NCBI GenBank assembly: GCA_002371235.1
Contig: DFGN01000002.1
Coordinates: 4,774-68,773, forward strand
Length of the DNA stretch: 64,000 nucleotides
DNA from: Candidatus Saccharibacteria bacterium UBA3749
GTDB lineage: Bacteria > Patescibacteriota > Saccharimonadia > Saccharimonadales > Saccharimonadaceae
Direction of reading: 5' to 3'
In this document: piece after piece, positions 1-64,000 of the stretch
Layout: the number at the start of each line of letters is the position of its first letter
Position numbering within the stretch: the first letter of the stretch is position 1
Made by a program: the position numbers and the translations under genes
Notes under the pieces: generated by a model
Databases searched by the model: none
What the model was told of the DNA's origin: nothing
What the model saw: only the letters and a program-made list of their open reading frames with translations

Positions 1-134
1 TCGGGGCACGGGGCGGTTTTTTCTTTTTTTAAAATTATTTAACAATAACAATTCTTTTACAAAATATTTTGCAATATAAGTCAATTTATGTTAAATTCTG
101 TTATAGGGGGGAGCACATTAAAGGAGGTTGAGCA

Positions 135-968
135 ATGAAACAGTCGAGCCAAAACATAGTGTATGAGAGAATCATGGAACACGAAGAAGCGTTATCTCCA
201 TACCATTGGGATCTCGCTTCGTTAAACGCTGAGACGATCATGAATGACCTCGGATATATCACAGAATTCATCGCCTTAAGCACAAAGCCACGCTCATACA
301 ATCACGAACGCTACGGAAAAGCAAGCATCAAAGTTGCACCAGAATCAATAGCTTCTCACACCTTACTCGTCTTACTTATCGTACAGAAAGCATTGGACAA
401 CATTTATGGTCCAGAATCCAAGTATACGATTGACGGCTACACAAGAGAAGTAGTCAGAGAAGCGGTACTTCGTCACGATTTGCCCGAGAACACAATTGGC
501 GATATACCAGATAATGGCACACGAAACGACGTCGAACTGGGCAAAACCGAACGCGAATACTGGAAAAACTTCAGTGACTACGGCAACGACAAGAACTTCG
601 AGAAGAAAGTTAATCGTCTTCTCAAAGAAATGCAGTCCAAATCATCTTATACAGGATGTCTCATTTATGTTGCCGACAAAGCCGCCGCAATCTTGAGAGT
701 TTTGTACGAAGACCAGATTAACGAGCCTGCAGAAATGTCTTTAGACTACGAAGATGCCACAGACAGAGACAGATATGCTATGACGCTTTGTGACAATAAG
801 TCTAATGGCAAATGTCGTGCCAGCGAAATGTGGACGATTAGCTATTTCAAAAGCGCCAAGTCTGTCAACTACGATGAGTATGGGTATGTAACGGCGCTCA
901 TTATCATGATGACGTTACAGACTCATAACCGGTGGTACAGCTGGAAAGCCGAAGACTATCTGATGTAA
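135..968 (+). CDS. HD-domain phosphohydrolase, YfbR/HDDC2-like 5'-deoxynucleotidase family
   Basis: H...HD...D pattern (ESIASHT, RHDLPE..GDIP, VADK); strong SD AAGGAGG at 121-127. Confidence 0.7.
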   Translation: MKQSSQNIVYERIMEHEEALSPYHWDLASLNAETIMNDLGYITEFIALSTKPRSYNHERYGKASIKVAPESIASHTLLVLLIVQKALDNIYGPESKYTIDGYTREVVREAVLRHDLPENTIGDIPDNGTRNDVELGKTEREYWKNFSDYGNDKNFEKKVNRLLKEMQSKSSYTGCLIYVADKAAAILRVLYEDQINEPAEMSLDYEDATDRDRYAMTLCDNKSNGKCRASEMWTISYFKSAKSVNYDEYGYVTALIIMMTLQTHNRWYSWKAEDYLM

Positions 969-988
969 TATTCAACCTCCCCCTTACT

Positions 989-1028
989 AAGCCCTACGTT
1001 CCAAGCATTATGGAAAGTGGGGCTTTTT
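989..1028 (+). terminator. intrinsic terminator after HD gene
   Basis: aagccc-tac-g-ttcca...tggaa-a-gtg-gggctt stem followed by T-run. Confidence 0.7.
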
Positions 1029-1030
1029 CA

Positions 1031-1039
1031 TGTTATAAT
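1031..1039 (+). promoter_or_regulatory. extended -10 promoter (TGTTATAAT) for thyA-folA-glyA
   Basis: TGnTATAAT followed by SD AAGGAGG and ATG at 1058. Confidence 0.7.
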
Positions 1040-1057
1040 GCTACAAAAGGAGGTCAA

Positions 1058-2023
1058 ATGAGTAAATTTGATGAACAGTATATTGACTTATGCCGGCGTA
1101 TTCTAGACCACGGTGAGCATATAACCAATTACAAGAAAAATGATTCCAGGAGTAAAACCACATCAGCCACCATACCCGACCATGCAGCACAGGCATGTTC
1201 CGCCGCAAGCACCATTCGACTTCCCCACCAAGTCTTACAATTTGATCTAGAAGAAGAATTCCCAATCCTAGTAAGCAAAAAGGTTGCTTTCAAAACTGCA
1301 GTTTTAGAAATCCTCTGGATCTATCAAGTTGCGTCCAATGATGTCCGTTGGCTACAAGATCGCAACGTCAAGATTTGGAACGAATGGGAGATTTCCAACT
1401 CTGGTAAATATCAAGGACGAAATATTAACGAAATATACGCCACCAAACACCCCAATGAACCAAAAGAAGATTTCGCCCATACCATAGGTACAGCATACGG
1501 CTGGATTGTAAGAAAATACCACTTAATCGAAAACCTAATTGAAACTCTAAAACAAAACCCAGGCAATCGCCGCATGGTCATATCCCTCTGGCAAAACGAA
1601 TGGCTCGAAACCGCCGCCCTCCCCTCTTGTGTCTGGAATTCACAATGGAATCTAATTGAAGGCAAACTGAACCTACTTGTTACTTCTCGTTCATCCGATG
1701 TCCCTCTCGGGCTACCTTTCAATATAGTTCAATATGCCACCTTATGTCATCTAATTGCTCACTCTATCGGTGCAAAACCAGGCCAATTTACGTTTATCAC
1801 GAACGACGCACACATTTATGAAAACCAAGTCGATGGCATCAAGGAACAAATCTCACGTTACGAAAAAGCAATAGCGAATAATACATTACCAGACACCCCA
1901 ACGCTATGGCTAAATCCAAAGATCAAAGATTTCTTTGATTTCGACAACTCGCGCGAACTCAAGGATATCAAACTAGAAAACTATCAAGACTTAGGCATCA
2001 TTAAAATGCCGGTTACGGAGTAA
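1058..2023 (+). CDS. thyA: thymidylate synthase
   Basis: RRM, LPSC (catalytic Cys), RSSD..LGLPFN, DAHIYENQ motifs; start moved to 1058 (SD-supported). Confidence 0.95.
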   Translation: MSKFDEQYIDLCRRILDHGEHITNYKKNDSRSKTTSATIPDHAAQACSAASTIRLPHQVLQFDLEEEFPILVSKKVAFKTAVLEILWIYQVASNDVRWLQDRNVKIWNEWEISNSGKYQGRNINEIYATKHPNEPKEDFAHTIGTAYGWIVRKYHLIENLIETLKQNPGNRRMVISLWQNEWLETAALPSCVWNSQWNLIEGKLNLLVTSRSSDVPLGLPFNIVQYATLCHLIAHSIGAKPGQFTFITNDAHIYENQVDGIKEQISRYEKAIANNTLPDTPTLWLNPKIKDFFDFDNSRELKDIKLENYQDLGIIKMPVTE

Positions 2024-2025
2024 AC

Positions 2026-2499
2026 ATGTTTAGCATCATCGCTGCAATCGGCAAAAATCGAGAACTAGGTAAAGATAACCACCTCATCTTCAAAATCAAA
2101 GACGATATGAAATTCTTCCGTGACGCAACTATAAAACATAAGGTTGTCATGGGCCGCAAAACCTGGGAAAGTCTCCCTGGCAAATTAAAAGACCGCGAAA
2201 ACATAGTTATTTCAAAAAACACGTTTGACGGTCCGGATAGCATTATCCACGATATGCAACAATTCATCGAAGACAACAAAAATACAGATGAAGAAATATT
2301 CATCATAGGTGGCGCAACGATTTATCAAGCTTTCTTGCCCTATTCCAAAAACCTCTATCTAACCGAAGTAGCCTCTACCTGCAATGAAGCCACAGTCTTT
2401 TTTCCAGATTTTAAACCAAAAGATTACACTAAAACTCTAATCAAGAAAGGCTCCGACAATGGTCTAGATTTCTCCATTTTTAAATATACCAAAATTTAA
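2026..2499 (+). CDS. folA: dihydrofolate reductase
   Basis: IAAIGKNRELG, VVMGRKTWESLP, IIGGATIY motifs. Confidence 0.95.
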   Translation: MFSIIAAIGKNRELGKDNHLIFKIKDDMKFFRDATIKHKVVMGRKTWESLPGKLKDRENIVISKNTFDGPDSIIHDMQQFIEDNKNTDEEIFIIGGATIYQAFLPYSKNLYLTEVASTCNEATVFFPDFKPKDYTKTLIKKGSDNGLDFSIFKYTKI

Positions 2500-2534
2500 A
2501 ACTACTATACCAATCACAAAATAAAGGAGACAAA

Positions 2535-3920
2535 ATGAAAGATTTAGTACTAAACCTAATAAAACAGGAACAAAAACGCCAAAGCGAAGGACTAGAGCTC
2601 ATCCCGAGCGAAAACTACGTCTCAAAAGCTGTTCTTGAGGCTATGGGCTCAGTTCTAACAAATAAATATTCCGAAGGATACCCAAGTTTCGAAGGCCTCA
2701 CGGATTGGAGCGAAGAAGAAATCTCCGAAAAAATTCTGCCAAACCATAGATATTATGGGGGACAAGCCAATGTCGATCGCATTGAGCGTCTTGCTATTGC
2801 ACGCGCCTGCAAATTATTCAATTCCGATCATGCCAACGTTCAGCCCCATTCTGGCGCCAATGCTAACGAGGCGGTTTATTTTGCCTGGTGCAACCCCGGC
2901 GACAATATTCTGGCCATGAATCTAGGCCACGGTGGCCATCTTACTCACGGCTCACCAGTTACTCGTAGTGCAAAGATCTATAACTTTATTCCATATGGAA
3001 CAGACGACAGAGGCGATCTTGACTACGATCAAATTGAATCGCTCGCATTATCTAACGACATTAATCTAATCCTAGTAGGATATTCCGCCTTTCCGCTAAT
3101 CCCAGATTTCAAGCGCGTAGCTGACATCCGAAAAAAAGCCGAAACCAAATGGGGCCACGAGATACTCCTAATGGCCGACATGGCCCATGTCGCCGGCCTC
3201 ATTGCTGCCGGCATTCATCCTAATCCTCTAGATTTCGGTTTTAACGTCATGACCACAACTACCCACAAGACACTTCGCGGCCCACGTGGTGGCCTAATTC
3301 TAACCAATGGTAAAGTCGGCAACCCCTTAAAAAAGATCGAGCACAAATCTCTTGAAAATATCCCGACTCTAGTCGATAAAGCCGTCTTCCCTGGGACCCA
3401 AGGTGGCCCACTCGAACATATTATTGCCGCCAAGGCGGTCGCTTTCGGCGAAGCCTTGAAACCTAGTTTCAAAATTTACGCCAAGAATATCGTAAAAAAC
3501 GCTAAGGCCCTGGCCGAAGAATTGAAGAAGCGCGGATTCGTTCTTCAAGCCGATGGCACAGAGAATCACCTCATTTTGATTGATGTTATGAAGAGCTATG
3601 GTATTAACGGCAAGATCTACGAGAAAGCCCTTGATTTAATCGGATTAACTTTAAATGCCAATGCCCTCCCAGGCGATACTGGTGGCGCCTTCCGTCCCAA
3701 TGGTGTCCGCCTTGGCACCCCAGCCATCACTACTCGCGGCCTCGGCGTTAAAGAAATGGCCAGAATCGCCGAATGGATGGAAGAAGTTGCCCTCCTCTGC
3801 CAGAAAGCCGAACAAGACGGCTTGTCCGACTCTGAATTCGCAAGTTTAACCGAAATCGCCAAACTCCGCCAAGAGGTCAAGACTCTCGCTCTCAGCTTCC
3901 CATTACCGATAAGCAAATAA
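2535..3920 (+). CDS. glyA: serine hydroxymethyltransferase
   Basis: LIPSEN, NVQPHSG, GGHLTHG, TTTHKTLRGPRGG, RLGTPA motifs. Confidence 0.97.
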   Translation: MKDLVLNLIKQEQKRQSEGLELIPSENYVSKAVLEAMGSVLTNKYSEGYPSFEGLTDWSEEEISEKILPNHRYYGGQANVDRIERLAIARACKLFNSDHANVQPHSGANANEAVYFAWCNPGDNILAMNLGHGGHLTHGSPVTRSAKIYNFIPYGTDDRGDLDYDQIESLALSNDINLILVGYSAFPLIPDFKRVADIRKKAETKWGHEILLMADMAHVAGLIAAGIHPNPLDFGFNVMTTTTHKTLRGPRGGLILTNGKVGNPLKKIEHKSLENIPTLVDKAVFPGTQGGPLEHIIAAKAVAFGEALKPSFKIYAKNIVKNAKALAEELKKRGFVLQADGTENHLILIDVMKSYGINGKIYEKALDLIGLTLNANALPGDTGGAFRPNGVRLGTPAITTRGLGVKEMARIAEWMEEVALLCQKAEQDGLSDSEFASLTEIAKLRQEVKTLALSFPLPISK

Positions 3921-3927
3921 AATCATT

Positions 3928-3978
3928 CTAAATCCAGCGAACAACAATAATCGCAACAACGGTATGTTAGTACGCCGC
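3928..3978 (+). other. DGR template-repeat-like 3' fragment (AAC/AAT-rich), inverted relative to the adjacent VR
   Basis: CTA AAT CCA GCG AAC AAC AAT AAT CGC AAC AAC GGT ATG TTA GTA CGC reads LNPANNNNRNNGMLVR, parallel to the VR end YPGTINYYKYNGRTVRC. Confidence 0.55.
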
Positions 3979-4007
3979 TCAATTAAGGGTACAGTTCAAA
4001 CAGTTCA

Positions 4008-5834
4008 CTAAATGCCAGGGGCGACGCAGCGCACTGTCCTCCCGTTGTACTTGTAGTAGTTGATTGTGCCTGGGTAGACGTTAGACGAAGACAGGCTCAA
4101 GTTGTAGGCGTAGTTGGACGAGACGGCCGTAGACGACCAATAGTAGCCGTACGAGCCACGACTGCCCACCGAACCACTGCTGACGCTGCCGGAATAGACG
4201 AAGTTATTAGGATAAGTTCTCATTTTATTAGAAGCATCCGTACCTTCTGGAGTACCCGTGTAATAGAAGTAATCATTAGCAAAGTTTGCTGGATCTACTC
4301 CTATAGTAGCACGCGATAGTTTCCAGAAGTCACTTACATCCACATTAGCCTTTCTACCACCTTTTGGTAGATGCCAACCAGCAGGACATAGGTCACCTGC
4401 TACACTATTATTGTTGGTACCAAAGCTATATGTGCCATTGCCAGCCGTAGCGGAGTACCAGTTGTAGTAGTTACCATAAGAGTACATTGCCACGCCATTT
4501 GCGGTTGGGCCTGATGCGCGGTTTGTAGTATTGCCCGTAAATAGCATTGATTGATCATCGCAGGAAGCAGCATTGGTAGTACACCATGCAGTCGTAGTGG
4601 GATCTTGTGAAGCGGAAAGAGTGTTATATGTTTCAGTATCTGAATAGTTGTGTTTGAGGGTGACGTTAGTGCCGTCGTTTAGTGGTTTGTTAGTATTGGC
4701 GATAGTAAGAGTAGCGGAGTTGTCTAAGCGAAGGTTTTCTATCATCCAACATTTACCGTCAGCGAGTTTAGCGACGGCATATGTTTCGTCATCACGCTGA
4801 TCAGTTAAAGCAGAGACAGAATCTAGGTTAGCAGTACCATCAGTAGGGGCTATTGTAAGGCTATTAGAACCATTACCGCAGAGAGTATTTACTACGGCAG
4901 AGTTTTGTAAGTAACCAACTGACTTAATCCAAACTGCATAGAGTGATAATCCATCAGCAGTTGTACCATTTGGTACTGTAATAGTTTCATTAGGACCATA
5001 GAACTTAGCATTAGGATTAATGTCATAGTCATAAACATCACTCCAACCAGCAAAGCCATAACCAGCTCTACTATAGTTAGAAGCAAGTAGTGTTACACTA
5101 GCTCCATCAGCAGAAGCGGTTTGCCTTCCCATTGTACCTTCAGTACCACTTAGGGCATTAACGTTATAGCAAATCTTACCACCTTCACAAGCTACTGGAC
5201 CTAATTGTGGTTCAGGATTAGCTACAGCAATGAAATTAATTACGTTCTTATATTCACCAGAAGCTTGAGTAGTAGATGCTCTTGCACCTATTTTAAATGT
5301 AATATAATCACTAGCTGCTGCAGCATCAGTATCAATTAGTGTAGTTACATTATCATTATCACTATATAATGGTAATCCAGAATAATTAGACCAAGTAGAG
5401 TTAGTTTCTGATGTTCTATAAGCATATCCCCATGTACTATCAGTAGCTATAGTAGCTTCACTAGCTCCAAAGTTAAGACTGGAGAATACTGGAGCGGTAA
5501 CACTATTACTGTTACCACTGCCGTTATTGTCAAGTACTAAATCTCTAGTTTCATAATCATCTTCTTGTCCTACTGTAGCATTTAGAGTATATCCATAGGC
5601 TGTATTAGTGGTTACTGTGACTGTTATTTCATTACTATCTGCCATACTACCAGGAGCAAGTTCTGGTATTACTAAATCAGCTGATGATAATGATATAGAT
5701 ATCATTGGATTGAAGGTAAAGCTAATATCTGCGTCTGACGAGAAAGTAAGGGCGGAGGTGGAGCCAGCGCTAATCAAACCAGACATTACGCCAAGCATTA
5801 AAGTTAATAATAAGAAATGTCGTAACTTATTCAT
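4008..5834 (-). CDS. secreted surface protein with C-terminal FISUMP (Fibrobacter succinogenes major paralogous, C-type-lectin-like) domain; probable DGR target
   Basis: signal peptide; DGKCWMIENLRL, GNYYNWYSATAG, LCPAGWHLP, GYYWSST...VRCV motifs; B-repeat-like GYGFAGW. Confidence 0.8.
   Translation of the reverse strand: MNKLRHFLLLTLMLGVMSGLISAGSTSALTFSSDADISFTFNPMISISLSSADLVIPELAPGSMADSNEITVTVTTNTAYGYTLNATVGQEDDYETRDLVLDNNGSGNSNSVTAPVFSSLNFGASEATIATDSTWGYAYRTSETNSTWSNYSGLPLYSDNDNVTTLIDTDAAAASDYITFKIGARASTTQASGEYKNVINFIAVANPEPQLGPVACEGGKICYNVNALSGTEGTMGRQTASADGASVTLLASNYSRAGYGFAGWSDVYDYDINPNAKFYGPNETITVPNGTTADGLSLYAVWIKSVGYLQNSAVVNTLCGNGSNSLTIAPTDGTANLDSVSALTDQRDDETYAVAKLADGKCWMIENLRLDNSATLTIANTNKPLNDGTNVTLKHNYSDTETYNTLSASQDPTTTAWCTTNAASCDDQSMLFTGNTTNRASGPTANGVAMYSYGNYYNWYSATAGNGTYSFGTNNNSVAGDLCPAGWHLPKGGRKANVDVSDFWKLSRATIGVDPANFANDYFYYTGTPEGTDASNKMRTYPNNFVYSGSVSSGSVGSRGSYGYYWSSTAVSSNYAYNLSLSSSNVYPGTINYYKYNGRTVRCVAPGI
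4011..4205 (-). other. DGR variable-repeat (VR)-like segment
   Basis: abrupt switch to C-ending codons (TAC, AAC, GTC, AGC, GCC) in the ligand-binding C-terminus, unlike the A/T-ending codons of the 4840-5700 gene body. Confidence 0.65.
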
Positions 5835-6002
5835 AAGCTTATTGTAACATATTATTACGTTTTTTGATAAAATTTATTATATCTTTTCGACTAGCCACAA
5901 CGCTCTATTCCATGGACTACTGACGGCGTCTGGGGACCCAATTCGAGCTTGACGAGAATGGGAAGAAAGCACCAACAGGACCTGTCCAGAGACAACAAAA
6001 AA

Positions 6003-6016
6003 GGTGGAGTATAGGA
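6003..6016 (-). repeat. 14-bp direct repeat of the tRNA-Ala 3' end (att-like)
   Basis: ggtggagtatagga occurs at 6003-6016 and at 6083-6096. Confidence 0.8.
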
Positions 6017-6050
6017 AATGGGCAATCTCTAGCTACGTCCACATAAATCA

Positions 6051-6080
6051 AAATAAGCCGCAAGCGGCTTCTTTCGTTTT
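6051..6080 (-). terminator. terminator downstream of tRNA-Ala
   Basis: aagccgc-aa-gcggctt dyad flanked by A/T runs. Confidence 0.65.
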
Positions 6081-6081
6081 A

Positions 6082-6157
6082 TGGTGGAGTATAGGAGATT
6101 CGAACTCCTGACCTACTGATTGCGAACCAGTCGCTCTACCAACTGAGCTAATACCCC
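6082..6157 (-). tRNA. tRNA-Ala(CGC)
   Basis: 76-nt cloverleaf GGGGTAT...ATACTCCACCA; G3:U70 Ala identity pair; anticodon loop TTCGCAA; GTTCGAATC T-loop; encoded CCA. Confidence 0.97.
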
Positions 6158-6178
6158 ATCCTCAAATCATTATACCAT

Positions 6179-6207
6179 AAAAATAAGCCCCCGAGGGGCT
6201 TATTTTT
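6179..6207 (-). terminator. terminator after rpsI
   Basis: aaataagcccc-cga-ggggcttattt inverted repeat. Confidence 0.8.
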
Positions 6208-6601
6208 AACGCTTTGAGAACTGTTCCTTCTTGCGAGCAGAACGCAAGCCATACTTTTTGCGCTCTTTTTCTCTCGGATCGCGTGAAGTAAATCCAGCCT
6301 TCTTTAGTACCGGACGTAAATCTGGTGAATCTGTTACTAGGGCCTTCGATATAGCTAGTTTAATAGCGTCTATCTGTCCAGCAAGTCCACCACCTTTTAC
6401 GACAATAGTAATATCATACTCCTTCTGTTTACCAGCTAGTGCCAAAGGATCGGTAATTTCGGCAAGATAAGTCTTATTACCAGACAAATATTCAAGAGCC
6501 AACTTACCATTAATAGTAATCTCACCCTTACCGGCATACAAACGAGCGGTTGCCGTGGCAGATTTACGACGGCCAAGACCGTAAGTATATTTCTTTGCCA
6601 T
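6206..6601 (-). CDS. rpsI: 30S ribosomal protein S9
   Basis: GLGRRK, GGGLAGQ, ERKKYGLRSARKKEQFSKR. Confidence 0.98.
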   Translation of the reverse strand: MAKKYTYGLGRRKSATATARLYAGKGEITINGKLALEYLSGNKTYLAEITDPLALAGKQKEYDITIVVKGGGLAGQIDAIKLAISKALVTDSPDLRPVLKKAGFTSRDPREKERKKYGLRSARKKEQFSKR

Positions 6602-7026
6602 TATTTAATCTCCTTTGGATTCTGCGCAGAATGAGCATGCTCAGCTGTATCGAACACGCGAAGTCGCTCCAATCTATCAGCAGCTAATTTGTTCTTAGGA
6701 AGCATACCCTTAACTGCCTCACGAATTGCAAGAGCAGGGTCCTTCTCTATTACTTCTGCAAGACTTAGTTCCTTAAGTCCACCTGGGAAGCCACTATGAC
6801 GATAGTATTTCTTCTGCAGCATCTTATCACCAGTCACTGTAAGGTTTTTCGCATTGATAACCACTACGTAATCACCATTATCAATATGTGGTGTATAGGT
6901 AACCTTACTCTTACCCATTAACTTGTCGGCAATCACTACAGCTAGTTTGCCTAGCGGCAAGGTAGAAGCATCAATTACCCACCATTCACGCTTTACCTCA
7001 GCACCCTTCTGAGAATAAGTTTTCAT
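6601..7026 (-). CDS. rplM: 50S ribosomal protein L13
   Basis: WWVIDA, YTPHIDNGDYVVVINA, YYRHSGFPGG. Confidence 0.98.
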   Translation of the reverse strand: MKTYSQKGAEVKREWWVIDASTLPLGKLAVVIADKLMGKSKVTYTPHIDNGDYVVVINAKNLTVTGDKMLQKKYYRHSGFPGGLKELSLAEVIEKDPALAIREAVKGMLPKNKLAADRLERLRVFDTAEHAHSAQNPKEIK

Positions 7027-7451
7027 TATTTATCCTCCTTTTTGGTTGCTTTCTTATCTTTTGTATCAATATTCTTGGACTCTAGCTCATAATCAATTTC
7101 ATCGACAAAACTGATCGTACCCATCTCTGAATTATCACCACGGCGTAATCCCGCATGTTCAATTCTAAGATAACCAGAATCTCTCTTAACCTGTGGAGCA
7201 ATCACGTCCATAAGAATAGCTGCAGCTTCAATATCGTTTAACCGCTTAATTATTAAGCGACGATTGGATAGCCCGCCTTTTTTGGCAGTAGTAATTAGCT
7301 TTTCCATTCCACGACGGATTTCTTTAGCACGAGCAAGAGTTGTAGTTATAGTTTGATACCTAATCAAGGAGCACATCAACCCACGTGTTAGCGCCAACCT
7401 CTGATCGGTCTCACGGCCAAATTTGCGGCCTTTAATACCATGTCGGTGCAT
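7026..7451 (-). CDS. rplQ: 50S ribosomal protein L17
   Basis: MHRHG..GRKFGR, ITTTLARAKE, GYLRI, RRGD. Confidence 0.97.
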   Translation of the reverse strand: MHRHGIKGRKFGRETDQRLALTRGLMCSLIRYQTITTTLARAKEIRRGMEKLITTAKKGGLSNRRLIIKRLNDIEAAAILMDVIAPQVKRDSGYLRIEHAGLRRGDNSEMGTISFVDEIDYELESKNIDTKDKKATKKEDK

Positions 7452-7452
7452 A

Positions 7453-8406
7453 TTAAAAATTTAACTCCGTTAACTTTTCTTTTACTTCATCTAATGCTTT
7501 TTGTCCGAAACCTTTTAGTTCTCTCAAATCAGTCTCAGAGAGAGTAACAAGATCCCTAACAGTCTTAATATCATTGTTAAGCAACGCATTAGCAGTCCTT
7601 GCAGACAATTCTAAATCTTCAATTGAAACATTGAGACCAGAATCATCATCATCTTTATTAAGACCAGGCGCAGGGGTAGATTCGACTACAGTACTCCCAG
7701 CCAAAGCCTTGTATTGATTAACCAAAATTGCCGCAGCTTCTTCAAACGCATCCTTAGGCGTTATCGTGCCATCAGTGTCTATCGTTAAAGTCAACTGCTG
7801 TAAATTGGTATCCTGTCCTACACGAGTGTTCTCAACCTTATAACGAACCCGTAATACAGGAGTGAATACGGCATCAACAGCAATCATGTCCGAATGAACA
7901 CGATCAGCACTCGAGTTTTCGATCGTAAGATAACCACGACCAGTCTCAACGACAAAATGCATCTTCAGCACAAATTTCGGGTCATCAATATGACAAATAA
8001 GCTGGTTCGGATTAGCGATTTCGACCTCAGATGGAAGCTTAATATCGCCAGCAACTACGCGTTTGTCGCCATCCTTATCAACGGATTGCTTATCACCCTT
8101 AATCTCAAGGTCAAGCTCAATTGGAGCATCTGTATGTGCCTTAAAACGAATATTCTTTAGATTAAGCATAATATCCACAACATCCTCACGAATGCCAGGT
8201 ATTGCAGCATATTCATGCGTAGAGCCTTCGATCGAGAAAGCAGTGATTGCAGCACCCTTTATGCTAGAAAGTAAAACTCTCCTTAAAGAATTGCCTAGAG
8301 TATTACCATAGCCATAGTATAAAGGCCTAATGACAAATTCTGCGCTAGTCTCGCTTAGTTTGTTCACTTCTGCAAGTGTAGCTTCATGAATGTTTTTAGT
8401 AGTCAT
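7453..8406 (-). CDS. rpoA: RNA polymerase alpha subunit
   Basis: GYGNTLGNSLRRVLLSSI, HEY..IPGIREDV, alpha-CTD IEDLELSARTANAL. Confidence 0.98.
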   Translation of the reverse strand: MTTKNIHEATLAEVNKLSETSAEFVIRPLYYGYGNTLGNSLRRVLLSSIKGAAITAFSIEGSTHEYAAIPGIREDVVDIMLNLKNIRFKAHTDAPIELDLEIKGDKQSVDKDGDKRVVAGDIKLPSEVEIANPNQLICHIDDPKFVLKMHFVVETGRGYLTIENSSADRVHSDMIAVDAVFTPVLRVRYKVENTRVGQDTNLQQLTLTIDTDGTITPKDAFEEAAAILVNQYKALAGSTVVESTPAPGLNKDDDDSGLNVSIEDLELSARTANALLNNDIKTVRDLVTLSETDLRELKGFGQKALDEVKEKLTELNF

Positions 8407-8420
8407 ATATTCTTTTCTCC

Positions 8421-9038
8421 TTAGCGTGAGTAATACTCAACAATTAATTGTTCGTTAATACCAGTTTCCGCCTCTTCGCGTTTCGGAAGTCCGGTTACTT
8501 CAATTTTCATATTTTTCGCATCGACCTTCATCCATGAGAGTGGCGTAACATTCGCCGCTCCGATAATATTCGCGAGATTCTTGAAGTATTCAGATTTACT
8601 AGATTTTGGACGAACCTCTAGAACATCACCCGGGTTCAGTCTGATTGATGGAATATCAATACGACGACCGTTCAATAGAAAATGTCCATGTGAAACCAGC
8701 TGCCTTGCCTGACGGCGAGTTAACGCAAAACCAGCACGGAAGATTACGTTATCAGCTCTTCTCTCTAGGAATTCAAGCAATTTCTCACCGGTCAATCCTT
8801 CAGACTTCTGAGCCTCTCGCATCACCTTAGCAAACTGTTTCTCAAGTAGGCCATACATACGGCGTACTTTCTGTTTTTCGCGAAGTTGAGTCAAATACAA
8901 ACTACCACCTCTGACACGCATGTCACCATGTTCGCCTGGAATTCCAGACTTTTTGGCCATGATTTTGTGTGCTTTCGGTGCCAAAGCAAAGCCTTCGCGA
9001 CGACTTTGTTTTACGATTGGAGCTTTATCTCTTGCCAT
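8421..9038 (-). CDS. rpsD: 30S ribosomal protein S4 (no Cys motif)
   Basis: QLREKQKVRRMYGL, LERRADN, ARQLVSHGH, EQLIVEYYSR. Confidence 0.98.
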   Translation of the reverse strand: MARDKAPIVKQSRREGFALAPKAHKIMAKKSGIPGEHGDMRVRGGSLYLTQLREKQKVRRMYGLLEKQFAKVMREAQKSEGLTGEKLLEFLERRADNVIFRAGFALTRRQARQLVSHGHFLLNGRRIDIPSIRLNPGDVLEVRPKSSKSEYFKNLANIIGAANVTPLSWMKVDAKNMKIEVTGLPKREEAETGINEQLIVEYYSR

Positions 9039-9469
9039 TATGGTTTCCTTTCTCCTTTAGGTCTCACACCACCATGAGCAATTGGAGTCACATCGGTAAT
9101 ACCGTCAATCTTAATTCCAACTGTTGAGATAGCACGAATTGCAGCATCGCGACCAAGCCCAATTCCAGAAACATAAACATCTACGGAATTAAGAGCATGA
9201 TTCTTCTTTGCTATTTCAAGAGCCTTCTCAGCTGCAACACCAGCTGCAAAAGCTGTCCCTTTCTTGGAACCGCGAAACCCATTTGCGCCAGCCGATGACG
9301 ATGTTAACACGCCACCATTCTTGTCAGTCACGGTCACAATCGTATTATTGAAAGTGGACTGAATGTGAACAGCACCAGCATTGACGATCCTCTTAAATTT
9401 CTTCTGTTTCGACTTAGAAGCCTTAGCTTCAGTAGTCTCGATATTAGCATTCTTAACTTCTTCTGCCAT
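9038..9469 (-). CDS. rpsK: 30S ribosomal protein S11
   Basis: HIQSTFNNTIVT, GFRGSKKGT, DVTPIAHGG. Confidence 0.97.
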   Translation of the reverse strand: MAEEVKNANIETTEAKASKSKQKKFKRIVNAGAVHIQSTFNNTIVTVTDKNGGVLTSSSAGANGFRGSKKGTAFAAGVAAEKALEIAKKNHALNSVDVYVSGIGLGRDAAIRAISTVGIKIDGITDVTPIAHGGVRPKGERKP

Positions 9470-9477
9470 ATTCCTCC

Positions 9478-9864
9478 TTAAGTCTTACTTGCTGCCTTAG
9501 GCTGTGTACCACCGACCGCGATCGCCTTACCCTTACGCGTACGTGCGTTCGTACGAGTACGTTGACCGTTAACTGGTAACTTCGCCTTATGACGGATACC
9601 TTTATATGAATTGATATCCTTCAAACGTTTGATATTGTTACTCACGAGACGTCTGAGATCGCCTTCAACATGATATTTTGTTGTAATAATATCGTTGAGT
9701 TTCTGTTCGTCAGCCTCGGTGAGATCTTTCACCCGAGTGGTAGGCTCGATTTTAGCCTCCGCAAGGATTTTCTTTGAAGTTGTACGACCAATTCCGTAAA
9801 CATAAGTGAGAGCAATCCACACTTGCTTTTCGGAAGGTATCACAACACTAGCTATTCTAGCCAT
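9478..9864 (-). CDS. rpsM: 30S ribosomal protein S13
   Basis: [33 protein letters not shown]. Confidence 0.98.
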
Positions 9865-9868
9865 TTAT

Positions 9869-9985
9869 TTAACCCTGCCTTTGCTTATTCTTAGGTTTTT
9901 TCTTATTGATAACACGAAGCACACCCTTCCGGCGCACTATAATGTCATCAGGGGAGATTTTTTTAACACTTGCACGTACTTTCAT
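9869..9985 (-). CDS. rpmJ: 50S ribosomal protein L36, Zn-free form (absent from the ORF track)
   Basis: manual translation [38 protein letters not shown]; SD GAAAGGA. Confidence 0.95.
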
Positions 9986-10113
9986 TGTGTTAAAATCCTT
10001 TCCTTTAGCGTCATATTTCTACGACATTTAATAAAGTATTATTGCTAAATACTTTTGCAAATAGTATCTAACAATAGACTAATTAAATGTTGTAAAAAAT
10101 ACAACAGTTAATA

Positions 10114-10338
10114 TTAATCCTTGAGTCGAAAGCTGATTCTACCCTTTGTAAGATCGTAAGGGGTTAACTCAACTTCAACCCTGTCACCCGCTACAAGACG
10201 AATATAATTCTTTCGCATTTTACCGCTCATATGGGCAACAATAATATGACCATTCTCGAGTTCAACCCGAAACTGGGTATTAGGTAGAGCTTCAACCACA
10301 CTACCAGTGAGTTTAATCACTTCCTTTTGACTAGCCAT
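10114..10338 (-). CDS. infA: translation initiation factor IF-1
   Basis: [34 protein letters not shown]. Confidence 0.98.
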
Positions 10339-10412
10339 AAATTACAATACTAGTTTACCACGAAAACGACAAAAAGTAAAGATTAACTTTGAGCAAAATT
10401 GTCTCATTAAAA

Positions 10413-11108
10413 CTATCTTATTACTGCGCGTACAAACTGACGCGACAAATAGGTACCACGCTGTTGTGACCACTCGCCAGAGCAGGTAATTAGAGTAATA
10501 GATTCTTTACCAGGCACAGGAGACTTAGCTGCAACCGACATATAACGGTCAGCATCGGACAACAGTATCTCGTTATTTTCATAGACATCGTAAGTATACT
10601 TTATTCCGTCACCACGCTCAACAATAATCACATCACCGACACCCAAATCTGGCAAATCCTTAAATACTCCATGCACATGCGGTCCGCCATTGTGTCCATC
10701 AATAATCATCGTACCACCTTGACCAGGTTTTCCAGAGTCTACATACCAGCCAACATCAAATATATTGCGCGGAGTATCGAGCGCTCGTTCTGCCGTCAAC
10801 CCCATCGGCAAAACTCGAGAATTGTAAATACCGAGACTCGCAATCGTTAAATATCTTGGCCTATCCGCAGCAACTGTATATTCATACACCTCTTCCTCAG
10901 TTGGTTCAATTTCAATCAATTCCTCTTCGGGCTGAATTGTGGTTATTTGTTCATCAAGAACCTCCCTCTCACTGCCTTCTTTTTCATTATAATAATAATT
11001 CTCAAAACTTATTACCCTTATCAGAAACACAGCCAGCAAAACTATAGCGATAGCTACTCCAATCCATTTTACAATTCTCTGCCAGCTCACACTAATCTTT
11101 AAGCTCAT
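10413..11108 (-). CDS. class F sortase, N-terminally membrane anchored
   Basis: catalytic His-Cys-Arg pattern GHNG...LITC...RQFV, VGWY motif; start uncertain (11108 or 11120), overlaps the secY end. Confidence 0.85.
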   Translation of the reverse strand: MSLKISVSWQRIVKWIGVAIAIVLLAVFLIRVISFENYYYNEKEGSEREVLDEQITTIQPEEELIEIEPTEEEVYEYTVAADRPRYLTIASLGIYNSRVLPMGLTAERALDTPRNIFDVGWYVDSGKPGQGGTMIIDGHNGGPHVHGVFKDLPDLGVGDVIIVERGDGIKYTYDVYENNEILLSDADRYMSVAAKSPVPGKESITLITCSGEWSQQRGTYLSRQFVRAVIR

Positions 11109-12525
11109 CACCAAAGTCATCGTAAGTTATCATTAGAGCTCTGGAATCCACCGACCTTAGATTCTCTAACGCCACCGTTACTACAATCAAAAGTCCCGTT
11201 CCAGAAATAGATAGACCAATAGGCGCACCTGTAATTACAATAAATATATAATCAGTGATAAATGGCAACATTGCAATAAGCCCTAGAGCTAAAGCACCAA
11301 ACAAATCAAGATGGTTAACAACCCTAGATAAATACTTGGAGGTAGCTAGACCTGGACGAACTCCTTCAATGAAGCCACCTTGTTTTTGTAAGTTATCAGC
11401 AATTTCTTTGGTATTGAAAATAATAGATGTATAAAAATACGTAAACATAAAAACCAATAAGAAGTAGATCGTTGGATAAATAAACCATTTACCAGTAATA
11501 CCATCGGGATACATGGTGGCAAAATTATTAGCAGAAGGCGCCGAAAAAATCGAAACCAATCCTGAGCCAAACTCATTTCCAGGATCAAAAGTCATAATCA
11601 CTTGACCAACTAAGGCCGGCAAAGACAGGAAAGCCGTCGCAAAAATCACAGGTATCACACCGGCAGCGATTAGTTTAATCGGCAATATAGATTTAATACC
11701 GCCATATGATGAATTACCATGTACGCGTTTGGCATAATTGACAGTGATAATTCTCTGAGCTTCATTTAGTTTAACCAAGAAATAAATTACAACTAACATT
11801 GCAATACCAAATCCAAGAATAATCCAAAATACTGTCGGATTGACCGGTAATTCAAGCCATCCAAACAAGCTCAAGCTACCCTGACTCGTATCGAAAAGCG
11901 CTGCTCCTAGTGAAGCCATCGTAGAAGGTAGTTGTGAAATAATCGAAGCAAAAATCAGAGTCGAAATACCATTGCCTACACCCTGCTCCGTAATTAGCTC
12001 ACCCATCCACATTAGAATAACAGAACCGGCCGTCATAGCGGTTACAGACAAAGCCCAATCACCTAAAGTTGGCGTGAAGTCATTAGCAATATTAGCTGAC
12101 AAAGTAGATTGATACAATATAAATATATATGCAATAGACTGTACAATAGCTAGTGGCACCGTTAGCATCCTAGTCCATTGATTAATCTTACGACGCCCAA
12201 CCTCGCCATCGTTCGACAATTCTTCAAGAGAAGGAATTGCCTTAGTTAAGAGCTGAATTACAATCGAACCAGTAATATACGGTGATAAACCGACTAATAT
12301 AATACTAAAAGACGCCAGGCCACCACCAGAAATAAGATTAAGAAAACTCGAAAAATCAGATTTTTCCATCAGATTAGATACTGCTTCTTTAAAAGTAGAA
12401 GCATCACCCATTGGTACTGGAATCTGAGCAAGCAAACGATAGGCAACAATAATTCCGAGTATAATCATTACTCGCTTCAGCATGTCTTTGTTTTTTAGGG
12501 ATTTAAAAATTGTCTTGAAATGCAT
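11092..12525 (-). CDS. secY: preprotein translocase subunit SecY
   Basis: GLSPYITGSIVIQLL, WMGELITEQGVGNGIS, GGFIEGVRPG, GTGLLIVV; start moved to 12525 (SD GAGG). Confidence 0.97.
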   Translation of the reverse strand: MHFKTIFKSLKNKDMLKRVMIILGIIVAYRLLAQIPVPMGDASTFKEAVSNLMEKSDFSSFLNLISGGGLASFSIILVGLSPYITGSIVIQLLTKAIPSLEELSNDGEVGRRKINQWTRMLTVPLAIVQSIAYIFILYQSTLSANIANDFTPTLGDWALSVTAMTAGSVILMWMGELITEQGVGNGISTLIFASIISQLPSTMASLGAALFDTSQGSLSLFGWLELPVNPTVFWIILGFGIAMLVVIYFLVKLNEAQRIITVNYAKRVHGNSSYGGIKSILPIKLIAAGVIPVIFATAFLSLPALVGQVIMTFDPGNEFGSGLVSIFSAPSANNFATMYPDGITGKWFIYPTIYFLLVFMFTYFYTSIIFNTKEIADNLQKQGGFIEGVRPGLATSKYLSRVVNHLDLFGALALGLIAMLPFITDYIFIVITGAPIGLSISGTGLLIVVTVALENLRSVDSRALMITYDDFGDELKD

Positions 12526-12597
12526 AATAACCTCTGATTTTCTACTATATATTATAATAGCATACTTTAAAGAAATTTGAAACACAAAAACACAAAA

Positions 12598-12717
12598 AAC
12601 AACTAGAATAATATCAAGTTGGGGTACCCCAGAGCGCGATAGCGCACGAAGCCTAGCGCCGGTCGCCCATAGCGATAGAACGACCAGCGACGGCTCGCAT
12701 GATATTATCTAGTTGTT
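12598..12717. repeat. ~120-bp palindromic element with ~18-bp terminal inverted repeats (MITE/REP-like)
   Basis: aacaactagaataatatca ... tgatattatctagttgtt; GC-rich core with tggggtacccca, gcgc-gata-gcgc and ggtcg...cgacc hairpins. Confidence 0.7.
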
Positions 12718-12723
12718 ATTGTC

Positions 12724-15700
12724 CTAAAGATTTTCCAAATCTTCTTCAGTTGGTATCTTTGAATCAGGTGTTTCAAAATCAGACAAAGGTGCTACACCAG
12801 TTCCTACCGGAATCTTACGACCGATAATCACATTTTCCTTAAGACCGCGTAGATGATCAACTCTACCATTGATAGCAGCGTTTATTAATACTCTAGTGGT
12901 ATCCTGGAATGATGCAGCCGACAAGAATGAATCTGAGAAAATTGAAACCTTAGTAATACCGAGTAGCAAATTAGTATAAGTTAGTGGTGCCTTACCGGCA
13001 GCCTCCAACTCTTTGTTGGCAATGCTTGCAGCAGTCTTTGAAATAATATCACCAGAGACAAACTCAGAGTCGCCTGGATCAATTACCTGCACTCTCGAGA
13101 ACATTTGACGAACCAATATCTCCAAATGTTTAGGCGAAATTTCATGGCCTTGCGCAGCATAGACATTTAGAACATCGTTCATAATGTAACGCTCAGTAGC
13201 TTCAATCCCCTTATATTTCAACAGATCTTGCAAGTTCAAAGAACCAGCAGTGAGCCTATCACCAGCCTTCACTAAATCGTTAGATTTAACAACCAGCTCA
13301 GCATCACCAGGTATTTCAATCTTAATTGGAGCACCGGCAGCCGACACAAGTATAATGGCATCTTTTACTAATTCTACTACGCCATCATTTGGAGCTTTAA
13401 TAGCAGCGAATGATCCGCTTTTCTTAGCAAGAATAGTACCAGACTTAACGCTCTCACCATCCTTTACGGCCGGCTTTCTGCCCTCGAGTTCCATGCGAGC
13501 GATAGAACCAGATTGAGGCGAAATCTGTACAACATAATGATTATTATCTTCATAAACCTCGATTACACCATCAATTGGAGAAACATAAGCTTGACCTTTA
13601 GGAGTACGAGCTTCAAGAAGCTCCTCTACGCGCGGAAGACCTCGTGCAATTGCACCAGAACCTGCCACACCAGAACCATGCTTAGTATCAAGCGTTAGCT
13701 GAGTACCTGGCTCACCAAGTGATTGAGCTGCGATTACACCGACTGGTTCATTGGCCGCAACTAATTCCCTTGTGGCCATGTCTACACCATAAGCCTTACG
13801 CGGAATACCATTCACGGCAGTGGTAGATAGTACAGATTGAATCTTCACTCCCTCAATTTTATCATCAGCTTCGATTTGCTCAGCCATCTCTTTCGTAATT
13901 AGTTCATCTGCTTCGAGATAACCAGGCACTGGTTCTGCTGTGTAGCGACCAGCGATTCTAGCATGGAATTCAATCCCAGATGATTCTGTCTCATTTCGAT
14001 ATACCATAAAGCCTGGATCCTCGGCCTCTTCATCTGTTGTGAAAACATCTTGCGAAACATCTACTAAACGACGTGTCAGATACCCAGAATCTGCGGTACG
14101 AAGAGCTGTAGACACCTGACCCTGACGTGCACCTCGAGTTGCAATAAAGGATTCAAGCGTATTCAAACCCTTCTTGTACGACGATTTTACTGGCAACTCA
14201 ATTTCATTGTTGTTAATATCCACCATAATACCAATCTCTGCCGAAGCAAGCTTGATGTTCGAGATATTACCACGAGCACCAGAGTTCACCATTACCGCAA
14301 TGTCGGTATCCATTTCATTTAACTTACTTGACAAGAAATCAGAAATTTTCTTATCAATATCTCGCCAGTTTGCAATTGTTAACTTATAGCGTTCCTCATC
14401 AGTAGTAAGGCCGTCATTATAGTCTTGCTGAATCAAAGCCGTCTTAGCATCACCCTCCGCGATAAAGTCATCAATCTCGCTATATGTAGGATAATCATCC
14501 TTAGCGGTCGAAATCGATGCAATTGTTTCATATTCAAACGCCAAGTCTTTCAAATCATCTGCTGTTTTTACCATCGTGTCAGCACCATACAGGTCGAAAA
14601 TGTCAGCCATCACTTTAGACAAATGCTTCTTGTTTTGTACTGAGTTATCATATGGATAATCAGCCGGCAAAATTTCGTTGAAAATTACTCTACCGAGGGT
14701 AGTATTTCGAATCTGTTTCTTTGCAAATACACGAATCGGAGTCTGTAGATTAATTACGCCCTGATCGTATGCCATCTCTGCTTCATAAACAGACGAGAAT
14801 GCCTTTGGTTTATCGGTATCAGTACCTGGTTTATCATAAGTAAGGTAATATGCACCAAGCACAACATCCTGATAAATAGCTAGCACTGGAGAACCGTCAG
14901 CGGGTTTCAATAAATTCTTTGAAGCCGACATTAATTCTCTAGCCTCATCCTGAGCGGCGTCAGAAAGTGGCAGATGAACGGCCATCTGATCACCATCATA
15001 ATCTGCGTTAAAGCCAGACGCTACTAGTGGATGCAATTTAATTGCTTTACCATCGATAAGCCTTGGCTGGAAAGCCTGTACAGATAAACGATGGAGCGAC
15101 GGAGCACGATTTAGAAGTACATATTTGCCCTTAATTACTTCATCAAGAGCATCCCAAACAATAGACTCCCTTGCCTCAAGCAATCTTGAAGCAGCACGAA
15201 TATTGTTAGCGTGCTCATTACTGATTAGCCAAGAGATCACAAATGGCTTAAACAGTTCAAGTGCCATCTGTTTCGGCAAACCGCATTCATTGAGTTTTAG
15301 TTCAGGACCCACCACAATCACAGAACGTCCAGAATAATCCACACGCTTACCAAGTAGATTCTGACGGAATCGTCCTTGCTTACCCTTAAGAAGATCAGAC
15401 AATGATTTCAGTTTACGACGACCATTTGTTGAATTAGCGCCTCTTGAACCATGTGACGCAGAGTTATCAATTAGAGAATCAACGGCTTCCTGAAGCATTC
15501 TCATCTCGTTACGACAAATTACTTCAGGTGCATGTAGATCAAGAAGCTTCTTTAAACGATTGTTACGATTTATTACTCTACGGTATAAATCATTCAAATC
15601 TGAAGTAGCAAATCTACCACCAGGCAGTGCAATCATTGGACGAAGATCAGGAGGAATTACTGGAATCACGGTCAAAATTAAGTCTTCCGGTTTGATACCA

Positions 15701-16557
15701 GCAGATTGCATCCCTTCTAGCGTCTTTAGACGCTTTTGGATTTTCTTTTCCTTCTGACCACGCGCTTCTTCCTCTTCCTTATGCAAATCTTCAATTAGTT
15801 TATCAAGATCAATTTCATCCAACAACCGCTTAATTGCCGTAGCGCCCATTTCCACAGTAATCAAGTCCTCATACTCTTCTGGCAAATTACGGTATTGCAC
15901 TTCCGTAATTACTCCACCCTTCTTAAATGACTCTAATGTAGACTTGCGATAAACGTAATCAGCCTGCAATTCTTCAAGCTCTTTTGTCTGCTCTTCTGCT
16001 AATGCTTTCACGTCTGCACCATTCTCTTTGGCAGCTTTTTCGTAACGAATCTTGATTGCATCCCTTGCTGTATTCGTTTGTTCGTCAAGTTTTTCTAGCA
16101 TCTTTTCAACTTTCTCGGTGTCTGCATCAACAATGAGATAAGTAGCAAAGTAAACAACTTTTTCAATATTCTTTACCGTAATATCAAGTAAAAGTGACAA
16201 CGCAGAAGGGATACCTCGCATAAACCAAATATGCGCAACTGGAGCCGCAAGTGCAATATGCCCCATACGTTCACGCCTAGTAATTGACTTAGTGACTAAG
16301 TTACCCTCTTTGTCAACTGCCGCCTCACGCGATCTTACACCTTTTAGCTTTGCATCGTGTGGGTTGATGTCCTTAGTTGGACCGAAAATCCTTTCGCAGA
16401 ACAAACCATCCCTTTCAGGTTTCTGGGTCCTATAATTGATTGTTTCTGGCTTGGTTACTTCACCATAACTCCAATTCAGTATGTCATCGCGACTTGCTAC
16501 CGACAAACGAATCGAGTCAAAATCTGAAGCGCTGATAAAATTATCCATCCACGCCAT
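12724..16557 (-). CDS. rpoC: RNA polymerase beta' subunit
   Basis: KPETINYRT, RFRQNLLGKRVDYSGR, LNRAPSLH, NADYDGDQMAVH; start moved to 16557. Confidence 0.98.
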   Translation of the reverse strand: MAWMDNFISASDFDSIRLSVASRDDILNWSYGEVTKPETINYRTQKPERDGLFCERIFGPTKDINPHDAKLKGVRSREAAVDKEGNLVTKSITRRERMGHIALAAPVAHIWFMRGIPSALSLLLDITVKNIEKVVYFATYLIVDADTEKVEKMLEKLDEQTNTARDAIKIRYEKAAKENGADVKALAEEQTKELEELQADYVYRKSTLESFKKGGVITEVQYRNLPEEYEDLITVEMGATAIKRLLDEIDLDKLIEDLHKEEEEARGQKEKKIQKRLKTLEGMQSAGIKPEDLILTVIPVIPPDLRPMIALPGGRFATSDLNDLYRRVINRNNRLKKLLDLHAPEVICRNEMRMLQEAVDSLIDNSASHGSRGANSTNGRRKLKSLSDLLKGKQGRFRQNLLGKRVDYSGRSVIVVGPELKLNECGLPKQMALELFKPFVISWLISNEHANNIRAASRLLEARESIVWDALDEVIKGKYVLLNRAPSLHRLSVQAFQPRLIDGKAIKLHPLVASGFNADYDGDQMAVHLPLSDAAQDEARELMSASKNLLKPADGSPVLAIYQDVVLGAYYLTYDKPGTDTDKPKAFSSVYEAEMAYDQGVINLQTPIRVFAKKQIRNTTLGRVIFNEILPADYPYDNSVQNKKHLSKVMADIFDLYGADTMVKTADDLKDLAFEYETIASISTAKDDYPTYSEIDDFIAEGDAKTALIQQDYNDGLTTDEERYKLTIANWRDIDKKISDFLSSKLNEMDTDIAVMVNSGARGNISNIKLASAEIGIMVDINNNEIELPVKSSYKKGLNTLESFIATRGARQGQVSTALRTADSGYLTRRLVDVSQDVFTTDEEAEDPGFMVYRNETESSGIEFHARIAGRYTAEPVPGYLEADELITKEMAEQIEADDKIEGVKIQSVLSTTAVNGIPRKAYGVDMATRELVAANEPVGVIAAQSLGEPGTQLTLDTKHGSGVAGSGAIARGLPRVEELLEARTPKGQAYVSPIDGVIEVYEDNNHYVVQISPQSGSIARMELEGRKPAVKDGESVKSGTILAKKSGSFAAIKAPNDGVVELVKDAIILVSAAGAPIKIEIPGDAELVVKSNDLVKAGDRLTAGSLNLQDLLKYKGIEATERYIMNDVLNVYAAQGHEISPKHLEILVRQMFSRVQVIDPGDSEFVSGDIISKTAASIANKELEAAGKAPLTYTNLLLGITKVSIFSDSFLSAASFQDTTRVLINAAINGRVDHLRGLKENVIIGRKIPVGTGVAPLSDFETPDSKIPTEEDLENL

Positions 16558-16558
16558 A

Positions 16559-19500
16559 TTAGAACTCCTCTCCGAGGTCAACTGTACCATCACTTTCATC
16601 GACCTCTTTTATTTCGATACCTTCATCTGCCATCATGGCTTCAGCTTCTGCATCATCAAGATCCAGAATCTGAGGTTCAGTATCTTTCTTATGTTGATCA
16701 TATATAGATTCATCATCTTTAGATTTTTCAATTTCTTTTGAAGTTTTCTCGATTACGTCACCAGCATCGGAAGCCTCACCATGGTCTAGTAGGTCAACCT
16801 TTAAGCCAAGACCTTGTAGCTCTTTTACAAGAACGTTAAAGCCTTCAGGTAACTTCGGTCCTTCGATTGGTTCATGTTTGATAATCGCTTCATAGGCCTT
16901 CGCGCGACCATAAACGTCATCAGACTTAATTGTTAGCATCTCCTGTAAAGTTGTAGCTGCGCCATAAGCCTCAAGCGCCCAAACCTCCATTTCCCCGAAG
17001 CGCTGACCACCATTTTGTGCCTTACCACCAAGTGGCTGTTGTGTCACCATTGTGTAAGGACCAGTCGAACGAGCATGGATTTTATCTTCTACCATGTGAT
17101 GAAGCTTCAACATATGCATCACGCCGACCGAAGTACGTTCATTAAATGGTTCACCAGTAAGACCATCATAAAGCTGCACTCTACCATCACGGGCAAAACC
17201 AGCCTTTTCAAGTTCATCCGATATTATTTCGTCTGGTACCCCATTAAAGGAAGGGGTAGCAACCTTATAGCCAAGCGCTCGCGCTGCCATACCCAGATGC
17301 GTTTCAAATAATTGTCCAAGGTTCATACGTGAAGGCACGCCCATTGGAGACAAAATGACATCAATCGGTGTGCCGTCAGCCATGAATGGCATGTCTTCAA
17401 CCGGAAGTACTCGCGACACCACACCTTTGTTGCCGTGACGTCCTGCAAGCTTATCACCTACACCAATTTTTCGCATTTCAGCTACGAAGATTTTAATCTG
17501 CATAATCACACCAGCTTTGAGATCGTGGCCTTGTTCCCTGGTATAAACACGGACATCGACTACTTTACCAGTAGATGAACCATTCATCCTGACTGATGTA
17601 TCGCGTACGTCTTTAGCCTTCTCACCGAAGATAGCACGGAGCAATCGTTCTTCTGAGCTAAGCTCTTGTTCGCCCTTCGGAGTAATCTTACCAACTAGGA
17701 TATCACCATTCTTTACCTCGGAACCAATCGTTACAATACCATCTTCACCTAAGTGTCTCAATGAGTGTTCAGAAACATTTGGAATATCACGCGTCACCTG
17801 CTCTGGACCAAGCTTGGTTTCACGCACCTCGACATCGAAATCCTTAATATTAATTGAAGTCAAAGTATCATCCTCTACTAGACGATTCGAGATTACAATC
17901 GCATCATCCATGTTATAACCACGCCATGGCATAAATGCTACTAATAAGTCTCGTCCTAGAGCTAGCTCACCATCATTAATAGAAGCACCCTCAATTAGAG
18001 AGTCATCTTTCTTTACTTTCTGTCCACGAGCCACTACGCAACGTTGATTGTAACAGCGGTCATCATTAGTTTTCTCAAAATGTTGTAACTTATATTCAAC
18101 ATCACCACCCTTGTCATAAGTCACAATCACGCTCTCACTGTCCGCTTTCTTTACTACACCATTACCGGTCGCCATGATTAGCTGTGAAGTATTTTTAGCG
18201 ACTTCACGTTCAATACCAGTACCCACAATTGGATTGTCTTGGCGAAGTAGAGGTACGGCCTGCTTCTGCATTGCGCATGCCATTAACGAGCGGTCAACAC
18301 GGTTCTTCTCAACAAATGGAATCAAACTTGCAGAAGTACCAAGAATCTCCTTGTGCGCTGCATCAATGTGAGTTACTCTCTTCGCCTCAACCTGGGCCGG
18401 AGTACCATGCACTCTCGCTGACACCCAATCCTCAACAAATCTTCCATCTTTGTCCAACTTAACCGAAGCATCCGCAATAATCTTATCATTCTCAGTATCA
18501 GCATCCATGTAAACAATTTCGTCAGTCGCTTTTCCATCTTTCACCACACGATACGGTGCCTCGATAAAACCGTATTTGTTTATTCTGGCATAAGTTGCAA
18601 AGTTAAGTACAAGACCCACGTTGCCACCTTCTGGGGTTTCTACCGTACAAATGCGTCCGTAATGAGTCGGATGCGCATCGCGCACGTCAAATCCGGCACG
18701 CTCCCTCGTAAGACCACCAGGACCCATCGAGCTTAAACGGCGCTTGTGTGCAAGCTCTGAAAATGGGTTTACTTCATCCATTAACTGTGACAACTGTGAA
18801 GTCGCAAAGAATTCCTTTACCGCCGCCACCACAGGTCTCGAATTGAGCAACTGTGACGGAGTTACATCATCAGGATTAGCCATGGACATGCGGTCAAAAA
18901 TATTACGCTGCAAACGAAGCATGCCTAACCTAAATTGCCTCTGCACCAGTTCTCCCACCAACTTAACGCGACGATTCGATAGCGAGTCGATATCATCAGG
19001 TGCTTCCTGGGTGTTATTCAGACGAATAATCTCGGCAATAATTGCCTTAACATCATTCATTTGTAGTGTCCTGAATTCTGGCTCGTCTGGTGTATCAAAA
19101 TGCAATCTTCGATTAATTTTAAATCTACCAACGCTCGAATAATCATAGCGTTTCCTATCAAAGAAAGTCCTCTCAATCATCGATCTTGCATTCTCTACCG
19201 TGGCGAGATCGCCAGGACGCAACTTACGATAGACCTCAAGCAAAGCCTCTCCTTGATTCGAAGTCGTATCCTTCTCAAATGTCGCTTCAATATACTTAAC
19301 TTCGCCATTATCGATATCCTTAAAAGTATCAATAATTTGCGACTTCGTCATACCAAGCGCTCTTAAGAAAGTTGTCACAGGAATTTTACGACGACGGTCG
19401 ATTTTAACAAAAATCGCACCATTTACCGCAGTCTCAAACTCCAGCCACGCACCACGACCAGGTATCACCTTAGCGCCATAATAACGCTTTAAACCAACAG

Positions 19501-19939
19501 TTTCAGCATTAAAGAAAACACCAGCTGAACGAATTAGTTGAGAAACAATTACACGTTCAGTTCCGTTGATAATAAATGTAGCCCTATCAGTCATCCAAGG
19601 GTAATCACCAAAATAAATATCCTGTTCCTTCTTTTGTCCAGTAATCTTGTTCTCAAGCTCAACTAAGACATGAAGCGGCGCTTCATAAGTAGCGAGATTA
19701 TATTTTGCCTCTCGTTCAGATTCCTTCGGATCTTTAAAATAATAATCTTTAAAACGGAGTGATAGCTTTTGCCCGGTATAATCATCTATTGGATTTAACT
19801 CCTCAAAGACTTCCCTAAGTCCGTTCTTGACAAAGTCTGCCCACGATTCCTTTTGGTGTGCAGTCAAATCTGGGATTGGCAACGCCTGATCCCCGCCAGT
19901 GAAGAATACTCTCTCACCTGACTTTGGTTTTTTCGCCAT
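16559..19939 (-). CDS. rpoB: RNA polymerase beta subunit
   Basis: HKRRLSSMGPGGL, GDKLAGRHGNKGVV, GGQRFGEMEVWAL. Confidence 0.99.
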   Translation of the reverse strand: MAKKPKSGERVFFTGGDQALPIPDLTAHQKESWADFVKNGLREVFEELNPIDDYTGQKLSLRFKDYYFKDPKESEREAKYNLATYEAPLHVLVELENKITGQKKEQDIYFGDYPWMTDRATFIINGTERVIVSQLIRSAGVFFNAETVGLKRYYGAKVIPGRGAWLEFETAVNGAIFVKIDRRRKIPVTTFLRALGMTKSQIIDTFKDIDNGEVKYIEATFEKDTTSNQGEALLEVYRKLRPGDLATVENARSMIERTFFDRKRYDYSSVGRFKINRRLHFDTPDEPEFRTLQMNDVKAIIAEIIRLNNTQEAPDDIDSLSNRRVKLVGELVQRQFRLGMLRLQRNIFDRMSMANPDDVTPSQLLNSRPVVAAVKEFFATSQLSQLMDEVNPFSELAHKRRLSSMGPGGLTRERAGFDVRDAHPTHYGRICTVETPEGGNVGLVLNFATYARINKYGFIEAPYRVVKDGKATDEIVYMDADTENDKIIADASVKLDKDGRFVEDWVSARVHGTPAQVEAKRVTHIDAAHKEILGTSASLIPFVEKNRVDRSLMACAMQKQAVPLLRQDNPIVGTGIEREVAKNTSQLIMATGNGVVKKADSESVIVTYDKGGDVEYKLQHFEKTNDDRCYNQRCVVARGQKVKKDDSLIEGASINDGELALGRDLLVAFMPWRGYNMDDAIVISNRLVEDDTLTSINIKDFDVEVRETKLGPEQVTRDIPNVSEHSLRHLGEDGIVTIGSEVKNGDILVGKITPKGEQELSSEERLLRAIFGEKAKDVRDTSVRMNGSSTGKVVDVRVYTREQGHDLKAGVIMQIKIFVAEMRKIGVGDKLAGRHGNKGVVSRVLPVEDMPFMADGTPIDVILSPMGVPSRMNLGQLFETHLGMAARALGYKVATPSFNGVPDEIISDELEKAGFARDGRVQLYDGLTGEPFNERTSVGVMHMLKLHHMVEDKIHARSTGPYTMVTQQPLGGKAQNGGQRFGEMEVWALEAYGAATTLQEMLTIKSDDVYGRAKAYEAIIKHEPIEGPKLPEGFNVLVKELQGLGLKVDLLDHGEASDAGDVIEKTSKEIEKSKDDESIYDQHKKDTEPQILDLDDAEAEAMMADEGIEIKEVDESDGTVDLGEEF

Positions 19940-20113
19940 TTTACCTCTTCTATTAGTGTTATTAGTATCTTAAAGACAACAAATCCAACAAAACAAACTC
20001 CCATTTCGTTAGATTCTATTGTCCCAGCGCCGAAGATTACTGTCTTGTTTCCCCCTAAAGAGTCGCTAGCTCCATAAAGTTACAAAAACAAAACACACTA
20101 CTTCTTGAAAAGA

Positions 20114-20142
20114 ATTATATTATATTTTAATTCAAAAATCAA
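20114..20142 (-). promoter_or_regulatory. rpoB promoter TTGATT-17-TATAAT
   Basis: -35 at 20142-20137, -10 at 20119-20114. Confidence 0.7.
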
Positions 20143-20154
20143 GCCAAAAGTCCC

Positions 20155-20182
20155 TTGATTTTTTTATTAACTTGTGTATAAT
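20155..20182 (+). promoter_or_regulatory. divergent promoter TTGATT-16-(TGTG)TATAAT
   Basis: -35 at 20155-20160, -10 at 20177-20182. Confidence 0.65.
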
Positions 20183-20187
20183 TAAAC

Positions 20188-20280
20188 ATAAGCTAACTAA
20201 CTGCGAGTTCGCTTAAAACATAAAGAATCAAGTTGAGAGCTTATCTATGTCAAAAAATCCTCACCGTTGAGGGATTTTTT
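20188..20280 (+). ncRNA. candidate ~90-nt small RNA with its own promoter and terminator
   Basis: no ORF; taagc-t-aact/agtt-c-gctta hairpin; ends in aaaaaatcctca-ccgt-tgagggatttttt terminator. Confidence 0.5.
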
Positions 20281-20348
20281 GTTTTAATCATAATAACGTA
20301 TCTCAGAGCTAAAAAAAATCTAAACATGACATATAACCATGTACAAAC

Positions 20349-20381
20349 AAAAAATCGCGGCAACTAAAGTCGCGATTTTTT
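20349..20381 (-). terminator. terminator after KH-domain gene
   Basis: aaaaaatcgcggc...gtcgcgatttttt. Confidence 0.75.
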
Positions 20382-20395
20382 GAAATAAAGAGCTC

Positions 20396-20863
20396 TTAAA
20401 TATCCAAGTCATCTAAATCGGCAAGCTCAGCACGAGTTTTCTCAGCCAACTCCGACGTCTCTTCCTCATCTTCGGTGTTGTCATCTTCTTCTATGTCGTC
20501 TTCTTCAGAAACCGAACTTTCTTCTATTGCGGCAGAAGACGCATCAGACACGGCTTCAGACTTAGCTTCGTGAGCATATTCATGTTTTTCTTCACCTTCA
20601 TATTCATCAGTATTGACAATCTTCAAGTTATAACGAGCATCCTGCTTTGTACCAAGCGCGCGTAGTAAAACCCTAATTGCCTGGGCTGTTACACCACGCT
20701 TACCAATTACTCTACCCACGTCTGATGGATCAACTGTAAGCGACAGAAGCACACCCTTTTCATCAATTTTGCGCTCTACTGCTACCTTGTCAGGATTGTT
20801 GACTAGTGTTTTTACGATATATTCTACGAATTGTTGGTCGATAGTAGCCATGTTTTTCTCCAT
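20396..20863 (-). CDS. khpA: KH-domain RNA-binding protein (KhpA/YlqC family) with acidic tail
   Basis: DVGRVIGKRG GxxG loop; follows rpsP as in many bacteria. Confidence 0.85.
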   Translation of the reverse strand: MEKNMATIDQQFVEYIVKTLVNNPDKVAVERKIDEKGVLLSLTVDPSDVGRVIGKRGVTAQAIRVLLRALGTKQDARYNLKIVNTDEYEGEEKHEYAHEAKSEAVSDASSAAIEESSVSEEDDIEEDDNTEDEEETSELAEKTRAELADLDDLDI

Positions 20864-20941
20864 TTATATTAATTGTTATGCAAATTATAGCACAAAAACA
20901 ATATTTTAGAAATAAAATCTTCTAACACTCAAATATTATAA

Positions 20942-21337
20942 TTACTCAGTAGTTTCAGCTGCAGTCTCGGCAGCAGCTTCATTTGCTACATCAGCTTCAG
21001 CGACCTCAGCAGGCGCTTCTTCCTTTGGCTGATTTTTGCGCAACTTGTCAGCATGTTTTGCGGCATTTTTCTTAACAGGGCTTTCCTTATACCACTTCGG
21101 CAGTTTAATGCCGTTCTTTTTTAGAATCAAAGCCACTCTAGAAGAAGGCTGCGCACCATTAGACAAAAATTTCTCAATTAGTGCTTTGTCCATGGTCAAA
21201 GCTTTAGTTGTTGGGTTGTAGTTACCGACCAAAGCAACCACACGTCCCGAAAGCGGATGACGCTGTGATTCTTGGACGATTATCCGGTACGTTGGATAGT
21301 GTGACCGGCCATTACGTTGCATGCGAATCGCTAGCAT
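20942..21337 (-). CDS. rpsP: 30S ribosomal protein S16
   Basis: MLAIRMQRNGR, YRIIVQES, VGNYNP, GAQPS. Confidence 0.96.
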   Translation of the reverse strand: MLAIRMQRNGRSHYPTYRIIVQESQRHPLSGRVVALVGNYNPTTKALTMDKALIEKFLSNGAQPSSRVALILKKNGIKLPKWYKESPVKKNAAKHADKLRKNQPKEEAPAEVAEADVANEAAAETAAETTE

Positions 21338-21451
21338 TGTTCTCCTTTATTAATTTATTCTATACATTATATCATATTTTTAAAAAAACGAAAGTAAATC
21401 ACAACCGCAAGTATCAATTTTGAAAAAATCTACGTAAAGCTCCATAAAACA

Positions 21452-22171
21452 CTAGGCTTTCTTTTTTACATTCTTTTCTAGCATACGATAAACTTTGACA
21501 CCTTCCCTCGCTGCCGCTGTTTGTGCCTCTTGCTTAGAATGACCAGTACCGGTACCTTTCAAATTATTACCAACATATATACCAACCGTGAACGTTTTAT
21601 CATGATCTGGGCCATCTTCTTTTAGAGTTCGATAAACCGGTGTTAAACCATCAATCTTCTGTGCAAGTTCTTGTACGTATGATTTTGGATCCCGCCATAA
21701 TCCTTCCTCTAATATTATATCAATTTTGACAAGTATATGTTTGTAGATAAACTCTTTTGCTGTCTCATAACCATGATCCAAATAAATTGCGCCAATCACG
21801 GCCTCAAAACAATCAGCCAGAATTACATCGTGCGCTCGTTCCGATCCATGTTTCTCACCCTTCGACAATCTCACTAACGGTTCGTAACCTAATTCCTTAC
21901 CGGCATCACCAATTGACTCAGTACGAACTAAAGCCGCCCTAAGAGCCGTCATTGTTCCTTCCGGATAATCGTAATTGCGATACAAGAAATCAGATGATAC
22001 TAGTTCAAGTACGGCATCACCCAAAAACTCTAATCTCTCGTTGTGTTCATGCGCCGACTTATGTTCATTTACATAGCTCCGGTGCGTAAGCGCAACCACT
22101 AATAAATTAATATCATTAAACTCAAATCCAAGTTTTTCTTTTGCAAATTCTTGGTATTGTGATACATCCAT
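21452..22171 (-). CDS. rnc: ribonuclease III
   Basis: ALTHRSY, NERLEFLGDAVL, EAVIGAIYLD, dsRBD. Confidence 0.98.
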   Translation of the reverse strand: MDVSQYQEFAKEKLGFEFNDINLLVVALTHRSYVNEHKSAHEHNERLEFLGDAVLELVSSDFLYRNYDYPEGTMTALRAALVRTESIGDAGKELGYEPLVRLSKGEKHGSERAHDVILADCFEAVIGAIYLDHGYETAKEFIYKHILVKIDIILEEGLWRDPKSYVQELAQKIDGLTPVYRTLKEDGPDHDKTFTVGIYVGNNLKGTGTGHSKQEAQTAAAREGVKVYRMLEKNVKKKA

Positions 22172-22207
22172 AGTCCTCCTTTATACTACGAGTTGTTTAA
22201 TAATTTG

Positions 22208-22786
22208 TTAATAATCTCCTGCTCGAATCTTTTTCTTTGCAATTAACATTAATTTTTCAATATCATCATATTCAATCGCCTCCAACGCATCCGTAAAAGA
22301 AAACCAGCGTATCCCCTTCATCCACTTTTCTGGCGTTGGCATTTCGTGACTATCAAGCGCCTGGACTAAATAAACCTGTGTTGTCATTAGCACTAGTTTA
22401 TCCAATCTACGATATTTAAAATGAATTTTGCCAAGCCAGGTTAGAATCGAAATATCAGAAAGTCCGGTCTCTTCCTCAATCTCTCGTCGCGCGGTCATCT
22501 TAGCGGTTTCTCCAGGCTCAATATGTCCCTTCGGGATAGTCCAACGCTCCCTCGAATCCTGAATAAGAAGAATCTCTATGTCTTTCCTGTCTTTTGTAAA
22601 ACGAAAAACGATCCCACCGGAAGTTGGCTCACGCACAATTGATTGAATCGCAGCCTTTTTTCTAAAGACAGCTGATTTAATTTTTTCTAAAGGAGATTCC
22701 TTAATTCTTTCCTCTGGCAAAGCCTCAGGGATTTTAAGCTTTCTCCTCGCCGTCGGCTCCACCGACGGATTTACCTTTTGCTCCAT
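22208..22786 (-). CDS. NUDIX hydrolase
   Basis: Nudix box [24 protein letters not shown]. Confidence 0.9.
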
Positions 22787-23228
22787 TTTTTACATCTTTT
22801 AAGCCAAGCTTCTTGTAAACAGTTCCAAGCACTCCATTCACGAATTTCGAAGAATTTTCACTACCAAAAGCTTTGGCAAGCTCCACAGCTTCGTTTATTG
22901 CAACTTTCGGCGGAATAGTATTTCGACACTCCGAAAGCTCATATAGCCCCATCCTCAGGATATTACGATCAATTGCTGCGATCGAATCAATTGGCCATTC
23001 TGGCGCTATCGGCTGCAAGGCTTTGTCCAAAGTTTCGAAATTATTAGCAACATTACGAGCTAAATTATACACAAACTCCGTATCGCCCAAAGCCTTTTCG
23101 TATGGCACAATGTTCTTAGCAACGACAATATCCAAATCGACGTCCGGGTCATTAGCAAGAGTTCTTAGTTCATACTCGTATAAACTTTGTAATACAATTA
23201 CTCTACCTAAATGTCGATTACTTGCCAT
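22734..23228 (-). CDS. nusB: transcription antitermination factor NusB
   Basis: [37 protein letters not shown]. Confidence 0.96.
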
Positions 23229-23232
23229 ATTG

Positions 23233-23406
23233 TTAAGCTTCTTTCCTTTTCTTAATAGTTTTAACTTTTAAATTAGGGGTCTTCTTCTTAGTCTCAAAAG
23301 CTTTAACCGGAGAAGTCTTGTTCACCCTCCGAGCCAATGTCAATCTAAGATGACTCCTGCGTAGGCCAGTTTTACGTGGACTACTTTGTTTTTTAGGTTC
23401 AGGCAT
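23233..23406 (-). CDS. rpmF: 50S ribosomal protein L32, Zn-free form (absent from the ORF track)
   Basis: manual translation [37 protein letters not shown]...; SD AAGGAG. Confidence 0.88.
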
Positions 23407-23447
23407 TTTGCTCCTTAATTTAATAGATAATTTTAATTATTTTATCA

Positions 23448-23654
23448 CTATTTTTCTGAATTCGCAAGAGCTCTCTTAATTGCAGGACGGTCAAATCCAA
23501 CTATTCTCTCGCCATTTATCACAGTTACGGGCACAGTAGCAATATTTGGTTCTTTAGTGGCATCTTTTTCAACATACTCTATTCCCTCAGAATCCAACCA
23601 GTCCATCAGAGCATGACAATATGCACAAGTTGGTGTTGTATATATTTCTATCAT
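23448..23654 (-). CDS. glutaredoxin/NrdH-like redoxin
   Basis: CAYC CxxC motif, TVPV, IVGFD. Confidence 0.88.
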   Translation of the reverse strand: MIEIYTTPTCAYCHALMDWLDSEGIEYVEKDATKEPNIATVPVTVINGERIVGFDRPAIKRALANSEK

Positions 23655-24157
23655 GCTTCCATTATAGCATAAACCGCAATACCGGCAGCAACCGAAACAT
23701 TAAACGATTCCTTTTTCCCCTTCATTGGTATTTCAAGGAATATGTCAATTAAATCATATAGTGATTTATCTATGCCGTTCACTTCTTCACCAAGGATTAA
23801 AACCACATTGTTAGATAATCTATTTCTATAGTTAGATGTACCTAAATAAACCAGTTTATTTGAATTGATATTGTTTTCAAGTCCGACTACCTGCCAACCA
23901 TGCTTTTTGTAGTTTTTTAAATCTGTTTTTAAGTCAGTGGAAGAAATTATTTTTAGCATGTCCTCTGCACCAAGCGCTGTTTTATGTATTTCACGGTCGA
24001 GCTTATTCCTAAGATGTGGCAATAACGTAATGTCATGCACTCTTGGTGTATACCCAGACAAAACTACTTCATTCACGCCAAAACCCTCCGCAGTTCTTAA
24101 AATTGCACCTACGTTATAGCAAGACCTAATGTTATCAAGTACCAAAACCAATTTCAT
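23651..24157 (-). CDS. SpoU/TrmH-family RNA methyltransferase
   Basis: LDNIRSCYNVGAILRTA, GEEVNGI, EIPMKGKKESFNVSVA. Confidence 0.9.
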   Translation of the reverse strand: MKLVLVLDNIRSCYNVGAILRTAEGFGVNEVVLSGYTPRVHDITLLPHLRNKLDREIHKTALGAEDMLKIISSTDLKTDLKNYKKHGWQVVGLENNINSNKLVYLGTSNYRNRLSNNVVLILGEEVNGIDKSLYDLIDIFLEIPMKGKKESFNVSVAAGIAVYAIMEA

Positions 24158-26463
24158 TAAACTACTATATTAACCAAGTTTGCCTTTTTTACAAAGATAG
24201 TTTTCTTAATGCCGTCTTTTATATATTCGGCAACCTTATCATTCGTTTTCACAATCTCAATTACAGTCGCTTCATCATTAAGCTTTTGCTTATCTATAGT
24301 AATTCTCGCTCGAAGCTTTCCATTCACCTGCACGACCAATTCAACCGTATCTGTCGCTAAATACTTATCGTCCCATTTCGGCCACTCATCGTCAGAATCA
24401 AGTTTCTCCAACATTTCTGAAGCAAGATGTGGAGCAAATGGCTTTAGCAGCTTAGCTAACGCAGTCAAATCGTCAGATGTTACACCTTCTTTATATAGCT
24501 CATTTACATATTCCATCAAAGCTGCAACCGCAGTATTAAAATTGCATTTATGAATATCTTCCGTAACCTTCTTTATGGTTTTGTTTCGCACGATAGCATT
24601 TTTATCGGAATCACCATCATTCAGCACAAACATATCATCATCAAAACATAGATTATAACAACGATTCAAGAATCGATAAACACCACCCACCGAACGAGTA
24701 TCCCAAGCTGCATCCATATCGTATGGTCCAATAAACATTTCGTAAACGCGCAAAGTATCAGCACCGTACCCATCATTAATTACATCTAGCGGATCAATCA
24801 CGTTGCCTTTAGACTTAGACATTTTTTTGCCATCAGGAGCATTAATGTAACCATTGTATAATAGCTTTTTGATTGGTTCTCGAAAAGGCAAATACCCCTC
24901 ATCCGCAAAGAACTTACACCAGAACCTCACATAGAGTAAATGTGCCACTGCATGATCTCCACCACAATAATAATCAACAGGTTCCCAATAACTAATTGCC
25001 TCAGGGTTCCAAGCATGTTCTGTGTCATGCGGCGAAGCATAACGCCATAAATACCAAGAAGAACAAGCATAACCATCAAGTGTATCAGTTTCCCTTGTCA
25101 TTTCTTCCATATGTATCTCACCCGTCTTTGAGTCTTTCACCGGAATCGACACCTTTAACCAATCCTTAGCCTTCGCGAGTGCCGAACGTCCAGTTTTATC
25201 AGGCTTATAATCTTCAATTTCCGGCAACATAACTGGAAGTTGTTCCTCCGGAATAGCATGTGGATTACCATCCTTATCATAAGCAATCGGAATCGGACAA
25301 CCCCAGTATCTCTGACGGCTAATCAACCAATCTCGCATTCGATAGGTCGTCTTCGGTGTACCATATAAATCACGGTCCACTATTTCCGTTTCTACAATCG
25401 GCAAATTAAACTTCTCTGCAAACTCACGATCCCGCTCATCATTATACGGTACGGCCATGATAGCGCCAGTTCCATAACCAGCTAGCACATAATCCGCAAC
25501 CCAAATCGGTATTTCCTCTTTAGTAGCCGGGTTGATTGCATACGCACCAGTAAATACGCCAGTCTTTTCCTTATTCTCCTGTCGCTCTATTTCAGATTTC
25601 TTCAAAGCATCAGCACGATACTTCATTACGGCTTCTTTTGCATTATCCGAAACAATGTAGTCTAGTTTTGAATATTCCGGTGCAACCACTAAAAACGTCG
25701 CACCTTTAATTGTATCTGGCCGAGTGGTAAATACCGTAATACTGTGCGCACTATCTTTCACCTTAAAATCAATCTCTGCCCCCACACTTCGTCCAATCCA
25801 GTTCCTTTGCATTGTTTTAATCTTTTCTGGCCAATCTAATGCATCAATATCCTCAAGTAGTTCATCCGCATATTCTGTAATCTTGAAGAACCATTGTTTC
25901 ATTTTCTTCTTCTCAACTTCATGTCCGCATCGCCAACAATGGCCATTTTCAACCTGTTCGTTTGCAAGCACCGTCTGATCAACCGGACACCACCATTGAT
26001 ACGACTCCTTCTGATAAGCCAGACCCTTTCTAAATAGCTGCAAGAAGCACCACTGTGTCCACTTATAGTATTCAGGGTCCGAGGTATTGATCTCACGATC
26101 CCAGTCTATAGCGTAACCAAGTCGTTTTGCTTGTTTTCTGAAATTAGCAATATTAATCTTTGTCACTTCTTGTGGGGCAGTACCGGTCTTTATAGCGTAA
26201 TTCTCCGCCGGTAAACCAAACGTATCGTAACCGAACGGTCGCATAACATTAAGCCTTTGTTGCTCATAGAATCTCGTTAATACGTCAACAATTGTAAAAT
26301 TCCTTACATGCCCGACATGAAGTCCAGCTCCAGACGGATACGGGAACATCTCAGCTAAAAACATCTTTGGAACACTAGGCCGTATTTCAACTTTGTACGG
26401 CTTATTCTTTTCCCACTTTTGTTGCCATTTTTCTTCTATCTCTAAAGGATTATATCTTTTCAT
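24157..26463 (-). CDS. leuS: leucine--tRNA ligase
   Basis: FPYPSG..LHVGH, KMSKS, WLISRQRYWG; start moved to 26463. Confidence 0.97.
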   Translation of the reverse strand: MKRYNPLEIEEKWQQKWEKNKPYKVEIRPSVPKMFLAEMFPYPSGAGLHVGHVRNFTIVDVLTRFYEQQRLNVMRPFGYDTFGLPAENYAIKTGTAPQEVTKINIANFRKQAKRLGYAIDWDREINTSDPEYYKWTQWCFLQLFRKGLAYQKESYQWWCPVDQTVLANEQVENGHCWRCGHEVEKKKMKQWFFKITEYADELLEDIDALDWPEKIKTMQRNWIGRSVGAEIDFKVKDSAHSITVFTTRPDTIKGATFLVVAPEYSKLDYIVSDNAKEAVMKYRADALKKSEIERQENKEKTGVFTGAYAINPATKEEIPIWVADYVLAGYGTGAIMAVPYNDERDREFAEKFNLPIVETEIVDRDLYGTPKTTYRMRDWLISRQRYWGCPIPIAYDKDGNPHAIPEEQLPVMLPEIEDYKPDKTGRSALAKAKDWLKVSIPVKDSKTGEIHMEEMTRETDTLDGYACSSWYLWRYASPHDTEHAWNPEAISYWEPVDYYCGGDHAVAHLLYVRFWCKFFADEGYLPFREPIKKLLYNGYINAPDGKKMSKSKGNVIDPLDVINDGYGADTLRVYEMFIGPYDMDAAWDTRSVGGVYRFLNRCYNLCFDDDMFVLNDGDSDKNAIVRNKTIKKVTEDIHKCNFNTAVAALMEYVNELYKEGVTSDDLTALAKLLKPFAPHLASEMLEKLDSDDEWPKWDDKYLATDTVELVVQVNGKLRARITIDKQKLNDEATVIEIVKTNDKVAEYIKDGIKKTIFVKKANLVNIVV

Positions 26464-26517
26464 GCAAAAATTATACCATAAAACCAAAATAAATTAAAAC
26501 AACAGTTTCCGTAAAAG

Positions 26518-27768
26518 TCAAGAAGACCGTGAAGATATCACCCGATTATATATATTTATAAACGCATCTAGAGTTTTTTCAAAATTATGCTCACGCGCAA
26601 TCTCTAGTGACGCCTCCCCGTACTTCTTCAAAATAGCTTTATCGTTCATAATCTTAAACATCGCATCACTCATTTCATTCACATCACCAGGCTTACATAA
26701 AATGCCATTTTCGCCATTACGACACACTTCGCTCACGGCGCCCTCATCTACAGCAATTAAAGGCAAGCCGGTTGCCGCGGCCTCAATCAGCACAATTCCC
26801 TGCGTTTCAATCTCAGAAGCCGTCACGAAAACATCGCCAATCCTATATATTTCATACAAATCCGGTGGCATCACTCGACCCAGGAATTTTACAGAATCAT
26901 TTAACTTATTTTTCATAACAATTTGTTCTAATCTTGACTTATCTACCCCATCACCAACTATAATTAATTCCGTTTTCGGAATTTTAATCAGCGCTTTCTT
27001 GAATGCTCGAATTACCAGCTCAACATTTTTCTCAGGATCAAGTCTCCCCACGTATAATAAATGCTCAGCATCCTTTGATATACCATATTTGTTATAAATC
27101 GAATCGTCCGCCCTACCCGGTTTAAAGTGCGTTAAATCTACACCATTCGAAACCGCAGCAACCGGCACTCCAATTGGGTGTTTCGAAAGCAAATGATGAA
27201 TTGCCTGTTCGGTCGGCATTGTTACAAAATCACTTTTACTCTGCCGGTCGCGAAAGTACATACTAAGCAGAGCATCGACGGGCTTTTTTATCATTCTTGG
27301 TAATTTCATCGAGCCAGTTAAGACTTCAGGTTGATTATGTTCAGTTGTCACAATCGGGATACCTTTCTTCCTAGCATAAGAAACTACCGACAACCCAATC
27401 GGATCAGATACTTGCACATGTACTACGTCAGGTTTAAACTCATCTAAGGCTTTCTTAACTTCAAGCAAAGGAAAAATAGAAACTCTGAATCCGTGTTTAT
27501 ATAAAAGCCTTGGGGTTTTTAGTCCTAAAATTCTCTTTCTTTCAGGCAGGGGATGAATTTGATCGTGATAAATCTTGGCCTGCACTGAACGTAAATAAGT
27601 CGTTTTTACCCCATCAATCATCTCAGTATAATTCCTGCCAGTCTGCGACGGGCATATCACCATGACATCGTGTCCACGCCGAGATAACCCCATTGCAAGA
27701 TTATGCGAAAAAACCGCCACTCCATTAACTTGCGGATAATATACTGCTGTAGCAATTGCTATTCTCAT
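26518..27768 (-). CDS. GT4 glycosyltransferase, diacylglycerol glucosyltransferase-like
   Basis: YYPQVNGV, YVGRLDPEKN, ETQGIVLIEAAATGLP; start moved to 27768. Confidence 0.85.
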   Translation of the reverse strand: MRIAIATAVYYPQVNGVAVFSHNLAMGLSRRGHDVMVICPSQTGRNYTEMIDGVKTTYLRSVQAKIYHDQIHPLPERKRILGLKTPRLLYKHGFRVSIFPLLEVKKALDEFKPDVVHVQVSDPIGLSVVSYARKKGIPIVTTEHNQPEVLTGSMKLPRMIKKPVDALLSMYFRDRQSKSDFVTMPTEQAIHHLLSKHPIGVPVAAVSNGVDLTHFKPGRADDSIYNKYGISKDAEHLLYVGRLDPEKNVELVIRAFKKALIKIPKTELIIVGDGVDKSRLEQIVMKNKLNDSVKFLGRVMPPDLYEIYRIGDVFVTASEIETQGIVLIEAAATGLPLIAVDEGAVSEVCRNGENGILCKPGDVNEMSDAMFKIMNDKAILKKYGEASLEIAREHNFEKTLDAFINIYNRVISSRSS

Positions 27769-27811
27769 GTTTTTCTTCTCTGCATTATTATATAATATAA
27801 TGCATAGTTTA

Positions 27812-29008
27812 CTACAACTCCTTAGCTTTTTGTAGTTGCGGATCACGCATTGCATTAATATCTTCGTAAGAACGCTCTACTTCGTAATCAGGCTTTATTC
27901 CCTCAAGGTTGATAGAACGACCATTCGGAGTCAACCATTCTGCAGTCGTGACCTTTACGATCGACCCCTGCGACAAATCAAATAACTGTTGCACAACACC
28001 TTTACCATAAGTCGTTTCGCCTACAATTTTGGCTTTGTCATAATCCTGTAATGCGCCCGCCACAATCTCAGAAGCAGAAGCCGTAGAGCCATTCACAAGC
28101 ACAATTGTTTCCATATCCTTCAAAATCGCCTTTCCATTGCTGGCAAAAGTGTCAGTATCACCAAAATGCTTCGATTTTGTTTGAAGAATAACCTGACCAT
28201 CGAGCCATAAGCTCAATAAATCTTGTGCAGCCGAAACATACCCACCACCATTGCCGCGTAAATCTAAAATAACCTTCTTAATTCCTTTATTGCTAAAATC
28301 TTTCGCAAATTGTTGCACTTTAACACCGGTATCATTATCGAATCGCGTTACCGTTATGATCGCCGTCGACCCATCATAATCAACGTAGGCCGATACATTA
28401 TTAATTGCCTCACGCTTCATAGTAAATGATTTTTCTTGTCCATCACGCACAATGGTTACCGTTACTTCAGTACCAGTTTCACCACGCACACGCTTTGATA
28501 TCTCTTCTGTAGTCATCGCATAAACTTCTTCATCATTCACCTTATATATTATATCTCCCGCCAAAATGCCGGCCGCACGAGCCGGATTATCCGGTAAGGT
28601 TCTAAGCACCCTCACGTACCCATCACGAAGCCCCATCTCAACTCCAATACCACTACCAACCTTGCCATGTAAATCATTATAGAACTCTTCCGCATCATCT
28701 GCTCCCATGTACACAGTGTATTTATCTCCAACTGCGTCAACGAGGCCTTTTTTTGCTCCTTCAATCAATTCATCCTTTTTTATCTCGCCATTGTAGGAAT
28801 CAGTTAGTTTATAATATACTTCATCAAGCGCCGACCAATTCATATCAGAATTGTTTTGCTTCGAAAAACCTAAATACGGTGCAAACCCGCCGAATAAGCT
28901 ATCCCAATTCATTCCTATAACTAGACCAACAACCAGCATTATTGCCGACAGGACAATCGCACTACCTAGGTTAGTTTTCTTCTCGTTCCACATAACTTTT
29001 TCACTCAT
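27812..29008 (-). CDS. ctpA: S41 C-terminal processing peptidase with PDZ domain
   Basis: GIGVEM PDZ, LDLRGNGGG, TASASEIVAGALQD, TYGKGVVQ. Confidence 0.9.
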   Translation of the reverse strand: MSEKVMWNEKKTNLGSAIVLSAIMLVVGLVIGMNWDSLFGGFAPYLGFSKQNNSDMNWSALDEVYYKLTDSYNGEIKKDELIEGAKKGLVDAVGDKYTVYMGADDAEEFYNDLHGKVGSGIGVEMGLRDGYVRVLRTLPDNPARAAGILAGDIIYKVNDEEVYAMTTEEISKRVRGETGTEVTVTIVRDGQEKSFTMKREAINNVSAYVDYDGSTAIITVTRFDNDTGVKVQQFAKDFSNKGIKKVILDLRGNGGGYVSAAQDLLSLWLDGQVILQTKSKHFGDTDTFASNGKAILKDMETIVLVNGSTASASEIVAGALQDYDKAKIVGETTYGKGVVQQLFDLSQGSIVKVTTAEWLTPNGRSINLEGIKPDYEVERSYEDINAMRDPQLQKAKEL

Positions 29009-29037
29009 GGTTAATATTATACGACACCATCACAAAA

Positions 29038-30207
29038 TTACAAGTGAATATAATTATACTGCCATATTTCATTTGCCGGAATAGTCCTAGCACCAAAGTC
29101 GCCATAATGCATACTTCCGGAGTATAGATATGTGGCATAAGAATTATTATACTCAGTCACGTTAATCGAACCGTCATCATTTACGCTCTCTACCCAAAAT
29201 ACATGACCATAAGGATATCCATCAACCTGACCAATCGTATTAGGTGCTGGAGTTTTATTAACTAGATACCCAGCCGCTCTAGCGCCATCATCCCACGAAT
29301 AAGCATTACCCCAACCGAGTGAAACACCAGCGTACTCATAAGCCTTCCATCCAGCATAACTTACACATTCACATACATAACCTCCAATCTTATGCCAACC
29401 AAAGGCATCTTCCCAATATGTCAAATAATCATCTTGTCGACCAGGACAGTCTCCCTGCCACGGATAAGTATTTGCACCCGAATAGGCCGAACCACGATAA
29501 AGCTCTGGGTGTGCCGCCTGCTCCGCTTTCTCTGCCTCGCGTTGTGCAAGTTGCGCTGCCTTAGCTTCTTCAGCATAAGCTTCAGCGTCACTGGCATATT
29601 TAGCCACGAGACGCTCCTGCTCAGCCTTTTTGTTTACCAAGCTTTCTCTCGCAAACTTCTGTTGCTCTAATAATTGCTCTACCTCTTTTTTATCCTGCTC
29701 TAGTTTTTCTTTAGCTTGTTTGACTGCAGTCGCAGTCAAACTAATCTGTTCCTTCACCACCTCATTTCTAGCTGTCTTTTCAGCCAGATCAGAAATCGAA
29801 TTTGCCCCAGCCAGCACTCGAATCGGCTCTGAATCAGACTCAAAATGCATATTAATCAAAAGCTCAGCTAAAGCTTTTTGCTCTTCTAGCAATTTTGCCT
29901 CTTTGATTTCAATCTGCTCCCTTAAATCATTAATCTCAACCTCAGTCTGAACAATTTCAGCCTCTTTACTTGCAATTTCAGCAGATAATTCATTCACCCT
30001 TGCTTGATACGCGTTCGCCGAGCTCGCCGCTACCGCCGCATTCTTCGTAGCTTCTTTCTCCTTCTCTACGGCCTCACGACATGCTGCTGAGTTCTGACAA
30101 GCCTTAGAAATAGCCCCAACCTTAACCATCATCAAGTGACTCGAACCAAGAATTAACCCCACAATCAATAGAACAATCCTAATCTTCACATTCTTTAGTA
30201 TTACCAT
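29038..30207 (-). CDS. coiled-coil plus CHAP peptidoglycan hydrolase (PcsB-like)
   Basis: long coiled coil; ECVSY, GNAYSW, YGHVFWVE, VTEYN; adjacent to ftsEX. Confidence 0.85.
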   Translation of the reverse strand: MVILKNVKIRIVLLIVGLILGSSHLMMVKVGAISKACQNSAACREAVEKEKEATKNAAVAASSANAYQARVNELSAEIASKEAEIVQTEVEINDLREQIEIKEAKLLEEQKALAELLINMHFESDSEPIRVLAGANSISDLAEKTARNEVVKEQISLTATAVKQAKEKLEQDKKEVEQLLEQQKFARESLVNKKAEQERLVAKYASDAEAYAEEAKAAQLAQREAEKAEQAAHPELYRGSAYSGANTYPWQGDCPGRQDDYLTYWEDAFGWHKIGGYVCECVSYAGWKAYEYAGVSLGWGNAYSWDDGARAAGYLVNKTPAPNTIGQVDGYPYGHVFWVESVNDDGSINVTEYNNSYATYLYSGSMHYGDFGARTIPANEIWQYNYIHL

Positions 30208-30226
30208 AATTACATTGTAACATAGT

Positions 30227-31267
30227 TTACGCTTTGTTCAAGTACTTTGATACAGCTAACCTAGCAGACAACCTACCAATAACAATACCAAGTCCAACGA
30301 ACATCAAGTACACCAGTATCAGTTTGTTTGATTCCAAAATATCAACAATCACCGTCACATCAATCCCATAATTAGCCAATCTCGGAGCCAAGAATTCAAA
30401 ACCAAAGTACGACACCGTTGCAGCAATCAGTCCAGCGATTATCCCACAAATCTCCGCCTCAATTAAAAACGGGCCACGAATAAAACCTTTTTCTGCCCCC
30501 ACTAATTTCATCATATAAATCTCTTCTCGTCGTGAAAAAATCGCCATTCTAATAGTTGAGAAAATAATCAATATCGATATCACAAGGAATACGGCCGCCA
30601 GAATAATTCCGCCAGTTCTCGCTATCCGCGCCCAGGAAGTAATTGTTGCAATCTCCGCCTGATTCACATCATAAGTTGGAGCCTTTTCCTTATCAACATA
30701 ATCTCGGAAATAAATATCTTCTTCCACAATTTTCTTAATGCTAGATAAATCATCTACATCATAAACCTTAATCCGCATCGTTCCCTGCATTTTAGCAATC
30801 ATCAACGCCTTCATTTCATCATCAAGAACACTGATTATTTCGTCACTGTCTTCGTTTTCTTTCAAAAACTTTCCATATTCTTCTTCAGAATTAGATACCT
30901 CAACTGACTTCGTATTTGGATCATTACGAATTATCGTCTCTAAATTGTCTAGTATTTGCTCACTTAGCCCCGGCTTTAGATAAACAGTAATATCAATCTT
31001 ATCTTTCATCATTTCTGCGGTACTAGTCAATATTACACTAGCTACCACAGTGATAAATAGTATAATTAGCGTTATTGCCATCACCGCTGTCGCCGCCGTA
31101 GAAAGCCAAATGTTACGACCAAATCCTTTTGCACCGTATTTAATAATCCTGGCTTCATTACGCACCGGATGGTGTTGTCTAGTGCGTTGCATCGTGCGAA
31201 GACTTTTCTTCGTCACCTTTTTAAGTTTCTTTTCCTTCATCGCGCCTGTTTTATCATCTAGAACCAT
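30227..31267 (-). CDS. ftsX: cell division permease FtsX
   Basis: RNIWLSTAA, TIRMAIFSRREEIYMMKLVGA, IRGPFLIE. Confidence 0.92.
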   Translation of the reverse strand: MVLDDKTGAMKEKKLKKVTKKSLRTMQRTRQHHPVRNEARIIKYGAKGFGRNIWLSTAATAVMAITLIILFITVVASVILTSTAEMMKDKIDITVYLKPGLSEQILDNLETIIRNDPNTKSVEVSNSEEEYGKFLKENEDSDEIISVLDDEMKALMIAKMQGTMRIKVYDVDDLSSIKKIVEEDIYFRDYVDKEKAPTYDVNQAEIATITSWARIARTGGIILAAVFLVISILIIFSTIRMAIFSRREEIYMMKLVGAEKGFIRGPFLIEAEICGIIAGLIAATVSYFGFEFLAPRLANYGIDVTVIVDILESNKLILVYLMFVGLGIVIGRLSARLAVSKYLNKA

Positions 31268-31268
31268 G

Positions 31269-32084
31269 CTACGCCACCTCCTTTCGAGACGACTTACGTT
31301 GCTCTTTCGTTACATCATTTACCATAATTTGTTGGCGTTTCAATGCATGCCCAGGTATCTGAACCGGTCTAGTTGGCGCCTTAGTGGTAGAAGAGCCGTC
31401 TAATTTATAAAAACCGTTGTTTTTCTGATCGCTCACTATTTTTCCATCCTTCATTGTCACGACCCGCTTTTGTAGATTATTTACAATATTCTCATTATGA
31501 GTAGTAACTAATATCGTCGTACCAAAATCATTAATTTTTTTAAGAAGCTGTATGATTTCTTGAGTTGTCAGTTTATCAAGATTTGCCGTTGGCTCATCTG
31601 CAATCAAAATTTTGGGTTGCCTTGCCACTGATCGAGCAATCGAAACTCTCTGCTGTTGACCGCCCGACAACTGATATGGAAACTTCTTGGCCTGATCTAA
31701 TAGATCGACTAATTCCAAAACTTTTGGCACAATTCGTCGAATCTCCCTACCGCTCATGCCTGCAATCTCAAGAGCAAAAGCAACATTCTCGTACACCGTT
31801 CTTCGTGGAAGCAACTTAAAGTCTTGAAAAACCACACCAAGTCGCCTACGATATCCAGGAATATGACGCTTTTTTACATAATCAAGATCGATTCCGCCAA
31901 TAATTATTTTGCCAGAATCCGGAATCTCCTCCTTCGTAATCATCTTCATTAGAGTAGACTTTCCAGCCCCGGATTTACCTACCAGAAAAACAAACTCATT
32001 CGGCTCTATATGAAGAGACACTGAATCCAACGCTGGACTACTATCACCTGGATACTTTTTAGTAACCGAATCGAGCAATATCAT
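31269..32084 (-). CDS. ftsE: cell division ATPase FtsE
   Basis: GKSGAGKS, GVVFQDFKLL, LSGGQQQRV, ADEPT. Confidence 0.93.
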   Translation of the reverse strand: MILLDSVTKKYPGDSSPALDSVSLHIEPNEFVFLVGKSGAGKSTLMKMITKEEIPDSGKIIIGGIDLDYVKKRHIPGYRRRLGVVFQDFKLLPRRTVYENVAFALEIAGMSGREIRRIVPKVLELVDLLDQAKKFPYQLSGGQQQRVSIARSVARQPKILIADEPTANLDKLTTQEIIQLLKKINDFGTTILVTTHNENIVNNLQKRVVTMKDGKIVSDQKNNGFYKLDGSSTTKAPTRPVQIPGHALKRQQIMVNDVTKEQRKSSRKEVA

Positions 32085-32143
32085 AACACAATATTAACAC
32101 AAACGGTTTGGTTTTGGCAAGTTATTGTATATATACAGGTCTG

Positions 32144-34483
32144 TTAATTATTTGACGAAGTCTTGGTTGGGGTCAAAATATGAAAAGTGATGTTTCTATC
32201 TTTTTGCCCATCCGCTTGATAAATCACGCCTGGAGTTATTATACTATCCGGATAATCAATTCGCACCCTCTTAAGAGTCTCCGCATAAGAATCTTTAGTT
32301 GTTACAGTCAAATCTTGTGACGTGTACTCGCACGTAGTAATGTTTTTCTTGCGAGAAGCTAACTTTAGAACAATCTCCAAATCAATTTCAAACCCAGCAA
32401 GATATTGGGCAAGCTTAAATTCATTCTTAATTGAGTTTTTGAATTCGCCCAATACGCCAATTCGTTCACCCGCCACCAAAACCTCAGTCGAGCGTTTCGG
32501 TTCAAAAGGTAACGCGTCCGCCAAATTGTCTTTCAGTGGCACATAATCGGCTTCAATACAAAATTCATTGAGAAGTCTTGATAGATACTTTTTCGCCTTG
32601 TAGAATGCAGTATCAGTACCTTTCCTTTCTGCAACCACAAACCCGAGCGATATTTTTTCTATCGGAACACTCTCATCATTTAATCCCCACACTTTCTGAT
32701 AAACCTTATTAATTTCATATATAGCGAACTTTTCAACCGGCAACTTTTCATTTTTGTATGTTTTATCAAGCAGACTAGGCACGATTGACTGTCTCACATA
32801 TTGAAGTTCAGGCGAAATAGAGTTAATAATTCGATAAGAATTATTTGGGTTCTGGCCAGCTTTCTCAAGTAATCTTTCGCTCACGAAGCTATATGTCAAT
32901 AACTCGTTTGCACCAAGCCGCAACATTAAATTTTGTATCCGTCTTTTTAACTCAAACATCGTATTATGCTCAGCTGTGGCATGAAGTGGCAAAACAGGTT
33001 CAATATTATCATATCCGAGCAATCTGCCCACTTCTTCAATAATATCTTCTTTTATATGAATGTCGGTGCGCCATGACGGCACAGTAATACCTAAGTCTTC
33101 CCTTGATTTCTTCACTTCAAATCCAACGTTTTTCAGCGTTGTTATGATTAAATCTCTCTCATAATGTGTGCCAAGCAGATCATTAATATCTTTTACGCCG
33201 ACCTTAATTATAGCTTCATTTTCACCTTTAGGATACTCATCTACTACTTTCACGACCTGGAATCCATCCGACAACATATCTGCGCATAATTCTGCTACTA
33301 ATCTTGCCTGATACGGTGGCTGACCTTTAGTAAATCTCGTAATCGCCTCTGAAAAAATCCCATGGATCATTTGAGTCTTACGTAAATTATATAGACTAAA
33401 TGTTGCGCCTTCGATAATGATATTCTTAGTGTTTTCATCGATCATTGTCGACTCACCGCCCATTGCGCCAGCTAGTGCTACTGGAGTATCACCACTACAT
33501 ATTACGATATCAGTAGTACATAGTTCAACATTATTACCATCTAGAAGGGTCAATTTTTCCCCATTACGTGCCAAACGCACTCTAATCTCCGCCCGCTCAC
33601 CTCCAGAAACTTTCAAAAACTTATCATAATCAAACGCATGCAAAGGCTGCCCCGTAAGAAGCATTAGATAATTCGTTGCATCCACAATCGGACTAATCGG
33701 CTTCATTCCAGATTTAGACAATATCGTATCAGTCCAAGTTAAATACCTTTTCTTAAGTTCACCATGTTTTGCCATTACTACGGCACAATATCTCTGACAA
33801 ATACTGGTATCTTCAATTTTAACTACTACATCATTCTTGCTTTTTTTAAGTAGCCCAGAATGCGTCGTTTCACTAAACAGCTCTGGCTCAACAAAGGATT
33901 GCCCTAAAATGCCAGCTACTTCTCGCGCAAATCCAATTAATCCAAAACAATCCGGACGATGTGTTAACGATTTGTTTTCGATCTCAAGTACTAAATCATT
34001 TAGCTCGAACACATCAGCTAGTAAATCACCTGGTTTTGCTATCTCAGGGTCAATCTCCACAATCCCACTATGGTCATCACCAAAATCTAGCTCATCCGCA
34101 CCGGCTAACATTCCGCAAGATTCATACCCCTGCATCTTGCGCTTACCAATCTTAAACGGTGCATCTTCATGTACAGAAGCTGGTACAATTGCTCCCGGCG
34201 CAATCCAAACAGCTAGCATCCCATCATGTACATTTGGCGCACCGCAAACTACCTGAGTCAATTCATCACTACCAGAATTAATCTGGCATACAGATAAATG
34301 CGTATCCGGTATTTTTTTACAAGATTCAACCTTCACTATATATATATTGTCATATTTATGCATTTCATCGATTACCCCCTCTACCTCAACTAGTCTAGCT
34401 CCGATTAATCTAATCAAATCACCACTTGATACATTATTCGGAATTTTTACTAGTCTCTTTAACCAATTAATTGATATTTTCAT
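32144..34483 (-). CDS. pheT: phenylalanine--tRNA ligase beta subunit
   Basis: VVCGAPNV, THRPDC, GQPLHAFD, DIIEEVGRLLGYD. Confidence 0.96.
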   Translation of the reverse strand: MKISINWLKRLVKIPNNVSSGDLIRLIGARLVEVEGVIDEMHKYDNIYIVKVESCKKIPDTHLSVCQINSGSDELTQVVCGAPNVHDGMLAVWIAPGAIVPASVHEDAPFKIGKRKMQGYESCGMLAGADELDFGDDHSGIVEIDPEIAKPGDLLADVFELNDLVLEIENKSLTHRPDCFGLIGFAREVAGILGQSFVEPELFSETTHSGLLKKSKNDVVVKIEDTSICQRYCAVVMAKHGELKKRYLTWTDTILSKSGMKPISPIVDATNYLMLLTGQPLHAFDYDKFLKVSGGERAEIRVRLARNGEKLTLLDGNNVELCTTDIVICSGDTPVALAGAMGGESTMIDENTKNIIIEGATFSLYNLRKTQMIHGIFSEAITRFTKGQPPYQARLVAELCADMLSDGFQVVKVVDEYPKGENEAIIKVGVKDINDLLGTHYERDLIITTLKNVGFEVKKSREDLGITVPSWRTDIHIKEDIIEEVGRLLGYDNIEPVLPLHATAEHNTMFELKRRIQNLMLRLGANELLTYSFVSERLLEKAGQNPNNSYRIINSISPELQYVRQSIVPSLLDKTYKNEKLPVEKFAIYEINKVYQKVWGLNDESVPIEKISLGFVVAERKGTDTAFYKAKKYLSRLLNEFCIEADYVPLKDNLADALPFEPKRSTEVLVAGERIGVLGEFKNSIKNEFKLAQYLAGFEIDLEIVLKLASRKKNITTCEYTSQDLTVTTKDSYAETLKRVRIDYPDSIITPGVIYQADGQKDRNITFHILTPTKTSSNN

Positions 34484-35440
34484 TTAAAACTCCCTCAAAA
34501 ATTTAAGATTACCACTCTCAAAATGCCTGACATCATCTAGACCATATCTTAGCATTACGAGCCTGTCGATTCCACCACCCCAGGCGAAACCGTGATACTT
34601 CTCTGGATTGATTCCAGCCATCTTTAAGACATTAGGATGAATCATTCCGCAACCAAGCATTTCGAGATAATCACCTTTCTTGCCACCAAGCGACTTGGGT
34701 TTCTCAATCAAAAATTCAAGGGATGGCTCTGTGAATGGAAAATAGCCTGGTTGAGTTCTAATCTCTAGCTTTTGTTCATAATATTTTTCAAAAAACTCAC
34801 GCAAAATGCCTAGCATATTGCCAAGCGAACAAGTCTCTGACACATATACACCCTCACATTGATAGAAAGTGTGCTCGTGTGTTGCATCCACATCTTCATT
34901 CCGAAAGACTCGCCCAGGCACAACTACAGCAATCGCCTTACCATCTTCTAGTTTCTTTCGATATGCTTTTAATACTCTATGTTGCATCGTAGATGTATGA
35001 GCTGGCGGGATAAAGCCTTCTTCAGTCCGAAACGTATCATAGCCATCACGAGCTGGATGCTCTTTCACGAAATTAAGAGAATCAAACATATGAAATTCAT
35101 CATCTAATTGTCTTGCTTCCACCACATCAAAGCCCATCATTTGATAGATATCGACAACGCGGTCCAACTCCGACATCAAAGGATGCAGTGAACCCATATC
35201 GGTTGGATAAAAATCCGGGAGCGCCTCATTTACCCCAGACCATGCCGTTATATCAAGCGGCTCCACAGCAGCATCAAGCAAAGCCTTCTCGGCCTCAGAA
35301 ATCTTAGCTAAGATTTCCTGTCTCTTTGCATTAATCTTCTTACCAAAATCAGCCCTCTCCTCTACCGGTAAGTCACGAATCTTGGCCGCTTCACTATTTA
35401 TCTTTTTTAGCTCTAGTTTTAGACTCTCAATATTCTGCAT
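34484..35440 (-). CDS. pheS: phenylalanine--tRNA ligase alpha subunit
   Basis: HPARD, HTSTMQHR, YFPFTEPS, GCGMIHP, GFAWGGG. Confidence 0.97.
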   Translation of the reverse strand: MQNIESLKLELKKINSEAAKIRDLPVEERADFGKKINAKRQEILAKISEAEKALLDAAVEPLDITAWSGVNEALPDFYPTDMGSLHPLMSELDRVVDIYQMMGFDVVEARQLDDEFHMFDSLNFVKEHPARDGYDTFRTEEGFIPPAHTSTMQHRVLKAYRKKLEDGKAIAVVVPGRVFRNEDVDATHEHTFYQCEGVYVSETCSLGNMLGILREFFEKYYEQKLEIRTQPGYFPFTEPSLEFLIEKPKSLGGKKGDYLEMLGCGMIHPNVLKMAGINPEKYHGFAWGGGIDRLVMLRYGLDDVRHFESGNLKFLREF

Positions 35441-35463
35441 ATAATCTGTATTATATCACATAT

Positions 35464-35691
35464 TTATATCAAAATAATCGAAATCAGAGACAGCAACGCT
35501 AGAATTATCAAAACCGCCCAAACCCAGCCGAATTTGCCAGTTTTCTTCAAATCTTTCAAATACTCAGCATCATCGGCCAAATCAACGTCATTCTCCTTGG
35601 CGCTGCTAGTAGCACGCGCTCTAAGATCGGCATTGATCCTTTTCGATAATTCACTATTTTTATCATCTTGTTTATTGACAATTACACCCAT
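35464..35691 (-). CDS. small hypothetical protein with C-terminal transmembrane helix
   Basis: SELSKRINADLR..., C-terminal WVWAVLIILALLSLISIILI; start moved to 35691. Confidence 0.65.
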   Translation of the reverse strand: MGVIVNKQDDKNSELSKRINADLRARATSSAKENDVDLADDAEYLKDLKKTGKFGWVWAVLIILALLSLISIILI

Positions 35692-35776
35692 ATTTCTTCC
35701 TAAATAAATTAATAACTTTTTAATTATATCATAATAGTGTGATATAATAAAACCAAATATCATTTAAGGAGGAATA

Positions 35777-36718
35777 ATGGCGACCAAAAAGTCGAAGATG
35801 TCGAACAAGTCCAACAAAAAGGCTAAATCGACCAAACCAAAAGCTGCCGTAAAGTCTGTCACAAAGTCAGAACTCGAGGCTCCTAAAATTAAGCACGAAG
35901 AAACTTTAAAGCATGAAGAGATTTCTTCACCAAAGAATAAATCATTTATGTCCGGATTCTTCGCTCGCAAATATGAAGAAAAAGAAAGCATTCTCACCGT
36001 CTTTAAAAATCATAAATTCTACGGTGCATTGCTTGGAGAAATTATTGGCACTATGCTTCTTGCATTGCTGTTCTTCTCTCTATCATTAATGGGCATTCAT
36101 ACTGCGACCAATTACTCGTTTGCTATCATCGCGGTACTCATTGCCGTTTACGCATTCTCTGGTGCTTGCCTTAATCCAGCGATCACAGTAGGCATGATGG
36201 CTACTCGCCACATTTCTGTCATTCGTGGCATTATGTATATCATCGCTGAAGTAATCGGAGCGTGGCTCGGTTGGCTCATCTTTAACGCCTTCCACCTAAC
36301 CGGTGGAGAGAGCGCCTATGACGTACCAACCATGTCGGCAATTGCCGAAAATGGCATGTGGATCGTGACCATGGTTGAGTTACTTGGCGCAATTATCATT
36401 TCATTCTTCTTCTCGCGCGCACTCAAATACAAACGCAGCGTCTTCACCTTTGCAGCTGTTGTAGCTGGTGGTATGGCTCTAGCTATCGTGTTAGGCTATG
36501 TTGTGTCTGCTGCCTTCCTAGGCCTAAACAACAATTTTATCTTTAATCCGGCTCTTGCCATGATGTATAAGATTTTCCCAACAGCAGGCGAAAACTTCGG
36601 TGAAATCCTTGGTAGCATTTGCCAAGCATTATCAATCTATGCATTGTTCCCAATGATTGGTGGTGTTGTAGGCTTTTACCTATCCGAATTCACTTCCAGA
36701 TTATCCGGTGAAGAATAA
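35777..36718 (+). CDS. MIP/aquaporin-family channel with Lys-rich N-terminus
   Basis: two NPA boxes (GACLNPA, FIFNPA), 6+ hydrophobic helices. Confidence 0.88.
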   Translation: MATKKSKMSNKSNKKAKSTKPKAAVKSVTKSELEAPKIKHEETLKHEEISSPKNKSFMSGFFARKYEEKESILTVFKNHKFYGALLGEIIGTMLLALLFFSLSLMGIHTATNYSFAIIAVLIAVYAFSGACLNPAITVGMMATRHISVIRGIMYIIAEVIGAWLGWLIFNAFHLTGGESAYDVPTMSAIAENGMWIVTMVELLGAIIISFFFSRALKYKRSVFTFAAVVAGGMALAIVLGYVVSAAFLGLNNNFIFNPALAMMYKIFPTAGENFGEILGSICQALSIYALFPMIGGVVGFYLSEFTSRLSGEE

Positions 36719-36729
36719 TCTAAAAAGCC

Positions 36730-36760
36730 AAAATAATCCCCTTCTTGGGGATTATTTTTT
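36730..36760. terminator. bidirectional terminator between MIP gene and metG
   Basis: aaaataatcccc-ttctt-ggggattatttt. Confidence 0.85.
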
Positions 36761-36784
36761 AGCTAAACTAACTAGTAGCTAGAC

Positions 36785-38209
36785 TTAATTATGGTTCTTA
36801 GGAAACAGTGGAACTTTCGGTGTAGTGATTTTTCCACTAAAAATATCGATAATCTTTGCAGCAGCATCAGGAATAAAGGGCGACAATTCATAAACTGCTG
36901 TTAACAAACCGTCTATTAAGTTATGCAGGCATGTTTTCAACTTCTCAATCTCACCATTCTTAGCCAAGCTCCACGGTTTCTCTTCATCAATCCTCTTGTT
37001 TAGTTCCTGTATCTTATTCCACACTAAATCGAAGGCTTTTGAAAACTCAAAACCATCCATCAAAGCAATATACTCATCCGACAATCTGCTATTATTATCT
37101 CTACTAATCACTATCTGATTTTTATCGGCGAGTGTCGCCAATCTTTGTACAAGGTTACCAAGATCATTGGCTAACTCATTATTATAAGCCTCTTCATATT
37201 TATCCCAAGTAAAATCCGAATCCGCAAAGGTATCAATATGTCTTAGGAAATAATACCTAAAAGCATCCAAGCCATGGCTCTCGAGCACCTCAATTGGGTC
37301 TACAACATTGCCAATCGATTTTGACATCTTTTGTCCATCACAAAGTACCATACCGTGTGAAACTAGATTTTGCGGCAATGGCAAACCAAGACCAATTAAC
37401 ATCGCAGGCCAAATAATCGCATGAAATCTAAGAATATCCTTACCAACAAATTGAGCATTAGCTGGCCACCATTCACCAAAATCTTTCGCATCGGGAAAAC
37501 CGATAACAGTAATATAATTCGATAAAGCATCCAGCCACACATACATCACCTGTGAAGGGTCGTCTGGTACTGGCACGCCCCAGCTTAATTGAGAAACTGG
37601 TCTGGATATCGAAACATCAGGTGATTCCTCCAAAAGGCACAATATTTCCTTCTTTCTAAATTCAGGCAAAATCCTCATCTCGTTGGACACAATCGCCTCA
37701 CGAATTCTATCTTTAAAATCACTTACTCTAAAATAGTAATTCTCTTCTTGTAATTCTTCGTATGGTTTTTGATGATCGGGACAAACACCCCCAGTTTCAT
37801 CAAATTCTTTTTTTGTAACATACCTCTCGCAACCGGTGCAATACCAACCTTCGTATTTTGCTTTATAGATATGATCACTAAGACGACGCCAGATTTCCTG
37901 TACTCGCTTTTCATGGCTTTCATCTGTCGTGCGCACGAAATCAGTATAAGAAACATTGAGCTTTTTAATAAAATCCCTGAACTTATTCGCGTTCTCATTA
38001 ACATAATCTTGTACTGGCAAATCTAATTCTTTAGCCTTCTGGGCTATCTTGTTTCCATGTTCATCCGTACCAGCTTGAAATCTTACCTCGTCCCCCTTCA
38101 GTCTATGATATCTGGCATAGCAATCTGCCAAACAATAATCCACCGCATGTCCAATATGTGGTTTACCGTTAACATAGGGTATAGCCGTCGTTATATATAT
38201 CTTTTCCAT
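36785..38209 (-). CDS. metG: methionine--tRNA ligase (short form)
   Basis: YVNGKPHIGH, GTDEHG, GKDILRFH, KMSKS; start moved to 38209. Confidence 0.97.
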   Translation of the reverse strand: MEKIYITTAIPYVNGKPHIGHAVDYCLADCYARYHRLKGDEVRFQAGTDEHGNKIAQKAKELDLPVQDYVNENANKFRDFIKKLNVSYTDFVRTTDESHEKRVQEIWRRLSDHIYKAKYEGWYCTGCERYVTKKEFDETGGVCPDHQKPYEELQEENYYFRVSDFKDRIREAIVSNEMRILPEFRKKEILCLLEESPDVSISRPVSQLSWGVPVPDDPSQVMYVWLDALSNYITVIGFPDAKDFGEWWPANAQFVGKDILRFHAIIWPAMLIGLGLPLPQNLVSHGMVLCDGQKMSKSIGNVVDPIEVLESHGLDAFRYYFLRHIDTFADSDFTWDKYEEAYNNELANDLGNLVQRLATLADKNQIVISRDNNSRLSDEYIALMDGFEFSKAFDLVWNKIQELNKRIDEEKPWSLAKNGEIEKLKTCLHNLIDGLLTAVYELSPFIPDAAAKIIDIFSGKITTPKVPLFPKNHN

Positions 38210-38285
38210 ACAATATATATTACAATATTTTGCCCATAAAGACAAGCAACATAGATTAAAATCGCAATTCGAACTAAGGACTCAA

Positions 38286-39032
38286 CTACCCAATAAGCTG
38301 GAACACAAACACAGCTCCAAGCGCAATTATCACCATCCCCGCTATGACAATTAAAGCAATTAAAGTGGTTTTGCTATTCTTCTTGACAGCTTTAGTTTTC
38401 ACTGGTTGTGAACCAGCAACATTAGGCTGCAGAGCCGGATCCGCAAATGAAACACTTGGTGTATTGGTTTTTGCAAAAGGATTTACAGCCGAACTTACTG
38501 CAGGCTCGTTACCAGCATTAGAAGCAGTACTAAAACCATTTCCTACATTGGGCATACCAGACTGATTATTCATGACAGAATTCGGTTCGCTCATAGAATC
38601 AGATGAAGCCGTACTGGATGGTCCTGACACGGCAGAACCGATCGAACCAGGCACTGGTGCTGCTGCCTTCATTGGAGCTTTTAGCTCCTCTTCAATTGGG
38701 TCTGGTGCTTTAGGCTGTTCCGGCATCATAATAGGCTCCGTTGCCGCAACTCCAACACCAGAAGGTTGAAACATCCGACTCGCCGGCATCGTACCGACAG
38801 GATTAACCTGCGGCGCAGCCACTGGTGGTACAGTTCCTGAAGCCTGGGCAGGTGTAGGATTTGCTGGCATATTGGGCATTGACGAAGCGACCGGCGATGC
38901 AGTCGAAATTGGTGTTGAACTATGCGTTAACGTCGGCGCAGGCGTAGGTGCCGCAGTTGATCCCGGTGTTGGCGCTGGAGTTGGAGTTGGTGTTGGTGTT
39001 GGTATCGATGTTGGGTTATTTAGTGGATCCAT
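38286..39032 (-). CDS. Pro/Thr/Ser-rich hypothetical protein with C-terminal TM anchor
   Basis: PT repeats, low complexity, KKNSK then a hydrophobic tail. Confidence 0.75.
   Translation of the reverse strand: MDPLNNPTSIPTPTPTPTPAPTPGSTAAPTPAPTLTHSSTPISTASPVASSMPNMPANPTPAQASGTVPPVAAPQVNPVGTMPASRMFQPSGVGVAATEPIMMPEQPKAPDPIEEELKAPMKAAAPVPGSIGSAVSGPSSTASSDSMSEPNSVMNNQSGMPNVGNGFSTASNAGNEPAVSSAVNPFAKTNTPSVSFADPALQPNVAGSQPVKTKAVKKNSKTTLIALIVIAGMVIIALGAVFVFQLIG
38931..39015 (-). repeat. Pro-Thr/Pro-Ala coding repeats
   Basis: PTPTPTPTPAPTPG...PTPAPT. Confidence 0.8.
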
Positions 39033-39110
39033 ATTATTCCTTATTAATATTAATATTATATTTAAAACTTAAACATATTATATCATAGTTTTATTACGTA
39101 GATTCAAAAT

Positions 39111-40994
39111 CTAACGGCCCGAGAAACCACCGCCGCCTCCGCCGCCTCCAGAGAATCCGCCCCCTCCACCACCAGAGAACCCAGACGAAGAACCCCCACC
39201 GGAACTAGACATCGTAGAACTTGCAGCCGCAGCACTAGCAACGTTGTTTAATCCCCTCGTAATATCCGAAATAGCTAATCCCATCAACAAATAATCTGGT
39301 TCTTCAATCTCCTTCACTTCGCAGTATTCCTTCATTTCCTTAAGCCAGCTTTCCTCCAGTCCAAATACGGCCGCATAAGGTAATAATTTCTCATATAGCT
39401 TCACAATTCCAGTCGACGAGGTATCGGCACCATTTACACTTTGTAAGAATCTTATCCTCTCGGCCTCCGCCATTCCGATGTATAGTTTTAATCCATCCAT
39501 ATACCTAGACATCTTAAGGCCCTTTAAGGTATAGCCAGAATACTTGCCGGCAGTCTTATATAGATATGTACAAACTACCACGGTAATAACCACCATCGGA
39601 ATAACCACGTACATAAAACCATCTCGAAACACTAGTATCCTGCCAAGAGAATGATCTAAATTAAACATATCAATCAAATAGCTCATTATATACGCGCCAG
39701 CAAATAAAGCAATCACAGAAAAGAATACCGCCTGAATAATAATATCACCAATCGAACTGTTGTTAGAACGTCCAAATACATACTTAGACTCCACTAACCC
39801 ATCATGTTTTAAATCGTCAGTTATTTTCTTTTCTATCGCTTTACTAAGAGCAATTAGCTTACCATTAGCAGTATGATTTCTTACTGCAATTGTAGTTCCA
39901 ACCTCAGGGCGCTCACCATTATTTATAATTGTTAATAAATCTATATATTCTTCCGTCACATCGGTTAGGTTTTTTACAATGATATTCCATTTCTGATTGT
40001 TTCTCCAAGATTTCTCGCCGACTTTCTGTAACTCAATTTTATGCCTCACTATTAAATCCAGCAACATCGGTACACGATAATTCTTCTTCTTACCTATAAA
40101 AACCTCCGTCATCTCCGGCAAGCTAAATTCCTTACTTGGTTGAAATTCTGGTTTCACGAAAGTATTTTTATAGACTAAAATTTTCTTACGTGTAGACAGA
40201 TATTTCTTCATCGCAAGGCCAATCATCACTGCACAAAACGCCCCGACACCAAGCGTGATCCATATATAAGCATAATCTTCCCGAAGTGCCGGCAACTTAA
40301 AGCTATTCGCCTTCAGCTCGACATCAAAGGTTAGGTTTTCAAACGGACTCAAATCCACTGACACGAATTGCACACCATCATCAAGCTTCGTTATTTCGCA
40401 GCGATTTCGTCCACTCTCACCGTATTTACCAACATAACACCAACTTTCACCGTTCCAAACATCCATATTATCAAAATGGAGCCTCGCCGTCACCTTGTCA
40501 AATCGTTGCAGTGCACCATTGCCATTCGTATCCCAATATAGCTCTTGAAAAATCCTGCCATTTTCATTAAACTCCGTCACAACATTAGTATATTTATATT
40601 CGAAAGTATAAGTCTGAGCTCCTAACACATAGTCGTCATTACCAGTACAAACATTATAAAAATCGTCAATCTTGTCAATACTATAAATCGGCTCAGTTAA
40701 ACCATTCCTAGTGACAATAATATCATTCCTGGTTAAGCTTGGAAGCACCAGATTATTGCCGTCTTGATTTGTATAAGGTATTTGCCGACAAATTCCTTTA
40801 TTCTGATTATATTCAGGAAAAACCGCAGTTACGCTCTCCCGAACTTTTAGGTAAGAAGTTCCATCTTCATTACTCCCAAGATAATAATCTCCAGTGAAAT
40901 CACTGAAATAAAAATTATCCGTACTCGCGGCGCTCACTGGAGTCCCAATAAGCCAAATTAAAGTTAATATAATAATAGCTATTACTCTTTTCAT
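39111..40994 (-). CDS. DUF2207-family membrane protein
   Basis: ELYWDTNG, LYEKLLPYAAVFGLE, Gly/Ser-rich tail SGGGGGGGG. Confidence 0.85.
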   Translation of the reverse strand: MKRVIAIIILTLIWLIGTPVSAASTDNFYFSDFTGDYYLGSNEDGTSYLKVRESVTAVFPEYNQNKGICRQIPYTNQDGNNLVLPSLTRNDIIVTRNGLTEPIYSIDKIDDFYNVCTGNDDYVLGAQTYTFEYKYTNVVTEFNENGRIFQELYWDTNGNGALQRFDKVTARLHFDNMDVWNGESWCYVGKYGESGRNRCEITKLDDGVQFVSVDLSPFENLTFDVELKANSFKLPALREDYAYIWITLGVGAFCAVMIGLAMKKYLSTRKKILVYKNTFVKPEFQPSKEFSLPEMTEVFIGKKKNYRVPMLLDLIVRHKIELQKVGEKSWRNNQKWNIIVKNLTDVTEEYIDLLTIINNGERPEVGTTIAVRNHTANGKLIALSKAIEKKITDDLKHDGLVESKYVFGRSNNSSIGDIIIQAVFFSVIALFAGAYIMSYLIDMFNLDHSLGRILVFRDGFMYVVIPMVVITVVVCTYLYKTAGKYSGYTLKGLKMSRYMDGLKLYIGMAEAERIRFLQSVNGADTSSTGIVKLYEKLLPYAAVFGLEESWLKEMKEYCEVKEIEEPDYLLMGLAISDITRGLNNVASAAAASSTMSSSGGGSSSGFSGGGGGGFSGGGGGGGGFSGR

Positions 40995-41053
40995 ACCATA
41001 TATTATATATCATTCTTTCAAATAAAAAACTGGAACCATGTTATAATATGCTT

Positions 41054-41968
41054 ATGGATAATAATAAAATAATGATAGTTGGTACTGGCAATGTCGGCGC
41101 ATCAATTGCTTTTGCGTTGGTTAACCAACGTACCGCAGTTAACGAAATAATATTAACCGACATTATCGCAAAAGATGCCGAAGGCGAAGCTATGGATTTG
41201 CGAGACGCTCTTGCCGTCGCTCCAAGTTTCGTTAAGATCAAAAATGGCACCTATAAGGATGCCAAAGATTGTGATGTTGTTGTAATTACGGCAGGCGCCG
41301 CTCAGAAACCCGGCGAAACTCGTATGGAACTTCTAGCAAAAAATGTCAACATTCTAAAAGGGATGATTGAACAAATCATGGCCTCCGGTTTTAACGGCAT
41401 CTTCCTCGTCGTAACTAATCCGATGGATGTTTTAACTTATTACGCCATGAAGTTTTCCGGCCTCCCGGCCGAACGCGTTATCGGCTCCGGCACCCTTCTC
41501 GATTCCGCACGTTTGCGCACTCGCATTGCCAATTATCTTAATGTTAATCCGAAATCTGTCCACGCTCACCAAATCGGTGAACACGGCGATACCGAAGTCA
41601 CCCTCTGGTCGTTGGCGGACATTGGAGGCCAAAAGATTAGTACGCTACTCCCAGCTGACGTACGTCACGATATTTCTGAATATGTTCGTAACGAGGCTTA
41701 TGACATTATCGACAAAAAAGGTGCCACCTATTATGGTATCGCTACTTGTGTTGTACAAATCTTAAATTGTATTTTCAATGATGAAATGCGCGTTCTGCCC
41801 GTATCTTCGTACGATTACTTCTCTGACACTAGTTTTGGTTTCCCATCTGTCGTCGGTCGCGCCGGAATCATTCGTCGCCTCGACCTTCGTTTATCCGAGC
41901 ACGAAGGTGTTGAACTCCAGAAATCCATTAATGCCTTAAAAAGCGCCATCAAAACCGTTAGATACTAA
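41054..41968 (+). CDS. ldh: L-lactate dehydrogenase
   Basis: VGTGNVG, TAGAAQKPGETR, TNPMD, LDSARLR, GEHGDT, KGATYYG. Confidence 0.93.
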   Translation: MDNNKIMIVGTGNVGASIAFALVNQRTAVNEIILTDIIAKDAEGEAMDLRDALAVAPSFVKIKNGTYKDAKDCDVVVITAGAAQKPGETRMELLAKNVNILKGMIEQIMASGFNGIFLVVTNPMDVLTYYAMKFSGLPAERVIGSGTLLDSARLRTRIANYLNVNPKSVHAHQIGEHGDTEVTLWSLADIGGQKISTLLPADVRHDISEYVRNEAYDIIDKKGATYYGIATCVVQILNCIFNDEMRVLPVSSYDYFSDTSFGFPSVVGRAGIIRRLDLRLSEHEGVELQKSINALKSAIKTVRY

Positions 41969-42001
41969 CAATTTACCACAAATAGATCATCGAATATTCT
42001 T

Positions 42002-43348
42002 TTACATTAACGATTGTAAATATAGCAACAATTCTTGTTTCACGTAGTCGTCTTTAACTTTTTCAATCTCCGCCATATAATTTGGTAATTGCTTTTCAAG
42101 TCTCGCTTTCCGATATACTTCATACTGCTCCATTTCAGCTTCCGTCATTACTTCAGGGAAATTTCTTCCTTTATAATGTAATAACAACCCCGGCAGTCTC
42201 TCGTCATCAAAGTCAAGATTCAAATCAACCAGTTTATCTGGCTCCGCATTTCTAATTACAGCGACTTTTACTCGATCTGTATCGTTCAAGAATCCATCAT
42301 ATATCGCACCTTCTGGCTCGCTTGCCAGCGGAAACTCTGGCCGTTTCTCGTATTTTTCTCGCATTTGCTCCGCAAATTCCGGATGTTTAAGCAGCACACG
42401 CAGATTCTGTTCAACCAAATCACGCGACAGTTTAATCTTATTCCAACCATCTGCTTTTTCAAGTACCGAAAGTGGCGCTACGGCTGGACATTTATTAAAA
42501 CAAAGCTCCTTCACAATCGGATAGAACATATTCTCACCATTATCGACATCTTCATTTTGCAATAATTCCTCTAGGTTATACCGCAAATCGAAAACTAACA
42601 AATTCCCATTTCGCCCCGGAGCAATCGGAAAAGCTACTGTGGTTTTGTTAAATTCATTCTCAAAGCGCCCTGAAGCATACACAAACGGCTGCTTATTATC
42701 GAGGTTAACTAGCCTTTTTATCTCATTCTTACCCCGCATACTCAGCAAGTACTTAAAAAGATCCGGCTGTCGCTCCCGAATTAGTTTCGCCACCGCAATC
42801 GTAGCATACACATCCGACAAGGCATCATGTGCATGCTCATGCGAAACACCATTTAGCTTCGTAATTAGCTCCAAGCGATTCGTTGGCGCTCCGTCCTCTC
42901 GAAATGGCCAGTTAATTCCTTCTGGTCTGAGCGCTCTTGTTAGTCGCACTACATCCAGTATATCCCAACGATTTCGCCCATCTTTCCATTCCCATTCATA
43001 CGGATCATAGAAGTTTCGCCATAAACAAGCCCGCATAAATTCATCATCGAACCTAACCGTATTATATCCAACCGCAATCGTATTCGGCAAAAATATTTCT
43101 TCAGTCACAAAGCGACAAAACTCCACCTCGCTAATCCCATCCATCAGCGTTTGCTGTGGTGTAATCCCAGTGACATTAATCGCACTCGGACTCGGCAAAG
43201 CATCGTTGGTCATCTTTATCAAAACATTCACTGGCTCACCCACCGGATTTAGTTCCATATCGGTCCTCTGACCAGCAAACTGCATAATCCTATCCTCTCG
43301 CGGCCTCAAGCCCGAAGTCTCAAGATCATAAAAGAAAAACGTTTTCAT
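42002..43348 (-). CDS. sbcB: exodeoxyribonuclease I
   Basis: FYDLETSG, QFAGQRTD, GYNTVRFDDE, HAHDALSDVYAT. Confidence 0.93.
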   Translation of the reverse strand: MKTFFFYDLETSGLRPREDRIMQFAGQRTDMELNPVGEPVNVLIKMTNDALPSPSAINVTGITPQQTLMDGISEVEFCRFVTEEIFLPNTIAVGYNTVRFDDEFMRACLWRNFYDPYEWEWKDGRNRWDILDVVRLTRALRPEGINWPFREDGAPTNRLELITKLNGVSHEHAHDALSDVYATIAVAKLIRERQPDLFKYLLSMRGKNEIKRLVNLDNKQPFVYASGRFENEFNKTTVAFPIAPGRNGNLLVFDLRYNLEELLQNEDVDNGENMFYPIVKELCFNKCPAVAPLSVLEKADGWNKIKLSRDLVEQNLRVLLKHPEFAEQMREKYEKRPEFPLASEPEGAIYDGFLNDTDRVKVAVIRNAEPDKLVDLNLDFDDERLPGLLLHYKGRNFPEVMTEAEMEQYEVYRKARLEKQLPNYMAEIEKVKDDYVKQELLLYLQSLM

Positions 43349-43452
43349 ATTCACCTTATATCACATTCCTCGCCTGAATTCAACTATACGTATTGTTCAG
43401 CTCGAAACACGCTTCCATTGCTATTTTATAAAACCAGATAAATCTTAAAAAC

Positions 43453-43475
43453 AAAAAAAGACCCCTGACGGGGTC
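43453..43475 (-). terminator. terminator after 117-aa membrane protein gene
   Basis: gacccc-gtca-ggggtc plus T7 on the minus strand. Confidence 0.75.
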
Positions 43476-43827
43476 AGGGGAGTGATCGTAGACAGGCCTT
43501 CATGGCCTTGAATCCGATCACTACTGCCATATGGGCAAATAACCCAATAAGCAGCCCGGCCATAATTGTGCCGATAAAGACACAAACAGCCATAAGATCG
43601 CCTTCTACGGCCATAATTTGGCCGATCTTTGCGGCTACTTTCTCATACGTCTCATTTTGATTTAATACATAAATGAGAACTAACCAAAGGGTCTCACCGA
43701 CGAACACTCCAAAGTTCTCAGCGAGCACGAATCGAACGCTTCGTTTCTTTGCAGGAGCTGCAACCACACCTACAAAAAACGATACAAAAGAAACAACCGC
43801 AACGGCAACAATAAGGGCTTTCATCAT
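43474..43827 (-). CDS. hypothetical membrane protein
   Basis: three hydrophobic segments; strong SD AAGGAGG; own promoter and terminator. Confidence 0.7.
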   Translation of the reverse strand: MMKALIVAVAVVSFVSFFVGVVAAPAKKRSVRFVLAENFGVFVGETLWLVLIYVLNQNETYEKVAAKIGQIMAVEGDLMAVCVFIGTIMAGLLIGLFAHMAVVIGFKAMKACLRSLP

Positions 43828-43885
43828 ATAAGCCCTCCTTTCAATGTACTCGACCCACCCTCGTCAAAGGTAAGCCTGTAATAGA

Positions 43886-43914
43886 CATTATATCACACTT
43901 ACGCTTTTTTGTCA
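43886..43914 (-). promoter_or_regulatory. consensus sigma70 promoter TTGACA-17-TATAAT with TG extension
   Basis: minus strand ttgaca aaaaagcgtaagtgtga tataat. Confidence 0.8.
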
Positions 43915-44028
43915 ACTATATGACAATAAAATTTATCAATATAAAGCATATGCAACATATCTAACAAACCATTATTCGCTAATCATCAAAAACCAAACAT
44001 CTCAATTCCATAATTCCGCATTAAATGC

Positions 44029-44757
44029 TTATTTCGTACCGTCACCTTGCATCATTTCGTCATAGTCAATACCATAATTCGCATATTGCAGTCTCATATA
44101 TGCTTCATCAAGCTCCGTCGCCAAAGTCTTCAAAGGATCCTCGTTTGCTACTGCCATTATCAAGAATTTCAAAGGCTTATTCTTTCCGCCACAGATTTCC
44201 ATCGAATCACCATAGGCAAGCTCGCCAGGAATCGTAATCTCACGAATGCCACCAAGTCGCATTCCCTCTACGCCAATATTCCACCCCTCAATCATACCAA
44301 GTGATGCATTTAATACCTTGGAAAAAGCCTGTGGATTATTGTTATCATCAAACGATGAGTCAAAAATTGATTCATCCGCACACCAACCAACATAATAAGC
44401 TAAATAATCAGAATCACCTTCAGCCAGCTTCTTCCCTGTACCCTTTTTAAGGTCACGTTTCTGGACACCGTTCTCATTCGCTGAGTTCTCGTTATAAGCT
44501 TTAATCTCACCCTTAAACGCGATAAACTCACCAAAATCCCCCGCCGTCAAATTGCTAAATTCGGTCACTTTATTATTATAAGCTTCCTCATATTCAGCAA
44601 TCTTAGCTGGATCAACCTTCTGTTCTCCACCAGAGCCCTTGCCACCGTTTAGCACAATCGCCGCATAACTCGCAATCATTGAGCCAAGCATAATTACGGC
44701 AATGATAATAATAAAAATACGTTGTTTCGGACTTGTTTTCAGTTCTTTTTGGTCCAT
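44029..44757 (-). CDS. FKBP-type peptidyl-prolyl isomerase, N-terminal membrane anchor
   Basis: YVGW..IFDSSF, IEGWNIGVEGMRLGGIREITIPGELAYG. Confidence 0.9.
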   Translation of the reverse strand: MDQKELKTSPKQRIFIIIIAVIMLGSMIASYAAIVLNGGKGSGGEQKVDPAKIAEYEEAYNNKVTEFSNLTAGDFGEFIAFKGEIKAYNENSANENGVQKRDLKKGTGKKLAEGDSDYLAYYVGWCADESIFDSSFDDNNNPQAFSKVLNASLGMIEGWNIGVEGMRLGGIREITIPGELAYGDSMEICGGKNKPLKFLIMAVANEDPLKTLATELDEAYMRLQYANYGIDYDEMMQGDGTK

Positions 44758-44820
44758 ACTGATTCTCCACTTAATTTATTCTCTATATTATATCATACTA
44801 TCTAGAAGAAAAACCCAACA

Positions 44821-44851
44821 AAAATAACCCACCGTAAAGAGGGTTATTTTT
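44821..44851 (-). terminator. terminator after rplO
   Basis: aaaataaccc...gggttatttt. Confidence 0.75.
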
Positions 44852-44914
44852 ATTTTTTTAAAGGCAGTAATGTTTCCGGATTATACAACCACGAAAATCA
44901 TCTCACAAGGTTAT

Positions 44915-45382
44915 TTATTCTTCGGCCTTTTTCTCAGGTTTTTTCAAGATTGCAATCTTCTTAAACGAACCACCTGCTTTTTTAATTGCATCAATAGCAG
45001 TCTTCGAAGCAAACTGTGTTTCAAGCTCAATTTTCGACTTTAACTCACCGCGAGAAATTACTTTTACCTTCACAAACGGTGAAGAGATTAACGAAGCTTC
45101 AGCCAAAACGAAATTATCCACCTTACCAGACAAATCATTTAATCTATCCGTATAGACAACTTCGGCCTTTGCATGTAAAGATTTAAAACCCTTTAGTTTA
45201 GGCACAGCTTGCATAATGGCACGCTGGCCACCCATGAAGCCGATTGGCATCTTTGAGTGCCCGGTACGGGCTTTCTGACCCTTAGTACCACGACCAGCAG
45301 TTTTACCTCGTCCAGCCGAGATGCCGCGGCCTTTGCGTGATGGGCGTGCATTTTTGACTACACTTAGTTCATTGTATTTCAT
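44915..45382 (-). CDS. rplO: 50S ribosomal protein L15
   Basis: GRGISAGRGKTAGRGTKGQKAR, GFMGGQ. Confidence 0.97.
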   Translation of the reverse strand: MKYNELSVVKNARPSRKGRGISAGRGKTAGRGTKGQKARTGHSKMPIGFMGGQRAIMQAVPKLKGFKSLHAKAEVVYTDRLNDLSGKVDNFVLAEASLISSPFVKVKVISRGELKSKIELETQFASKTAIDAIKKAGGSFKKIAILKKPEKKAEE

Positions 45383-46245
45383 TATTTGCTCTCCTTCCCC
45401 GAGACCTTCTTTGTCGAAGTAGCTTTATTGGCTGCAGCGGCCTTCTTAGTTGCAGCAGCTTTTTTGACGGTTGACTTCTTTACTACCTCAGCCTTTTCAG
45501 ATTTCTTTTCGGCCTTAGGTTTTTCAACCTTAGCGGCAACCTTTTCGGTCTTAGTGCTATTTTTTGCGGTCTTAGCCTCAGTTTTCTCAGATTTAGCCTC
45601 AACCTTATCAATTTTAGCCTCAGCCTTTTTGGCTTTACCTTCATTACAAATCCATTCGCTCCTTGGCGTCTGCTGTTTTAGACCTTCGATCACGGCATAA
45701 GCAATGTTCACCTTATTAGTCGAGCCGAGCGATTTCGAAATCAAATTCTTCACGCCGGTAAGACCCATAATTGAACGTACTGTACCGCCAGCAATAATAC
45801 CAGTACCAGGAGCTGCTGGTTTCATCAACACATCAGCGCCAGTAATTTTGGTACGAGTTTCATGGCAAATTGTCTCACGATCCATATTAAACATAATCAT
45901 GGACTTCTTCGCCTTGCGCTCTGCTTTAGAAACAGCCGTCGTCACATCGTTACCTTTGGCAACGCCAATTCCGACTTTATTTTTGTGATTACCAATCGCA
46001 ACTAGAGCTTTAAAACGCATCCTACGTCCACCAGCTACCGTTCTCGATACACGGTCAACCGAAATAGTAATCGTATCATATTCTTTTTTACCCGCATCTG
46101 CGCGTACACGATCACGACGATTACGACGATCCATTCGTCTACCAGATATGTCACGAGTTTGCTTAGTCGAAGCAACCTTATCTTCCATCTTGAGGGTGCC
46201 AGACTTGTTAATTACTCTTGGGGCTTTTTTCTCTGCTTCAGCCAT
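45382..46245 (-). CDS. rpsE: 30S ribosomal protein S5 with long N- and C-terminal extensions
   Basis: GGRRMRFKALVAIG, KPAAPGTGIIAGG, SLGSTN; Lys/Ala-rich tail. Confidence 0.96.
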   Translation of the reverse strand: MAEAEKKAPRVINKSGTLKMEDKVASTKQTRDISGRRMDRRNRRDRVRADAGKKEYDTITISVDRVSRTVAGGRRMRFKALVAIGNHKNKVGIGVAKGNDVTTAVSKAERKAKKSMIMFNMDRETICHETRTKITGADVLMKPAAPGTGIIAGGTVRSIMGLTGVKNLISKSLGSTNKVNIAYAVIEGLKQQTPRSEWICNEGKAKKAEAKIDKVEAKSEKTEAKTAKNSTKTEKVAAKVEKPKAEKKSEKAEVVKKSTVKKAAATKKAAAANKATSTKKVSGKESK

Positions 46246-46247
46246 AA

Positions 46248-46577
46248 TTAAAACTCCAATCCTTCTTTGCGAGCTGCATCAGCAAATGCTGACATACGCC
46301 CAGCATATAATTTAGCTCCACGGTCAAAGACTACCTTAGTGATCTTTGCAGCCTTAGCTTTTTTGGCTATTTCTGCACCAATCTTAGCAGCTTTTTCCGT
46401 CATAGAACCAGTTACCTTGCTACCAACCGTAGTTGCATAACAAAGTGTTACTTTCTTATCATCATCAATTATCTGCGCCACAACGTGCAAATTTGAAAGA
46501 TGCACAGAAAGCCTCGGCCTTTCGGCGGTACCGTGAATCTTGGCGCGAGTTCTTTTCGCTCTAAATTCTTTTAACAT
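46248..46577 (-). CDS. rplR: 50S ribosomal protein L18
   Basis: RPRLSV, VFDRG..LYAGR, ARKEGLEF. Confidence 0.97.
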   Translation of the reverse strand: MLKEFRAKRTRAKIHGTAERPRLSVHLSNLHVVAQIIDDDKKVTLCYATTVGSKVTGSMTEKAAKIGAEIAKKAKAAKITKVVFDRGAKLYAGRMSAFADAARKEGLEF

Positions 46578-47113
46578 TATTTCTTACCCGCCTTTCCTGC
46601 CTTACGAATAATTACTTCGTCGACATATTTAATGCCCTTACCCTTATATGGCTCAGGCTTCTTAAGTGCACGAATTTCGGCAGCAACTTGACCAACCTTT
46701 TGCTTATCAATACCAGATACGGTAATTTCCATTTTGTTGGTAGTAAGCTGCACACCTTCAGGTGCTCTGTATTTTACTGGATGAGAAAAACCAAGTGCCA
46801 TCTCAATCTCCTGACCACCGCCAGAAAGACGAAAACCGACACCGTTTATTTCAAGCTTCTTCTCGTAACCATTAGTTACGCCCTTCACAGCGTTATTCAG
46901 AAGCGCTCGCTGCAAGCCGTGCCAAGCACGTGACTTTGGCTCATCATCTTCACGAGTGACAGTCAAAGTATTACCATCAATAGAAACCTTTGTTTTAGGC
47001 TGAATTGGAACCACGAGTGAACCTTTCGGCCCCGCAACAGTAACATTACTGTCGCCGACCGTGATTGTCACTCCCGCCGGAACTACGATGGGTTGTTTTC
47101 CGATACGACTCAT
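46577..47113 (-). CDS. rplF: 50S ribosomal protein L6
   Basis: MSRIGKQP, GFSHPV, KPEPYKGKGI; start moved to 47113 (SD AGGAG). Confidence 0.98.
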   Translation of the reverse strand: MSRIGKQPIVVPAGVTITVGDSNVTVAGPKGSLVVPIQPKTKVSIDGNTLTVTREDDEPKSRAWHGLQRALLNNAVKGVTNGYEKKLEINGVGFRLSGGGQEIEMALGFSHPVKYRAPEGVQLTTNKMEITVSGIDKQKVGQVAAEIRALKKPEPYKGKGIKYVDEVIIRKAGKAGKK

Positions 47114-47230
47114 TTGTCTCCTTTTGTTAATATTACCTATAATAATATCACACTTTAGCATTATTTGCAAGGAGACTTACCCTATTACGGCGAGTCAAAA
47201 TCTTAAAAACAACCCAATCGAAGCTAAAAT

Positions 47231-48652
47231 CTATTTCCTGAATTTCACACTCTTACTCACGCGACCATGAGCATATTTTGCTAATACACCAAACATCAAC
47301 AAAACTGCAGCTGTTGCACCTAGAGTATAGAGGTTACTGTACCCAGATTCCGAAGTAAACAAGCCAGTGTCTGGCGTAAGTACAGAACCAATATGAACCG
47401 CAGTAAAAGTAACAGGTTCATCTATGATCACGTCCAAAATCTGCTTAGTAGTAAGCTTATCGCCAGCTTTGATTGTGGTACCATCAGCCAATTTCACGTC
47501 TATATTAGCAGTCCAATACTTAAACTCATATCCTTCCTTAGCCTCACTCATGGAACCACTTGGCTTTTCGCCCTTAATCACATTCTCTTCTTTTATACCA
47601 GTAATCTCGCCACCATCATCTGAGACATATTTCACCACAACGGTCTCCACATAATAATCAAGCACGCTACCGGCTACCCGGCCAAATCCAAAAATCATAT
47701 CAAGCCCAGCCTCTTGCACTGTACCGTTTAGTTTAGTGTACACATTTGAACCATTCTTGATATCAATCATCTGCTTTTCGCCAGCATCTTCATCAGGATT
47801 TTGCCTGTACTGTGAATAAATATAACTTGGTCTATTCGTAGCAGTATTCAAATTTACGTATCTATTTCTGAGTCCATCATCGTCGGATTCGCTTGGACGC
47901 AGAGCCTCTTTACTCCTAGCAAAGGTATTGCTTGCCGATATGTAGTTATTTGGATTTTTAATCATAAAAGACTGACCATGATCAATGTCGAGCAACCCGA
48001 AATATAGTGGATATTCTGACTCATACAGCTTAAACTCACCCTTACTATCTTTTTTGAACAACTTGATGTTTGTCTCTACAAATAATTTCTCGCCTTTAGG
48101 CCAAGAGATACCCCAGATACCTTCTCTGCCTTTTAGAATCTCACAGTCCTCTTTAGTTTCGGAAATGGCCCATCCACCATAAATCCAACCATCATTCATT
48201 CCAATTGCAACCGTCACTCCTTTATCGTCTGGACGCGGATTATCAGTATTTCCATAATCGAAACCAATATCAGTAATATCAACTTCTGCTTTATAGTTAC
48301 CATCAGCGCCAAGCACAGAATATCCTAGTCCGTCAACACTCTCAGCATCATCGCTTGGATATAATATATGATAAAGTACTTTCTTGCAGCTTGACGGAGA
48401 GCTATTGATTCTGATATAACCAGTCTCCCAACTAGAATCATCAGATGCCACCACGGTTTGCATTCCCTGATTTTTTTCAGATTGCAACAAAGGAGTTAGT
48501 CCATCGACCAATGCACTATCAATAGTAATACTATCCTCCAAGTTTTTTCCACCATCATATTTAATCCCAAAATCTTGGGCAAATACAGTATTCGTTAATA
48601 ATGTACTCGTTGCAGCAAGTGCCGCCAATGAATACGTAATTCTTTTACTCAT
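47231..48652 (-). CDS. putative sortase-anchored surface adhesin (TPDTG sorting signal)
   Basis: signal peptide; B-repeat-like EGYEFKYWT; TPDTG, hydrophobic segment, basic tail. Confidence 0.7.
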   Translation of the reverse strand: MSKRITYSLAALAATSTLLTNTVFAQDFGIKYDGGKNLEDSITIDSALVDGLTPLLQSEKNQGMQTVVASDDSSWETGYIRINSSPSSCKKVLYHILYPSDDAESVDGLGYSVLGADGNYKAEVDITDIGFDYGNTDNPRPDDKGVTVAIGMNDGWIYGGWAISETKEDCEILKGREGIWGISWPKGEKLFVETNIKLFKKDSKGEFKLYESEYPLYFGLLDIDHGQSFMIKNPNNYISASNTFARSKEALRPSESDDDGLRNRYVNLNTATNRPSYIYSQYRQNPDEDAGEKQMIDIKNGSNVYTKLNGTVQEAGLDMIFGFGRVAGSVLDYYVETVVVKYVSDDGGEITGIKEENVIKGEKPSGSMSEAKEGYEFKYWTANIDVKLADGTTIKAGDKLTTKQILDVIIDEPVTFTAVHIGSVLTPDTGLFTSESGYSNLYTLGATAAVLLMFGVLAKYAHGRVSKSVKFRK

Positions 48653-48753
48653 AGTATGACCTTTCTTTGAGTTTATTTTTTTATTAATGTATATTTATAG
48701 TTTATACTACCGCGCGAGTAATGTCAATATGCTTATAGATAATAATATATTCT

Positions 48754-51700
48754 TTATTTTCTACGCGATGATACTGCCTTTGGCATTTTGAAGAATGCAA
48801 GCAATAGACAACCAAATATAATACTTCCACTAAGTCCACCCGAAATCGCATTGTCAATTTGTGCCATCACAGTTCCAGTATCCGGCGCTTCAGGTGATTC
48901 AGGAATCTCCGGCTCAATGTCACTACCACAACCCCCATCTTCCAAACATGGATCAATAGGCTCAGGCTCTGGTTCCGGCTCAGGCTCTGGTTCATGATTG
49001 TTTACTACTGTCAAGACAAGACCGCCATCATCGTTCCACTCATAGCCACCTTCGCCTTCCGTACTATACGTACAAGTCTTAGTATAAACATTCTTCAATC
49101 CATCCACATCTACACCGGTAAATTCAACCTTACATTCTATCACCACGTCTACTTCATCTTCTACCATCTCATAACCTTCAAGAGCCTCAACTTCTTTTAC
49201 TACAAACACCAGATTGTCCTCCGTCTCGTTTGCTTCCACCGGAATCGTAATGCTAATCTCGCCATTATTGTCGGTTACGTATTCTGTCCCATTAACCTCA
49301 AATTTCACACCCGCAAGCGTCTCACCTTCTTCATTCACTTTTCGGATAGCAAACTCTGATTCGCCATCATATACGTATTCATTAGTCGCCGAAGTCCAAG
49401 TGTTGGTTATTTCAAAACCGTTCACACTCTGCTCCCACACACCATCAAGCGTATCGTCGTTTTCATTGTAAATAAACATTGCTTTTTCATTCTCGCCGAA
49501 TTGACTCTCACCCAACATCGATTCTCTCACAGAATACGTAATCGCTAAACCATTCTCATACTTATGCAAGTTCTTGAATATCCATTCCCATTCATTAGCC
49601 GCGGAAATCGTTACCGGTTCCCCCACCACCCAAGTTTTCTGATTACCATCTGTATCAGTCGTTTCGGCCATCAACTCAATTTGAATCGTACTCGGTCTCC
49701 TCAGTTCGTTGTCATCACCCGACCAGATCTTCTTCACTATAATATCTTCGTGTGGCACTGGCACATGTCTATTAGTAATCACGCCATCAGTAATAATTGC
49801 AACATAATCATTGTCACCATCGAATTCAGTACAAGAAATTGAATCGCCTTCTCCTTCACAAACTGAAGCTTCAACTATAGTATAAGTGAGTTTTTCATTA
49901 CTTGCTCCAGTAGCTGGCAAATCATTAAATTCGTAATCAGCATCCTCCAACAATAAGTCACTATATGCTACATATTTACCGTTATTGTCCTTAACTGCAA
50001 TATAATAGTTGGCATAATTCTTTCTTAAATCATCGCGGTTTTCATCATCTTCCCATACCTTAGATACACTTACGTCTACGCTGTTGTATATATTATATAT
50101 AGCGCGTGATTCCTTCGAATATGTTTTTGATACCAAACGCAAAGTTCCGTCACCATTATCTTCAGTTACAATTGTTACTGTAATGTCTTCATCTTGATCA
50201 AAACGAGTAATACCAGGACGAAATGCACTCGTTCCATCCTCGTTCTTTGTTTTTTCAGTAATAGTATAAATATATGTTCCTTCATCCTCAATCGTTACGA
50301 CAAATTCTGCAGTATTATTGGCAAAAGTTAGCGAATCACTTTCAATCGTCTCTCCACCGTCACTCCTATTTAACACAAACACAAATGAGTCACCAGGCTG
50401 CCAGAATTGCTCATATCCACTCACGAAATTCTTGAATACTGTAATTTTAGCATCTTCATCCTTTAGCTTAGAAACTTGATAGTCATTCTTGAATTCTACT
50501 TTATTATCTTTCTTCTCAATTTTACCAGTTTTAGTAGTGGCTACACCACCGTTAAATCCAGGTTTAGCCTCCTCGATTACTTCATAATACCAGTCTGTCG
50601 GAATATTCTCGAACGTCTTCGATTCACCATGCATTAAAGTAATACCATCAATCGTACGTACTGGTTTCGTATCGCCCTGTTTTTCGTAAAAGTTCACCGT
50701 AAAATTAAAGGATTTCTCTCGCGCTAAATCCAGATCACCACTCGTCGCCGTTACTTCCTTTGTAATCGTCAGGCTTCCTGATTCTAGGTAGTTCGTTACA
50801 GTTACTTGCGAGCTAGCATTCCCAAATACTTCATTCACATCCGGCAAAACAGTTGTACCATCTGCTCCGTATTGTACCACTTGATAATCAATCGCGTTGC
50901 GCTTATATCCACTTGGTAAATCCTCCGAAACCTCAAAAGTTGTACCAGTTGCCACATCTAGGACCATAATCTTTTGATTAACACCGATTTGCTCAGTAAT
51001 TTTACCGCCAGTACAGCTTTGCTTATCTCCGGATGTTACGTTCTGGGTTAAACCACCCTCACCATCATCAACATATTCATAAGTCTGGATACGATAACAA
51101 TTTTCCTTTTCAAGAAGTGCGCCATTTTTGTCCTTAATATTTTTGATCGTAATAGTATATTTATCGTCGATACTATTGTCAAGACTACCATTATTCATCA
51201 CAACTTTCGATACCAGTATGCCACCATTTAATGTGTTTTCAACTGAAAGTTTTGTTAATATATTGTTGTCAATTATCGCAGTTCCATCGTCGTTAAAAAT
51301 TACATCGTGAATCTTGCCATCATCAACAATCATTGGATGATATTTACGCTTAGTTATATGATAATGATTTGTACTACCAGTAAAATCATAGTTTTCATTA
51401 TCAAATTCATAATCATGTCCCTCTTCAAGTACAACGTATCTTTCGCCATCAACCGTCACGATTCTACCAAACGATTCCAAACCATCCGTATCAGGACTCA
51501 CTAATTTCTTCATTACACCCGGTGCTACCGTATAATTACTTTTACCATTTTGGTCTACGCCAATCCATTCCGCTCCACTTTGAGCCGTGAATGTGTAGTG
51601 CCTCACCGCTTCTGGATTCGTTTTTCGATCAACAAAGAGATCCAATGAAACACGATCAATATCTTTACGCTGTTTCGGGTCCATCTGGTCAGCCCATAGC

Positions 51701-53076
51701 TTCGTAACATTAAGCGTAGTTTCTGGCAATGTGGAATCATCGCGCGTCTCATCAATTGTTGAAGGTTGTGATAACCCAGAATAAATCGGCGTGTCACTTC
51801 CTTCAATTGTGGTTACAGTACTATACTGAAGACTTGCTTTGGTATTTGTAATTAAATAGAAAGTACCGTTACTATTCTTTCCTAGGCCATAGGCCTTTAG
51901 TTCTTCGTCACTCAAAGCACAGCCTTCACCATTGCGGATCTTCGCGATGCAGTCCATCGCCTCCTGGCTCGGCCATACTGTAAACGTCACCGAAGCTTTC
52001 TTACCGTCTGATAAAATCTTATCTTCACCTGGATTCCAATATACCGTACCATCAGATTCCGAAAAAGAAATTCCCTCCCAATCATTTCCCCAATCTTCGG
52101 TTGGAACATTATAACGAATATTTCCTAAAGTGCCATTAATAGCAATTGAAGTTGCTGGCGTGATACCGTCCTGGACATGTAGATTTGCGACTGATAAGCC
52201 CATTGTAATTTTATCAACAATTTCATTAAAAGCTTTATTTAAGGCAGCCTGGTCAGACGCATCATAATAATGCGCTGCATCGACAAGCCCCTTCATATTA
52301 TCAGCATCACCGAATGTCCCCACAGAATATAATTCTTTGTTCGCACTTGCAATAATTGTATTTGCTACAGCTTTTGCAGCGCCATAGTTCCACCCATTAT
52401 TATCATTTCTGCCGTTTCCCCAAGCGTCTGGAGGACAAGTGCGACCCCAACCACAATCATTTGCACCGTCACTATATTTGGTTGCACGATAATCTGGGTT
52501 ACCATCCGACACAAACACGATATAGGTCTTATCCGTATCACCAAAGGATATGCTGTTTGCCGCACTAAGTGCTGCTTCCCAGTTTGTGCCACGGCTTGTC
52601 GTAATACTATTTACCCAACCCTGAAAAGTACTCAAGCTAGTCGTAGGAGTAGAATGATTCGTCTTAACATTTTCCGAAAAGTCAAGCAAGGTCATTTCGA
52701 CCATATCTTTTAATTCATCATTATCTGGATCATTCCATTTAAGAAGCTGGCTCGCAAGAGAATTTACAGCCGCCTTTGCTACCGAAAGACGCGTGCCATT
52801 CCCAGCTGCAGTATCCATACTACGGGAACTGTCAAATACGACTACTACATTTGCTTTCGTCGCATCAGTTTTCTCACTCGACACACCTTGAACTTCAAGT
52901 GTAATGTCATAAGTTCCATCACCATTAGCTTTTACTGTTTTCGAACTCTTCGGCTTATTATCCGCCGATGGCTCAATTGGTGCCGGCTCATCCGCATAGG
53001 CACCTGCCTGCAACATTGGTATAGAGCCAAACATGATTACTATCGCTGCGAGAATGCTAAATAGTCTTCGTTTCAT
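48754..53076 (-). CDS. VWA-domain pilus-tip-like adhesin with Cna-B/prealbumin-like repeats and APDTG sorting signal
   Basis: MIDAS VVFDSSRS, TNWEAAL, SDGNP; KxW..D Cna-B starts; IRKVNEEGETLAGVKF; PE linker; APDTG-TM-basic tail. Confidence 0.85.
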   Translation of the reverse strand: MKRRLFSILAAIVIMFGSIPMLQAGAYADEPAPIEPSADNKPKSSKTVKANGDGTYDITLEVQGVSSEKTDATKANVVVVFDSSRSMDTAAGNGTRLSVAKAAVNSLASQLLKWNDPDNDELKDMVEMTLLDFSENVKTNHSTPTTSLSTFQGWVNSITTSRGTNWEAALSAANSISFGDTDKTYIVFVSDGNPDYRATKYSDGANDCGWGRTCPPDAWGNGRNDNNGWNYGAAKAVANTIIASANKELYSVGTFGDADNMKGLVDAAHYYDASDQAALNKAFNEIVDKITMGLSVANLHVQDGITPATSIAINGTLGNIRYNVPTEDWGNDWEGISFSESDGTVYWNPGEDKILSDGKKASVTFTVWPSQEAMDCIAKIRNGEGCALSDEELKAYGLGKNSNGTFYLITNTKASLQYSTVTTIEGSDTPIYSGLSQPSTIDETRDDSTLPETTLNVTKLWADQMDPKQRKDIDRVSLDLFVDRKTNPEAVRHYTFTAQSGAEWIGVDQNGKSNYTVAPGVMKKLVSPDTDGLESFGRIVTVDGERYVVLEEGHDYEFDNENYDFTGSTNHYHITKRKYHPMIVDDGKIHDVIFNDDGTAIIDNNILTKLSVENTLNGGILVSKVVMNNGSLDNSIDDKYTITIKNIKDKNGALLEKENCYRIQTYEYVDDGEGGLTQNVTSGDKQSCTGGKITEQIGVNQKIMVLDVATGTTFEVSEDLPSGYKRNAIDYQVVQYGADGTTVLPDVNEVFGNASSQVTVTNYLESGSLTITKEVTATSGDLDLAREKSFNFTVNFYEKQGDTKPVRTIDGITLMHGESKTFENIPTDWYYEVIEEAKPGFNGGVATTKTGKIEKKDNKVEFKNDYQVSKLKDEDAKITVFKNFVSGYEQFWQPGDSFVFVLNRSDGGETIESDSLTFANNTAEFVVTIEDEGTYIYTITEKTKNEDGTSAFRPGITRFDQDEDITVTIVTEDNGDGTLRLVSKTYSKESRAIYNIYNSVDVSVSKVWEDDENRDDLRKNYANYYIAVKDNNGKYVAYSDLLLEDADYEFNDLPATGASNEKLTYTIVEASVCEGEGDSISCTEFDGDNDYVAIITDGVITNRHVPVPHEDIIVKKIWSGDDNELRRPSTIQIELMAETTDTDGNQKTWVVGEPVTISAANEWEWIFKNLHKYENGLAITYSVRESMLGESQFGENEKAMFIYNENDDTLDGVWEQSVNGFEITNTWTSATNEYVYDGESEFAIRKVNEEGETLAGVKFEVNGTEYVTDNNGEISITIPVEANETEDNLVFVVKEVEALEGYEMVEDEVDVVIECKVEFTGVDVDGLKNVYTKTCTYSTEGEGGYEWNDDGGLVLTVVNNHEPEPEPEPEPEPIDPCLEDGGCGSDIEPEIPESPEAPDTGTVMAQIDNAISGGLSGSIIFGCLLLAFFKMPKAVSSRRK
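48955..48995 (-). repeat. Pro-Glu linker repeat
   Basis: HEPEPEPEPEPEP. Confidence 0.85.
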
Positions 53077-53182
53077 TTGATTTTATTCTCCTTCGCTACA
53101 AATTTGCCGCCATTATATCATGCGTGTCAACCCCCAGCAACGATAAGCGGTATTTTAAAAAATAAGAATCATCAAAAACAAC

Positions 53183-53274
53183 CATAAGTGAATAAGAATT
53201 AATCATAAGTGAATAAGAATTAATCATAATTGGATAAGAATTAATCATAATTGGATAAGAATTAATCATAATTG
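53183..53274. repeat. 21-bp tandem array, about 4.4 copies
   Basis: units cataa(g/t)tg(a/g)ataagaattaat start at 53183, 53204, 53225, 53246 and 53267 (partial). Confidence 0.95.
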
Positions 53275-53302
53275 TAATATTATTAACCATAATAGCTAAT
53301 CA

Positions 53303-53470
53303 TTTTAAGCAAAAATGTTTTAAATCTAAACACAAGCAAATACTTTTTAAGCAAAAATAATTCCATTCTAAGCACAAGCAAATACTTTTTTAAGCAATAA
53401 TAATTCTATTCTAACCACAAGCAAATACTTTTTTAAGCAATAATAATTCTATTCTAAGCACAAGCAAATA
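53303..53470. repeat. 42-43-bp tandem array, 3 full plus 2 partial copies
   Basis: units cacaagcaaatacttttt(t)aagcaa(a/t)aataatt(c)(c/t)attctaa(g/c) start at 53331, 53373, 53416 and 53459 (partial). Confidence 0.93.
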
Positions 53471-53611
53471 TATGGTTTTTATTTAACGTCTATTACATAT
53501 AGTTACGCTCGTAGCCACAGTATGCCATTATACAACACTGGTCTATATCCAGGAACAAGCTACAGTGGCAGACAACTTTTTTAATTCTGAAATGATTGAA
53601 AACTCATCAAC

Positions 53612-53648
53612 AAAAAAATGAATTGGAATTCATATCCAATTCATTTTT
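53612..53648 (-). terminator. terminator after rpsH
   Basis: perfect 14-bp IR aaaaatgaattgga-attcata-tccaattcattttt. Confidence 0.85.
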
Positions 53649-53697
53649 CTTACTGGCTATTTCTATTTAATTCTTTTCCCCGGAAAAGAATTTAAGC

Positions 53698-54099
53698 CTA
53701 CCATACTTTAACAAGTATTTCACCACCAAGACGATTTTTCTTCGCCTCACGACCGGTCATTAGACCTTTCGAGGTGGATACGATTACAATACCGCGTCCA
53801 GACTTAATCGTAGGTAATTCATCAGCCGAAGAATACACACGACGACCAGGCTTAGATACCTTGGTAATCTCACTAATGCGAGCATTTGTGCCTGGTTCAT
53901 TAATTACGATATGAAGCATTTCGCGTGGTTCACCAGCTACTACTTCACACGATACAATGTAGCCATTCTTAGCTAAAACTTTCATTAGTCCAGCTTTCAA
54001 TTTCGAAGCCGGAACTAGTATTTCGTTCTTGCCTACTATCACCGCATTACGAATTCGCGTGATAAGATCGGCAATTTGATCAGTAGATTGTATTGACAT
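53698..54099 (-). CDS. rpsH: 30S ribosomal protein S8
   Basis: DQIADLITRIRNA, VSKPGRRVY, STSKGLMT. Confidence 0.98.
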   Translation of the reverse strand: MSIQSTDQIADLITRIRNAVIVGKNEILVPASKLKAGLMKVLAKNGYIVSCEVVAGEPREMLHIVINEPGTNARISEITKVSKPGRRVYSSADELPTIKSGRGIVIVSTSKGLMTGREAKKNRLGGEILVKVW

Positions 54100-54111
54100 A
54101 TTTCTCCTTTC

Positions 54112-54381
54112 TTACCAGCTACTCTTAGTTACACCAGGAATCTCACCGTTCGATGCTTTTTCCCGGAAGTTAATACGTGAAAGACCAAATCGACGCATGT
54201 AACCACGTGGACGACCGTCCAACATGTCACGATTCTTTAACCTTGTTGGTGAAGAATTGCGCGGTAACTTTTGTAAACCTTCTAGGTCACCCGCCATCTT
54301 CAACGCTGCACGCTTTTCTTTATATTTGTTATACATCTTTTGTCGTTTTTCATCGCGAAGCACTGCAGATTTCTTTGCCAT
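54112..54381 (-). CDS. rpsN: 30S ribosomal protein S14, Zn-free form
   Basis: [32 protein letters not shown]; start moved to 54381. Confidence 0.96.
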
Positions 54382-54382
54382 A

Positions 54383-55015
54383 CTACTTTGCCTCCTTTTC
54401 AAACGGCATTCCGAATAATTCTAACAATTTAAGACTTCCTTCCTTTGAGCCATTTTTAATTATAAACGTAACTTCAAGACCGTGGAGTACAGATGCATCC
54501 TCGAAAGTGATTTCTGGGAATACAGTCTGCTCTTTTAGTCCTAAGTTATAGTTACCTTGCACATCAAAAGCCTTCCTCGAAACGCCGTGAAAATCACGCA
54601 CGTGTGGTAAAGCAATATTGATTAAGCGATCGACAAATTCATACATTTTGTCATTACGCAAAGTTGTGAGGTACCCAACCGGTGCACCCATTCCCTTACG
54701 AATTTTAAACGTCGCAATTGATTTTTTCGCGAGACGAGAAGTTGCAGCCTGACCTGTAATTTTAGCCAGCGTCAATGCTACGGTTTCAGTAAAACGCTTA
54801 TCTTCACGCTTCTTACCAACACCGCAAGAGACTACAACTTTTTCTAGTTTAGGAACTTGGTTAATATTTTTGAGACCAAGCTCTTTTTGTAGTTTCACCT
54901 TTAGCTCATTATTATAGAGAGCCTTCAGGCGTGGTTGTGCTTTGGCCTCGGACTTGACTGCTTTTTTCACAGTCTTAGTGGTCTTAGCCTCGGCAGCCGT
55001 TTTCTTTTCCGCCAT
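54383..55015 (-). CDS. rplE: 50S ribosomal protein L5
   Basis: [32 protein letters not shown]. Confidence 0.97.
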
Positions 55016-55323
55016 TACTTAGCTCCTTTCTTAGCTTTACTTGCTTTTTTGTCGTTCTTGCCGTTGTCAACTTTTTTCACAGCCGACTTCACGTATTTAG
55101 CTGCTTCAACTAGCTTCAAATTCGACAAATCAATACCAACGTGAATAGTTTTCTTACCACCAGTTGGGTTCATATATGATTTTTTCATGTGACGCTCGAT
55201 TGTACCAATCCCCTCAAGACAAGCCTTGCCAGCCTTGCGATCGACTTTTACAATCTTCGCCGTTTCACCCTTATGATTGCCAGATAGCACCATCACTTTA
55301 TCATGAATCTTCAAACTTTTCAT
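55015..55323 (-). CDS. rplX: 50S ribosomal protein L24
   Basis: DKVMVLSGNHKG KOW motif; position in operon. Confidence 0.93.
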   Translation of the reverse strand: MKSLKIHDKVMVLSGNHKGETAKIVKVDRKAGKACLEGIGTIERHMKKSYMNPTGGKKTIHVGIDLSNLKLVEAAKYVKSAVKKVDNGKNDKKASKAKKGAK

Positions 55324-55691
55324 TAGAGTACCTCCGGCGCCAAGCTAATAATCTTGGTAAATCCAGCATCACGTATTTCGCGTGGGATTGGCCCAAAGAC
55401 ACGTGTGCCTCTTGGTGTTTTATCTTCGTTTACAAGAACCGCAGCGTTCTCATCGAATCTAATTGTAGAGCCATCTGGACGACGAATCGGAGCGACGGTT
55501 CTTACAATTACTGCACGAACTACGGCCTTCTTCTTTACACCACCAGTCGGTGAAGCATCCTTGACTGAACAAGTCACTACATCGCCAACTTTAGCATAAC
55601 GAGCATGTGTACCGCCAAGCACCCGAATCACTCCAAGTTCTTTAGCGCCACTGTTGTCCGCTACCTTTAGTCTTGTTTCCTGCTGTATCAT
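55323..55691 (-). CDS. rplN: 50S ribosomal protein L14
   Basis: [36 protein letters not shown]. Confidence 0.99.
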
Positions 55692-56068
55692 TACTCTTCC
55701 TCCCCTTCTTCTGCCTTCGCCGTATTAACTTCTTCAGCTTCAGCTTTCTTAGTCTCAGCAATCTTATCAGCGCCTATTTTCTCCGGCATCTCAATCGTAT
55801 TTACATCATCTTTCAATTCAACCTTACCACGAGAGCGCTCAAGAATCTTAACTAAAGTATAAGCCTTAGTCTTAGAAATTGGACGCGTCATCGCAATCTG
55901 CACCTTGTCGCCCTCATGAGCTTCATTATTCTCGTCATGTGCAGTATATTTACGAGTTTTTGTATACTGTTTACGATAAAGTGGATGAGTTTCCCTGCTC
56001 ACGATTGAGACGGTAATGGTCTTATCGCGCTTATCACTAGTCACAATACCAATCAAAGTGTGTGCCAT
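55691..56068 (-). CDS. rpsQ: 30S ribosomal protein S17 with acidic tail
   Basis: [31 protein letters not shown]. Confidence 0.97.
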
Positions 56069-56069
56069 T

Positions 56070-56489
56070 TTAAAACTCCTCTTTCTTAATTATTTTGCAT
56101 TTGACTGGCAATTTATGAGAAGCCAAACGAAGGGCCTCTTTTGCCTGTTCGTCCGTAACATCTGCTATTTCAAACATCACAGTACCAGCCTTAACTTTTG
56201 CCACAAAGAACTGCGGCTCACCTTTACCGGAACCCATTTTTACATCAAGTGGTTTCTTGGTTACAGGTGTATGTGGGAAAATTCGAATCCAAATCTTGCC
56301 ACCACGCTTAATGAAACGCGTAATTGCTTGACGTGCGGCCTCGATTTGTTTCGAAGTGACACGCTCATTATCAAGCGACATCAAGCCATAGTCACCAAAT
56401 GCAACCGTGTTGCAACGCGTAGCTATGCCCTCGTTCTTGCCTTTGCGCACCTTGCGGTGAGCAGTTTTTCTTGGAAGTAAAATTGCCAT
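56070..56489 (-). CDS. rplP: 50S ribosomal protein L16
   Basis: QIEAARQAI, WIRIFPH, MGSGKG, KLPVK. Confidence 0.98.
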   Translation of the reverse strand: MAILLPRKTAHRKVRKGKNEGIATRCNTVAFGDYGLMSLDNERVTSKQIEAARQAITRFIKRGGKIWIRIFPHTPVTKKPLDVKMGSGKGEPQFFVAKVKAGTVMFEIADVTDEQAKEALRLASHKLPVKCKIIKKEEF

Positions 56490-56490
56490 A

Positions 56491-57117
56491 TTATTTCTCC
56501 CCCTTATAGATCCAGACCTTTACGCCTACAATTCCAGCAATCGTTGGAGCATGATGACAATAGAAATCAATGTCAGCACGCAAAGTATGTAGAGGTACTG
56601 AACCCTCGATAAATTTTTCTCGGCGACTCATTTCAGCGCCATTCAAACGGCCAGAGACCTCGATACGTACACCCTTAGCTCCCGCATTCATTGTAGACTG
56701 CAAAGCCATTTTGACTGCACGACGGAAATTCATACGCTTGCCGAGCTGGAAACCAATATTCTCTGCAACTAGCTTTGCGTTGAGCTCTGGTTTCTTTACT
56801 TCCTCAACATTGATACGAATTGGACCCTCAATCATTTTTTCGAGCTCTTTTTTAAGCTCGTTGATTCCAGCACCCTGCTTACCAATCACGCTACCAGCCT
56901 TAGCTGTCAAAATCGTAATTGTCGTCAGATTTGCCGAACGCTCTATACCAATTCGCGCAATTGTCGGACGAGATTTGTACCTGTCCTCAATAAATTTGCG
57001 AATCTTGACGTCTTCCACTAGCCAATGGCGAAAGTCTGATTTTCGAGTAAACCACTTCGAAGACCAATCCTTGCTGACCTGGAGACGGTAAGAGATGGGA
57101 TTAACCTTTTGACCCAT
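56491..57117 (-). CDS. rpsC: 30S ribosomal protein S3
   Basis: MGQKVNP, GRLNGAEMSR, VPLHTLRADID. Confidence 0.98.
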   Translation of the reverse strand: MGQKVNPISYRLQVSKDWSSKWFTRKSDFRHWLVEDVKIRKFIEDRYKSRPTIARIGIERSANLTTITILTAKAGSVIGKQGAGINELKKELEKMIEGPIRINVEEVKKPELNAKLVAENIGFQLGKRMNFRRAVKMALQSTMNAGAKGVRIEVSGRLNGAEMSRREKFIEGSVPLHTLRADIDFYCHHAPTIAGIVGVKVWIYKGEK

Positions 57118-57118
57118 G

Positions 57119-57538
57119 TTACTTTTTCTCCTTCTTCGCTTCTGCCTTTGCCTTCGACTCGGCTTTCTCGGCAGTTTTCTTTACTTTCTCTTCGCCTGCG
57201 ACCTCGACGAAAATATTACTACTAATCTTCTCAAATGGAAGCGCACGTCCGCGTGAAGCTGGTTTATATCTACGCATCCTGGTTCCGCTTGTCACGAAAA
57301 TTCGTGCAATTCTGATACTCTTAGGATCAATCGAAACCTTAGTGTTATTCAGTAAGTTAGCATTTGCTGACTCTACAGCCTTCAAGACGGCCTTTGCAGC
57401 GCGCCTTGGAGTGTTCTCAAGAATCACCACGGCATCAGCTACGTAGCGATCTCTAACTAGAGATGCAACAATGCTGGTTTTCCTTGGTTGGGAATCAATT
57501 CCCTTCTCATATGCATGTGCAAAAAACGTTTCCGCCAT
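57119..57538 (-). CDS. rplV: 50S ribosomal protein L22
   Basis: QPRKTSIVASLVR, AVESANAN, PASRGRA. Confidence 0.95.
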   Translation of the reverse strand: MAETFFAHAYEKGIDSQPRKTSIVASLVRDRYVADAVVILENTPRRAAKAVLKAVESANANLLNNTKVSIDPKSIRIARIFVTSGTRMRRYKPASRGRALPFEKISSNIFVEVAGEEKVKKTAEKAESKAKAEAKKEKK

Positions 57539-57540
57539 AA

Positions 57541-57837
57541 TTAATTAGCTCCCTTCTCGGCAGCTGCAGCTTCAGCTGCCTTCTTGCCACCGTGGCGCTT
57601 AAACTTACGAGTTGGCGCAAATTCGCCAAGCTTGTGACCTACCATATTTTCTGAAACGAAGACAGGCACATGAACCTTGCCGTTATGTACAGCAATCGTT
57701 CGACCCACCATCTCTGGCGAAATCGTTGACTGTCTTGCCCAAGTCTTGATTATGGTGCGATCTTCAGCAGTCAAAGCGGCAATTTTCTTTGCGAGTTTGA
57801 AGTCCACAAATGGACCTTTTTTAAGACTCCTAGACAT
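57541..57837 (-). CDS. rpsS: 30S ribosomal protein S19
   Basis: [30 protein letters not shown]. Confidence 0.99.
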
Positions 57838-58673
57838 TATTTCCTCTTTCCTTCGTGGCGACTGCGCACGATCATTTTATTGGTTTTCTTATTGTGACGA
57901 GTTCGGTAGCCAAGCGTTAACTGTCCCCATGGAGTGCGTGGAGCCTTACCAGAACCGTGACGACCACCATCACCACCACCATGTGGGTGATCTGTTGCGT
58001 TCATCACTACACCACGTACAGTTGGACGAATACCTTTGCGGCGGCGGCGGCCAGCTGCACCAATCTTCACATTCTGGTGCTGTAAGTTGGAAACAGTACC
58101 AACTGATGCTTCACATTCACTTAATACTTTACGTACTTCACCCGATGGTAATCGAAGTGTAGCATAGCCATTTTCTTTTGCCATTAATTGTGCCTGAACA
58201 CCTGCAGCACGCACCATCTGTGCGCCCTTACCTGGCGTCAATTCTACAGCATATACAAATGTACCCACTGGGATATTCTCAAGTGGCATTCTGCTTGATT
58301 CTTCAACTTCAATTTCCTTACCAGTTTTGAAAGTAGTGCCCTTCGCCATTTTAACATCGGCTAAGACATAATAATATACGCCATTCTCATCCTTAACTCT
58401 TGCGATACGAGCTGAACGATTTGGATCATATTCGATTTCCTCAACCGTAAAAGTCAAGTTCTCTGGTAATTTGTAAGTCAAAATACGATAATGGCGTTTT
58501 ACACCGCCACCACGATGTCGTACCGTGATACGACCTTGGTTATTCTTGCCCGCTTGTTGCTTCTTAGCTAGTGTCAAAGACTTCATTGGCTTACGAGTCG
58601 TAATTTGATCGAAATCCTGTGTCGTCTTCTGGCGCTGCGCCGGAGTAATCGGGCGATAAGCCTTGATTGACAT
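57837..58673 (-). CDS. rplB: 50S ribosomal protein L2
   Basis: [30 protein letters not shown]. Confidence 0.99.
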
Positions 58674-59068
58674 TATTTATTCTCCTTCCCTGCATTCTTG
58701 TCAGCCTTTTTGGCTTCCTTTGCGCTGGTCTTCTTCTCATCTTCGTGTTCATTTACATCTTCAAACACTTTGATTGAGTCACCTTGCTTTAATCTAACAT
58801 AAGCAAACTTTTTATCCTGTCGATGTGTAATACCTGGATAGGCGTGTTTGCCCTTGCTAAACTTAGTTTTCTTACCATCACGAATTAAAGTTCTCACATC
58901 CGTAACGGTTACATTAAATTCCTTTTCGACCATCTTGGCGATTTCTTGCTTACCCATTGATTCTTTTACTGGAAAAACGTAAATCCGATTAGTCTGTTCT
59001 AGATAGCTTTTCTCGGTAGCACGAGGCTCTAGGAAATGAAGCTTCAAATTAGTATTATCTTCTTTCAT
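58673..59068 (-). CDS. rplW: 50S ribosomal protein L23
   Basis: PRATEKS, YVFPV, KKFAYVRLK; position in operon. Confidence 0.93.
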   Translation of the reverse strand: MKEDNTNLKLHFLEPRATEKSYLEQTNRIYVFPVKESMGKQEIAKMVEKEFNVTVTDVRTLIRDGKKTKFSKGKHAYPGITHRQDKKFAYVRLKQGDSIKVFEDVNEHEDEKKTSAKEAKKADKNAGKENK

Positions 59069-59071
59069 CGC

Positions 59072-59668
59072 TTATTTCTCCTCTCCGAGTAGCCACTTCT
59101 CTGTAGCTTTCAAAGCAGCCTCGCTAAATACAATTGCATCTGCATTCATAATATCAAAGACATTAAGATACGTAGCGCGTACTAGCTTGACGTTTGGCAA
59201 ATTATTAGTTGAACGTAAAATTTCAGGAGTCTTCTCTGCTGCTACTGCTAGCACATTCTTACCCTCAAGTTTCATGTCCTTCAAAACTTTAGCTGCATCC
59301 TTTGTCTTACCGGTCAATTTCACATCGGCAGCAAGCGTCATTACAGCTTTATCAGCATTTTTCATTGAAAGAGCCTGTCTTACAGCTAATAATTTCGCTG
59401 ATTTAGCCATTTTCTTGGTAAAATTCTCATTACCAGTGCGACCAAATGCCACACCACCATGTCGCCAAATCGGGTTACGAGTCGAGCCAAATCGTGCTCT
59501 ACCAGTGCCTTTTTGCCTCCATGGTTTCTTGCCACCACCGCTCACTTCACCGCGTTTCAAAGTTTTGGCGTGTGAAGAACGTGAATTTGCAAGATACGAA
59601 TCATAAGCGAGTTTCACGAGCTCATGGTTTTCTACCTTCAGACCAAAAATATCTTTATTCAAAGCCAT
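59072..59668 (-). CDS. rplD: 50S ribosomal protein L4
   Basis: GGGKKPWRQKGTGRAR, WRHGGVAFG. Confidence 0.97.
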   Translation of the reverse strand: MALNKDIFGLKVENHELVKLAYDSYLANSRSSHAKTLKRGEVSGGGKKPWRQKGTGRARFGSTRNPIWRHGGVAFGRTGNENFTKKMAKSAKLLAVRQALSMKNADKAVMTLAADVKLTGKTKDAAKVLKDMKLEGKNVLAVAAEKTPEILRSTNNLPNVKLVRATYLNVFDIMNADAIVFSEAALKATEKWLLGEEK

Positions 59669-59669
59669 A

Positions 59670-60290
59670 TTACTCCTTTCCCTCTACGCTCACGATACCT
59701 TTATTCGGTCCAGGCACTGCACCCTTAAGACCGATTAGGTTTTTCTCTACGTCAATATAAGATACGACTAGATTCTTCACGGTTACAGTATCGTGACCCA
59801 TTCGGCCAGGCATCCTCTTGCCTTTCCAAACTTTCTGTGGATACATGGAACCAATCGAACCTACTTTACGAATATCTCCTTTGAAACCGTGAGTATTACG
59901 TGATTCATTAAAATTATGGCGCTTCACCGTACCAGCATATCCTTTACCCTTGCTAGTGCCAGTTACAGCAACCTTATCTCCTAATTTGAAGCTCTCGACC
60001 GTTAAGCTGTCACCTAGCTTCATGCCTTCCGGGATTTCCTCAACGCGGAATTCCTTCAAGACTTTAGGATTAATATTTTCACCAGCCTTTTTTACGTGGC
60101 CGGAAACCGACTTGCTCAGATTCTTACCCTGACCGTAGCCCACTTGCACAGCATTATAACCGTCGCTATCGACAGTCTTTATCTGAGTCACCGTGCACGG
60201 ACCAGCTTGTAGGATTGTGACTGGAGTCACAACACCATCATCACCGATGATCTGGGTCATACCAATTTTGGTGCCGAGAATGACTTGCAT
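59670..60290 (-). CDS. rplC: 50S ribosomal protein L3
   Basis: GTKIGMTQ, GYNAVQVG, GTSKGKG, MPGRMG; start moved to 60290 (SD GAAAGGA). Confidence 0.98.
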   Translation of the reverse strand: MQVILGTKIGMTQIIGDDGVVTPVTILQAGPCTVTQIKTVDSDGYNAVQVGYGQGKNLSKSVSGHVKKAGENINPKVLKEFRVEEIPEGMKLGDSLTVESFKLGDKVAVTGTSKGKGYAGTVKRHNFNESRNTHGFKGDIRKVGSIGSMYPQKVWKGKRMPGRMGHDTVTVKNLVVSYIDVEKNLIGLKGAVPGPNKGIVSVEGKE

Positions 60291-60520
60291 TCTATTCCTT
60301 TCCTTTAAATTATTTGATTTAGAGAGTTTTGCCTCTGTACAACAGGCAAAACTTTTCCTGCCTCTAGCAGGTGGTTCGAAACGCTTTACTTTTAAACACA
60401 CCAAGTAATGCATCTCTTACAATTTCGCACTCTCCACCAGCAAAATTGCACTATTAAAACTAGACTTTTAGGTTGGTTTCCACTAATTGCATCGCGGACC
60501 TTACCTTATGTCTAGGTAAC
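60291..60520 (-). promoter_or_regulatory. structured 5' leader of the rplC operon
   Basis: TGGTATAAT at 60535-60527; hairpins at 60325-60353, 60357-60371 and 60420-60448. Confidence 0.55.
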
Positions 60521-60583
60521 TCTTCCATTATACCACGAATCGCCCCTCTTGCCAACCCCTAATTTGAACAACTTATCCAATAG

Positions 60584-61660
60584 CTATACCATGTTTTCCA
60601 GATAACTGTCAATAAACCCATCGATCTTTCCGTCTAATACTGCCTCCGGGTCGGTCTCTTCATATCCCGTGCGCGTATCCTTCACTAACTTATATGGTTG
60701 TAGTACGTAATTTCGAATCTGCTGTCCCCATCCAGCCGATTCGCCCGCCCGAAGTTCTCCGATTGTCGCCGCATGCTGTTCTAGCTGCATCTGCGCCAGT
60801 TTGCCACGTAAAATCTCCATCGCCTTTTCTTTATTCTGGTGTTGACTACGTTCATTCTGAATCGCCACCACAGTATTAGTAGGCAAATGTGTAATCCTCA
60901 CCGCCGAATCAGTCGTATTGACTCCCTGTCCACCGTGTCCACCACTGTGATATACGTCAATCCTAAGATCTTTCTCATCGATTACAACATCAGTCTCTGC
61001 TCTAATAATAGGCAAAATCTCTACTAGCGCAAATGAGGTCTGGCGCAAATTATTCGCATTAAAAGGCGACAATCGCACCAAGCGATGTACTCCGTGTTCA
61101 GATTTCAAAAACCCATAGGCATTAATACCAGTAATCTCATAAACCGCTGTTTTGATCCCAGCTTCTTCACCAACCACTCTCTCGAGGCAACTAGCTTTCC
61201 AGCCCTTCCTTTCAAAAAATCTCAAATACATTCTCTCGAGCATCCCCGCCCAATCCATTGCTTCAGTACCACCAGCACCGGAAGTAATCCTAATAATTGC
61301 ATTTTCACTATCATACGGCCCCTGAAATCTCAGACTCTTCCGTAGCTCCGTAAACTCATCTTCCATTGCCTGAATCTGTTCGCCAAATTCTTCTTTCATA
61401 TCATCATCCGAAATCTTCATTAGTTCCCGCAAATCCTCACTTTGCGTCCGCATCAATTCCCATGGCTGTACCTCATCGGACAAACGAGCTAATTCCTGAT
61501 TCTTCGCCGTAGCTTCTTCCACATTACGCCAAATCTCTGGTTCCGCCACCTCCTTCTCTAATTCCGCAATGCGTGATAATTTGTTCGAAATCTCTAATTT
61601 CTCATAAGCCTTCAAAAATTCTTCTGTAAAACCATCTAAACGTTTTTCTAATTCTTGCAT
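60584..61660 (-). CDS. prfB: peptide chain release factor 2, no programmed frameshift
   Basis: SPF motif (RLSPFNA), GGQ, IRNYVLQPY; ORF continuous from the start. Confidence 0.97.
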   Translation of the reverse strand: MQELEKRLDGFTEEFLKAYEKLEISNKLSRIAELEKEVAEPEIWRNVEEATAKNQELARLSDEVQPWELMRTQSEDLRELMKISDDDMKEEFGEQIQAMEDEFTELRKSLRFQGPYDSENAIIRITSGAGGTEAMDWAGMLERMYLRFFERKGWKASCLERVVGEEAGIKTAVYEITGINAYGFLKSEHGVHRLVRLSPFNANNLRQTSFALVEILPIIRAETDVVIDEKDLRIDVYHSGGHGGQGVNTTDSAVRITHLPTNTVVAIQNERSQHQNKEKAMEILRGKLAQMQLEQHAATIGELRAGESAGWGQQIRNYVLQPYKLVKDTRTGYEETDPEAVLDGKIDGFIDSYLENMV

Positions 61661-61683
61661 AAAAACATTATAGCATACCGCTT

Positions 61684-61715
61684 AATAAAATCGCCCCTTG
61701 CGGGGCAGATTTTAT
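61684..61715 (-). terminator. terminator after 83-aa gene
   Basis: aataaaatc-gcccc-ttgc-ggggc-a-gattttatt. Confidence 0.75.
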
Positions 61716-61963
61716 TGTGTGAGGTGCCAGGACAAATCACGCGAATTAAATTCGAGTGTCACTTTTTCCCGGCCGACCAGCACGTCGAAAATGTGAAGTG
61801 CCACCCCGCCCACAAATCGAATTTGTGTGCGAAGAAGCTCTGTAACTTCGGTTTCCGATTCGCCACGTCGCCTAAAAGTAAGTGGCTGACATGGCGTCAT
61901 TTCGTAACCGAACAAGGCCATCACTTCGACCTGCTCGTCATTAGTTTTGTTAAAGTTTTTCAT
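61712..61963 (-). CDS. small hypothetical protein, possibly DUF6504-like
   Basis: P.TFRRRG...HIFDV...LEFNSRDLSWHL; SD AAGGAG; family assignment from memory only. Confidence 0.6.
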   Translation of the reverse strand: MKNFNKTNDEQVEVMALFGYEMTPCQPLTFRRRGESETEVTELLRTQIRFVGGVALHIFDVLVGREKVTLEFNSRDLSWHLTQ

Positions 61964-62100
61964 AAAGACTCCTTTAAATTAAAATTTATTAGAGTCATTT
62001 ATGCGAGCCTGATTTATTGGCTCCTAGCACGAGGCATAAATGACGATACCAGGTGCCTTTAACTTTTCTCAACGTCAGTGACCGAAGTATAACGTGAGTA
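61964..62100 (-). promoter_or_regulatory. structured leader with alternative SD-sequestering folds
   Basis: TGTTATAAT at 62114-62106; 11-bp IR at 61994-62004/62034-62044; cUUCGg hairpin. Confidence 0.5.
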
Positions 62101-62192
62101 ATTTTATTATAACACGCAGTAAGGCCCAGTATAACCTTGTTTTTACGAAAAATATATAGTATCATTTACCAATAAGAATATTACAAAATATT

Positions 62193-63233
62193 ATGAATAT
62201 TTGGCAAGAATTACCCCAACCTTTTCTTATTCTGGCTCCAATGGAAGGTGTCACAGACATTATTTTTCGTCAAGTCATCGCCAAGGCTGGTCGGCCCGAT
62301 CTATTCTATACTGAATTTACCAATGTGTCTTCTTACGCGTCCGAAAAAGGTCGCCAAAATGCCCTCGAACGCCTTCAAGTCGCCCCTACTGACTCCCCAA
62401 TTATCGCTCAAATCTGGGGCAAAAACCCTGAGCATTTTTCGGAAGTTTCTTCCGCGCTTGCTTCACTCGGTTTTTCCGGAGTAGACCTAAATTTCGGCTG
62501 CCCCGACAAGCATGTTAATAAGGCCGGTGGTGGCGCCGCCATGATTAAGACGCCTGAGCTTGCTGTTCAATGTTTCCGCAACGCTCAAAGTAGTACCAAT
62601 TTACCAGTCTCAATCAAAACTCGCCTCGGCTGGTCTAACCCTACAGAATATGAAACTTGGTTGTCAGTTTTACTCGCCGAACATCCAGCCGCTCTTACTG
62701 TCCATCTACGTACCAAAAAAGAGATGAGCAAAGTACCCGCTCATTATGAACTCATACCTAAAATTGTTGCCCTTCGCAACCAAATTTCACCCGACACTAA
62801 ACTCATCATAAATGGCGATATAAAGGATCGTATCCACGCCTTAGAGCTCTATAAAAAGCATCCCGGCGTTGATGGTTTTATGATTGGTCGTGGCGTCTTC
62901 GCTAATCCTTACTGCTTTACCGACCATACTCCTATCCGCGAAGAATTAATGGAGCTTTTAAAAATGCATCTAGACTTATACGAAAAATACGCAAATGGGT
63001 CTTCAAGAAGCGTTGCGACCAACGAGAAGCTCCTGGCGAGCAAACCTTGTAATAACGAGTACGAGCGAAGCGGCGACGAGAAAAAACATTTGCGTAACCT
63101 GTCATATGAGCCCTTAAAGCATTTCTTCAAAATATACGTCAACAATTTCCCCGGCGCAAAAGAACTTCGCGCCAAACTTATGGAAACCCGCTCCATCCCC
63201 GAAGCAAGGAAAAATCTCGATAATCTTAAATAA
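62193..63233 (+). CDS. dus: tRNA-dihydrouridine synthase (Dus family)
   Basis: LAPMEGVTD, VDLNFGCP, IKTRLG, LTVHLRT, INGDI, MIGRG. Confidence 0.93.
   Translation: MNIWQELPQPFLILAPMEGVTDIIFRQVIAKAGRPDLFYTEFTNVSSYASEKGRQNALERLQVAPTDSPIIAQIWGKNPEHFSEVSSALASLGFSGVDLNFGCPDKHVNKAGGGAAMIKTPELAVQCFRNAQSSTNLPVSIKTRLGWSNPTEYETWLSVLLAEHPAALTVHLRTKKEMSKVPAHYELIPKIVALRNQISPDTKLIINGDIKDRIHALELYKKHPGVDGFMIGRGVFANPYCFTDHTPIREELMELLKMHLDLYEKYANGSSRSVATNEKLLASKPCNNEYERSGDEKKHLRNLSYEPLKHFFKIYVNNFPGAKELRAKLMETRSIPEARKNLDNLK
62988..63096 (+). repeat. in-frame palindromic insertion inside dus
   Basis: perfect 10-bp terminal IR tacgcaaatg/catttgcgta enclosing several hairpins and GCGAAGC. Confidence 0.6.
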
Positions 63234-63325
63234 ACCTATTCTTATTTCAAAAAGAAGAATAGAAAACCAAAAACTTCCAGAATATCCAACGTCTAACAAT
63301 ACCCGGTTATGTCATTAACAAAGCT

Positions 63326-64000
63326 TTATGGCTGGGCGATGGTGAAGAATTTGCCGGATGGAGAATCTGCGTATTTAGATGTAGTTTGCCCATAAAGACG
63401 GCTAGTAGTATTGTTAATACTATTCCCGTTTGTTTGAGGGATGGTTACAGACCAGGTGGTGGCGGACTTGCCGGCGTTAGAGAACATGTAGTTCATATCT
63501 GTCACGTTAGAAGTATTCCAAGAAGAGAGATTCAAAGTAAAGCTGGTGGCTCTGTAGCCGGCATAATAAAACATGCTGCGCATATCTGTCACGTTAGAAG
63601 TATTCCAGGAAGAAAGATTCAAAGTAAAGGCGGTGGCGGAGTAGCCAGCACCGGAGAACATTCCGCTCATATTTGTCACGTTAGAAGTAGCCCAAGAAGA
63701 AAGGTCGCCGATGGACCAGGCGGTAGCGGAGTTGCCGGCGCTATAGAACATGTAACTCATATTTGTCACGTTGGAAGTATTCCAGGAAGAAAGGTCGCCG
63801 ATAGACCAGGTAGTGGCGTTGTAGCCGGCGCTATAGAACATGTCGCTCATATTTGTCACGTTGAAAGTATTCCAAGAAGAAAGATTCAAAGTAAAGGTGG
63901 TGGCGGAGCGGCCGGCGTTAGAGAACATTCTGCTCATATCTGTCACGTTGGAAGTATTCCAAGAAGAAAGATTCAAAGTAAAGGTGGTGGCGGAGTAGCC
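63326..64000 (-). CDS. DUF285/BspA-type surface repeat protein, 5' partial (runs off the window)
   Basis: LSSWNTSNVTDMSxMF repeats; frame open to position 64000. Confidence 0.85.
   Translation of the reverse strand, partial: GYSATTFTLNLSSWNTSNVTDMSRMFSNAGRSATTFTLNLSSWNTFNVTNMSDMFYSAGYNATTWSIGDLSSWNTSNVTNMSYMFYSAGNSATAWSIGDLSSWATSNVTNMSGMFSGAGYSATAFTLNLSSWNTSNVTDMRSMFYYAGYRATSFTLNLSSWNTSNVTDMNYMFSNAGKSATTWSVTIPQTNGNSINNTTSRLYGQTTSKYADSPSGKFFTIAQP
63440..64000 (-). repeat. 87/90-bp coding tandem repeats (6 full units plus a partial)
   Basis: 29-30-codon units; AACGTGACA invariant in all six. Confidence 0.95.

Follow-up and report, generated by a model that had tools for sequence, protein, structure and literature searches.

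A probable decayed relic of a DGR template repeat between glyA and a FISUMP-domain gene in a gut Saccharibacteria genome

A short sequence between two convergent genes, positions 3925-3980 (+) of the window (ILNPANNNNRNNGMLVRR), is most probably a non-functional, decayed relic of a DGR, namely the 3'-terminal ~55 nt of the coding-like portion of a template repeat (TR). The window is the whole stretch of DNA analysed, 64,000 nt (G000:C11:4774-68773) of a small (719 kb) genome of gut Saccharibacteria, genus Ca. Nanosyncoccus. The genome is 97% complete and assembled in 31 contigs, several of whose ends fall inside FISUMP repeats. MAGs of this Ca. Nanosyncoccus/Saccharibacteria group come from the ruminant and human gut. 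The relic, hereafter called the stub, sits in the 87-nt gap between glyA (+) and the gene encoding a 608-aa FISUMP-domain surface protein (-) (Table 1). As judged from its homology, the stub is a further, decayed example of the known DGR template repeats, and it reveals no new mechanism.

In a working DGR, the RNA of the TR is copied by a reverse transcriptase that makes errors at adenines, and the resulting cDNA replaces the variable region (VR). In the genus, the full cassette is found in about nine loci in the order FISUMP target (with the VR at its 3' end), accessory gene (~290-370 aa), reverse transcriptase (RT) gene (~385 aa), and inverted TR, which is placed 60-130 nt past the RT stop. 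RT followed by inverted TR is found in 15 loci, some of which have a further target beyond the TR. The RT of these cassettes belongs to RVT_1. The accessory proteins have no Pfam family (no Avd match), except for an N-terminal HTH_3 in one of them. Examples of TR/VR pairs are those of L021 (VR at 2082-2278 and TR at 4758-4562, 91% identity over 197 nt, ungapped) and L023 (86% identity over 187 nt). In working cassettes, the identity between TR and VR does not stop at the stop codon but runs on for a further 25-80 nt, often up to the vicinity of a TTTCCCC-like motif. RT is present in 34 of the 61 genomes searched (the genome studied here is counted in the 61), and about three quarters of the congeneric genomes still have one to four DGRs. 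DGR clade 2 is restricted to Patescibacteria/CPR (Roux et al. 2021, PMC8144416).

The homology of the stub was assessed with a profile of 13 TRs that adjoin RT genes in genomes of the same genus, the window being left out. In the nhmmer search, this profile matches the window at 3926-3977 (E=4.6e-8, profile positions 134-185 of 188). Among the profile matches in the 719-kb genome, only the stub has the A-rich, AAY-dense composition of a TR (37% A and 13.5 AAY per 100 nt, in line with the relatives' TRs). All other significant matches are 3' ends of FISUMP paralogs, with 17-23% A and 1-4 AAY per 100 nt. A weak match (E=0.027) at C31:5140-5195, antisense to an unrelated ORF, was attributed to chance. 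Compared with the 13 TRs, the stub has 0-21% mismatch at TR adenines and 24-42% at other sites. The adjacent VR has the reverse pattern, with 45-52% mismatch at adenines. Since the stub keeps the A sites while the adjacent VR has lost them, the stub is template-type and not variable-type.

A DNA search with positions 3700-4300 of the window against 60 relatives gives short, high-identity matches covering exactly the stub (query 225-276). In G005:C30, G013:C63, G021:C3, and G025:C24, these matches lie a few hundred nt from RT genes found by the RVT_1 search. The comparison with RT/TR loci proposed in the initial annotation finds the likeness in relatives, beside their RT genes; the stub's own genome has no RT match. 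The stub aligns codon by codon with the 3' ends of the relatives' TRs. For example, ATT CTA AAT CCA GCG AAC AAC AAT AAT CGC AAC AAC GGT ATG TTA GTA CGC CGC in the stub (where the first AAT begins at 3931 on the + strand) is aligned with AAT CTG AAC CCG GCG AAC AAC AAC AAT CGC AGC AAC GGA AGG TCT GTG CGC TGT in the TR of G013:C63. The frame of the stub fits the N-P-x-NNNN-R-NN-G-xx-V-R codon pattern of TRs, and the codons at the variable positions (3940-3951 and 3955-3960) are all AAY. The motif AAYAAYAAY-NNN-AAYAAYGG-N6-9-GTNCG has one match in the stub's own genome and 13 in the 60 relatives, 11 of which have an RT gene on the other strand within ~300 nt. The reversed control of this motif has no match in the 61 genomes.

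Overall, the stub shares with TRs of Ca. Nanosyncoccus/CPR 65-81% nucleotide identity over the last 37-55 nt. It also shares with the genus TRs the frame, the codon pattern (NP-x-NNNN-[R/K]-NN-G-xx-VR), the adenines in AAY at variable positions, and the inverted orientation relative to a FISUMP target gene. As a comparison of sequences, this shows for 3925-3980 homology to TRs, TR-type composition, and truncation at both ends. A gene inside the stub was considered and dismissed: no start codon precedes 3964, the frame is unlike that of glyA, and the internal ATG is followed by only 15 codons.

Table 1. Coordinates of the stub and the features around it in the window.
Feature	Position	Strand	Basis or remark
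glyA (serine hydroxymethyltransferase)	2535..3920	+	ORF; SHMT Pfam annotation on identical copies
Putative TR stub, 3' ~55 nt of a DGR template repeat, both ends cut	3925..3980	+	nhmmer and alignment with 13 TRs
Repeat unit past the FISUMP stop codon (gene strand: TGAACTGTT TGAACTGTACCCTTAAT)	3982..4007	-	Borders the stub on the right
608-aa FISUMP-domain surface protein gene	4008..5834	-	TIGR02145 E=3e-14; PF09603 E=7e-8
VR-type 3' end of the FISUMP gene	4011..4204	-	Genome's best TR-profile match, E=2.9e-22
tRNA-Ala(CGC)	6082..6157	-	Right edge of the variable glyA-rpsI gap; Rfam search

The two ends of the stub are of different kinds. On the left it is limited by the glyA stop, 4-5 nt upstream. 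On the right, at ~3980, it gives way to TTAAGGGTACAGTTCA, the reverse complement of a repeat unit of the paralogs. A TGAACTGT[AC]CCC unit is found 2-15 nt past the stop in at least seven FISUMP paralogs. The copy in the window includes a 9-nt tandem duplication (3991-3999 and 4000-4008), so that ACAGTTCA recurs after 9 nt (3991-3998 and 4000-4007). The frame of the stub is closed by a TAA (4009-4011) that shares bases with the TAG of the FISUMP gene on the minus strand (4010-4008). In these details (the codon series, the TAA/TAG overlap, and the ACAGTTCA pair at 3991-4007), the initial annotation is borne out by the sequence.

The neighbouring 608-aa protein has its FISUMP domain at the C-terminus. 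Its ortholog in G062:C1 has 72% amino-acid identity, and no record of the exact protein was found elsewhere. The genome has ~28 FISUMP paralogs, i.e., ~27 besides this gene. The VR at its 3' end aligns without gaps over 177 nt with the TR of G004:C5, which is of the AAG type. Mismatches are found at 28 of the 58 A sites and at 31 of the 119 other sites (p=0.003; TRs from other genomes only were used in this test). The A content is 20% in the VR and 30% in the rest of the gene. Taken together, these comparisons identify this 3' end as a former DGR VR of the AAG lineage, apparently frozen. In a second assembly, which has four SNPs elsewhere in the FISUMP gene, the VR is identical. The invariant VR is consistent with a frozen state, although with just four SNPs this is a weak test. 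In another paralog VR (C10:3-407), 13 of the 164 non-A sites and 24 of the 66 A sites differ from the TR of G062, a pattern which indicates that the lineage had a working DGR not long ago.

The stub and the VR next to it are not a pair. The VR carries AAG (Lys) where the stub has CGC (Arg), and many of the mismatches between the two fall at non-A positions of the stub. By these codons and sites, the adjacent VR and the stub are from different TR lineages. The earlier view that the two are not a cognate TR/VR pair is therefore upheld, and so are the non-A differences on which it was based. The best local match between stub and VR spans 23 nt. The direct similarity has a best local score of 22, compared with 15.6 +/- 2.7 in shuffles, and 66 of 2000 shuffles reach it; taken alone, it is marginal.

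Several properties bear on whether the stub could still serve as a template. While a full TR is ~180-185 nt, the stub is without the first ~130 nt, leaving ~55 of ~185 nt, and it also lacks the post-stop extension common to TRs and VRs (an IMH*-like tail). The Cys codon is invariant in all TRs, and the stub has CGC at this position (3976-3978). The preceding codon pair encodes Asn-Ser, Arg-Ser, or Phe-Ser in TRs but is ATG TTA (Met-Leu) in the stub. Unlike the TRs of the genus cassettes, the stub has no RT or accessory gene nearby or in the genome. The RVT_1 profile search of the 97%-complete genome gave no RT match. With tblastn, three congeneric RTs gave only noise at E<=10 in this genome, and three accessory proteins gave no match beyond the generic N-terminal helix-turn-helix in one of them. 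A cognate VR for the stub is likewise missing from the genome, every paralog VR having at least 30% mismatch at non-A sites. No cognate TR was found within the window in the repeat search, and when the genome was searched by blastn with the VR and the stub, the matches were paralog VRs and the post-stop repeat unit only. There is a small chance that an RT lies in unassembled sequence, as the assembly consists of 31 contigs, several ending inside FISUMP repeats. As far as can be read from the DNA, the stub cannot act as a template: RT, the 5' two-thirds, the priming/IMH-like tail, and a cognate VR are missing and the Cys codon is lost. With the DGR reverse transcriptase absent from the strain, the stub would be a molecular fossil of DGR loss and not a working part.

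Since the order of the genus cassettes is target, accessory gene, RT, and inverted TR, removal of the middle would leave a TR tail-to-tail with a target gene. A history of this kind would begin with the loss of RT and accessory gene from the lineage. One TR would have been cut on both sides, on the left to the glyA stop and on the right into the unit after the FISUMP stop, and the remainder would be the stub, tail-to-tail with the FISUMP gene. There may have been two routes to this state. The accessory-RT module may have been deleted in place, possibly along with the cognate target, or recombination between the numerous paralog loci may have carried the stub in. A simple accessory-RT deletion from one cassette does not explain the layout, since the stub and the VR beside it are not cognate, and the history probably involved more than one simple deletion. 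The initial annotation had offered a relic of a tail-to-tail DGR that lost its RT as one of three readings. This is the best supported of the three, by the TR homology, the layout, and the missing RT, while simple deletion in place, and with it decay of a TR in place at glyA, is only a possibility. It is a little surprising that a 55-nt neutral fragment persists in a streamlined genome of 0.7 Mb.

The same locus in relatives places the stub in a single lineage. Synteny around glyA is kept, with thyA-dhfr-glyA facing rpsI-rplM-rplQ-rpoA. The gap between glyA and rpsI is a variable hotspot in the 8 genus genomes and 12 named MAGs compared; it is nearly empty in G001 and has 1-3.7 kb of unrelated genes in others. 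In G061 (glyA 86% identical), a convergent FISUMP gene lies only 9 nt past glyA, and there is no stub. The ortholog locus of G062 adjoins an IS3-type element and has four repeat units and no stub; its homology with the window locus stops at ~3980, and it has a single ACAGTTCA. At glyA, a DGR is found in none of the relatives examined. Given the absence of the stub from the loci of G061 and G062 and of any DGR at glyA in relatives, the stub is lineage-specific. The locus downstream of glyA, to which the initial annotation had pointed for comparison, thus yields neither stub nor DGR in relatives. In two metagenome scans, neither the stub nor the stub/unit junction has a match.

Another reading is that the stub is a functional cis element, in which the inverted TR end and the VR end form a cruciform or hairpin that marks a remote target or acts as a terminator or stabiliser of the glyA and FISUMP transcripts. 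This reading, which the initial annotation also put forward as an undescribed element at remote DGR targets, is very unlikely. In the minimum-energy fold, the VR end does pair with the stub's reverse complement, as that annotation had predicted. The energy of this fold-back is, however, unremarkable (z=-0.76; matched by 41 of 200 shuffles), and the fold of the + strand is no better than shuffles either (z=+0.54). The promoter/terminator scan found no terminator-like site, and Rfam (E<=1, 3800-6300) matches tRNA-Ala only. The stub is unchanged in the second strain, but that strain is near-identical throughout (4 SNPs in 6.1 kb), so this conservation is uninformative. A similar inverted TR-like tail is found at none of the ~27 other paralogs, nor at the orthologs in G061 and G062, and there is no RT to use the stub.

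The IMH is the sequence at the VR 3' end that starts mutagenic homing. The cis-element reading gains some plausibility from inverted repeats downstream of the IMH, which enhance homing in the BPP-1 and Legionella DGRs (PMC3240598; PMC5758913). The repeat in BPP-1 and Legionella targets is described by Guo et al. (2011, PMC3240598) as a GC-rich inverted repeat (cruciform) downstream of the IMH. The stub and VR resemble it in forming an inverted repeat at the 3' edge of the VR. They differ in that the VR itself is one arm and that the repeat is imperfect, not GC-rich, and no stabler than shuffles; and unlike that cruciform, the stub is missing at other targets and orthologs. A stable GC-rich inverted repeat of the IMH-adjacent hairpin/cruciform type was not found just beyond the VR. 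By analogy with those systems, the stub might have been kept as a homing-boosting inverted repeat for a DGR supplied in trans, or for shaping the 3' ends of glyA and FISUMP, but this is decidedly unlikely. The trans source in such a case would be a re-acquired DGR, a co-resident strain, or a phage. If true, the cis-element reading would mean a new kind of cis element made from a recycled template piece.

Aberrant retrohoming, in which DGR cDNA or a template switch is captured inverted just past the VR, would place the stub where it is, directly 3' of the VR and in inverted orientation. It is nevertheless very improbable. The stub is of another TR lineage than the VR (CGC vs AAG; ~40% non-A mismatch), and it lacks the post-stop segment where cDNA synthesis begins in characterised DGRs (PMC5703328). 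Moreover, the repeat unit common to the paralogs and the G062 ortholog separates the VR from the stub. The inverted cDNA capture suggested in the initial annotation is unsupported for the first two of these reasons.

The assembly could also be chimeric, mis-joined at the repeat unit GGGTACAGTTCA that is common to several paralog loci. A 20-nt exact repeat of the post-stop unit is found elsewhere (C8:3901-3920), and many contigs end in FISUMP repeats. While these features invite a mis-join, the junction of glyA, stub, and FISUMP gene recurs base for base in independent assemblies, which excludes a chimera for practical purposes. A Logan contig (39.6 kb) carries the three in the same order and is identical over 4683 nt. 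An ENA contig (240 kb) has 4 differences in 6100 nt, all of them within the body of the FISUMP gene, so that stub and VR are unchanged. Five contigs of other assemblies have an identical glyA with the same neighbours. A 20-nt repeat is probably too short to mis-join contigs built with longer k-mers, and the left truncation against the unique glyA is real regardless. A chimera is thus highly improbable.

An accidental TR-like string of AAC/AAT in the intergenic DNA of an AT-rich genome, with which the marginal stub-VR similarity would agree, has a negligible chance of being the answer in view of the match to an independent TR profile, the codon-by-codon frame, the empty reversed control, and the rarity of such strings in shuffled DNA, a point raised in the initial annotation and settled by (AAY)4-NNN-(AAY)2, which has one occurrence in the genome where 3-mer shuffles average 0.05.

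The relic reading can be set beside known systems. The prototype is the DGR of Bordetella phage BPP-1 (mtd-avd-TR-brt). It has the same principle as the DGRs of the genus: the TR is rich in A and homologous to the VR at the 3' end of a target with the C-type-lectin fold, and the VR has A-to-N mismatches. The genus DGRs are unlike it in that the TR is downstream of the RT and inverted and that the accessory protein is of ~300 aa without an Avd match. The stub, unlike the BPP-1 TR, would be a dead fragment and not a working TR. Multi-target DGRs of Legionella and Treponema have orphan or remote variable regions. The 3' end of the FISUMP gene and many of the ~27 paralogs are like these, being VR-type without a template in the genome. 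The stub is a leftover of the opposite kind, template-type.

As a decayed template repeat, the stub would illustrate how DGRs decay in ultra-small episymbionts: RT and accessory gene go first, dozens of lectin-type VRs are frozen, and a template stub is left. Since template-type fragments are distinguishable by their kept adenines, they are usable as markers for reconstructing DGR gain and loss across Saccharibacteria. At the other side of the same variable gap, the 3' end of tRNA-Ala(CGC) is partly copied at 6003-6036 (repeat family D11 of the window repeat search).

About 28 FISUMP paralogs are found in the 719-kb source genome (e.g., on contigs C22, C13, C8, and C10, and at 4008-5834 in the window). 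Most of them have VR-type 3' ends, and their mismatches against the template repeats (TRs) of other genomes are biased to A sites. In the copy at C10:3-407, for example, mismatches with the TR of the related genome G062 amount to 8% at non-A sites and 36% at A sites. Neither a reverse transcriptase (RT) gene nor a full TR was found in the source genome. This combination implies either that the DGR was lost recently or that its cassette is missing from the assembly.

In DGRs of the genus (loci L021, L022, L023, L025, L026, and L038-L043 of related genomes), the TR is inverted and lies 3' of the RT. The accessory protein of these systems is ~290-370 aa long and matches neither Avd nor any other Pfam family, except for HTH_3 at the N-terminus of one. 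TR-VR identity reaches 25-80 nt beyond the stop codon.

Other arrangements are found in some relatives. In L008 (G015:C11), an A-rich TR copy and an A-poor VR copy trade places around the accessory-RT module. Recombination between the two inverted repeats, TR and VR, would be expected to flip the module and produce such a layout. L036 (2679-2862; G036:C32) and L037 (2611-2793; G029:C8) each have a TR-type repeat of full length, placed tail-to-tail with the 3' end of an ORF of ~810-870 aa. This ORF occupies the usual place of the RT, and we read it as a helicase on the basis of its sequence rather than of a family search. The repeat could be an orphan full TR, or it could belong to a different architecture; both contigs stop about 300-700 nt past it.

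A repeat unit, TGAACTGT[AC]CCC(TTAAT)...GTAGACACC, begins 2-15 nt 3' of the stop codon in at least seven FISUMP paralogs, and several tandem or palindromic copies per site are common (e.g., on C15 and C29). It is also present 3' of FISUMP orthologs in G062 and in another relative, G031. A terminator, a protein-binding site, and a recombination site are all possible roles.

Copies of the repeat unit in the source genome
Location	Position	Context
Window	3982-4007	Beyond FISUMP gene stop
C8	3885-3920	
C8	1-38	
C10	6918-6990	
C15	56793-56910	
C2	11440-11487	
C29	16750-16820	

The glyA-rpsI gap holds a tRNA-Ala, accompanied by partial copies of the tRNA 3' end (window 6003-6157; L027 and L046 in G031 and G064, respectively). 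In G031, such partial duplicates exist on both sides of an AAA-ATPase-like gene. The arrangement resembles what att sites might leave behind where integration is frequent (a hotspot).

Elsewhere in the window, AT-rich tandem arrays with periods of 21 nt and 43 nt (53150-53472) lie upstream of a 1440-aa ORF (48754-53076). Six 87/90-nt repeats, with 68-82% identity to the reference copy, occupy 63449-64000, the end of the window, within an ORF that continues past it.

Follow-up and report, generated by a model that had tools for sequence, protein, structure and literature searches.

The C-terminal tip of a FISUMP-family protein in a Saccharibacteria genome is probably a frozen relic of DGR activity

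The last 65 codons of a FISUMP-family gene of a Candidatus Saccharibacteria genome can with high confidence be called a variable region (VR) written by a DGR, and the hypervariable tip that they encode is probably a frozen relic. Taking origin and present state together, we think it reasonably likely that this is a fossil VR, frozen after its cassette was lost and accompanied by a leftover TR stub. In the proposed mechanism the RT would copy the TR transcript with misincorporation opposite adenines (AAC to NNC), and by mutagenic retrohoming the cDNA would replace the VR encoding the C-terminal 65 residues of the secreted FISUMP protein. Copying from a TR would explain why the segment has C-ending, A-poor third positions whereas the body of the gene has A/T-ending codons. 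The cassette, composed of an accessory gene, the RT gene and the TR, would then have been lost from the genome, after which the VR would have been frozen and would have changed by ordinary mutation only.

The window is the whole stretch of DNA analysed, 64,000 nucleotides that form part of contig C11 of the UBA3749 assembly (called G000 here), a MAG of 719,243 bp (0.72 Mb) in 31 contigs that is 97% complete. The gene lies at 4008..5834 on the minus strand, and translation of its ORF gives a protein of 608 residues with a signal-peptide-like N-terminal stretch (MNKLRHFLLLTLMLGVMSGLISAGSTSA), then an uncharacterised N-terminal domain and, as the C-terminal part, the FISUMP domain. In profile searches the protein scored 54.1 bits against TIGR02145, above the cut-off of 41.65, and 33.4 bits against PF09603, just below the cut-off of 33.9. 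Homologues numbered 2,375 in a word-indexed search and 4,841 as cluster representatives, and those that carry names belong to Candidatus Saccharibacteria. The gene is cargo inserted between two core genes, rpsI (S9; 6206..6601, minus strand; placed from the locus in strain contigs) and glyA (SHMT; 2535..3920, plus strand; placed from Pfam annotation of the locus in strain contigs and from congener orthologues). This junction is variable across the genus: in G004 it is a gap of 226 bp, in G017 it holds unrelated genes, and G006 has an accessory-RT-TR cassette just upstream of thyA.

The original prediction had called the product a FISUMP/C-type-lectin-like surface protein. FISUMP membership stands, given the TIGR02145 score, whereas the C-type-lectin fold went unconfirmed. 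The AlphaFold2 model of residues 429-608 (180 aa, alignment of 84 sequences) had a pLDDT of 86.8 and places the VR in the terminal beta-strands; an earlier model of 280 aa from 47 sequences was poor (pLDDT 52). Foldseek of the 180-residue model against the PDB returned no significant match (best E = 3.9), the sole lectin hit being CEL-IV with a TM of 0.21, and a sequence search of the PDB with the FISUMP protein found no match. Against BFVD, Foldseek retrieved phage proteins annotated as 'Fibrobacter succinogenes major paralogous domain' (E = 4e-5, TM 0.49). The C-type-lectin label (CLec2) for FISUMP targets comes from the literature (PMC5758913), and by that analogy this tip would be of the CLec2 type.

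The prediction had started from a run of NNC codons at the end of a gene with an A/T-ending body, and counting bore this out. Across the last 65 codons GC3 reaches 0.78, against 0.25 in the other 543 (51:14 versus 136:407, Fisher p = 4e-17). The segment has C at a fraction of 0.57 of its third positions and A at 0.05, where the body has 0.18 and 0.28. The codon strings that had been singled out (AGC GTC AGC, TAC GGC TAC, TCC AAC TAC GCC TAC AAC and ATC AAC TAC TAC) are all there. A maximum-likelihood fit put the change point after codon 543, making 4205 the first base on the VR side, the very base at which the boundary had been drawn, and homology to TRs begins at TT(T/C)GTCTATTCC, coinciding with the change point. 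Among 2,794 non-overlapping 65-codon windows taken genome-wide (mean GC3 0.405, sd 0.094) the segment ranks third, and all of the top three are FISUMP C-termini. Amino-acid composition was ruled out as the source of the NNC bias because synonymous codon choice changes as well: for two-fold NNY codons C:T is 19:4 in the segment versus 54:110 in the body (p = 1e-5).

The VR occupies 4011..4205 (minus strand) and its translation reads NFVYSG...VRCVAPGI. At the position of an IMH lies its GC-rich invariant 3' end, GGGAGGACAGTGCGCTGCGTCGCCCCTGGC (4014..4043, minus strand), which is the same in the TR of congener G294 and one base off in the TR of congener G237. No inverted repeat or hairpin was found 3' of the VR (z = 0.33), nor a terminator; a downstream inverted repeat is present in only 34% of DGRs (PMC5758913). 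Just 3' of the stop codon is the motif TTTGAACTGTACCCTTAATT (3981..4000, minus strand), which has the same placement in six FISUMP paralogues; the pattern GAAC[TC][GA]TNCCC has nine matches in the genome, six of them 5-20 nt past a FISUMP stop codon. The motif is probably a 3' flank that travelled with gene duplications.

G000 encodes about 24 FISUMP paralogues, about 17 of which show a similar jump in GC3, to 0.62-0.85, over their last 65 codons. These VR-like ends form sibling sets with an invariant scaffold, such as PNNFLYSG.W.GSVA..RG..G.YWSRTA on contigs C2, C22 and C10. Within this trio 82-92% of the VR differences fall at codon positions 1-2, and just 3-8 of the 65 VR third positions differ, whereas about 55% of the differences in the gene bodies are at position 3 (56-67 of 300 third positions). 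Hence, homing must postdate divergence of the trio. The trio scaffolds have started to drift, whereas a working shared TR would keep them identical.

DGRs that act on FISUMP C-termini are native to the genus. RTs were found in 17 of the 24 congener genomes sampled; their open frames span about 350-520 aa, and most have 375-410. At eight RT loci (L017-L024) the RT, of 375-408 aa with the motif IGNLTSQ, lies beside an accessory ORF of 290-400 aa and a TR and, where the contig extends far enough, also a FISUMP target with a VR at its 3' end; the common order in the genus is target, accessory gene, RT and inverted TR. Seven of the eight gave full-length TR/VR pairs (196-244 nt, 87-91% identical) with mismatches nearly all at TR adenines (e.g., 18/19, 17/19, 20/21 and 28/30), and at L019 the match covers just 82 nt with 6/6 mismatches at A. 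It is this adenine specificity in cassettes with FISUMP targets that argues for a native system. The accessory proteins of the genus matched no Pfam or NCBIfam family.

The eight TRs of these loci were tried as templates of the G000 VR and proved homologous yet non-cognate (59-78% identity, 38-60% of mismatches at A). The template lineage was traced through sibling VRs instead, which occur in 7-9 other species at 75-87% identity (among them G087, G181, G098, G201, G162, G090 and G317). Over the 285 nt upstream of the VR, five sibling genes are only 48-50% identical in DNA sequence. A conserved VR beside a diverged upstream body inverts the usual evolutionary pattern, and it is the result that successive overwrites by a conserved TR yield. 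In an alignment of eight sibling VRs the scaffold is kept, synonymous third positions included, while one set of codons varies freely at positions 1-2 and keeps C at position 3. Setting the hypervariable positions of the VR to A gave an inferred TR with which the genus was searched again, and this recovered two real TRs, TR_G237 (G237:C2:45074-45256) and TR_G294 (G294:C62:3523-3705), each with 18 AAC triplets and each adjoining an RT of 409-412 aa.

Both TRs behave as DGR templates in their own genomes: relative to its own VR, TR_G237 is changed at 21/51 adenines and 0/141 other bases (Fisher p 2e-14) and TR_G294 at 27/52 adenines and 3/140 other bases (p 2e-15). Compared with the G000 VR, the figures are 18/51 adenines and 13/141 other bases for TR_G237 (p 7e-5) and 19/52 adenines and 11/140 other bases for TR_G294 (p 5.5e-6). 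The non-A differences of the G000 VR from the two TRs are mostly third-position transitions; 6-7 of them are common to the VRs of G000 and G087, which argues that these two VRs came from a sister TR variant, and about three are private to G000, all GC-to-AT. In its FISUMP domain, the target adjacent to the G237 cassette is 89.5% identical to the G000 gene across the 285 nt before the VR. Judged from these alignments, the template lineage of the G000 VR survives in G237 and G294. Two further pairings in these relatives were non-cognate, namely the own TR of G098 with the sibling VR of that genome (64% identity) and TR_G237 with the second VR of G237 (L069). The prediction of a DGR variable region was thereby upheld: TR/RT cassettes of congeners share its scaffold with adenine-biased mismatches, and sibling VRs vary at codon positions 1-2.

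These comparisons also bear on whether a C-rich variable tip could have arisen with no DGR involved, through paralogues converting one another or shuffling cassettes, through diversifying selection or through amino-acid composition. The material for such exchange is at hand in the roughly two dozen paralogues, which do exchange sequence, as seen in the mosaic N-terminal halves of strain variants (P0124 and P0125, described below). However, synonymous codon choice itself shifts in the segment, mismatches to real TRs are adenine-specific, the scaffold with its synonymous sites is kept across species in which gene bodies are only about 50% identical, and the boundary is the 5' end of TR homology. 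We therefore regard a non-DGR origin as very improbable.

Given a DGR-type origin, the cassette was sought in G000. When the VR and 16 other VR-like ends were compared by blastn with all 31 contigs no cognate TR was found; the 17 VRs matched paralogous VRs only, at 60-83% identity and with mismatches at all four bases. Hence, a genomic TR that differs from the VR only at A positions, proposed as the check on the prediction, was not found. The RVT_1 profile gave no match in G000 and did match the control genomes, and tblastn with eight RTs of the genus found nothing in G000 below E = 0.3. Eight accessory proteins of the genus gave no full-length tblastn match in the assembly. One of these accessory queries had a local match of 44 aa on C18 (E = 2e-7). 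The original statement that no RT lies in the 64 kb thus held, and the orphan status of the VR widens to the whole 719-kb assembly; since the assembly is 97% complete, absence of the RT is likely, short of proof. Outside the genome, pattern scans were run with the VR scaffold. The strict pattern had 0 matches in metagenome_contigs and 0 in viral_contigs, and a relaxed pattern yielded one extra sibling VR (L087), no clear cognate TR and 0 viral matches. The relaxed scan also returned one weak TR-like stretch, 63% identical.

One trace of a cassette remains beside the gene. Matches to congener TRs identified a truncated and decayed 48-nt TR 3' stub, LNPANNNNRNNGMLVRR (3931..3978, plus strand). 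It runs convergently with the VR gene and sits in the 87-nt spacer that separates the stop codons of glyA (3920) and the FISUMP gene (4008). It is identical at 22/23 bases to the TR of G021:C9 (L024) and matches many congener genomes, in which all eight matches checked by coordinates fall on TRs directly adjoining RT genes (G005:C30, G013:C63, G021:C3, G021:C9, G237:C2:6078, G130:C91, G201:C21 and G007:C3, from the RT tables). The stub aligns to TR 3' ends of the form ..NPANNNNRNNG[RN]SVRC..; it has Arg in place of the conserved Cys, has lost the 5' three quarters, and is the sole AAY-dense TR-type stretch in the G000 genome. A convergent stub would be the expected remainder of a target-accessory-RT-inverted TR order once the accessory and RT genes had been deleted. 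The stub belongs to an R-N-N-G lineage and the VR to the K-Y-N-G-R-T lineage, so the stub is not the template of the present VR.

Two other assemblies contain the same gene, on contigs of 243 and 240 kb (the contig of the window is 75.7 kb), with identical flanks. Comparison with the window across 15.8 kb showed 8 differing bases in the first and 4 in the second, every one at nt 306-981 of the FISUMP gene and none in the VR or the flanks. A repeated family in a fragmented MAG gives some opening for an assembly artefact, the 3' end having come from another organism or another paralogue, but this is extremely improbable since the same gene and VR lie within large contigs of all three assemblies, and a chimera was rejected on that agreement. 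The original prediction had named a lack of variation among strains in this segment as counting against it, and the VR was indeed identical across the three assemblies, which are near-clonal and may come from the same strain or sample, so that this identity is weak evidence. The missing A-only TR and the lack of strain variation speak against ongoing diversification and are silent on DGR origin. Two substitutions of the gene, N108S and A293T, match S107N and T298A, the two strain-variable sites of the paralogue on C15, which points to gene conversion, or to cross-talk in assembly, between these paralogues. Four other VR-bearing paralogues likewise have VRs that are identical between strain variants, and in one of these (P0124 vs P0125) 44 substitutions all lie in residues 2-339, upstream of the FISUMP domain.

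The prediction had allowed for diversification either in trans or in the past, and the stub, the identical VR of three assemblies and the drifting sibling scaffolds favour the past. Acting in trans would mean a live remote system, with a cassette that diversifies the FISUMP paralogues of G000 from a phage, a plasmid or a contig that escaped binning or assembly. There is precedent for such action within the same TR lineage: in G294 the TR on contig C62 pairs with a second VR, located on contig C28, and 14/15 of their mismatches are at TR-A. The cassette could be unbinned, given that G000 is in 31 contigs, several of which end within FISUMP genes, and that RT contigs in congeners, most of which encode RTs, are often tiny (2-6 kb). 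Moreover, GC3 of the VR stays high, and the preponderance of position 1-2 differences among sibling VRs, with position 3 differences in the bodies, places homing after paralogue divergence. Against this, RT, accessory gene and TR are all missing from an assembly that is 97% complete, the consensus VR shows no difference between the three assemblies at any of five targets, the scaffolds of sibling VRs are no longer identical, and the scans of viral and metagenomic contigs found no TR of the VR scaffold. We consider a live remote cassette possible but unlikely.

Fossilization after cassette loss thus remains our preferred reading, with true loss appearing the probable cause of the missing genes in preference to an assembly gap. 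Any such loss would not be ancient, since the ORF has stayed intact and the VR keeps a GC3 of 0.78. Genomes that have sibling VRs and no RT are common in the genus, well-assembled ones among them: G087 (99% complete, 10 contigs), G162 (7 contigs), G181 and G317. The empty counterpart of the site that houses the cognate-type cassette of G237 was also counted in favour of the fossil reading. In G237 that cassette, with target and TR followed by an RT and an accessory gene encoded on the other strand, sits between a 519-aa gene and pgk; in G000 the 519-aa gene and pgk are about 80 bp apart with a clean spacer, and because this spacer has no remnant, gain and loss are indistinguishable there.

A more dynamic history can be put forward tentatively. 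Cassettes of the genus might turn over fast on a large FISUMP pool, inserting beside one target, writing both it and remote paralogues in trans, and then being deleted, with written VRs and TR stubs as what stays. For the present locus this would mean two successive cassettes, the VR having been written by the K-Y-N-G-R-T lineage and the stub having come from the R-N-N-G lineage. Both the general scheme and its application to this locus seem to us rather doubtful.

Among known systems, targets of the FISUMP type form category 'd' (DUF1566 / DUF823 / Fib_succ_major) with VR class CLec2, as in Legionella LdtA (Wu et al. 2018, PMC5758913). As in the Legionella pneumophila DGR, the G000 VR forms the C-terminus of a protein, secreted or at the surface, that has a Fib_succ_major-type domain, and the TR codons AAC/AAT, the NNC codons of the VR and the conserved ...VRC... 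end are also alike. Unlike the Legionella system, G000 has no RT, accessory gene or TR, near or far, and is a 0.72-Mb Saccharibacteria host; its protein has no lipobox and there is no GC-rich inverted repeat past the VR. The DGR of Treponema denticola acts on TvpA and on as many as seven targets that are not adjacent to it (Wu et al. 2018, PMC5758913). The same relation of one TR to several paralogous targets, some distant, is seen in G294 and implied for the sibling sets of G000, although the Treponema system has its cassette and acts on CLec domains of the FGE-sulfatase type.

Cellular DGRs of CPR/DPANN have been described (Paul et al. 2017, as cited in PMC5758913; DGR clade 2 of Roux et al. 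2021, PMC8144416), and those of this genus resemble them as cellular DGRs in Patescibacteria with an RT bearing the IGNLTSQ motif. Most CPR DGRs have a single target and a TR-(avd)-RT architecture (Wu et al., PMC5758913), whereas in the genus of G000 the accessory gene and RT precede an inverted TR, the targets are FISUMP proteins and VR-like paralogues are many. With the prototype, Mtd/Brt of Bordetella phage BPP-1, the G000 VR would share the mechanism, in which mutagenic retrohoming specific to adenines rewrites the 3' end of a receptor-binding gene; the BPP-1 DGR differs in being phage-borne and complete, with a VR of class CLec1 and both an IMH and a cruciform.

DGR catalogues usually start from the RT, and RT-less genomes are thus counted as DGR-free. 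Most FISUMP paralogues of G000 have DGR-written tips with no RT in the assembly, so that the DGR imprint on a surface-protein repertoire can outlive the element, and codon-usage change points together with the TRs of relatives can expose such fossil VRs. By an estimate that takes about 24 genes at some 2 kb apiece, the FISUMP paralogues make up roughly 6-7% of this 0.72-Mb genome of the epibiont type. For Saccharibacteria they offer a defined set of candidates for host or ligand binding, whose tips may be the binding surface, and the genus offers RT-bearing and RT-less species for comparison. If cassettes do turn over as sketched above, the approximately 17 frozen VRs would be a standing library of binding tips that is reshuffled by recombination among paralogues.

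The UBA3749 assembly (G000, 0.72 Mb) holds about 24 FISUMP paralogues, which make up roughly 6-7% of the genome and are where many of its contigs break. Examples of the family are C22:7112-9011 and C10:8695-10594, together with others on contigs C2, C8, C23 and C29. About 17 of these ~24 genes have the GC3-rich final 65 codons that we call a VR-like end. A short VR-like fragment with no attached gene (..SNAYGLGLFSSSVYLGTNKG.., C25:23295-23368, minus strand) is probably a truncated FISUMP pseudogene. Six FISUMP genes are followed, 5-20 nt 3' of the stop codon, by the motif TGAACTGT[AC]CCC(TTAA), the copies being located at window positions 3981-4000 and on contigs C2, C8 (two copies), C10 and C15. 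The motif has only nine matches in the whole G000 genome, and one of the six FISUMP genes that carry it lacks a VR-like end.

When 15.8 kb of the window was compared with two other assemblies we found 8 and 4 base differences, every one of which fell within a single FISUMP gene. The differing bases lie at window positions 4854-5529 (minus strand), which are nucleotides 306-981 of the gene and hence in its N-terminal half. Two of the variable amino acid sites of the window gene correspond to sites that differ among the strain variants of the C15 paralogue, which suggests that this paralogue and the window gene have undergone gene conversion or that cross-talk arose between them during assembly.

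In a second protein family, GC3 reaches 0.63-0.71 in 65-codon windows that lie internally; one member is the C11 open reading frame at about window positions 63329-64000 that ends in ..SGKFFTIAQP, and contigs C31 and C21 carry paralogues of it. The representative library also includes giant proteins (P0136, P0140, P0144 and others), 2,000-5,500 residues long, which contain up to 16-18 tandem matches to the FISUMP domain of the window gene.

A remote DGR target is present in the congener genome G294, where the VR on contig C28 (locus L070:4047-4232) has its TR on another contig, C62. Mismatches between this VR and TR occur at TR adenines in 14 of 15 cases, and the target protein is 73% identical to the window FISUMP protein over residues 202-606. 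Most CPR DGRs are reported to have a TR-(avd)-RT layout (Wu et al. 2018, PMC5758913), whereas in the congener cassettes L017, L020-L024, L049 and L083 the order is accessory gene, RT and then an inverted TR, the A-rich sense strand of which is opposite to the RT gene. The accessory-RT-TR cassette of congener G006, on locus L083 (G006:C3:1-5700), lies directly upstream of thyA-folA-glyA, the same operon neighbourhood in which the orphan VR and TR stub are found in G000.

Follow-up and report, generated by a model that had tools for sequence, protein, structure and literature searches.

Leaderless Expression in Described Bacteria

Promoters with an extended −10 element (“TRTGn”), which have the consensus T-R-T-G-n-TATAAT and a weak −35, are well known from the low-GC Gram-positive bacteria, and in the Firmicutes they mostly drive leadered mRNAs that contain a Shine–Dalgarno (SD) sequence. 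For the genome-reduced Mollicutes, the transcription start site (TSS) maps of Mycoplasma pneumoniae, M. gallisepticum and Mesoplasma florum are reported to show strong −10 elements, weak −35 elements and some leaderless transcripts. Leaderless expression is also known from the genomes that GeneMarkS-2 places in its group C, found in the Actinobacteria (M. tuberculosis, Cortes 2013; C. glutamicum; S. coelicolor) and in Deinococcus-Thermus (D. deserti, de Groot 2014) (PMC6028130, PMC3160421). Only 3.4% of Firmicutes have group C status (PMC6028130). Bacterial TSSs in general are centred 7 bp past the −10 element; in N. lyticus TM7x, the only member of the Saccharibacteria with RNA-seq-derived TSSs, the distance from the −10 to the TSS was reported to vary more than it does in most species (PMC12641261).

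The genome studied here belongs to Ca. Nanosyncoccus (Saccharibacteria; Patescibacteria/CPR), an episymbiont-type organism of the ruminant gut with 719 kb of DNA, a GC content of 42% and about 614 genes. Its predicted architecture is that of group C: a Pribnow box lies 6–8 nt before the start codon of operon-first genes, an SD is lacking at the genes with a box but present at internal genes and at the other operon heads, the extent is comparable (in group C, over 20% of genes or 25–50% of transcripts), and orthologues in related species switch between leaderless and SD-led forms. Unlike the Actinobacteria and Deinococcus, however, the genome is low in GC and only 0.72 Mb long, and almost all starts are ATG (94%); where high-GC group C members have the looser TAnnnT, the −10 here is a complete TATAAT extended by TRTG, and the leaderless architecture of this genome is a prediction from sequence. 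The consensus, the weak −35 and the presence of RpoD region 3 are shared with the extended −10 promoters of low-GC Gram-positive bacteria. A small genome, promoters dominated by the −10 and short or absent leaders are apparently shared with the Mollicutes, an unrelated lineage. The literature apart from the GeneMarkS-2 list of group C genomes yielded no report of leaderless architecture in Saccharibacteria, and the preprint on the TM7x transcriptome mentions neither promoters, TSSs nor UTRs; leaderless expression is known, but for this lineage it has apparently not yet been described.

Promoter Boxes at Start Codons in the Window

The starting point was a window of 64,000 nucleotides, in which the initial annotation had listed nine genes with a −10 box 6–7 nt before the ATG. 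Boxes and spacers at all nine read as claimed (Table 1), with only the sbcB box being weak, and the box reported 9 nt before the pheS start is likewise present. The gene names were confirmed with NCBIfam and Pfam. An SD is absent from every cited site, as had been stated, and the strong SDs attributed to ribosomal-protein genes were found at all of those in the window (6206–9864 and 53698–60290), where the duplex energy ranges from −6 to −12 kcal/mol. The mRNA of pheS is predicted to have a leader of 2–3 nt. The DUF2207 gene and ldh form a divergent pair that is separated by a 59-bp intergenic region. The gene at the ftsX position downstream of ftsE (start 31267) has a strong SD of −16 kcal/mol.

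Table 1. Sites in the 64-kb window with a −10 box close to the start codon, and the contrasting ribosomal-protein operon.
Feature	Positions (strand)	Box, spacer and start	Remarks
FISUMP-domain gene	5832..5849 (−)	TGTTACAAT + 6 nt + ATG (5834)	
68-aa ORF (23654..23448)	23652..23669 (−)	TGCTATAAT + 6 nt + ATG	Not listed in the initial annotation
leuS	26461..26478 (−)	TGGTATAAT + 6 nt + ATG (26463)	ORF-track TTG 26487 upstream of box
ctpA (S41 peptidase)	29006..29021 (−)	TATAAT + 7 nt + ATG (29008)	
PcsB-like hydrolase gene	30205..30222 (−)	TGTTACAAT + 6 nt + ATG (30207)	
ftsE	32082..32099 (−)	TGTTAATAT + 6 nt + ATG (32084)	
pheS	35438..35458 (−)	TGATATAAT + 9 nt + ATG (35440)	Near-leaderless
DUF2207 gene	40992..41007 (−)	TATAAT + 7 nt + ATG (40994)	Pfam DUF2207 N and C domains
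ldh	41039..41056 (+)	TGTTATAAT + 6 nt + ATG (41054)	ORF-track ATG 41048 adjoins box
sbcB	43346..43363 (−)	TGATATAAG + 6 nt + ATG (43348)	Weak −10
prfB	61658..61675 (−)	TGCTATAAT + 6 nt + ATG (61660)	Directly after terminator-like hairpin
Ribosomal-protein operon	53698..60290 (−)		Contrast class; strong SD at every gene (−8 to −12 kcal/mol), tiny intergenic gaps

Spacing and Promoter Sequence Across the Genome

TATAAT-like strings could lie beside ATGs by chance in AT-rich intergenic DNA, and the window taken by itself gives this idea some room, as a loose pattern was matched there 10 times (seven of them on ORF starts) against 3.5 expected from shuffles, roughly a threefold excess, and 3 of 100 shuffles reached the observed count. 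The genome-wide histogram and controls refute it. After the boxes of the form TGNTANAAT (TGnTAnAAT, n = 490), an ATG follows at 6 nt in 96 cases and at 7 nt in 35, while every other spacing has 1–22; this sharp peak, roughly tenfold above the other spacings, is the one whose absence the initial annotation had named as refuting its proposal. The strict pattern TGNTAWAAT-N6-ATG has 82 matches genome-wide as opposed to one for the same pattern reversed. When TG-extended boxes are anchored on genes, the spacer is 6 in 97 genes and 7 in 40; a strict criterion is matched by 131 genes with about 9 expected from internal ATGs, and a loose criterion by 196 with about 45 expected from the same source by chance. 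Orthologous boxes are, moreover, conserved where the flanking bases diverge. The box-to-ATG pattern at 6–7 nt is real and far above chance, and coincidence of composition has a negligible probability.

The sequence around the spacer-6 sites is that of a promoter with the consensus TRTGnTATAAT, in which TG stands one base upstream of the hexamer (T 84% at −15, G 85% at −14), preceded by T at −17 (68%) and R at −16 (87%), and the −35 is weak, with only about 47% T-T in that region. Positions outside −17 to −7 have background composition, and the possibility that the sites are copies of one repeated cassette was rejected. A pyrimidine occupies −1 in 112 of 118 spacer-6 sites (95%). The figure for SD-led genes is 50%, and for the remaining positions of the spacer it is 27–57%; the bias at −1 agrees with the polymerase’s Y(−1)R(+1) rule for start sites. 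RpoD scores above its NCBIfam cut-off and has Pfam regions 1.2, 2, 3 and 4, of which region 3 contacts the TG.

The reading preferred here, to which a probability of about 0.8 is given, is that sigma-70 extended −10 promoters are placed so that the mRNA would start at the ATG and be translated by leaderless initiation. The promoters would be of the ordinary sigma-70 type with the extended −10 consensus T-R-T-G-n-TATAAT, and the usual start position, the seventh base after the hexamer, would be the A of the ATG. The mRNAs would then begin 5′-AUG with no ribosome-binding site, so that ribosomes would load directly on the 5′-terminal AUG and translate it without a leader. Sites with a spacer of 7 or 8 may have leaders of 1–2 nt instead of none, and extra upstream promoters that give leadered transcripts from the box-bearing genes are possible. 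The variable −10-to-TSS distance of N. lyticus TM7x also speaks against the reading.

Two Classes of Genes

Box-bearing genes number about 125–150 of the roughly 614, or approximately 20–25% of genes and 30–43% of transcription units, these class sizes being approximate because a simple, purpose-made caller supplied the genes and their starts. The box is found at 176 of 413 operon heads (about 43%; range 34–49%) versus 9 of 175 operon-internal genes (5%). Genes with a box are essentially devoid of an SD, with a mean duplex energy of about 0 to −1.5 kcal/mol (internal control ATGs, −2.5), whereas genes without one average −5 to −7 kcal/mol with the organism’s own anti-SD as partner, and in 72% of them the SD reaches −6 kcal/mol or beyond. 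The 16S rRNA ends in ...GGAUUACCUCCUUUCU at its 3′ side, with the anti-SD CCUCC intact, and an S1 with four domains is present along with IF3; a missing S1, IF3 or anti-SD was discarded as a cause, as all three are in place. The remaining genes, namely those inside operons together with a second group of operon heads, would use classical SD/anti-SD pairing. The claim of two initiation regimes is supported by this SD dichotomy and by a box that stands at operon heads and rarely inside operons; the proposed tie to genome reduction is no more than suggestive. Intergenic regions between divergent leaderless pairs are shorter, the genes being 16–72 bp apart. In some of these pairs, the −10 boxes overlap as a shared palindromic pair.

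The same evidence bears on whether the box might work in RNA, as an A/U-rich element of a non-SD kind that binds ribosomes or acts as an enhancer within leadered mRNAs transcribed from farther upstream (cf. GeneMarkS-2 group B). Intergenic regions are indeed AT-rich, and S1 proteins, here in a four-domain form, bind A/U-rich leaders. A ribosome-binding site, however, would be expected at operon-internal genes too, where SDs are found and the box is rare, and the TRTG extension is specific to DNA. The pyrimidine preference at −1 suits the selection of a start site and not the binding of ribosomes. In addition, box-to-ATG distances are bimodal, at either 6–10 nt or 16–40 nt with none at 11–15 nt; the more distant group belongs to SD-led operon heads, which carry the same box 16–40 nt upstream. 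At that distance it can have no role but that of a promoter, and it would give short leaders of about 10–33 nt. An RNA element is, on this evidence, quite improbable, and the box is better read as a promoter that would place the mRNA start at the ATG.

Start Codons and Protein N-Termini

Even with real promoters, translation might begin at a downstream in-frame codon, which would leave the mRNAs leadered and make the first ATG incidental. The motif itself was used in choosing start codons, and other candidate starts are present near a third of the leaderless-type genes. In FtsE, LeuS, Ldh, SbcB and PrfB, the family profiles nevertheless start at the proposed ATG or only a few residues from it: profile positions 1–214 of FtsE align with residues 1–215, and residue 4 of LeuS aligns with profile position 1, residue 3 of Ldh with 6 and residue 2 of SbcB with 7. 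N-terminal residues are also kept in congeners from the proposed ATG onward (MILLDSVTKK in FtsE; M-D/E-RY-D/E-P in LeuS), and the tenfold enrichment of ATG at +6/+7 is not what incidental ATGs would produce. Initiation farther downstream is accordingly held to be highly improbable, and the promoter-proximal ATG is kept as the probable start.

The suggestion that several ORF-track starts are too long holds for leuS (by 8 codons), ldh (2) and sbcB (2). Throughout the genome, the longest ORF begins upstream of the leaderless-type start in 66 of 196 cases, although part of these 66 belongs to the roughly 45 chance calls. At sbcB, the hexamer (TATAAG) is weak because the conserved final T is replaced by G; TTGAAT 17 bp upstream of the −10 is a possible −35. 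The gene could be leadered, given the poor −10 together with AAGG 7 nt upstream. The caller had picked a downstream, SD-like start at 43285, since TATAAG fails its TAnnnT rule, but the profile alignment favours 43348.

Conservation in Related Genomes

Seven congeners, with coding DNA only 67–75% identical, were compared, and in all of them leuS, ctpA and ftsE retain both box and spacing, the form being TGCTAWAAT + 6–7 nt + ATG for ctpA and TG-TAnnnT + 6 nt for ftsE. At the PcsB-like gene, four of six congeners have a box with the TG extension and a 6-nt spacer to the ATG. A box lies 7–10 nt upstream of pheS in six of seven, with the other one having a short leader and an SD-like GGAAGG, while ldh is leaderless-type in four and combines the same box with a leader of about 22 nt and an SD in the other three. 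For sbcB, TGGTATAAT + 7 nt + ATG is seen in two congeners and two others are SD-led. Switching between the leaderless-type and SD-led forms among congeners was recorded for ldh, leuS, sbcB and pheS.

Farther afield, leuS has a strong box 5–9 nt upstream in 65 of 80 relatives, as counted by a best-match rule, and among 30 prfB orthologues drawn from the whole class, 23 have TAnnnT 5–9 nt before the homologous ATG. The strict pattern exceeds its control in nearly all of the 96 other Patescibacteria genomes of the phylum sample; raw counts, taken without a TGNTAWAAT-box denominator, are 58–112 in Ca. Nanosyncoccus, the highest among 217 genomes sampled, and 43 or fewer elsewhere. The leaderless-type architecture is probably ancestral in the Saccharimonadia, because it is conserved at orthologous housekeeping genes class-wide. 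The fuller picture, favoured with some reserve, is of a class-conserved and probably ancestral arrangement in the Saccharimonadia that co-exists with an intact SD/anti-SD system, flips among congeners and may serve compaction.

Meaning for Saccharibacteria

Start codons in Saccharibacteria and other CPR genomes are easily called too long, as here for leuS, ldh and sbcB and for up to about a tenth of genes, and the promoter-at-ATG geometry offers a cheap, conserved rule by which starts could be corrected and operon structure read in uncultured genomes. For the few tractable Saccharibacteria, a minimal expression cassette should need no more than TRTGnTATAAT + 6 nt + ATG. The frequent shifts of genes within one genus between a leaderless-type and an SD-led form would provide natural matched pairs for weighing the costs and benefits of each mode. 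A deep-branching, ribosome-reduced lineage joins the few bacteria in which at least a fifth of genes are apparently leaderless, and its case is relevant to the debated question of whether initiation without a leader is ancestral.

Boxes, spacers and start codons

The initial annotation had listed ten starts (FISUMP, leuS, ctpA, PcsB-like, ftsE, pheS, DUF2207, ldh, sbcB and prfB) as a −10 hexamer, here called the box, followed by a short spacer and ATG, and on direct reading all ten are laid out exactly so, with 6 or 7 bases in the spacer and 9 at pheS. TGn precedes the hexamer in 7 of the 10, and the gene names are borne out by NCBIfam and Pfam. The sole weak case is sbcB, whose hexamer, TATAAG, is without the highly conserved final T; TTGAAT lies 17 bp upstream. 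The assembly that carries these genes measures 719 kb in 31 contigs at 42% GC, the window being C11:4774-68773. Among public genomes, those nearest to it are MAGs recovered from the guts of sheep, goat, yak, deer and cattle that bear the name Candidatus Saccharibacteria or Ca. Nanosyncoccus, Ca. Nanosyncoccus alces among them.

In the window, dinucleotide shuffles lead one to expect 3.5 matches to the loose pattern TGNTANNNT-N6-ATG, and 10 are present, 7 of them at ORF starts; this excess is suggestive and not decisive. Genome-wide, the excess over chance is decisive. Among 490 TGNTANAAT boxes on both strands, ATG stands at exactly 6 nt in 96 and at 7 nt in 35, while each remaining spacing from 0 to 25 holds 1–22, so that the 6–7 nt peak proposed for the whole genome is there; the strict 18-mer pattern TGNTAWAAT-N6-ATG is found 82 times and its reversed control once. 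The observed box-to-ATG layout is confirmed genome-wide.

Counts anchored on genes were made with 627 genes from a simple codon-usage caller, which span 88% of the genome and of which 614 were analysable. TG-extended boxes precede candidate starts with a spacer of 6 in 97 genes and of 7 in 40, other spacings giving 1–16. The strict criterion (TG extension, at least a 4/6 match, spacer 6–7) takes in 131 genes against about 9 expected, with internal in-frame start codons as the control, and a loose criterion 196 against about 45, from which the leaderless-type genes number about 125–150, or 20–25% of genes. They make up 34–49% of transcription-unit heads but only 5% (9/175) of followers, that is, genes no more than 15 nt after the upstream gene; leaderless-type starts account for 176 of the 413 heads, and starts with a strong Shine-Dalgarno (SD) site for 173.

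The box as a probable promoter

The 118 spacer-6 sites share the consensus T(68%)-R(87%)-T(84%)-G(85%)-n-T-A-t-a-a-T, that of extended −10 ("TRTGn") promoters, and their −35 is no more than faint. At its start sites RNA polymerase favours a pyrimidine in position −1 followed by a purine in +1. The base before ATG, a position outside the selection criteria, is a pyrimidine in 112 of the 118 sites (95%), compared with 50% for SD-led genes and 27–57% for other spacer positions. Across bacteria, transcription start sites cluster around a point 7 bp past the −10 element (PMC12641261, whose data include 188 start sites from N. lyticus TM7x RNA-seq), and with a spacer of 6 the A of ATG is the seventh base after the hexamer. 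Profile starts, set against the proposed ATGs as residue to profile position, fall at 1 to 1 for FtsE, 4 to 1 for LeuS, 3 to 6 for Ldh and 2 to 7 for SbcB. These data support the box as a probable promoter and the A of ATG as the predicted +1. Among heads that have a strict box no more than 200 nt away, box-to-start distances are bimodal (122 at 6–10 nt, none at 11–15 and 63 at 16–40), which indicates that the same box also drives short leaders that contain an SD; the empty zone corresponds to leaders with no room for one.

Where leaderless-type genes diverge, they lie close together, the median intergenic distance being 72 bp if both are of this type and 196 bp if neither is. Three divergent pairs are 16–18 bp apart, their −10 boxes overlapping as a shared palindrome (e.g., catATGCTATAATTATATCATatg), and the upstream half of each promoter lies within the opposite gene. 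At DUF2207/ldh, two back-to-back leaderless-type promoters fit within 59 bp. Separately, a perfect TGCTATAAT-N6-ATG promoter stands before a 68-aa ORF, inside the 3′ end of the gene upstream, with which the ORF shares 4 nt.

Coordinates of features in the window and elsewhere in this genome (G000; C, contig)
Feature	Position	Strand	Remark
68-aa ORF	window 23448-23669	−	
leuS start	window 26461-26478		both forms (loci L049-L062, L063-L142)
pheS start	window 35438-35458		both forms (same loci)
DUF2207/ldh	window 40995-41053		divergent promoters
ldh start	window 41039-41056		both forms (same loci)
sbcB start	window 43346-43363		both forms (same loci)
prfB (RF2)	window 60584-61660	−	
infC (IF3) start	G000 C14 ~13250-13310		outside window
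rpoD start	G000 C23 ~21690-21720		outside window
Close divergent pair	G000 C16:4646-4663		outside window
Close divergent pair	G000 C23:23344-23363		outside window
Close divergent pair	G000 C24:2375-2394		outside window

Two probable initiation regimes

The 16S rRNA ends in ...GGAUUACCUCCUUUCU, so the anti-SD is intact. Computed duplex energies between the 18 nt upstream of each start and the genome's own 16S tail have a mean of about 0 to −1.5 kcal/mol in leaderless-type genes, weaker than the −2.5 of control internal ATGs, and of −5 to −7 kcal/mol in the remaining genes, 72% of which reach −6 or stronger. Every ribosomal-protein gene in the window has the strong SD ascribed to this class beforehand. 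Both kinds occur within one operon: the gene that follows the leaderless-type ftsE has an SD of −16 kcal/mol, and the near-leaderless pheS is accompanied by pheT with −12.5 kcal/mol.

Nothing is missing among the parts of the translation apparatus examined. S1 is a short protein of four domains, the kind reported for most CPR (PMC9297842), and IF3 is present. Its gene, infC, has no ATG, GTG or TTG at the homologous N-terminus, and the frame is consistent with initiation at ATC, located 5 nt past AAAGGA, where TTTGATATAAT precedes a leader of about 30 nt. The gene appears to begin with this non-AUG codon, preceded by an SD in a leadered mRNA. Such a start is the classical autoregulatory design, and it seems to be retained here. 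RpoD has regions 1.2, 2, 3 and 4, and its own gene has TATAAT 8 nt before ATG and no SD, making that of the housekeeping sigma factor near-leaderless. In many bacteria a programmed +1 frameshift in prfB serves autoregulation; here prfB is one unbroken ORF without such a site. A terminator-like hairpin immediately precedes it, and in most of the class the gene is leaderless-type.

Distribution and known systems

The strict pattern was found in all 121 genomes sampled from the class (reversed controls 0–3), and 96 other Patescibacteria have 0–37 raw occurrences each. ATG at +6 follows 21–26% of boxes in this genus (58–112 sites per genome), 3–16% in the rest of the family, 3–10% in the rest of the order and 5–23% in other families, against a chance level of about 1.5–2%, the class-level values coming from a hand-entered table subset and not from all 121 genomes. 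By raw counts of TGNTAWAAT-N6-ATG (58–112 versus at most 43 elsewhere), this genus ranks highest among the 217 genomes sampled, and the architecture is lineage-wide with variable intensity. Part of this lead reflects the unusually consensus-like promoters of the genus, with 392 boxes against 116 in the reversed control.

The architecture is the same as in GeneMarkS-2 group C (PMC6028130) and the "TA-led" genes of Zheng et al. 2011 (PMC3160421), and experiments have established it in Mycobacterium, Corynebacterium, Streptomyces and Deinococcus (PMC6028130, PMC3160421). As lineages rich in such genes, both surveys name Actinobacteria and Deinococcus-Thermus; Saccharibacteria/CPR go unmentioned. 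A literature search whose scope excluded subscription journals and supplements found no report of leaderless genes in Saccharibacteria or CPR.

Conservation and switching

Seven congeneric Ca. Nanosyncoccus species, with coding DNA just 67–75% identical to the window, keep box and spacing in 7/7 at each of leuS, ctpA and ftsE, and in 4 of 6 a TG-extended box stands 6 nt before the ATG of the PcsB-like gene. At these conserved sites the bases of the spacer and flanks are not the same; at ftsE the hexamer itself varies (TAACAT, TATACT, TAAAAT, TATAAT, TATTAT) with TG-TAnnnT constant. Farther afield, leuS has a strong box 5–9 nt, mostly 7, before the homologous ATG in 65 of 80 relatives (LeuS 65–83% identical), and about 8 instead have the box 22–38 nt upstream with an AGAGGA/AAGGA SD. 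For prfB, 23 of 30 orthologues (30 genomes across the class, 45–65% identity) have a TAnnnT hexamer 5–9 nt upstream, 17 of the 23 matching TATAAT in at least 5/6 positions at 6–8 nt. Sequence and comparison together support the leaderless reading.

The ldh gene is leaderless-type in four congeners, and in three the same box is followed by a stretch of about 22 nt that includes AAAGGGTGG; sbcB and pheS also change between the leaderless-type and SD-led forms among congeners. These switches indicate that the two forms interconvert over short evolutionary distances, as described for Actinobacteria by Zheng et al. (PMC3160421). The SD-led versions of ldh, leuS, sbcB and pheS in some Ca. Nanosyncoccus have the same box plus a leader of 16–30 nt. 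Across species, these four genes provide naturally occurring matched pairs for the two modes of initiation.

Follow-up and report, generated by a model that had tools for sequence, protein, structure and literature searches.

The two Zn(Cys)4 sites of the beta' subunit are regarded as a constant of bacterial RNA polymerases, and they are kept in all 80 Patescibacteria sampled here from outside the order Saccharimonadales. The second site (Zn2) has been reported to be necessary for assembly in E. coli. C-minus ribosomal proteins serve zinc sparing in many bacteria, and in model bacteria they are extra paralogs that are switched on by Zur under zinc shortage. In adenylate kinase, the LID of many Gram-positive enzymes carries a Zn(Cys)4 site, where the E. 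coli LID has a hydrogen-bond network of His, Ser, Asp and Thr residues. The first beta' site (Zn1) is the place where the enzyme meets the nascent RNA, the upstream DNA and, in E. coli and Thermus, regulators such as Rho and putRNA. K74 and K87 of E. coli beta' touch promoter-spacer DNA (bioRxiv 10.1101/2020.01.02.893370). Zinc-independent DksA paralogs of the DksA2 type are described as RNA polymerase regulators without the Cys4 finger (PMC4850274).

Loss of both zinc sites from beta'

The window (the whole stretch of DNA that was analyzed, 64,000 nucleotides) contains rpoC and rpoB side by side, with the former zinc sites at the following positions.

12724 to 16599, minus strand: rpoC, RNA polymerase beta', 1291 amino acids as the longest open reading frame, with Pfam Rpb1 domains 1 to 5 and E = 0 against solved beta' chains
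16559 to 19939, minus strand: rpoB, the beta subunit, adjoining rpoC upstream on the same strand (ortholog pair G000/G041)
16303 to 16374, minus strand: former Zn1 core, residues 76 to 99, KDINPHDAKLKGVRSREAAVDKEG, with no indel relative to canonical beta'
16360 to 16362, 16354 to 16356, 16315 to 16317 and 16306 to 16308, minus strand: codons at the Zn1 ligand columns, for P80, D82, V95 and E98, respectively
14008 to 14046, minus strand: the loop that bears C814 in E. coli, residues 852 to 864, with A858 at the ligand column and no Cys or His
13786 to 13836, minus strand: second half of the former Zn2 site, residues 922 to 938, SVLSTTAVNGIPRKAYG, with T926, P933 and A936 for C888, C895 and C898

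The rpoC reading frame is intact and full length, and an alternative ATG is present at position 16557, directly past the rpoB stop. The Pfam matches are found in the order PF04997, PF00623, PF04983, PF05000 and PF04998, and the catalytic aspartate triad is present in NADYDGDQMAVH, which aligns to NADFDGDQMA of the solved chains. The ligand columns were read from an alignment with E. coli K-12 RpoC (L051), and none of the eight E. coli zinc ligands is retained in the window protein. At Zn1, C70, C72, C85 and C88 correspond to P80, D82, V95 and E98, so that P, D, V and E stand where the ligand pattern CxC-x12-CxxC would require cysteines. At Zn2, C814, C888, C895 and C898 correspond to A858, T926, P933 and A936; the C814 loop has indels, and the A858 column is thus good to about one residue, the loop segment TTDEEAEDPGF having neither Cys nor His. 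The entire beta' has three cysteines (C68, C362 and C439) versus a median of 13 in other Patescibacteria, and no zinc-bearing copy of rpoC was found.

The original prediction of a beta' without the cysteines of either zinc site is therefore borne out, and the peptides that it quoted are indeed present. As both Zn(Cys)4 sites are gone, the likeliest reading is a beta' that lacks the two canonical zinc sites, and judging from the loss of the ligands alone, the subunit is probably zinc-free. We put a probability of roughly 0.78 on this rpoC being an ordinary, essential Saccharimonadales gene in a lineage-specific form that has dispensed with both beta' Zn(Cys)4 sites.

Distribution and origin of the loss

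Membership in the order was taken from record titles, and the sample includes Saccharimonas and Nanosynbacter, the latter a genus from which human oral strains are in culture. The Zn1 cysteines are missing from 30 of 30 loci within the order, from all 76 full-length loci, among them records with Nanosynbacter or Saccharimonas in their titles, and from 20 of 20 further loci of additional families. When all full-length sequences of the order are taken together, none of the 94 has the Zn1 cysteines, and each has at most two of the Zn2 cysteines. A cysteine-free DNA pattern for KDINxxDxK was found in 311 of the 401 genomes of the order; the families negative for this pattern were suspected of keeping the zinc site, but this was ruled out, as all 22 pattern-negative genomes with an assembled N-terminus carry cysteine-free variants.

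Each of the 20 genomes from other Saccharimonadia orders, and each of the 60 from other Patescibacteria families, has all eight cysteines. It had been suggested that the trait may be class-wide, and an alignment of RpoC across the CPR had been proposed; with 80 of 80 genomes outside the order keeping all eight cysteines, both a class-wide and a CPR-wide trait are rejected. Since the Zn1 cysteines are missing from 94 of 94 sequences within the order while 80 of 80 other Patescibacteria keep all eight, neither chance nor assembly error accounts for the loss. When the zinc segments are masked before tree building, all 57 zinc-free sequences group in a single clade (support 1.0), whose sister consists of four cysteine-bearing sequences. 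The loss of the zinc sites is thus common to every sampled genome of the order, occurs in none outside it, and falls on one stem branch, providing a clean molecular marker of the order.

The source is a tiny Saccharibacteria (TM7) genome from the gut. The closest relatives of the window come mostly from animal-gut (ruminant) samples.

Fate of the two former sites

The length of the Zn1 domain is unchanged relative to canonical beta', and there is no indel. With an entropy of 0.30, as compared with 0.87 over the full protein, it ranks among the most conserved 10% of 40-residue windows, and this within an N-terminal region (the first 400 residues of the open reading frame) that drops to about 60% identity with the window protein across the order. 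Neither K74 nor K87 (E. coli numbering) varies in the 76 sequences of the order, and the codons of the Zn1 motif vary at synonymous sites across genomes while the peptide stays constant. Eight of the 14 clade-signature substitutions fall within E. coli residues 68 to 85, the fixed replacements being W68I, E69N, C70P, Y71H, C72D, Y80S, G82E and C85V. The Zn1 domain is thus retained under conservation, being neither deleted nor drifting. As the first-site domain is so strongly conserved, the RNA polymerase probably works without structural zinc. AlphaFold2 models of residues 20 to 430 gave no confident ligand loops with an alignment from the order only (pLDDT below 50 across the domain); with a mixed alignment, residues 80 to 109 had low-confidence pLDDT values of 54 to 70, and the flanks had values of 76 to 94.

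At Zn2, C895 and C898 are missing in 94 of 94 sequences of the order. No Zn2 cysteine is left in 82 of these, 10 have C888 only, and two have C814 plus C888; C888 is hence present in 12 of the 94, and C814 persists in a few other families. Within the order, the C814 loop varies and has many indels, and the entropy of the Zn2 region exceeds the protein average. The Zn2 site has decayed, leaving relic cysteines in some families; C895 and C898 were lost at the stem, with C814 and C888 following later in a piecemeal manner.

Zinc sites in other proteins

The window genome was compared with one sister-order genome over 403 ortholog pairs, and five further genomes were added; the zinc sites of single proteins were checked in four genomes from within the order and three from outside it. 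Five genes in the window other than rpoC were relevant to this comparison.

9869 to 9985, minus strand: rpmJ, ribosomal protein L36, cysteine-free, with S, D, K and N at the CxxC..C..H ligand positions
54112 to 54402, minus strand: rpsN, ribosomal protein S14, present as the long form, which lacks the Cys4 zinc site
24157 to 26487, minus strand: leuS, in which one Cys4 site of the sister-order ortholog is replaced by DGIK and a second site has three of its four cysteines
34484 to 35440, minus strand: pheS, PheRS-alpha, in which the CxxC-x7-CxxC insert of the sister-order ortholog is deleted
36785 to 38245, minus strand: metG, MetRS, in which the CxxC..CxxH site is kept

Relative to the sister-order genome, zinc motifs have been lost in the window genome from RpoC, L36, L31, S14, DnaG, RecR, LeuRS, PheRS-alpha and two PilB-type ATPases. 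The sites of L36, L31 and RecR are lost in all four genomes of the order and kept in all three outside it, L36 being cysteine-free in the former and in its zinc form in the latter. The DnaG site is lost in all four as well, and also in one of the three outside; the long form of S14 is not specific to the order, as it also occurs in an out-of-order genome (G093). The order-wide loss of Zn(Cys)4 sites therefore extends beyond RpoC, with L36, L31 and RecR affected only within the order. DnaJ was rejected as an order-wide member of this purge, its Cys-rich domain being absent here and present in three other genomes of the order.

The purge is not total, as MetRS keeps its site. Total zinc independence is rejected, since Cys motifs are kept in RadA, PriA, Fpg, ComF and ComM in addition to MetRS; they are also kept in a class II aminoacyl-tRNA synthetase and in prepilin peptidase. 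Nor is there a proteome-wide depletion of cysteine: over the 403 ortholog pairs, 562 cysteines are unique to the window genome versus 307 unique to the sister-order genome, and cysteine makes up 0.93% of the residues in open reading frames of at least 100 amino acids in the window genome.

Promoters, Rho and zinc transport

The zinc-free enzyme had also been tentatively linked to a reliance on extended -10 promoters. TGn is found upstream of 27.6% of TATAAT-like hexamers in the window genome (4.75 times background) and of 18.8% in the zinc-keeping sister-order genome (3.6 times background), and as it is enriched in both, no specific link of this kind was seen. A search for Rho in five Saccharimonadia genomes, from within the order and outside it, found none, and a link to the loss of Rho is rejected since Rho is equally missing where the zinc sites are kept. 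ZnuA was not found in any of five genomes, and ZIP and Fur were each found in one genome within the order and one outside it. Without a difference in pattern between the two groups for ZnuA, ZIP and Fur, a link to zinc importers or regulators is likewise rejected, and the transporter content gives no support to zinc sparing as the driver.

Discussion

In the model that we propose, the two zinc knuckles of Zn1 would have been replaced by the self-forming turn sequences N-P-H-D and D-K-N/E-G, and the acidic residues gained there are probably paired with Lys and Arg residues that are conserved. The domain could then fold and act at the RNA exit and on the upstream DNA without zinc, while the role of Zn2 in assembly might now be supplied by the protein fold alone.

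As to what drove the change, we give about even odds to constitutive zinc sparing that targeted abundant core machinery. The losses in DnaG and RecR would not be expected from zinc economy alone, as these are low-abundance proteins. The chief rival is protection from thiol oxidation: resistance to oxidants or electrophiles, rather than zinc scarcity, would have favored the removal of easily oxidized Zn(Cys)4 sites in an epibiont living on surfaces. The purging of low-abundance DnaG and RecR as well as abundant proteins would fit such a driver, as would zinc importers that are not clearly lost relative to zinc-keeping relatives. However, total cysteine content is not below that of the sister-order genome, Cys4 sites are kept in RadA, PriA, Fpg, ComF and ComM, and the relatives come mostly from the animal (ruminant) gut, taken here as largely anoxic. 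We hold this driver to be possible but less likely than not.

It is also conceivable, though distinctly unlikely, that site 1 is still a metal site, with H81, D82, E92 and D96 (E. coli positions 71, 72, 82 and 86) binding zinc or Mn, Fe, Mg or Ca, in which case the domain would be cysteine-free and not metal-free. The clade-specific changes do surround the old knuckles with one His and three carboxylates, and among the 76 sequences of the order, D72, E82 and D86 are invariant and H71 is present in 68 (89%). However, H71 is replaced by N or Y in the other eight, D72 by E and E82 by N or D in some deeper families, and position 88, the fourth of the old ligand columns, is occupied by N, E, K or S in the same 76 sequences. 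Moreover, each carboxylate is near a conserved Lys or Arg, so that salt bridges fit equally well, and Zn2 has no candidate ligand at all (T, P, S or A). The original prediction had allowed for alternative ligands; these are excluded at site 2, whereas site 1 offers the four residues just named.

Relaxed selection in a reduced, host-dependent genome that no longer needs Rho engagement, antitermination or spacer contacts, leaving the segment as a vestige, might be read from the missing Rho and from a Zn2 region of above-average entropy that lost its relic cysteines piecemeal, but this is very improbable given a Zn1 segment that ranks in the most conserved 10% within a diverging N-terminal region, has no indels, keeps K74 and K87, and varies at synonymous sites under a fixed peptide, with Rho equally missing from zinc-keeping relatives.

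A functional beta' without the two canonical zinc sites thus remains the reading that we prefer. If the enzyme has no structural metal outside the active center, protein-only solutions can replace both of the "universal" beta' zinc sites. A whole order without them, records titled Nanosynbacter included, amounts to a natural test of the purpose of zinc in this enzyme, and the remodeled domain can serve as a template for metal-free versions of a zinc-binding domain. The wider purge marks an evolutionary point at which core machinery of the Saccharibacteria was freed from Zn(Cys)4 sites, and it bears on how epibionts handle a host-derived metal supply or oxidants.

Comparison with known systems

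With canonical beta', the window protein shares the gene, the order of domains, the length of the zinc-binding domain, the flanks GLFCERIFGP and RRERMGHI, and both K74 and K87; it differs in having none of the eight ligands and in the replacement of the core aromatics W68, Y71 and Y80. Full-text literature searches turned up no description of a bacterial beta' without zinc. On balance, we lean towards the Saccharimonadales enzyme being the first natural multisubunit RNA polymerase known from a cell to lack structural metal outside the active center, as part of a one-off re-engineering across the order that reached transcription, translation and replication proteins (RpoC, L36, L31, DnaG and RecR).

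As in C-minus L31, L36, S14 and L33, a structural Cys4 or Cys3His site is gone while the role of the protein is kept. Unlike the C-minus paralogs of model bacteria, the zinc-free L36, L31 and long S14 are the sole copies found in the window genome, and the loss of cysteines here reaches RNA polymerase too. The DksA2-type proteins are similar in that a zinc finger of the transcription machinery has given way to a cysteine-poor version; however, they are accessory factors that exist beside a zinc-bearing paralog, whereas beta' is a catalytic core subunit with no such copy found. The best analogy for what Zn1 has probably become is the LID of adenylate kinase. Although the two proteins are unrelated, and the polar network in beta' is a putative one, both have a small zinc-knuckle module in which cysteines were swapped for polar residues, and in beta', as in the LID, the fold and the role would have been kept.

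Loss of both zinc sites from RNA polymerase beta'

The window covers positions 4774-68773 of contig C11 in a genome (719 kb, 31 contigs, 97% complete) that has its nearest public records under the titles Candidatus Nanosyncoccus or Saccharibacteria, mostly from animal (mainly ruminant) gut. Two genes of the window are of concern here:

12724-16599, minus strand: rpoC, RNA polymerase beta', 1291 aa; five Pfam Rpb1 domains, E=0 to solved beta' chains
16559-19939: rpoB, directly upstream of rpoC

The translated beta' carries the catalytic motif NADYDGD. When it was aligned with E. coli K-12 RpoC, the site 1 ligands C70/C72/C85/C88 were found to be replaced by P80/D82/V95/E98, and the site 2 ligands C814/C888/C895/C898 by A858/T926/P933/A936. 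HMMER alignments with Clostridium-type beta' chains gave identical ligand columns. There are no indels in the site 1 domain, and the whole chain contains three cysteines. The original prediction of a beta' without either set of zinc-site cysteines was therefore borne out, as all eight ligand columns are replaced. Full-text literature searches turned up no description of a bacterial beta' that lacks zinc; the enzyme is known, and this form of it is new.

The rpoC start is ambiguous, as the longest reading frame (from 16599) overlaps the rpoB end (16559) by 41 nt, and an alternative in-frame ATG lies at 16557, just past the rpoB stop. Downstream of rpoC (10413-12585) are secY and a sortase gene instead of the usual rpsL-rpsG-fusA. 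The segment 48754-53076, lying among ribosomal protein genes, encodes a surface protein of 1440 aa that combines VWA, Cna_B, FctA and SpaA domains and is of the sortase-assembled pilus or adhesin type. After the zinc-binding domain, a long helical hairpin (pLDDT ~90) is predicted for an insert at beta' residues ~160-300 (window 15700-16120). Actinobacterial beta' chains align unbroken through this insert, whereas the alignment splits there for E. coli and Firmicutes chains. As beta' lengths are similar in other Patescibacteria, the insert is probably not order-specific.

Distribution and single origin

Site 1 cysteines were absent from all Saccharimonadales loci inspected: 0 of 30 loci, 0 of 76 full-length loci (a set including records titled Nanosynbacter, Saccharimonas, Saccharimonadaceae and Saccharimonadales), and 0 of 20 loci drawn from additional families. 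A DNA pattern search for K-D-I-N-x-x-D-x-K matched 311 of 401 genomes of the order, including the unpublished G362, G645, G654, G572, G643, G613 and G589, on which alone none of the conclusions depends. Whole families without the exact motif were considered as possible zinc-keepers; all 22 members with an assembled N-terminus are cysteine-free, with variants such as KDISPHD, KDLNPHD, KDVNIHD and KNISQHD. All eight cysteines are kept in 20/20 genomes representing the remaining orders of the class and in 60/60 from other Patescibacteria families. The trait is thus order-wide; the class-wide reach once suggested for it was not borne out, nor does it extend across the CPR, since among the RpoC sequences aligned the loss is confined to one order.

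Zinc-free beta' arose once. When 108 beta' sequences, stripped of the three zinc segments beforehand, were placed in a maximum-likelihood tree, all 57 zinc-free sequences fell into one clade (support 1.0) whose stem is roughly three times as long as the median internal branch, and whose sister is four cysteine-bearing Saccharimonadia.

Zinc-site loss in other proteins

Reciprocal best hits, 403 in all, were used to compare this genome with the nearly complete genome of a zinc-keeping sister-order member, G041 (747 kb retrieved). General cysteine poverty was ruled out, as this genome has 562 unique cysteines in these pairs vs 307 in G041. Paired-knuckle motifs of G041 are missing here from RpoC, L36, L31, S14, DnaG, RecR, DnaJ, LeuRS (one site), PheRS-alpha, two PilB-type ATPases and an unannotated 489-aa protein; they are retained in RadA, PriA, Fpg, ComF, ComM, MetRS, a class II synthetase and prepilin peptidase. 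The purge of Zn(Cys)4 sites is therefore wider than RpoC but partial. Among four in-order and three out-of-order genomes, zinc-free L36, L31 and RecR occur only in the order, zinc-free DnaG also in one outside genome, and long S14 outside the order too, while loss of the DnaJ zinc domain is, within the order, particular to this genome: its DnaJ (C31:11884-12822, outside the window) lacks the entire CxxCxGxG domain that the three other in-order genomes keep.

A genome of another order, G093 (L265, L255, L279), has no DnaG zinc ribbon ligands, no DnaJ Cys domain and a long S14, but none of its eight beta' zinc-site cysteines is lost, and its L36, L31 and RecR are still the zinc forms. Its independent DnaG and DnaJ losses indicate that zinc sites are lost piecemeal elsewhere in the class. 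Zinc importers and regulators showed no in-order vs out-of-order pattern in five genomes, and Rho was found in none of the five. In the in-order genome G027, a ZIP-family transporter gene adjoins a Fur-family regulator gene (C1:409864-411032); the pair resembles a zinc importer under Zur control, suggesting that zinc uptake is still managed in part of the order at least.

Promoters

Upstream of genes, TGn precedes 27.6% of TATAAT-like hexamers in this genome (4.75x background) and 18.8% in G041 (3.6x background), indicating that extended -10 promoters are common in both. TGnTATAAT accounts for 22.6% of all TATAAT sites here vs 9.8% in G041. With TGn enriched in a zinc-keeping genome as well, the proposed tie between zinc loss and extended -10 promoters is not shown to be specific. 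Of the earlier interpretation, then, the loss of both Zn(Cys)4 sites stands, while its class-wide reach (80/80 outside genomes keep them) and the promoter link are not supported.

Different fates of the two sites

Site 2 has simply decayed. C895 and C898 are absent from 94/94 in-order full-length sequences; C888 alone is retained in 10 and C814 together with C888 in two, the relic-cysteine sequences displayed belonging to a subclade that does not include the window sequence. Variability of the site 2 region within the order is at least the protein average.

Site 1 was remodelled rather than abandoned. Within the order, mean column entropy over a 40-residue stretch enclosing the former ligands is 0.30 vs 0.87 for the whole protein, which ranks the segment among the top 10% of windows by conservation. 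In the K-D-I-N-x-x-D-x-K matches, synonymous positions vary under a constant peptide, and this variation is direct evidence that purifying selection acts here. In-order and out-of-order beta' are told apart by just 14 positions (75%/5% criteria); eight lie within E. coli residues 68-85 (W68I, E69N, C70P, Y71H, C72D, Y80S, G82E and C85V), and C895P is another. K74 and K87 are invariant in 76/76 in-order sequences; in E. coli they make promoter-spacer contacts important at weak -35 promoters (bioRxiv 10.1101/2020.01.02.893370).

AlphaFold2 models of residues 20-430 gave pLDDT <50 over the site 1 domain with an in-order-only alignment; adding 75 cysteine-bearing relatives raised the flanks to 76-94, and residues 80-109 to only 54-70. 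A rebuilt, non-cysteine metal site with H81, D82, E92 and D96 as ligands is an unlikely account of the remodelling, as the His is replaced by N or Y in 8/76 sequences and the acidic positions are not constant in deeper families.

A zinc-free beta' should be moderately surprising to transcription specialists, and relatives in the genus Nanosynbacter allow direct tests. In a site 1 domain remodelled to do without metal, both zinc knuckles probably became self-forming turns, N-P-H-D and D-K-N/E-G, with the new carboxylates pairing with conserved Lys and Arg. Such knuckles would have a parallel in the adenylate kinase of E. coli, whose LID domain is zinc-free.

Follow-up and report, generated by a model that had tools for sequence, protein, structure and literature searches.

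In this 719-kb Saccharibacteria genome (97% complete), khpA and rpoB are separated by 456 bp, which raises the question of whether this gap harbors a stand-alone small RNA gene and, if so, whether its product has anything to do with RNA polymerase. A first-pass annotation of the window, i.e. the whole 64,000-nt stretch of DNA that was analysed, had proposed a small RNA transcribed back-to-back with rpoB and had likened it to a miniature 6S RNA. Saccharibacteria are ultra-small epibionts with genomes of ∼0.7–1 Mb and, to our knowledge, their RNA biology is scarcely known.

The minus strand carries rpoB (16559–19939) and rpoC and, upstream of rpoB, also rnc, rpsP, and the KhpA-type KH-domain gene khpA (20396–20863). 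Going from khpA to rpoB, the gap contains a hairpin terminator for khpA (∼20353–20382), the small RNA gene, the promoter of rpoB, and the 168-nt leader of rpoB. In the small RNA gene (20155–20285, plus strand), a promoter and an intrinsic terminator flank a body of ∼65 nt that is free of ORFs. Its promoter, with 10/12 matches, comprises a −35 box TTGATT (20155–20160) and, after a 16-nt spacer, a −10 box TATAAT (20177–20182). The predicted transcript (20188–20285) is ∼94–98 nt long (about 97 nt), its start being deduced from the −10 box and its end from the T-run. The terminator (20252–20285) is composed of an A-tract, a strong stem (20258–20273), and the T-run, in a region where terminator-like sites are more frequent than expected (5 versus 0.7). 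As originally described, this promoter mirrors that of rpoB (TTGATT-17-TATAAT, 20142–20114, minus strand), with −35 boxes 12 bp apart, the body has no credible ORF, and no plus-strand gene follows. An ATG at 20247 opens only seven codons in a frame that is not conserved, and the next gene, khpA, is convergent and 110 nt off. The two −35 boxes are within a perfect 10-nt inverted repeat, AAAAATCAAG / CTTGATTTTT (20134–20163), which may be an inversion by-product or a shared protein-binding site. The small RNA terminator also scores as a terminator on the minus strand. There are hence two hairpin/T-run terminators in tandem 3′ of khpA (20353–20382 and 20253–20286, minus strand), the second being that of the small RNA read on the opposite strand, and together they would insulate rpoB from khpA read-through.

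Comparison with relatives shows that the gene is conserved. When the gap was compared with 40 relatives by BLASTN, two blocks stood out as conserved: the small RNA (20155–20288) and, in the rpoB leader, the initial 90 nt. With a covariance model of the RNA (R1), 139 of the 151 genomes in the genus (named Ca. Nanosyncoccus in related records) have exactly one strong match each, as do 99 of the 102 high-quality ones. The copy in the window scores 95.5 bits with R1 (E = 3.6e-19) and 61 bits with R3, a second covariance model built from more distant members. R3 has a single match in 101/151 Saccharimonadales genomes, representing 82/120 genera, with some whole families lacking a match, and finds nothing in ∼143 genomes of the remaining Patescibacteria. 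(This order-wide tally and those for khpA and SRP54 below each include one unpublished genome, G183, as one unit; no other result depends on it.) In genomes without the RNA, trmD begins 10–13 nt past khpA, and because khpA directly abuts trmD there, these absences are real. A pattern scan of named genomes matched almost exclusively Candidatus Saccharibacteria metagenome-assembled genomes, mostly from ruminant or human gut, several of them labelled Ca. Nanosyncoccus. In the source genome the core pattern of the RNA is unique, and a reading of the core motif as an operator repeated in mRNAs was rejected, no extra copies being present. The promoter is conserved as well, with a cTTGac-type −35 box kept among relatives at a variable spacing; TATAAT is intact in 12 of 16 aligned genus sequences, the other four having TAAAAT/TATACT-type boxes, and at least 9 of 12 promoter positions match in 40 of 75 family members. 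One strong model match per genome across hundreds of genomes is more than chance would produce. As judged from this comparative evidence, 20155–20285 is a real, self-contained non-coding RNA gene, whose family is restricted to the order Saccharimonadales.

This family is absent from the Rfam catalogue. The search of Rfam that the first-pass annotation had put forward returned no match for the region at E ≤ 10, and when Rfam 15 was searched at permissive thresholds with the region, the whole window, and five related loci, no family reached its gathering threshold. The best sub-threshold match was to rteR, at one locus (39.5 bits versus a threshold of 72), and was missing from the other four loci searched. 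A tRNA/tmRNA scan returned one unrelated tRNA-Ala. Signal recognition particle (SRP) RNA was considered and rejected, there being no match to the RF00169 model in 21 genomes and no Ffh or FtsY in the source genome, in which the SRP M domain was not found either. In the source genome (G000) and in 30 other genomes of Saccharimonadales, the search for SRP54-type GTPases (Ffh/FtsY, PF00448) gave no single match above the cut-off; the matches were at P-loop level only, one of them reaching 22.7 bits when summed with neighbouring matches. The SRP pathway seems, from these searches, to be missing from the whole order.

The aligned sequences define an order-wide consensus, which reads 5′ AAGCUC, A(U)UGCGAG, a variable hairpin (P2), GAGCUU, UAUGUGA, and an A-tract hairpin followed by a U-run; the sixth position of the first element is C or A, and GAGCUU pairs back with this element as helix P1. 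In the source genome, the 5′ strand of P1 is AUAAGCU (20188–20194, consensus AAGCUC), which pairs with 20238–20244. It is followed by a one-sided internal loop, AACUAACUGCGAG (20195–20207), whose 3′ part is UGCGAG, and by P2 (20208–20236), a hairpin formed by UUCGCUU and AAGUUGA around an A-rich loop, which is weak in this copy owing to one C/U mismatch. A second UGNGAG motif (UGAGAG) arises where the 3′ strand of P1, (G)AGCUUAU (20237–20244), joins the end of P2. This strand is followed by a conserved single-stranded tail, CUAUGUC (20245–20251, consensus UAUGUGA), that leads into the terminator.

Helix P2 and the terminator are those for which covariation was seen. The terminator, which already shows compensatory substitutions in the stem within the genus, has both-side changes in 11/11 pairs, and 95% of alignment cells are paired. 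P2 closes exactly against both conserved flanks, with end pairing visible sequence by sequence, and all five of its basal pairs covary, the first being C-G in 30 sequences and U-A in 24. These counts are from an alignment fitted to the model (A5), with which a MAFFT alignment (A4) agrees. All five whole-structure measures were above every one of 500 shuffles and above all slid controls. P1, on the other hand, is paired in 86% of cases over 71 distinct sequences but is nearly invariant and shows little covariation; it is therefore proposed on compatibility only. Within the genus, AACUGCGA and GUUGAGAG..UUA..UG are invariant. The UGCGAG columns are invariant in alignments A1 and A4 and nearly so in 124 distinct RNAs, and GAGCUU is nearly invariant across the family. 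Two UGNGAG copies, one unpaired in the loop and one across the P2/P1 junction, are present in 109/124 of the distinct RNAs, and three in 9/124, versus 0.04 expected. The structural model is thus one in which P1 would stack on the variable hairpin P2, leaving a one-sided loop that ends with UGCGAG. A K-turn at the junction, checked by hand, was discarded, as it needs a one-nucleotide shift of P2 that contradicts the covarying first pair. Folding energy of the body is no better than that of shuffles (z = −0.27), and the value for the whole unit (z = −2.1) is due to the terminator. Two mutually exclusive folds had been noted at the outset, and both pairings do exist in the sequence. The long-range AUAAGCU/AGCUUAU stem is P1; the local hairpin, in which AAGC (20190–20193) pairs with GCUU (20211–20214), i.e. 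the 5′ strands of P1 and P2, is an alternative fold that corresponds to GCUC-AUUGC-GAGC in other families.

The proximity to rpoB proved to be a local feature. Among 80 Saccharibacteria loci, the gene order most commonly seen is rnc, rpsP, khpA, and the RNA, all co-oriented, with rpoB in many cases coming next. In ∼10/80 species, including that of the source genome, the RNA module has been flipped between khpA and rpoB; in ∼5/80 it lies between rnc and rpsP, and in many loci rpoB is >2 kb from the RNA or absent. The link with rpoB is limited to the genus; RNA and rpoB are co-oriented in most of its species and back-to-back in a minority. Elsewhere in the order, other families have the RNA between khpA and trmD (TrmD being confirmed by Pfam), which is the ancestral site. 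The conservation that had been predicted upstream of rpoB in close relatives therefore holds for the RNA, which is kept in 139/151 genus genomes, and not for its adjacency to rpoB, and the proposed tie between the two genes does not survive. Being back-to-back with rpoB is a secondary local inversion with no functional link. Conservation of the RNA is independent of the orientation and identity of the flanking genes, as seen in these inversions and relocations, which bears out the original view of a stand-alone gene with its own promoter and terminator.

In many of the other families, the RNA promoter is embedded within the last khpA codons (..LDDLDI*), where the −10 box overlaps the stop codon (loci L184, L187, L224, L226, and others), and the RNA carries an extra 5′ hairpin and an A-rich linker, for a length of ∼130–150 nt. 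Directly past its terminator, trmD has a TGnTATAAT promoter of its own 6–8 nt before the ATG, and because its start is so close to the −10 box, trmD looks like a leaderless mRNA in these families. In the source genome, trmD is on another contig, between obg and recG. The CATAAT that is present right after the small RNA terminator (20289–20294, plus strand), at the site of the trmD promoter in other families, is probably a relic that was co-inverted with the RNA gene. Type I 3′-UTR small RNAs that have an internal promoter, such as DapZ and MicL of enterobacteria, are similar to the arrangement seen in most families, where the promoter is inside the end of khpA and the RNA stops at a terminator after it. 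Unlike these, the copy in the source genome has an intergenic promoter and is inverted with respect to khpA, which makes it fully autonomous.

Three further elements were noticed during this analysis. The rpoB leader (19940–20107, minus strand, ∼168 nt) is 74–85% identical within the genus over its first ∼85 nt (AAGAAGUAGUGUG ... CAGUAAUCUUCGGCGCUG) and contains a long hairpin in which six pairs are preserved through both-side changes. It has no Rfam match and is a candidate cis-regulatory element of rpoBC. A second ORF-free promoter-to-terminator unit of ∼150 nt is found outside the window (L205:1925–2077, plus strand, corresponding to 28424–28576 of G000 contig C8), immediately upstream of the TGTTATAAT promoter of trmD. 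Its fold is better than that of shuffles (z = −4.8) and it is 83–90% identical in 10/12 genus genomes; it was not found in eight other families and has no Rfam match. It shares a starting AACAUAAGCU with the khpA-side RNA, only the flanks being alike (alignment z ∼2.9), and may have originated as a duplicate that diverged and was carried along with trmD. Finally, in the rRNA operon leaders of two genus genomes (L207:1281–1360 and L208:1375–1450), the first 16S-leader hairpin has a loop, AAAGCUGCGAGUAG, that resembles the AAGCU..CUGCGAGU of the small RNA and is followed by a boxA-like UUUUAACAAU. A general link to rRNA operon leaders was dismissed, as AAAGCUGCGAGUAG-type motifs are missing from the leaders of five other families.

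What, then, might this RNA do? That it does nothing, the promoter having arisen by chance in an AT-rich spacer and the bidirectional terminator serving to insulate rpoB from khpA read-through, would fit with a hairpin that scores on both strands and a body that folds at chance level. We consider this very improbable, because the sequence, promoter boxes, and P2 are conserved across >80 genera at a single copy per genome, and because invariant 6–8-mers and compensatory changes are not expected of a spacer. It is hardly credible that the transcript is an mRNA for a tiny protein starting from the AUG at 20247. Although 116 of the 124 distinct RNAs have an AUG, preceded by a purine-rich stretch, eight have none, with CUG instead in several species, and in 32/124 it is followed at once by a stop (AUG-UGA). 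In addition, reading frames from this codon range from 6 to >22 codons in relatives, encode unrelated peptides, and cross a terminator stem that shows compensatory substitutions. These alignments indicate that the RNA is not coding. The same AUG can be read differently, as part of a cis-acting leader or attenuator in which a ribosome bound at a Shine-Dalgarno (SD)-like GGGAG/GAGAG in P1 and at the AUG would block the terminator, allowing read-through into trmD (in other families) or rpoB (in most of the genus). Indeed, the SD-like element and then the AUG are 8–10 nt ahead of the terminator, GGAG is found in 29/124 RNAs alongside the AUG and AUG-UGA counts above, the GCUC-AUUGC-GAGC pairing could release the 3′ strand of P1, and the co-oriented gene that comes next is in most cases trmD or rpoB. 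Cis-regulatory leaders are also known near the same genes, namely the Rfam families Lacto-rpoB and L19_leader, which like this RNA are conserved and structured and near rpoB or trmD-rplS genes; they differ in that there is no Rfam match here and that orientation and downstream gene vary. Such attenuation is nevertheless improbable. The module is inverted here and in the other species noted above, and elsewhere stands apart from any same-strand gene; rpoB is served by a promoter of its own and has a conserved leader; within the genus the SD is degenerate, and the AUG has become CUG in several species. As for trmD, attenuation was rejected on account of the promoter it has past the terminator and of the many species in which the module is inverted or relocated. 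A cis leader is ruled out in the source genome by the fact that trmD has moved, with a promoter of its own, and the module has been inverted to face rpoB. Ribosome-sensing attenuation is thus coherent for some families, but does not hold for this genus or for any locus with an inverted module.

For an RNA acting elsewhere than on its neighbours, the polymerase-related reading of the first-pass annotation appealed to the closing stem around unpaired bases, to the rpoB gene next door, and, in addition, the genome has no detected 6S RNA: a genome-wide search with the RF00013 model (E ≤ 1) gave no match. Like 6S RNA, this RNA would be a stand-alone, abundant-type transcript. However, 6S RNAs are ∼160–200 nt long (typically ∼180 nt), twice the length found here, and have a long interrupted helix with a large two-sided central bubble, instead of a one-sided loop of 8–13 nt. 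Since, moreover, the rpoB neighbourhood is derived and the neighbours outside the genus are khpA and trmD, a miniature 6S-like RNA that binds RNA polymerase is very unlikely, and we have abandoned this reading. A base-pairing RNA that uses the loop (A/C)UUGCGAG and/or the tail UAUGUGA as seeds for mRNAs is a more serious possibility, if still an unlikely one. The layout is typical of such small RNAs, in that the 5′ part is structured, conserved segments are left unpaired, and the terminator ends in a U-tail; the short invariant single-stranded stretches, too, resemble seeds. Against this, a crude duplex scan of 797 predicted start regions in one genome gave results no better than shuffled segments, exact complements of the loop occur at chance frequency (6 matches versus ∼5.5 expected), the seed would not be complementary to an SD sequence, and base-pairing leaves the invariance of the paired P1 unexplained. 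Visual inspection showed that the RNA can be matched over 8 bp to the leader of rpoB in the source genome, but this match is not kept in two relatives.

The reading that we favour, with a little more confidence than an even chance, is that of an autonomous small RNA gene whose product probably binds protein, with the KH-domain pair KhpA/KhpB as the leading candidate partner. The RNA probably acts in trans. Three features favour protein binding: both strands of P1 have a fixed sequence, where a plain helix would be free to covary; UGNGAG is duplicated at a helix junction; and the target scan found no complementarity above background. The RNA would present two (in some lineages three) UGNGAG copies to a protein at the P1/P2 junction. 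KhpA/KhpB come to the fore because khpA is a near-constant neighbour and because neither Hfq nor CsrA was found in the source genome, which encodes both KhpA and an R3H-domain (KhpB-type) protein. This link is drawn solely from gene neighbourhood and from the lack of other chaperones; since all 151 genomes of the order have khpA, with or without the RNA, its distribution gives no co-occurrence signal. KhpA/KhpB are reported to bind small RNAs in bacteria without Hfq/ProQ (PMC11039985 and PMC10117727). The KhpA/KhpB-bound small RNAs of Fusobacterium nucleatum (PMC11039985), Clostridioides difficile (PMC10117727), and Deinococcus radiodurans (bioRxiv 10.1101/2025.09.18.676964) compare with ours in ending with a terminator and in having a host with KhpA and an R3H protein but no Hfq/CsrA, to which the position beside khpA can be added here; they are, however, functionally defined sets with no sequence family, whereas this family is known from genes alone. 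Repetition of a short purine-rich motif is also reminiscent of the titrating RNAs CsrB/RsmZ, although here there are only two or three copies, one of them base-paired, the motif is different (UGNGAG versus A(N)GGA), and the CsrA gene was not found. More tentatively, and with a distinctly lower probability than protein binding as such, the RNA could be a dedicated KhpA/KhpB sponge or scaffold, whose paired UGNGAG motifs would set the activity of the only remaining global RNA chaperone.

Taken together, these findings replace the misleading view of a 6S-like RNA with a tie to rpoB by a model with P1, loop, and P2 supported by pair counts, a restriction to one order, a promoter at the khpA stop codon, a separate trmD promoter, and an inversion in the source genome. 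With a defined structure, a covariance model, and boundaries, the RNA is directly testable in the few cultivable Saccharibacteria, and it may offer a first handle on the role of KhpA/KhpB in this lineage. An RNA that is kept at a single copy, with invariant motifs, in >80 genera with reduced genomes is probably important to the cell. If the sponge or scaffold reading is true, it would be a lineage-specific housekeeping ribonucleoprotein, not an ordinary regulatory small RNA, in epibiont genomes of 0.7 Mb.
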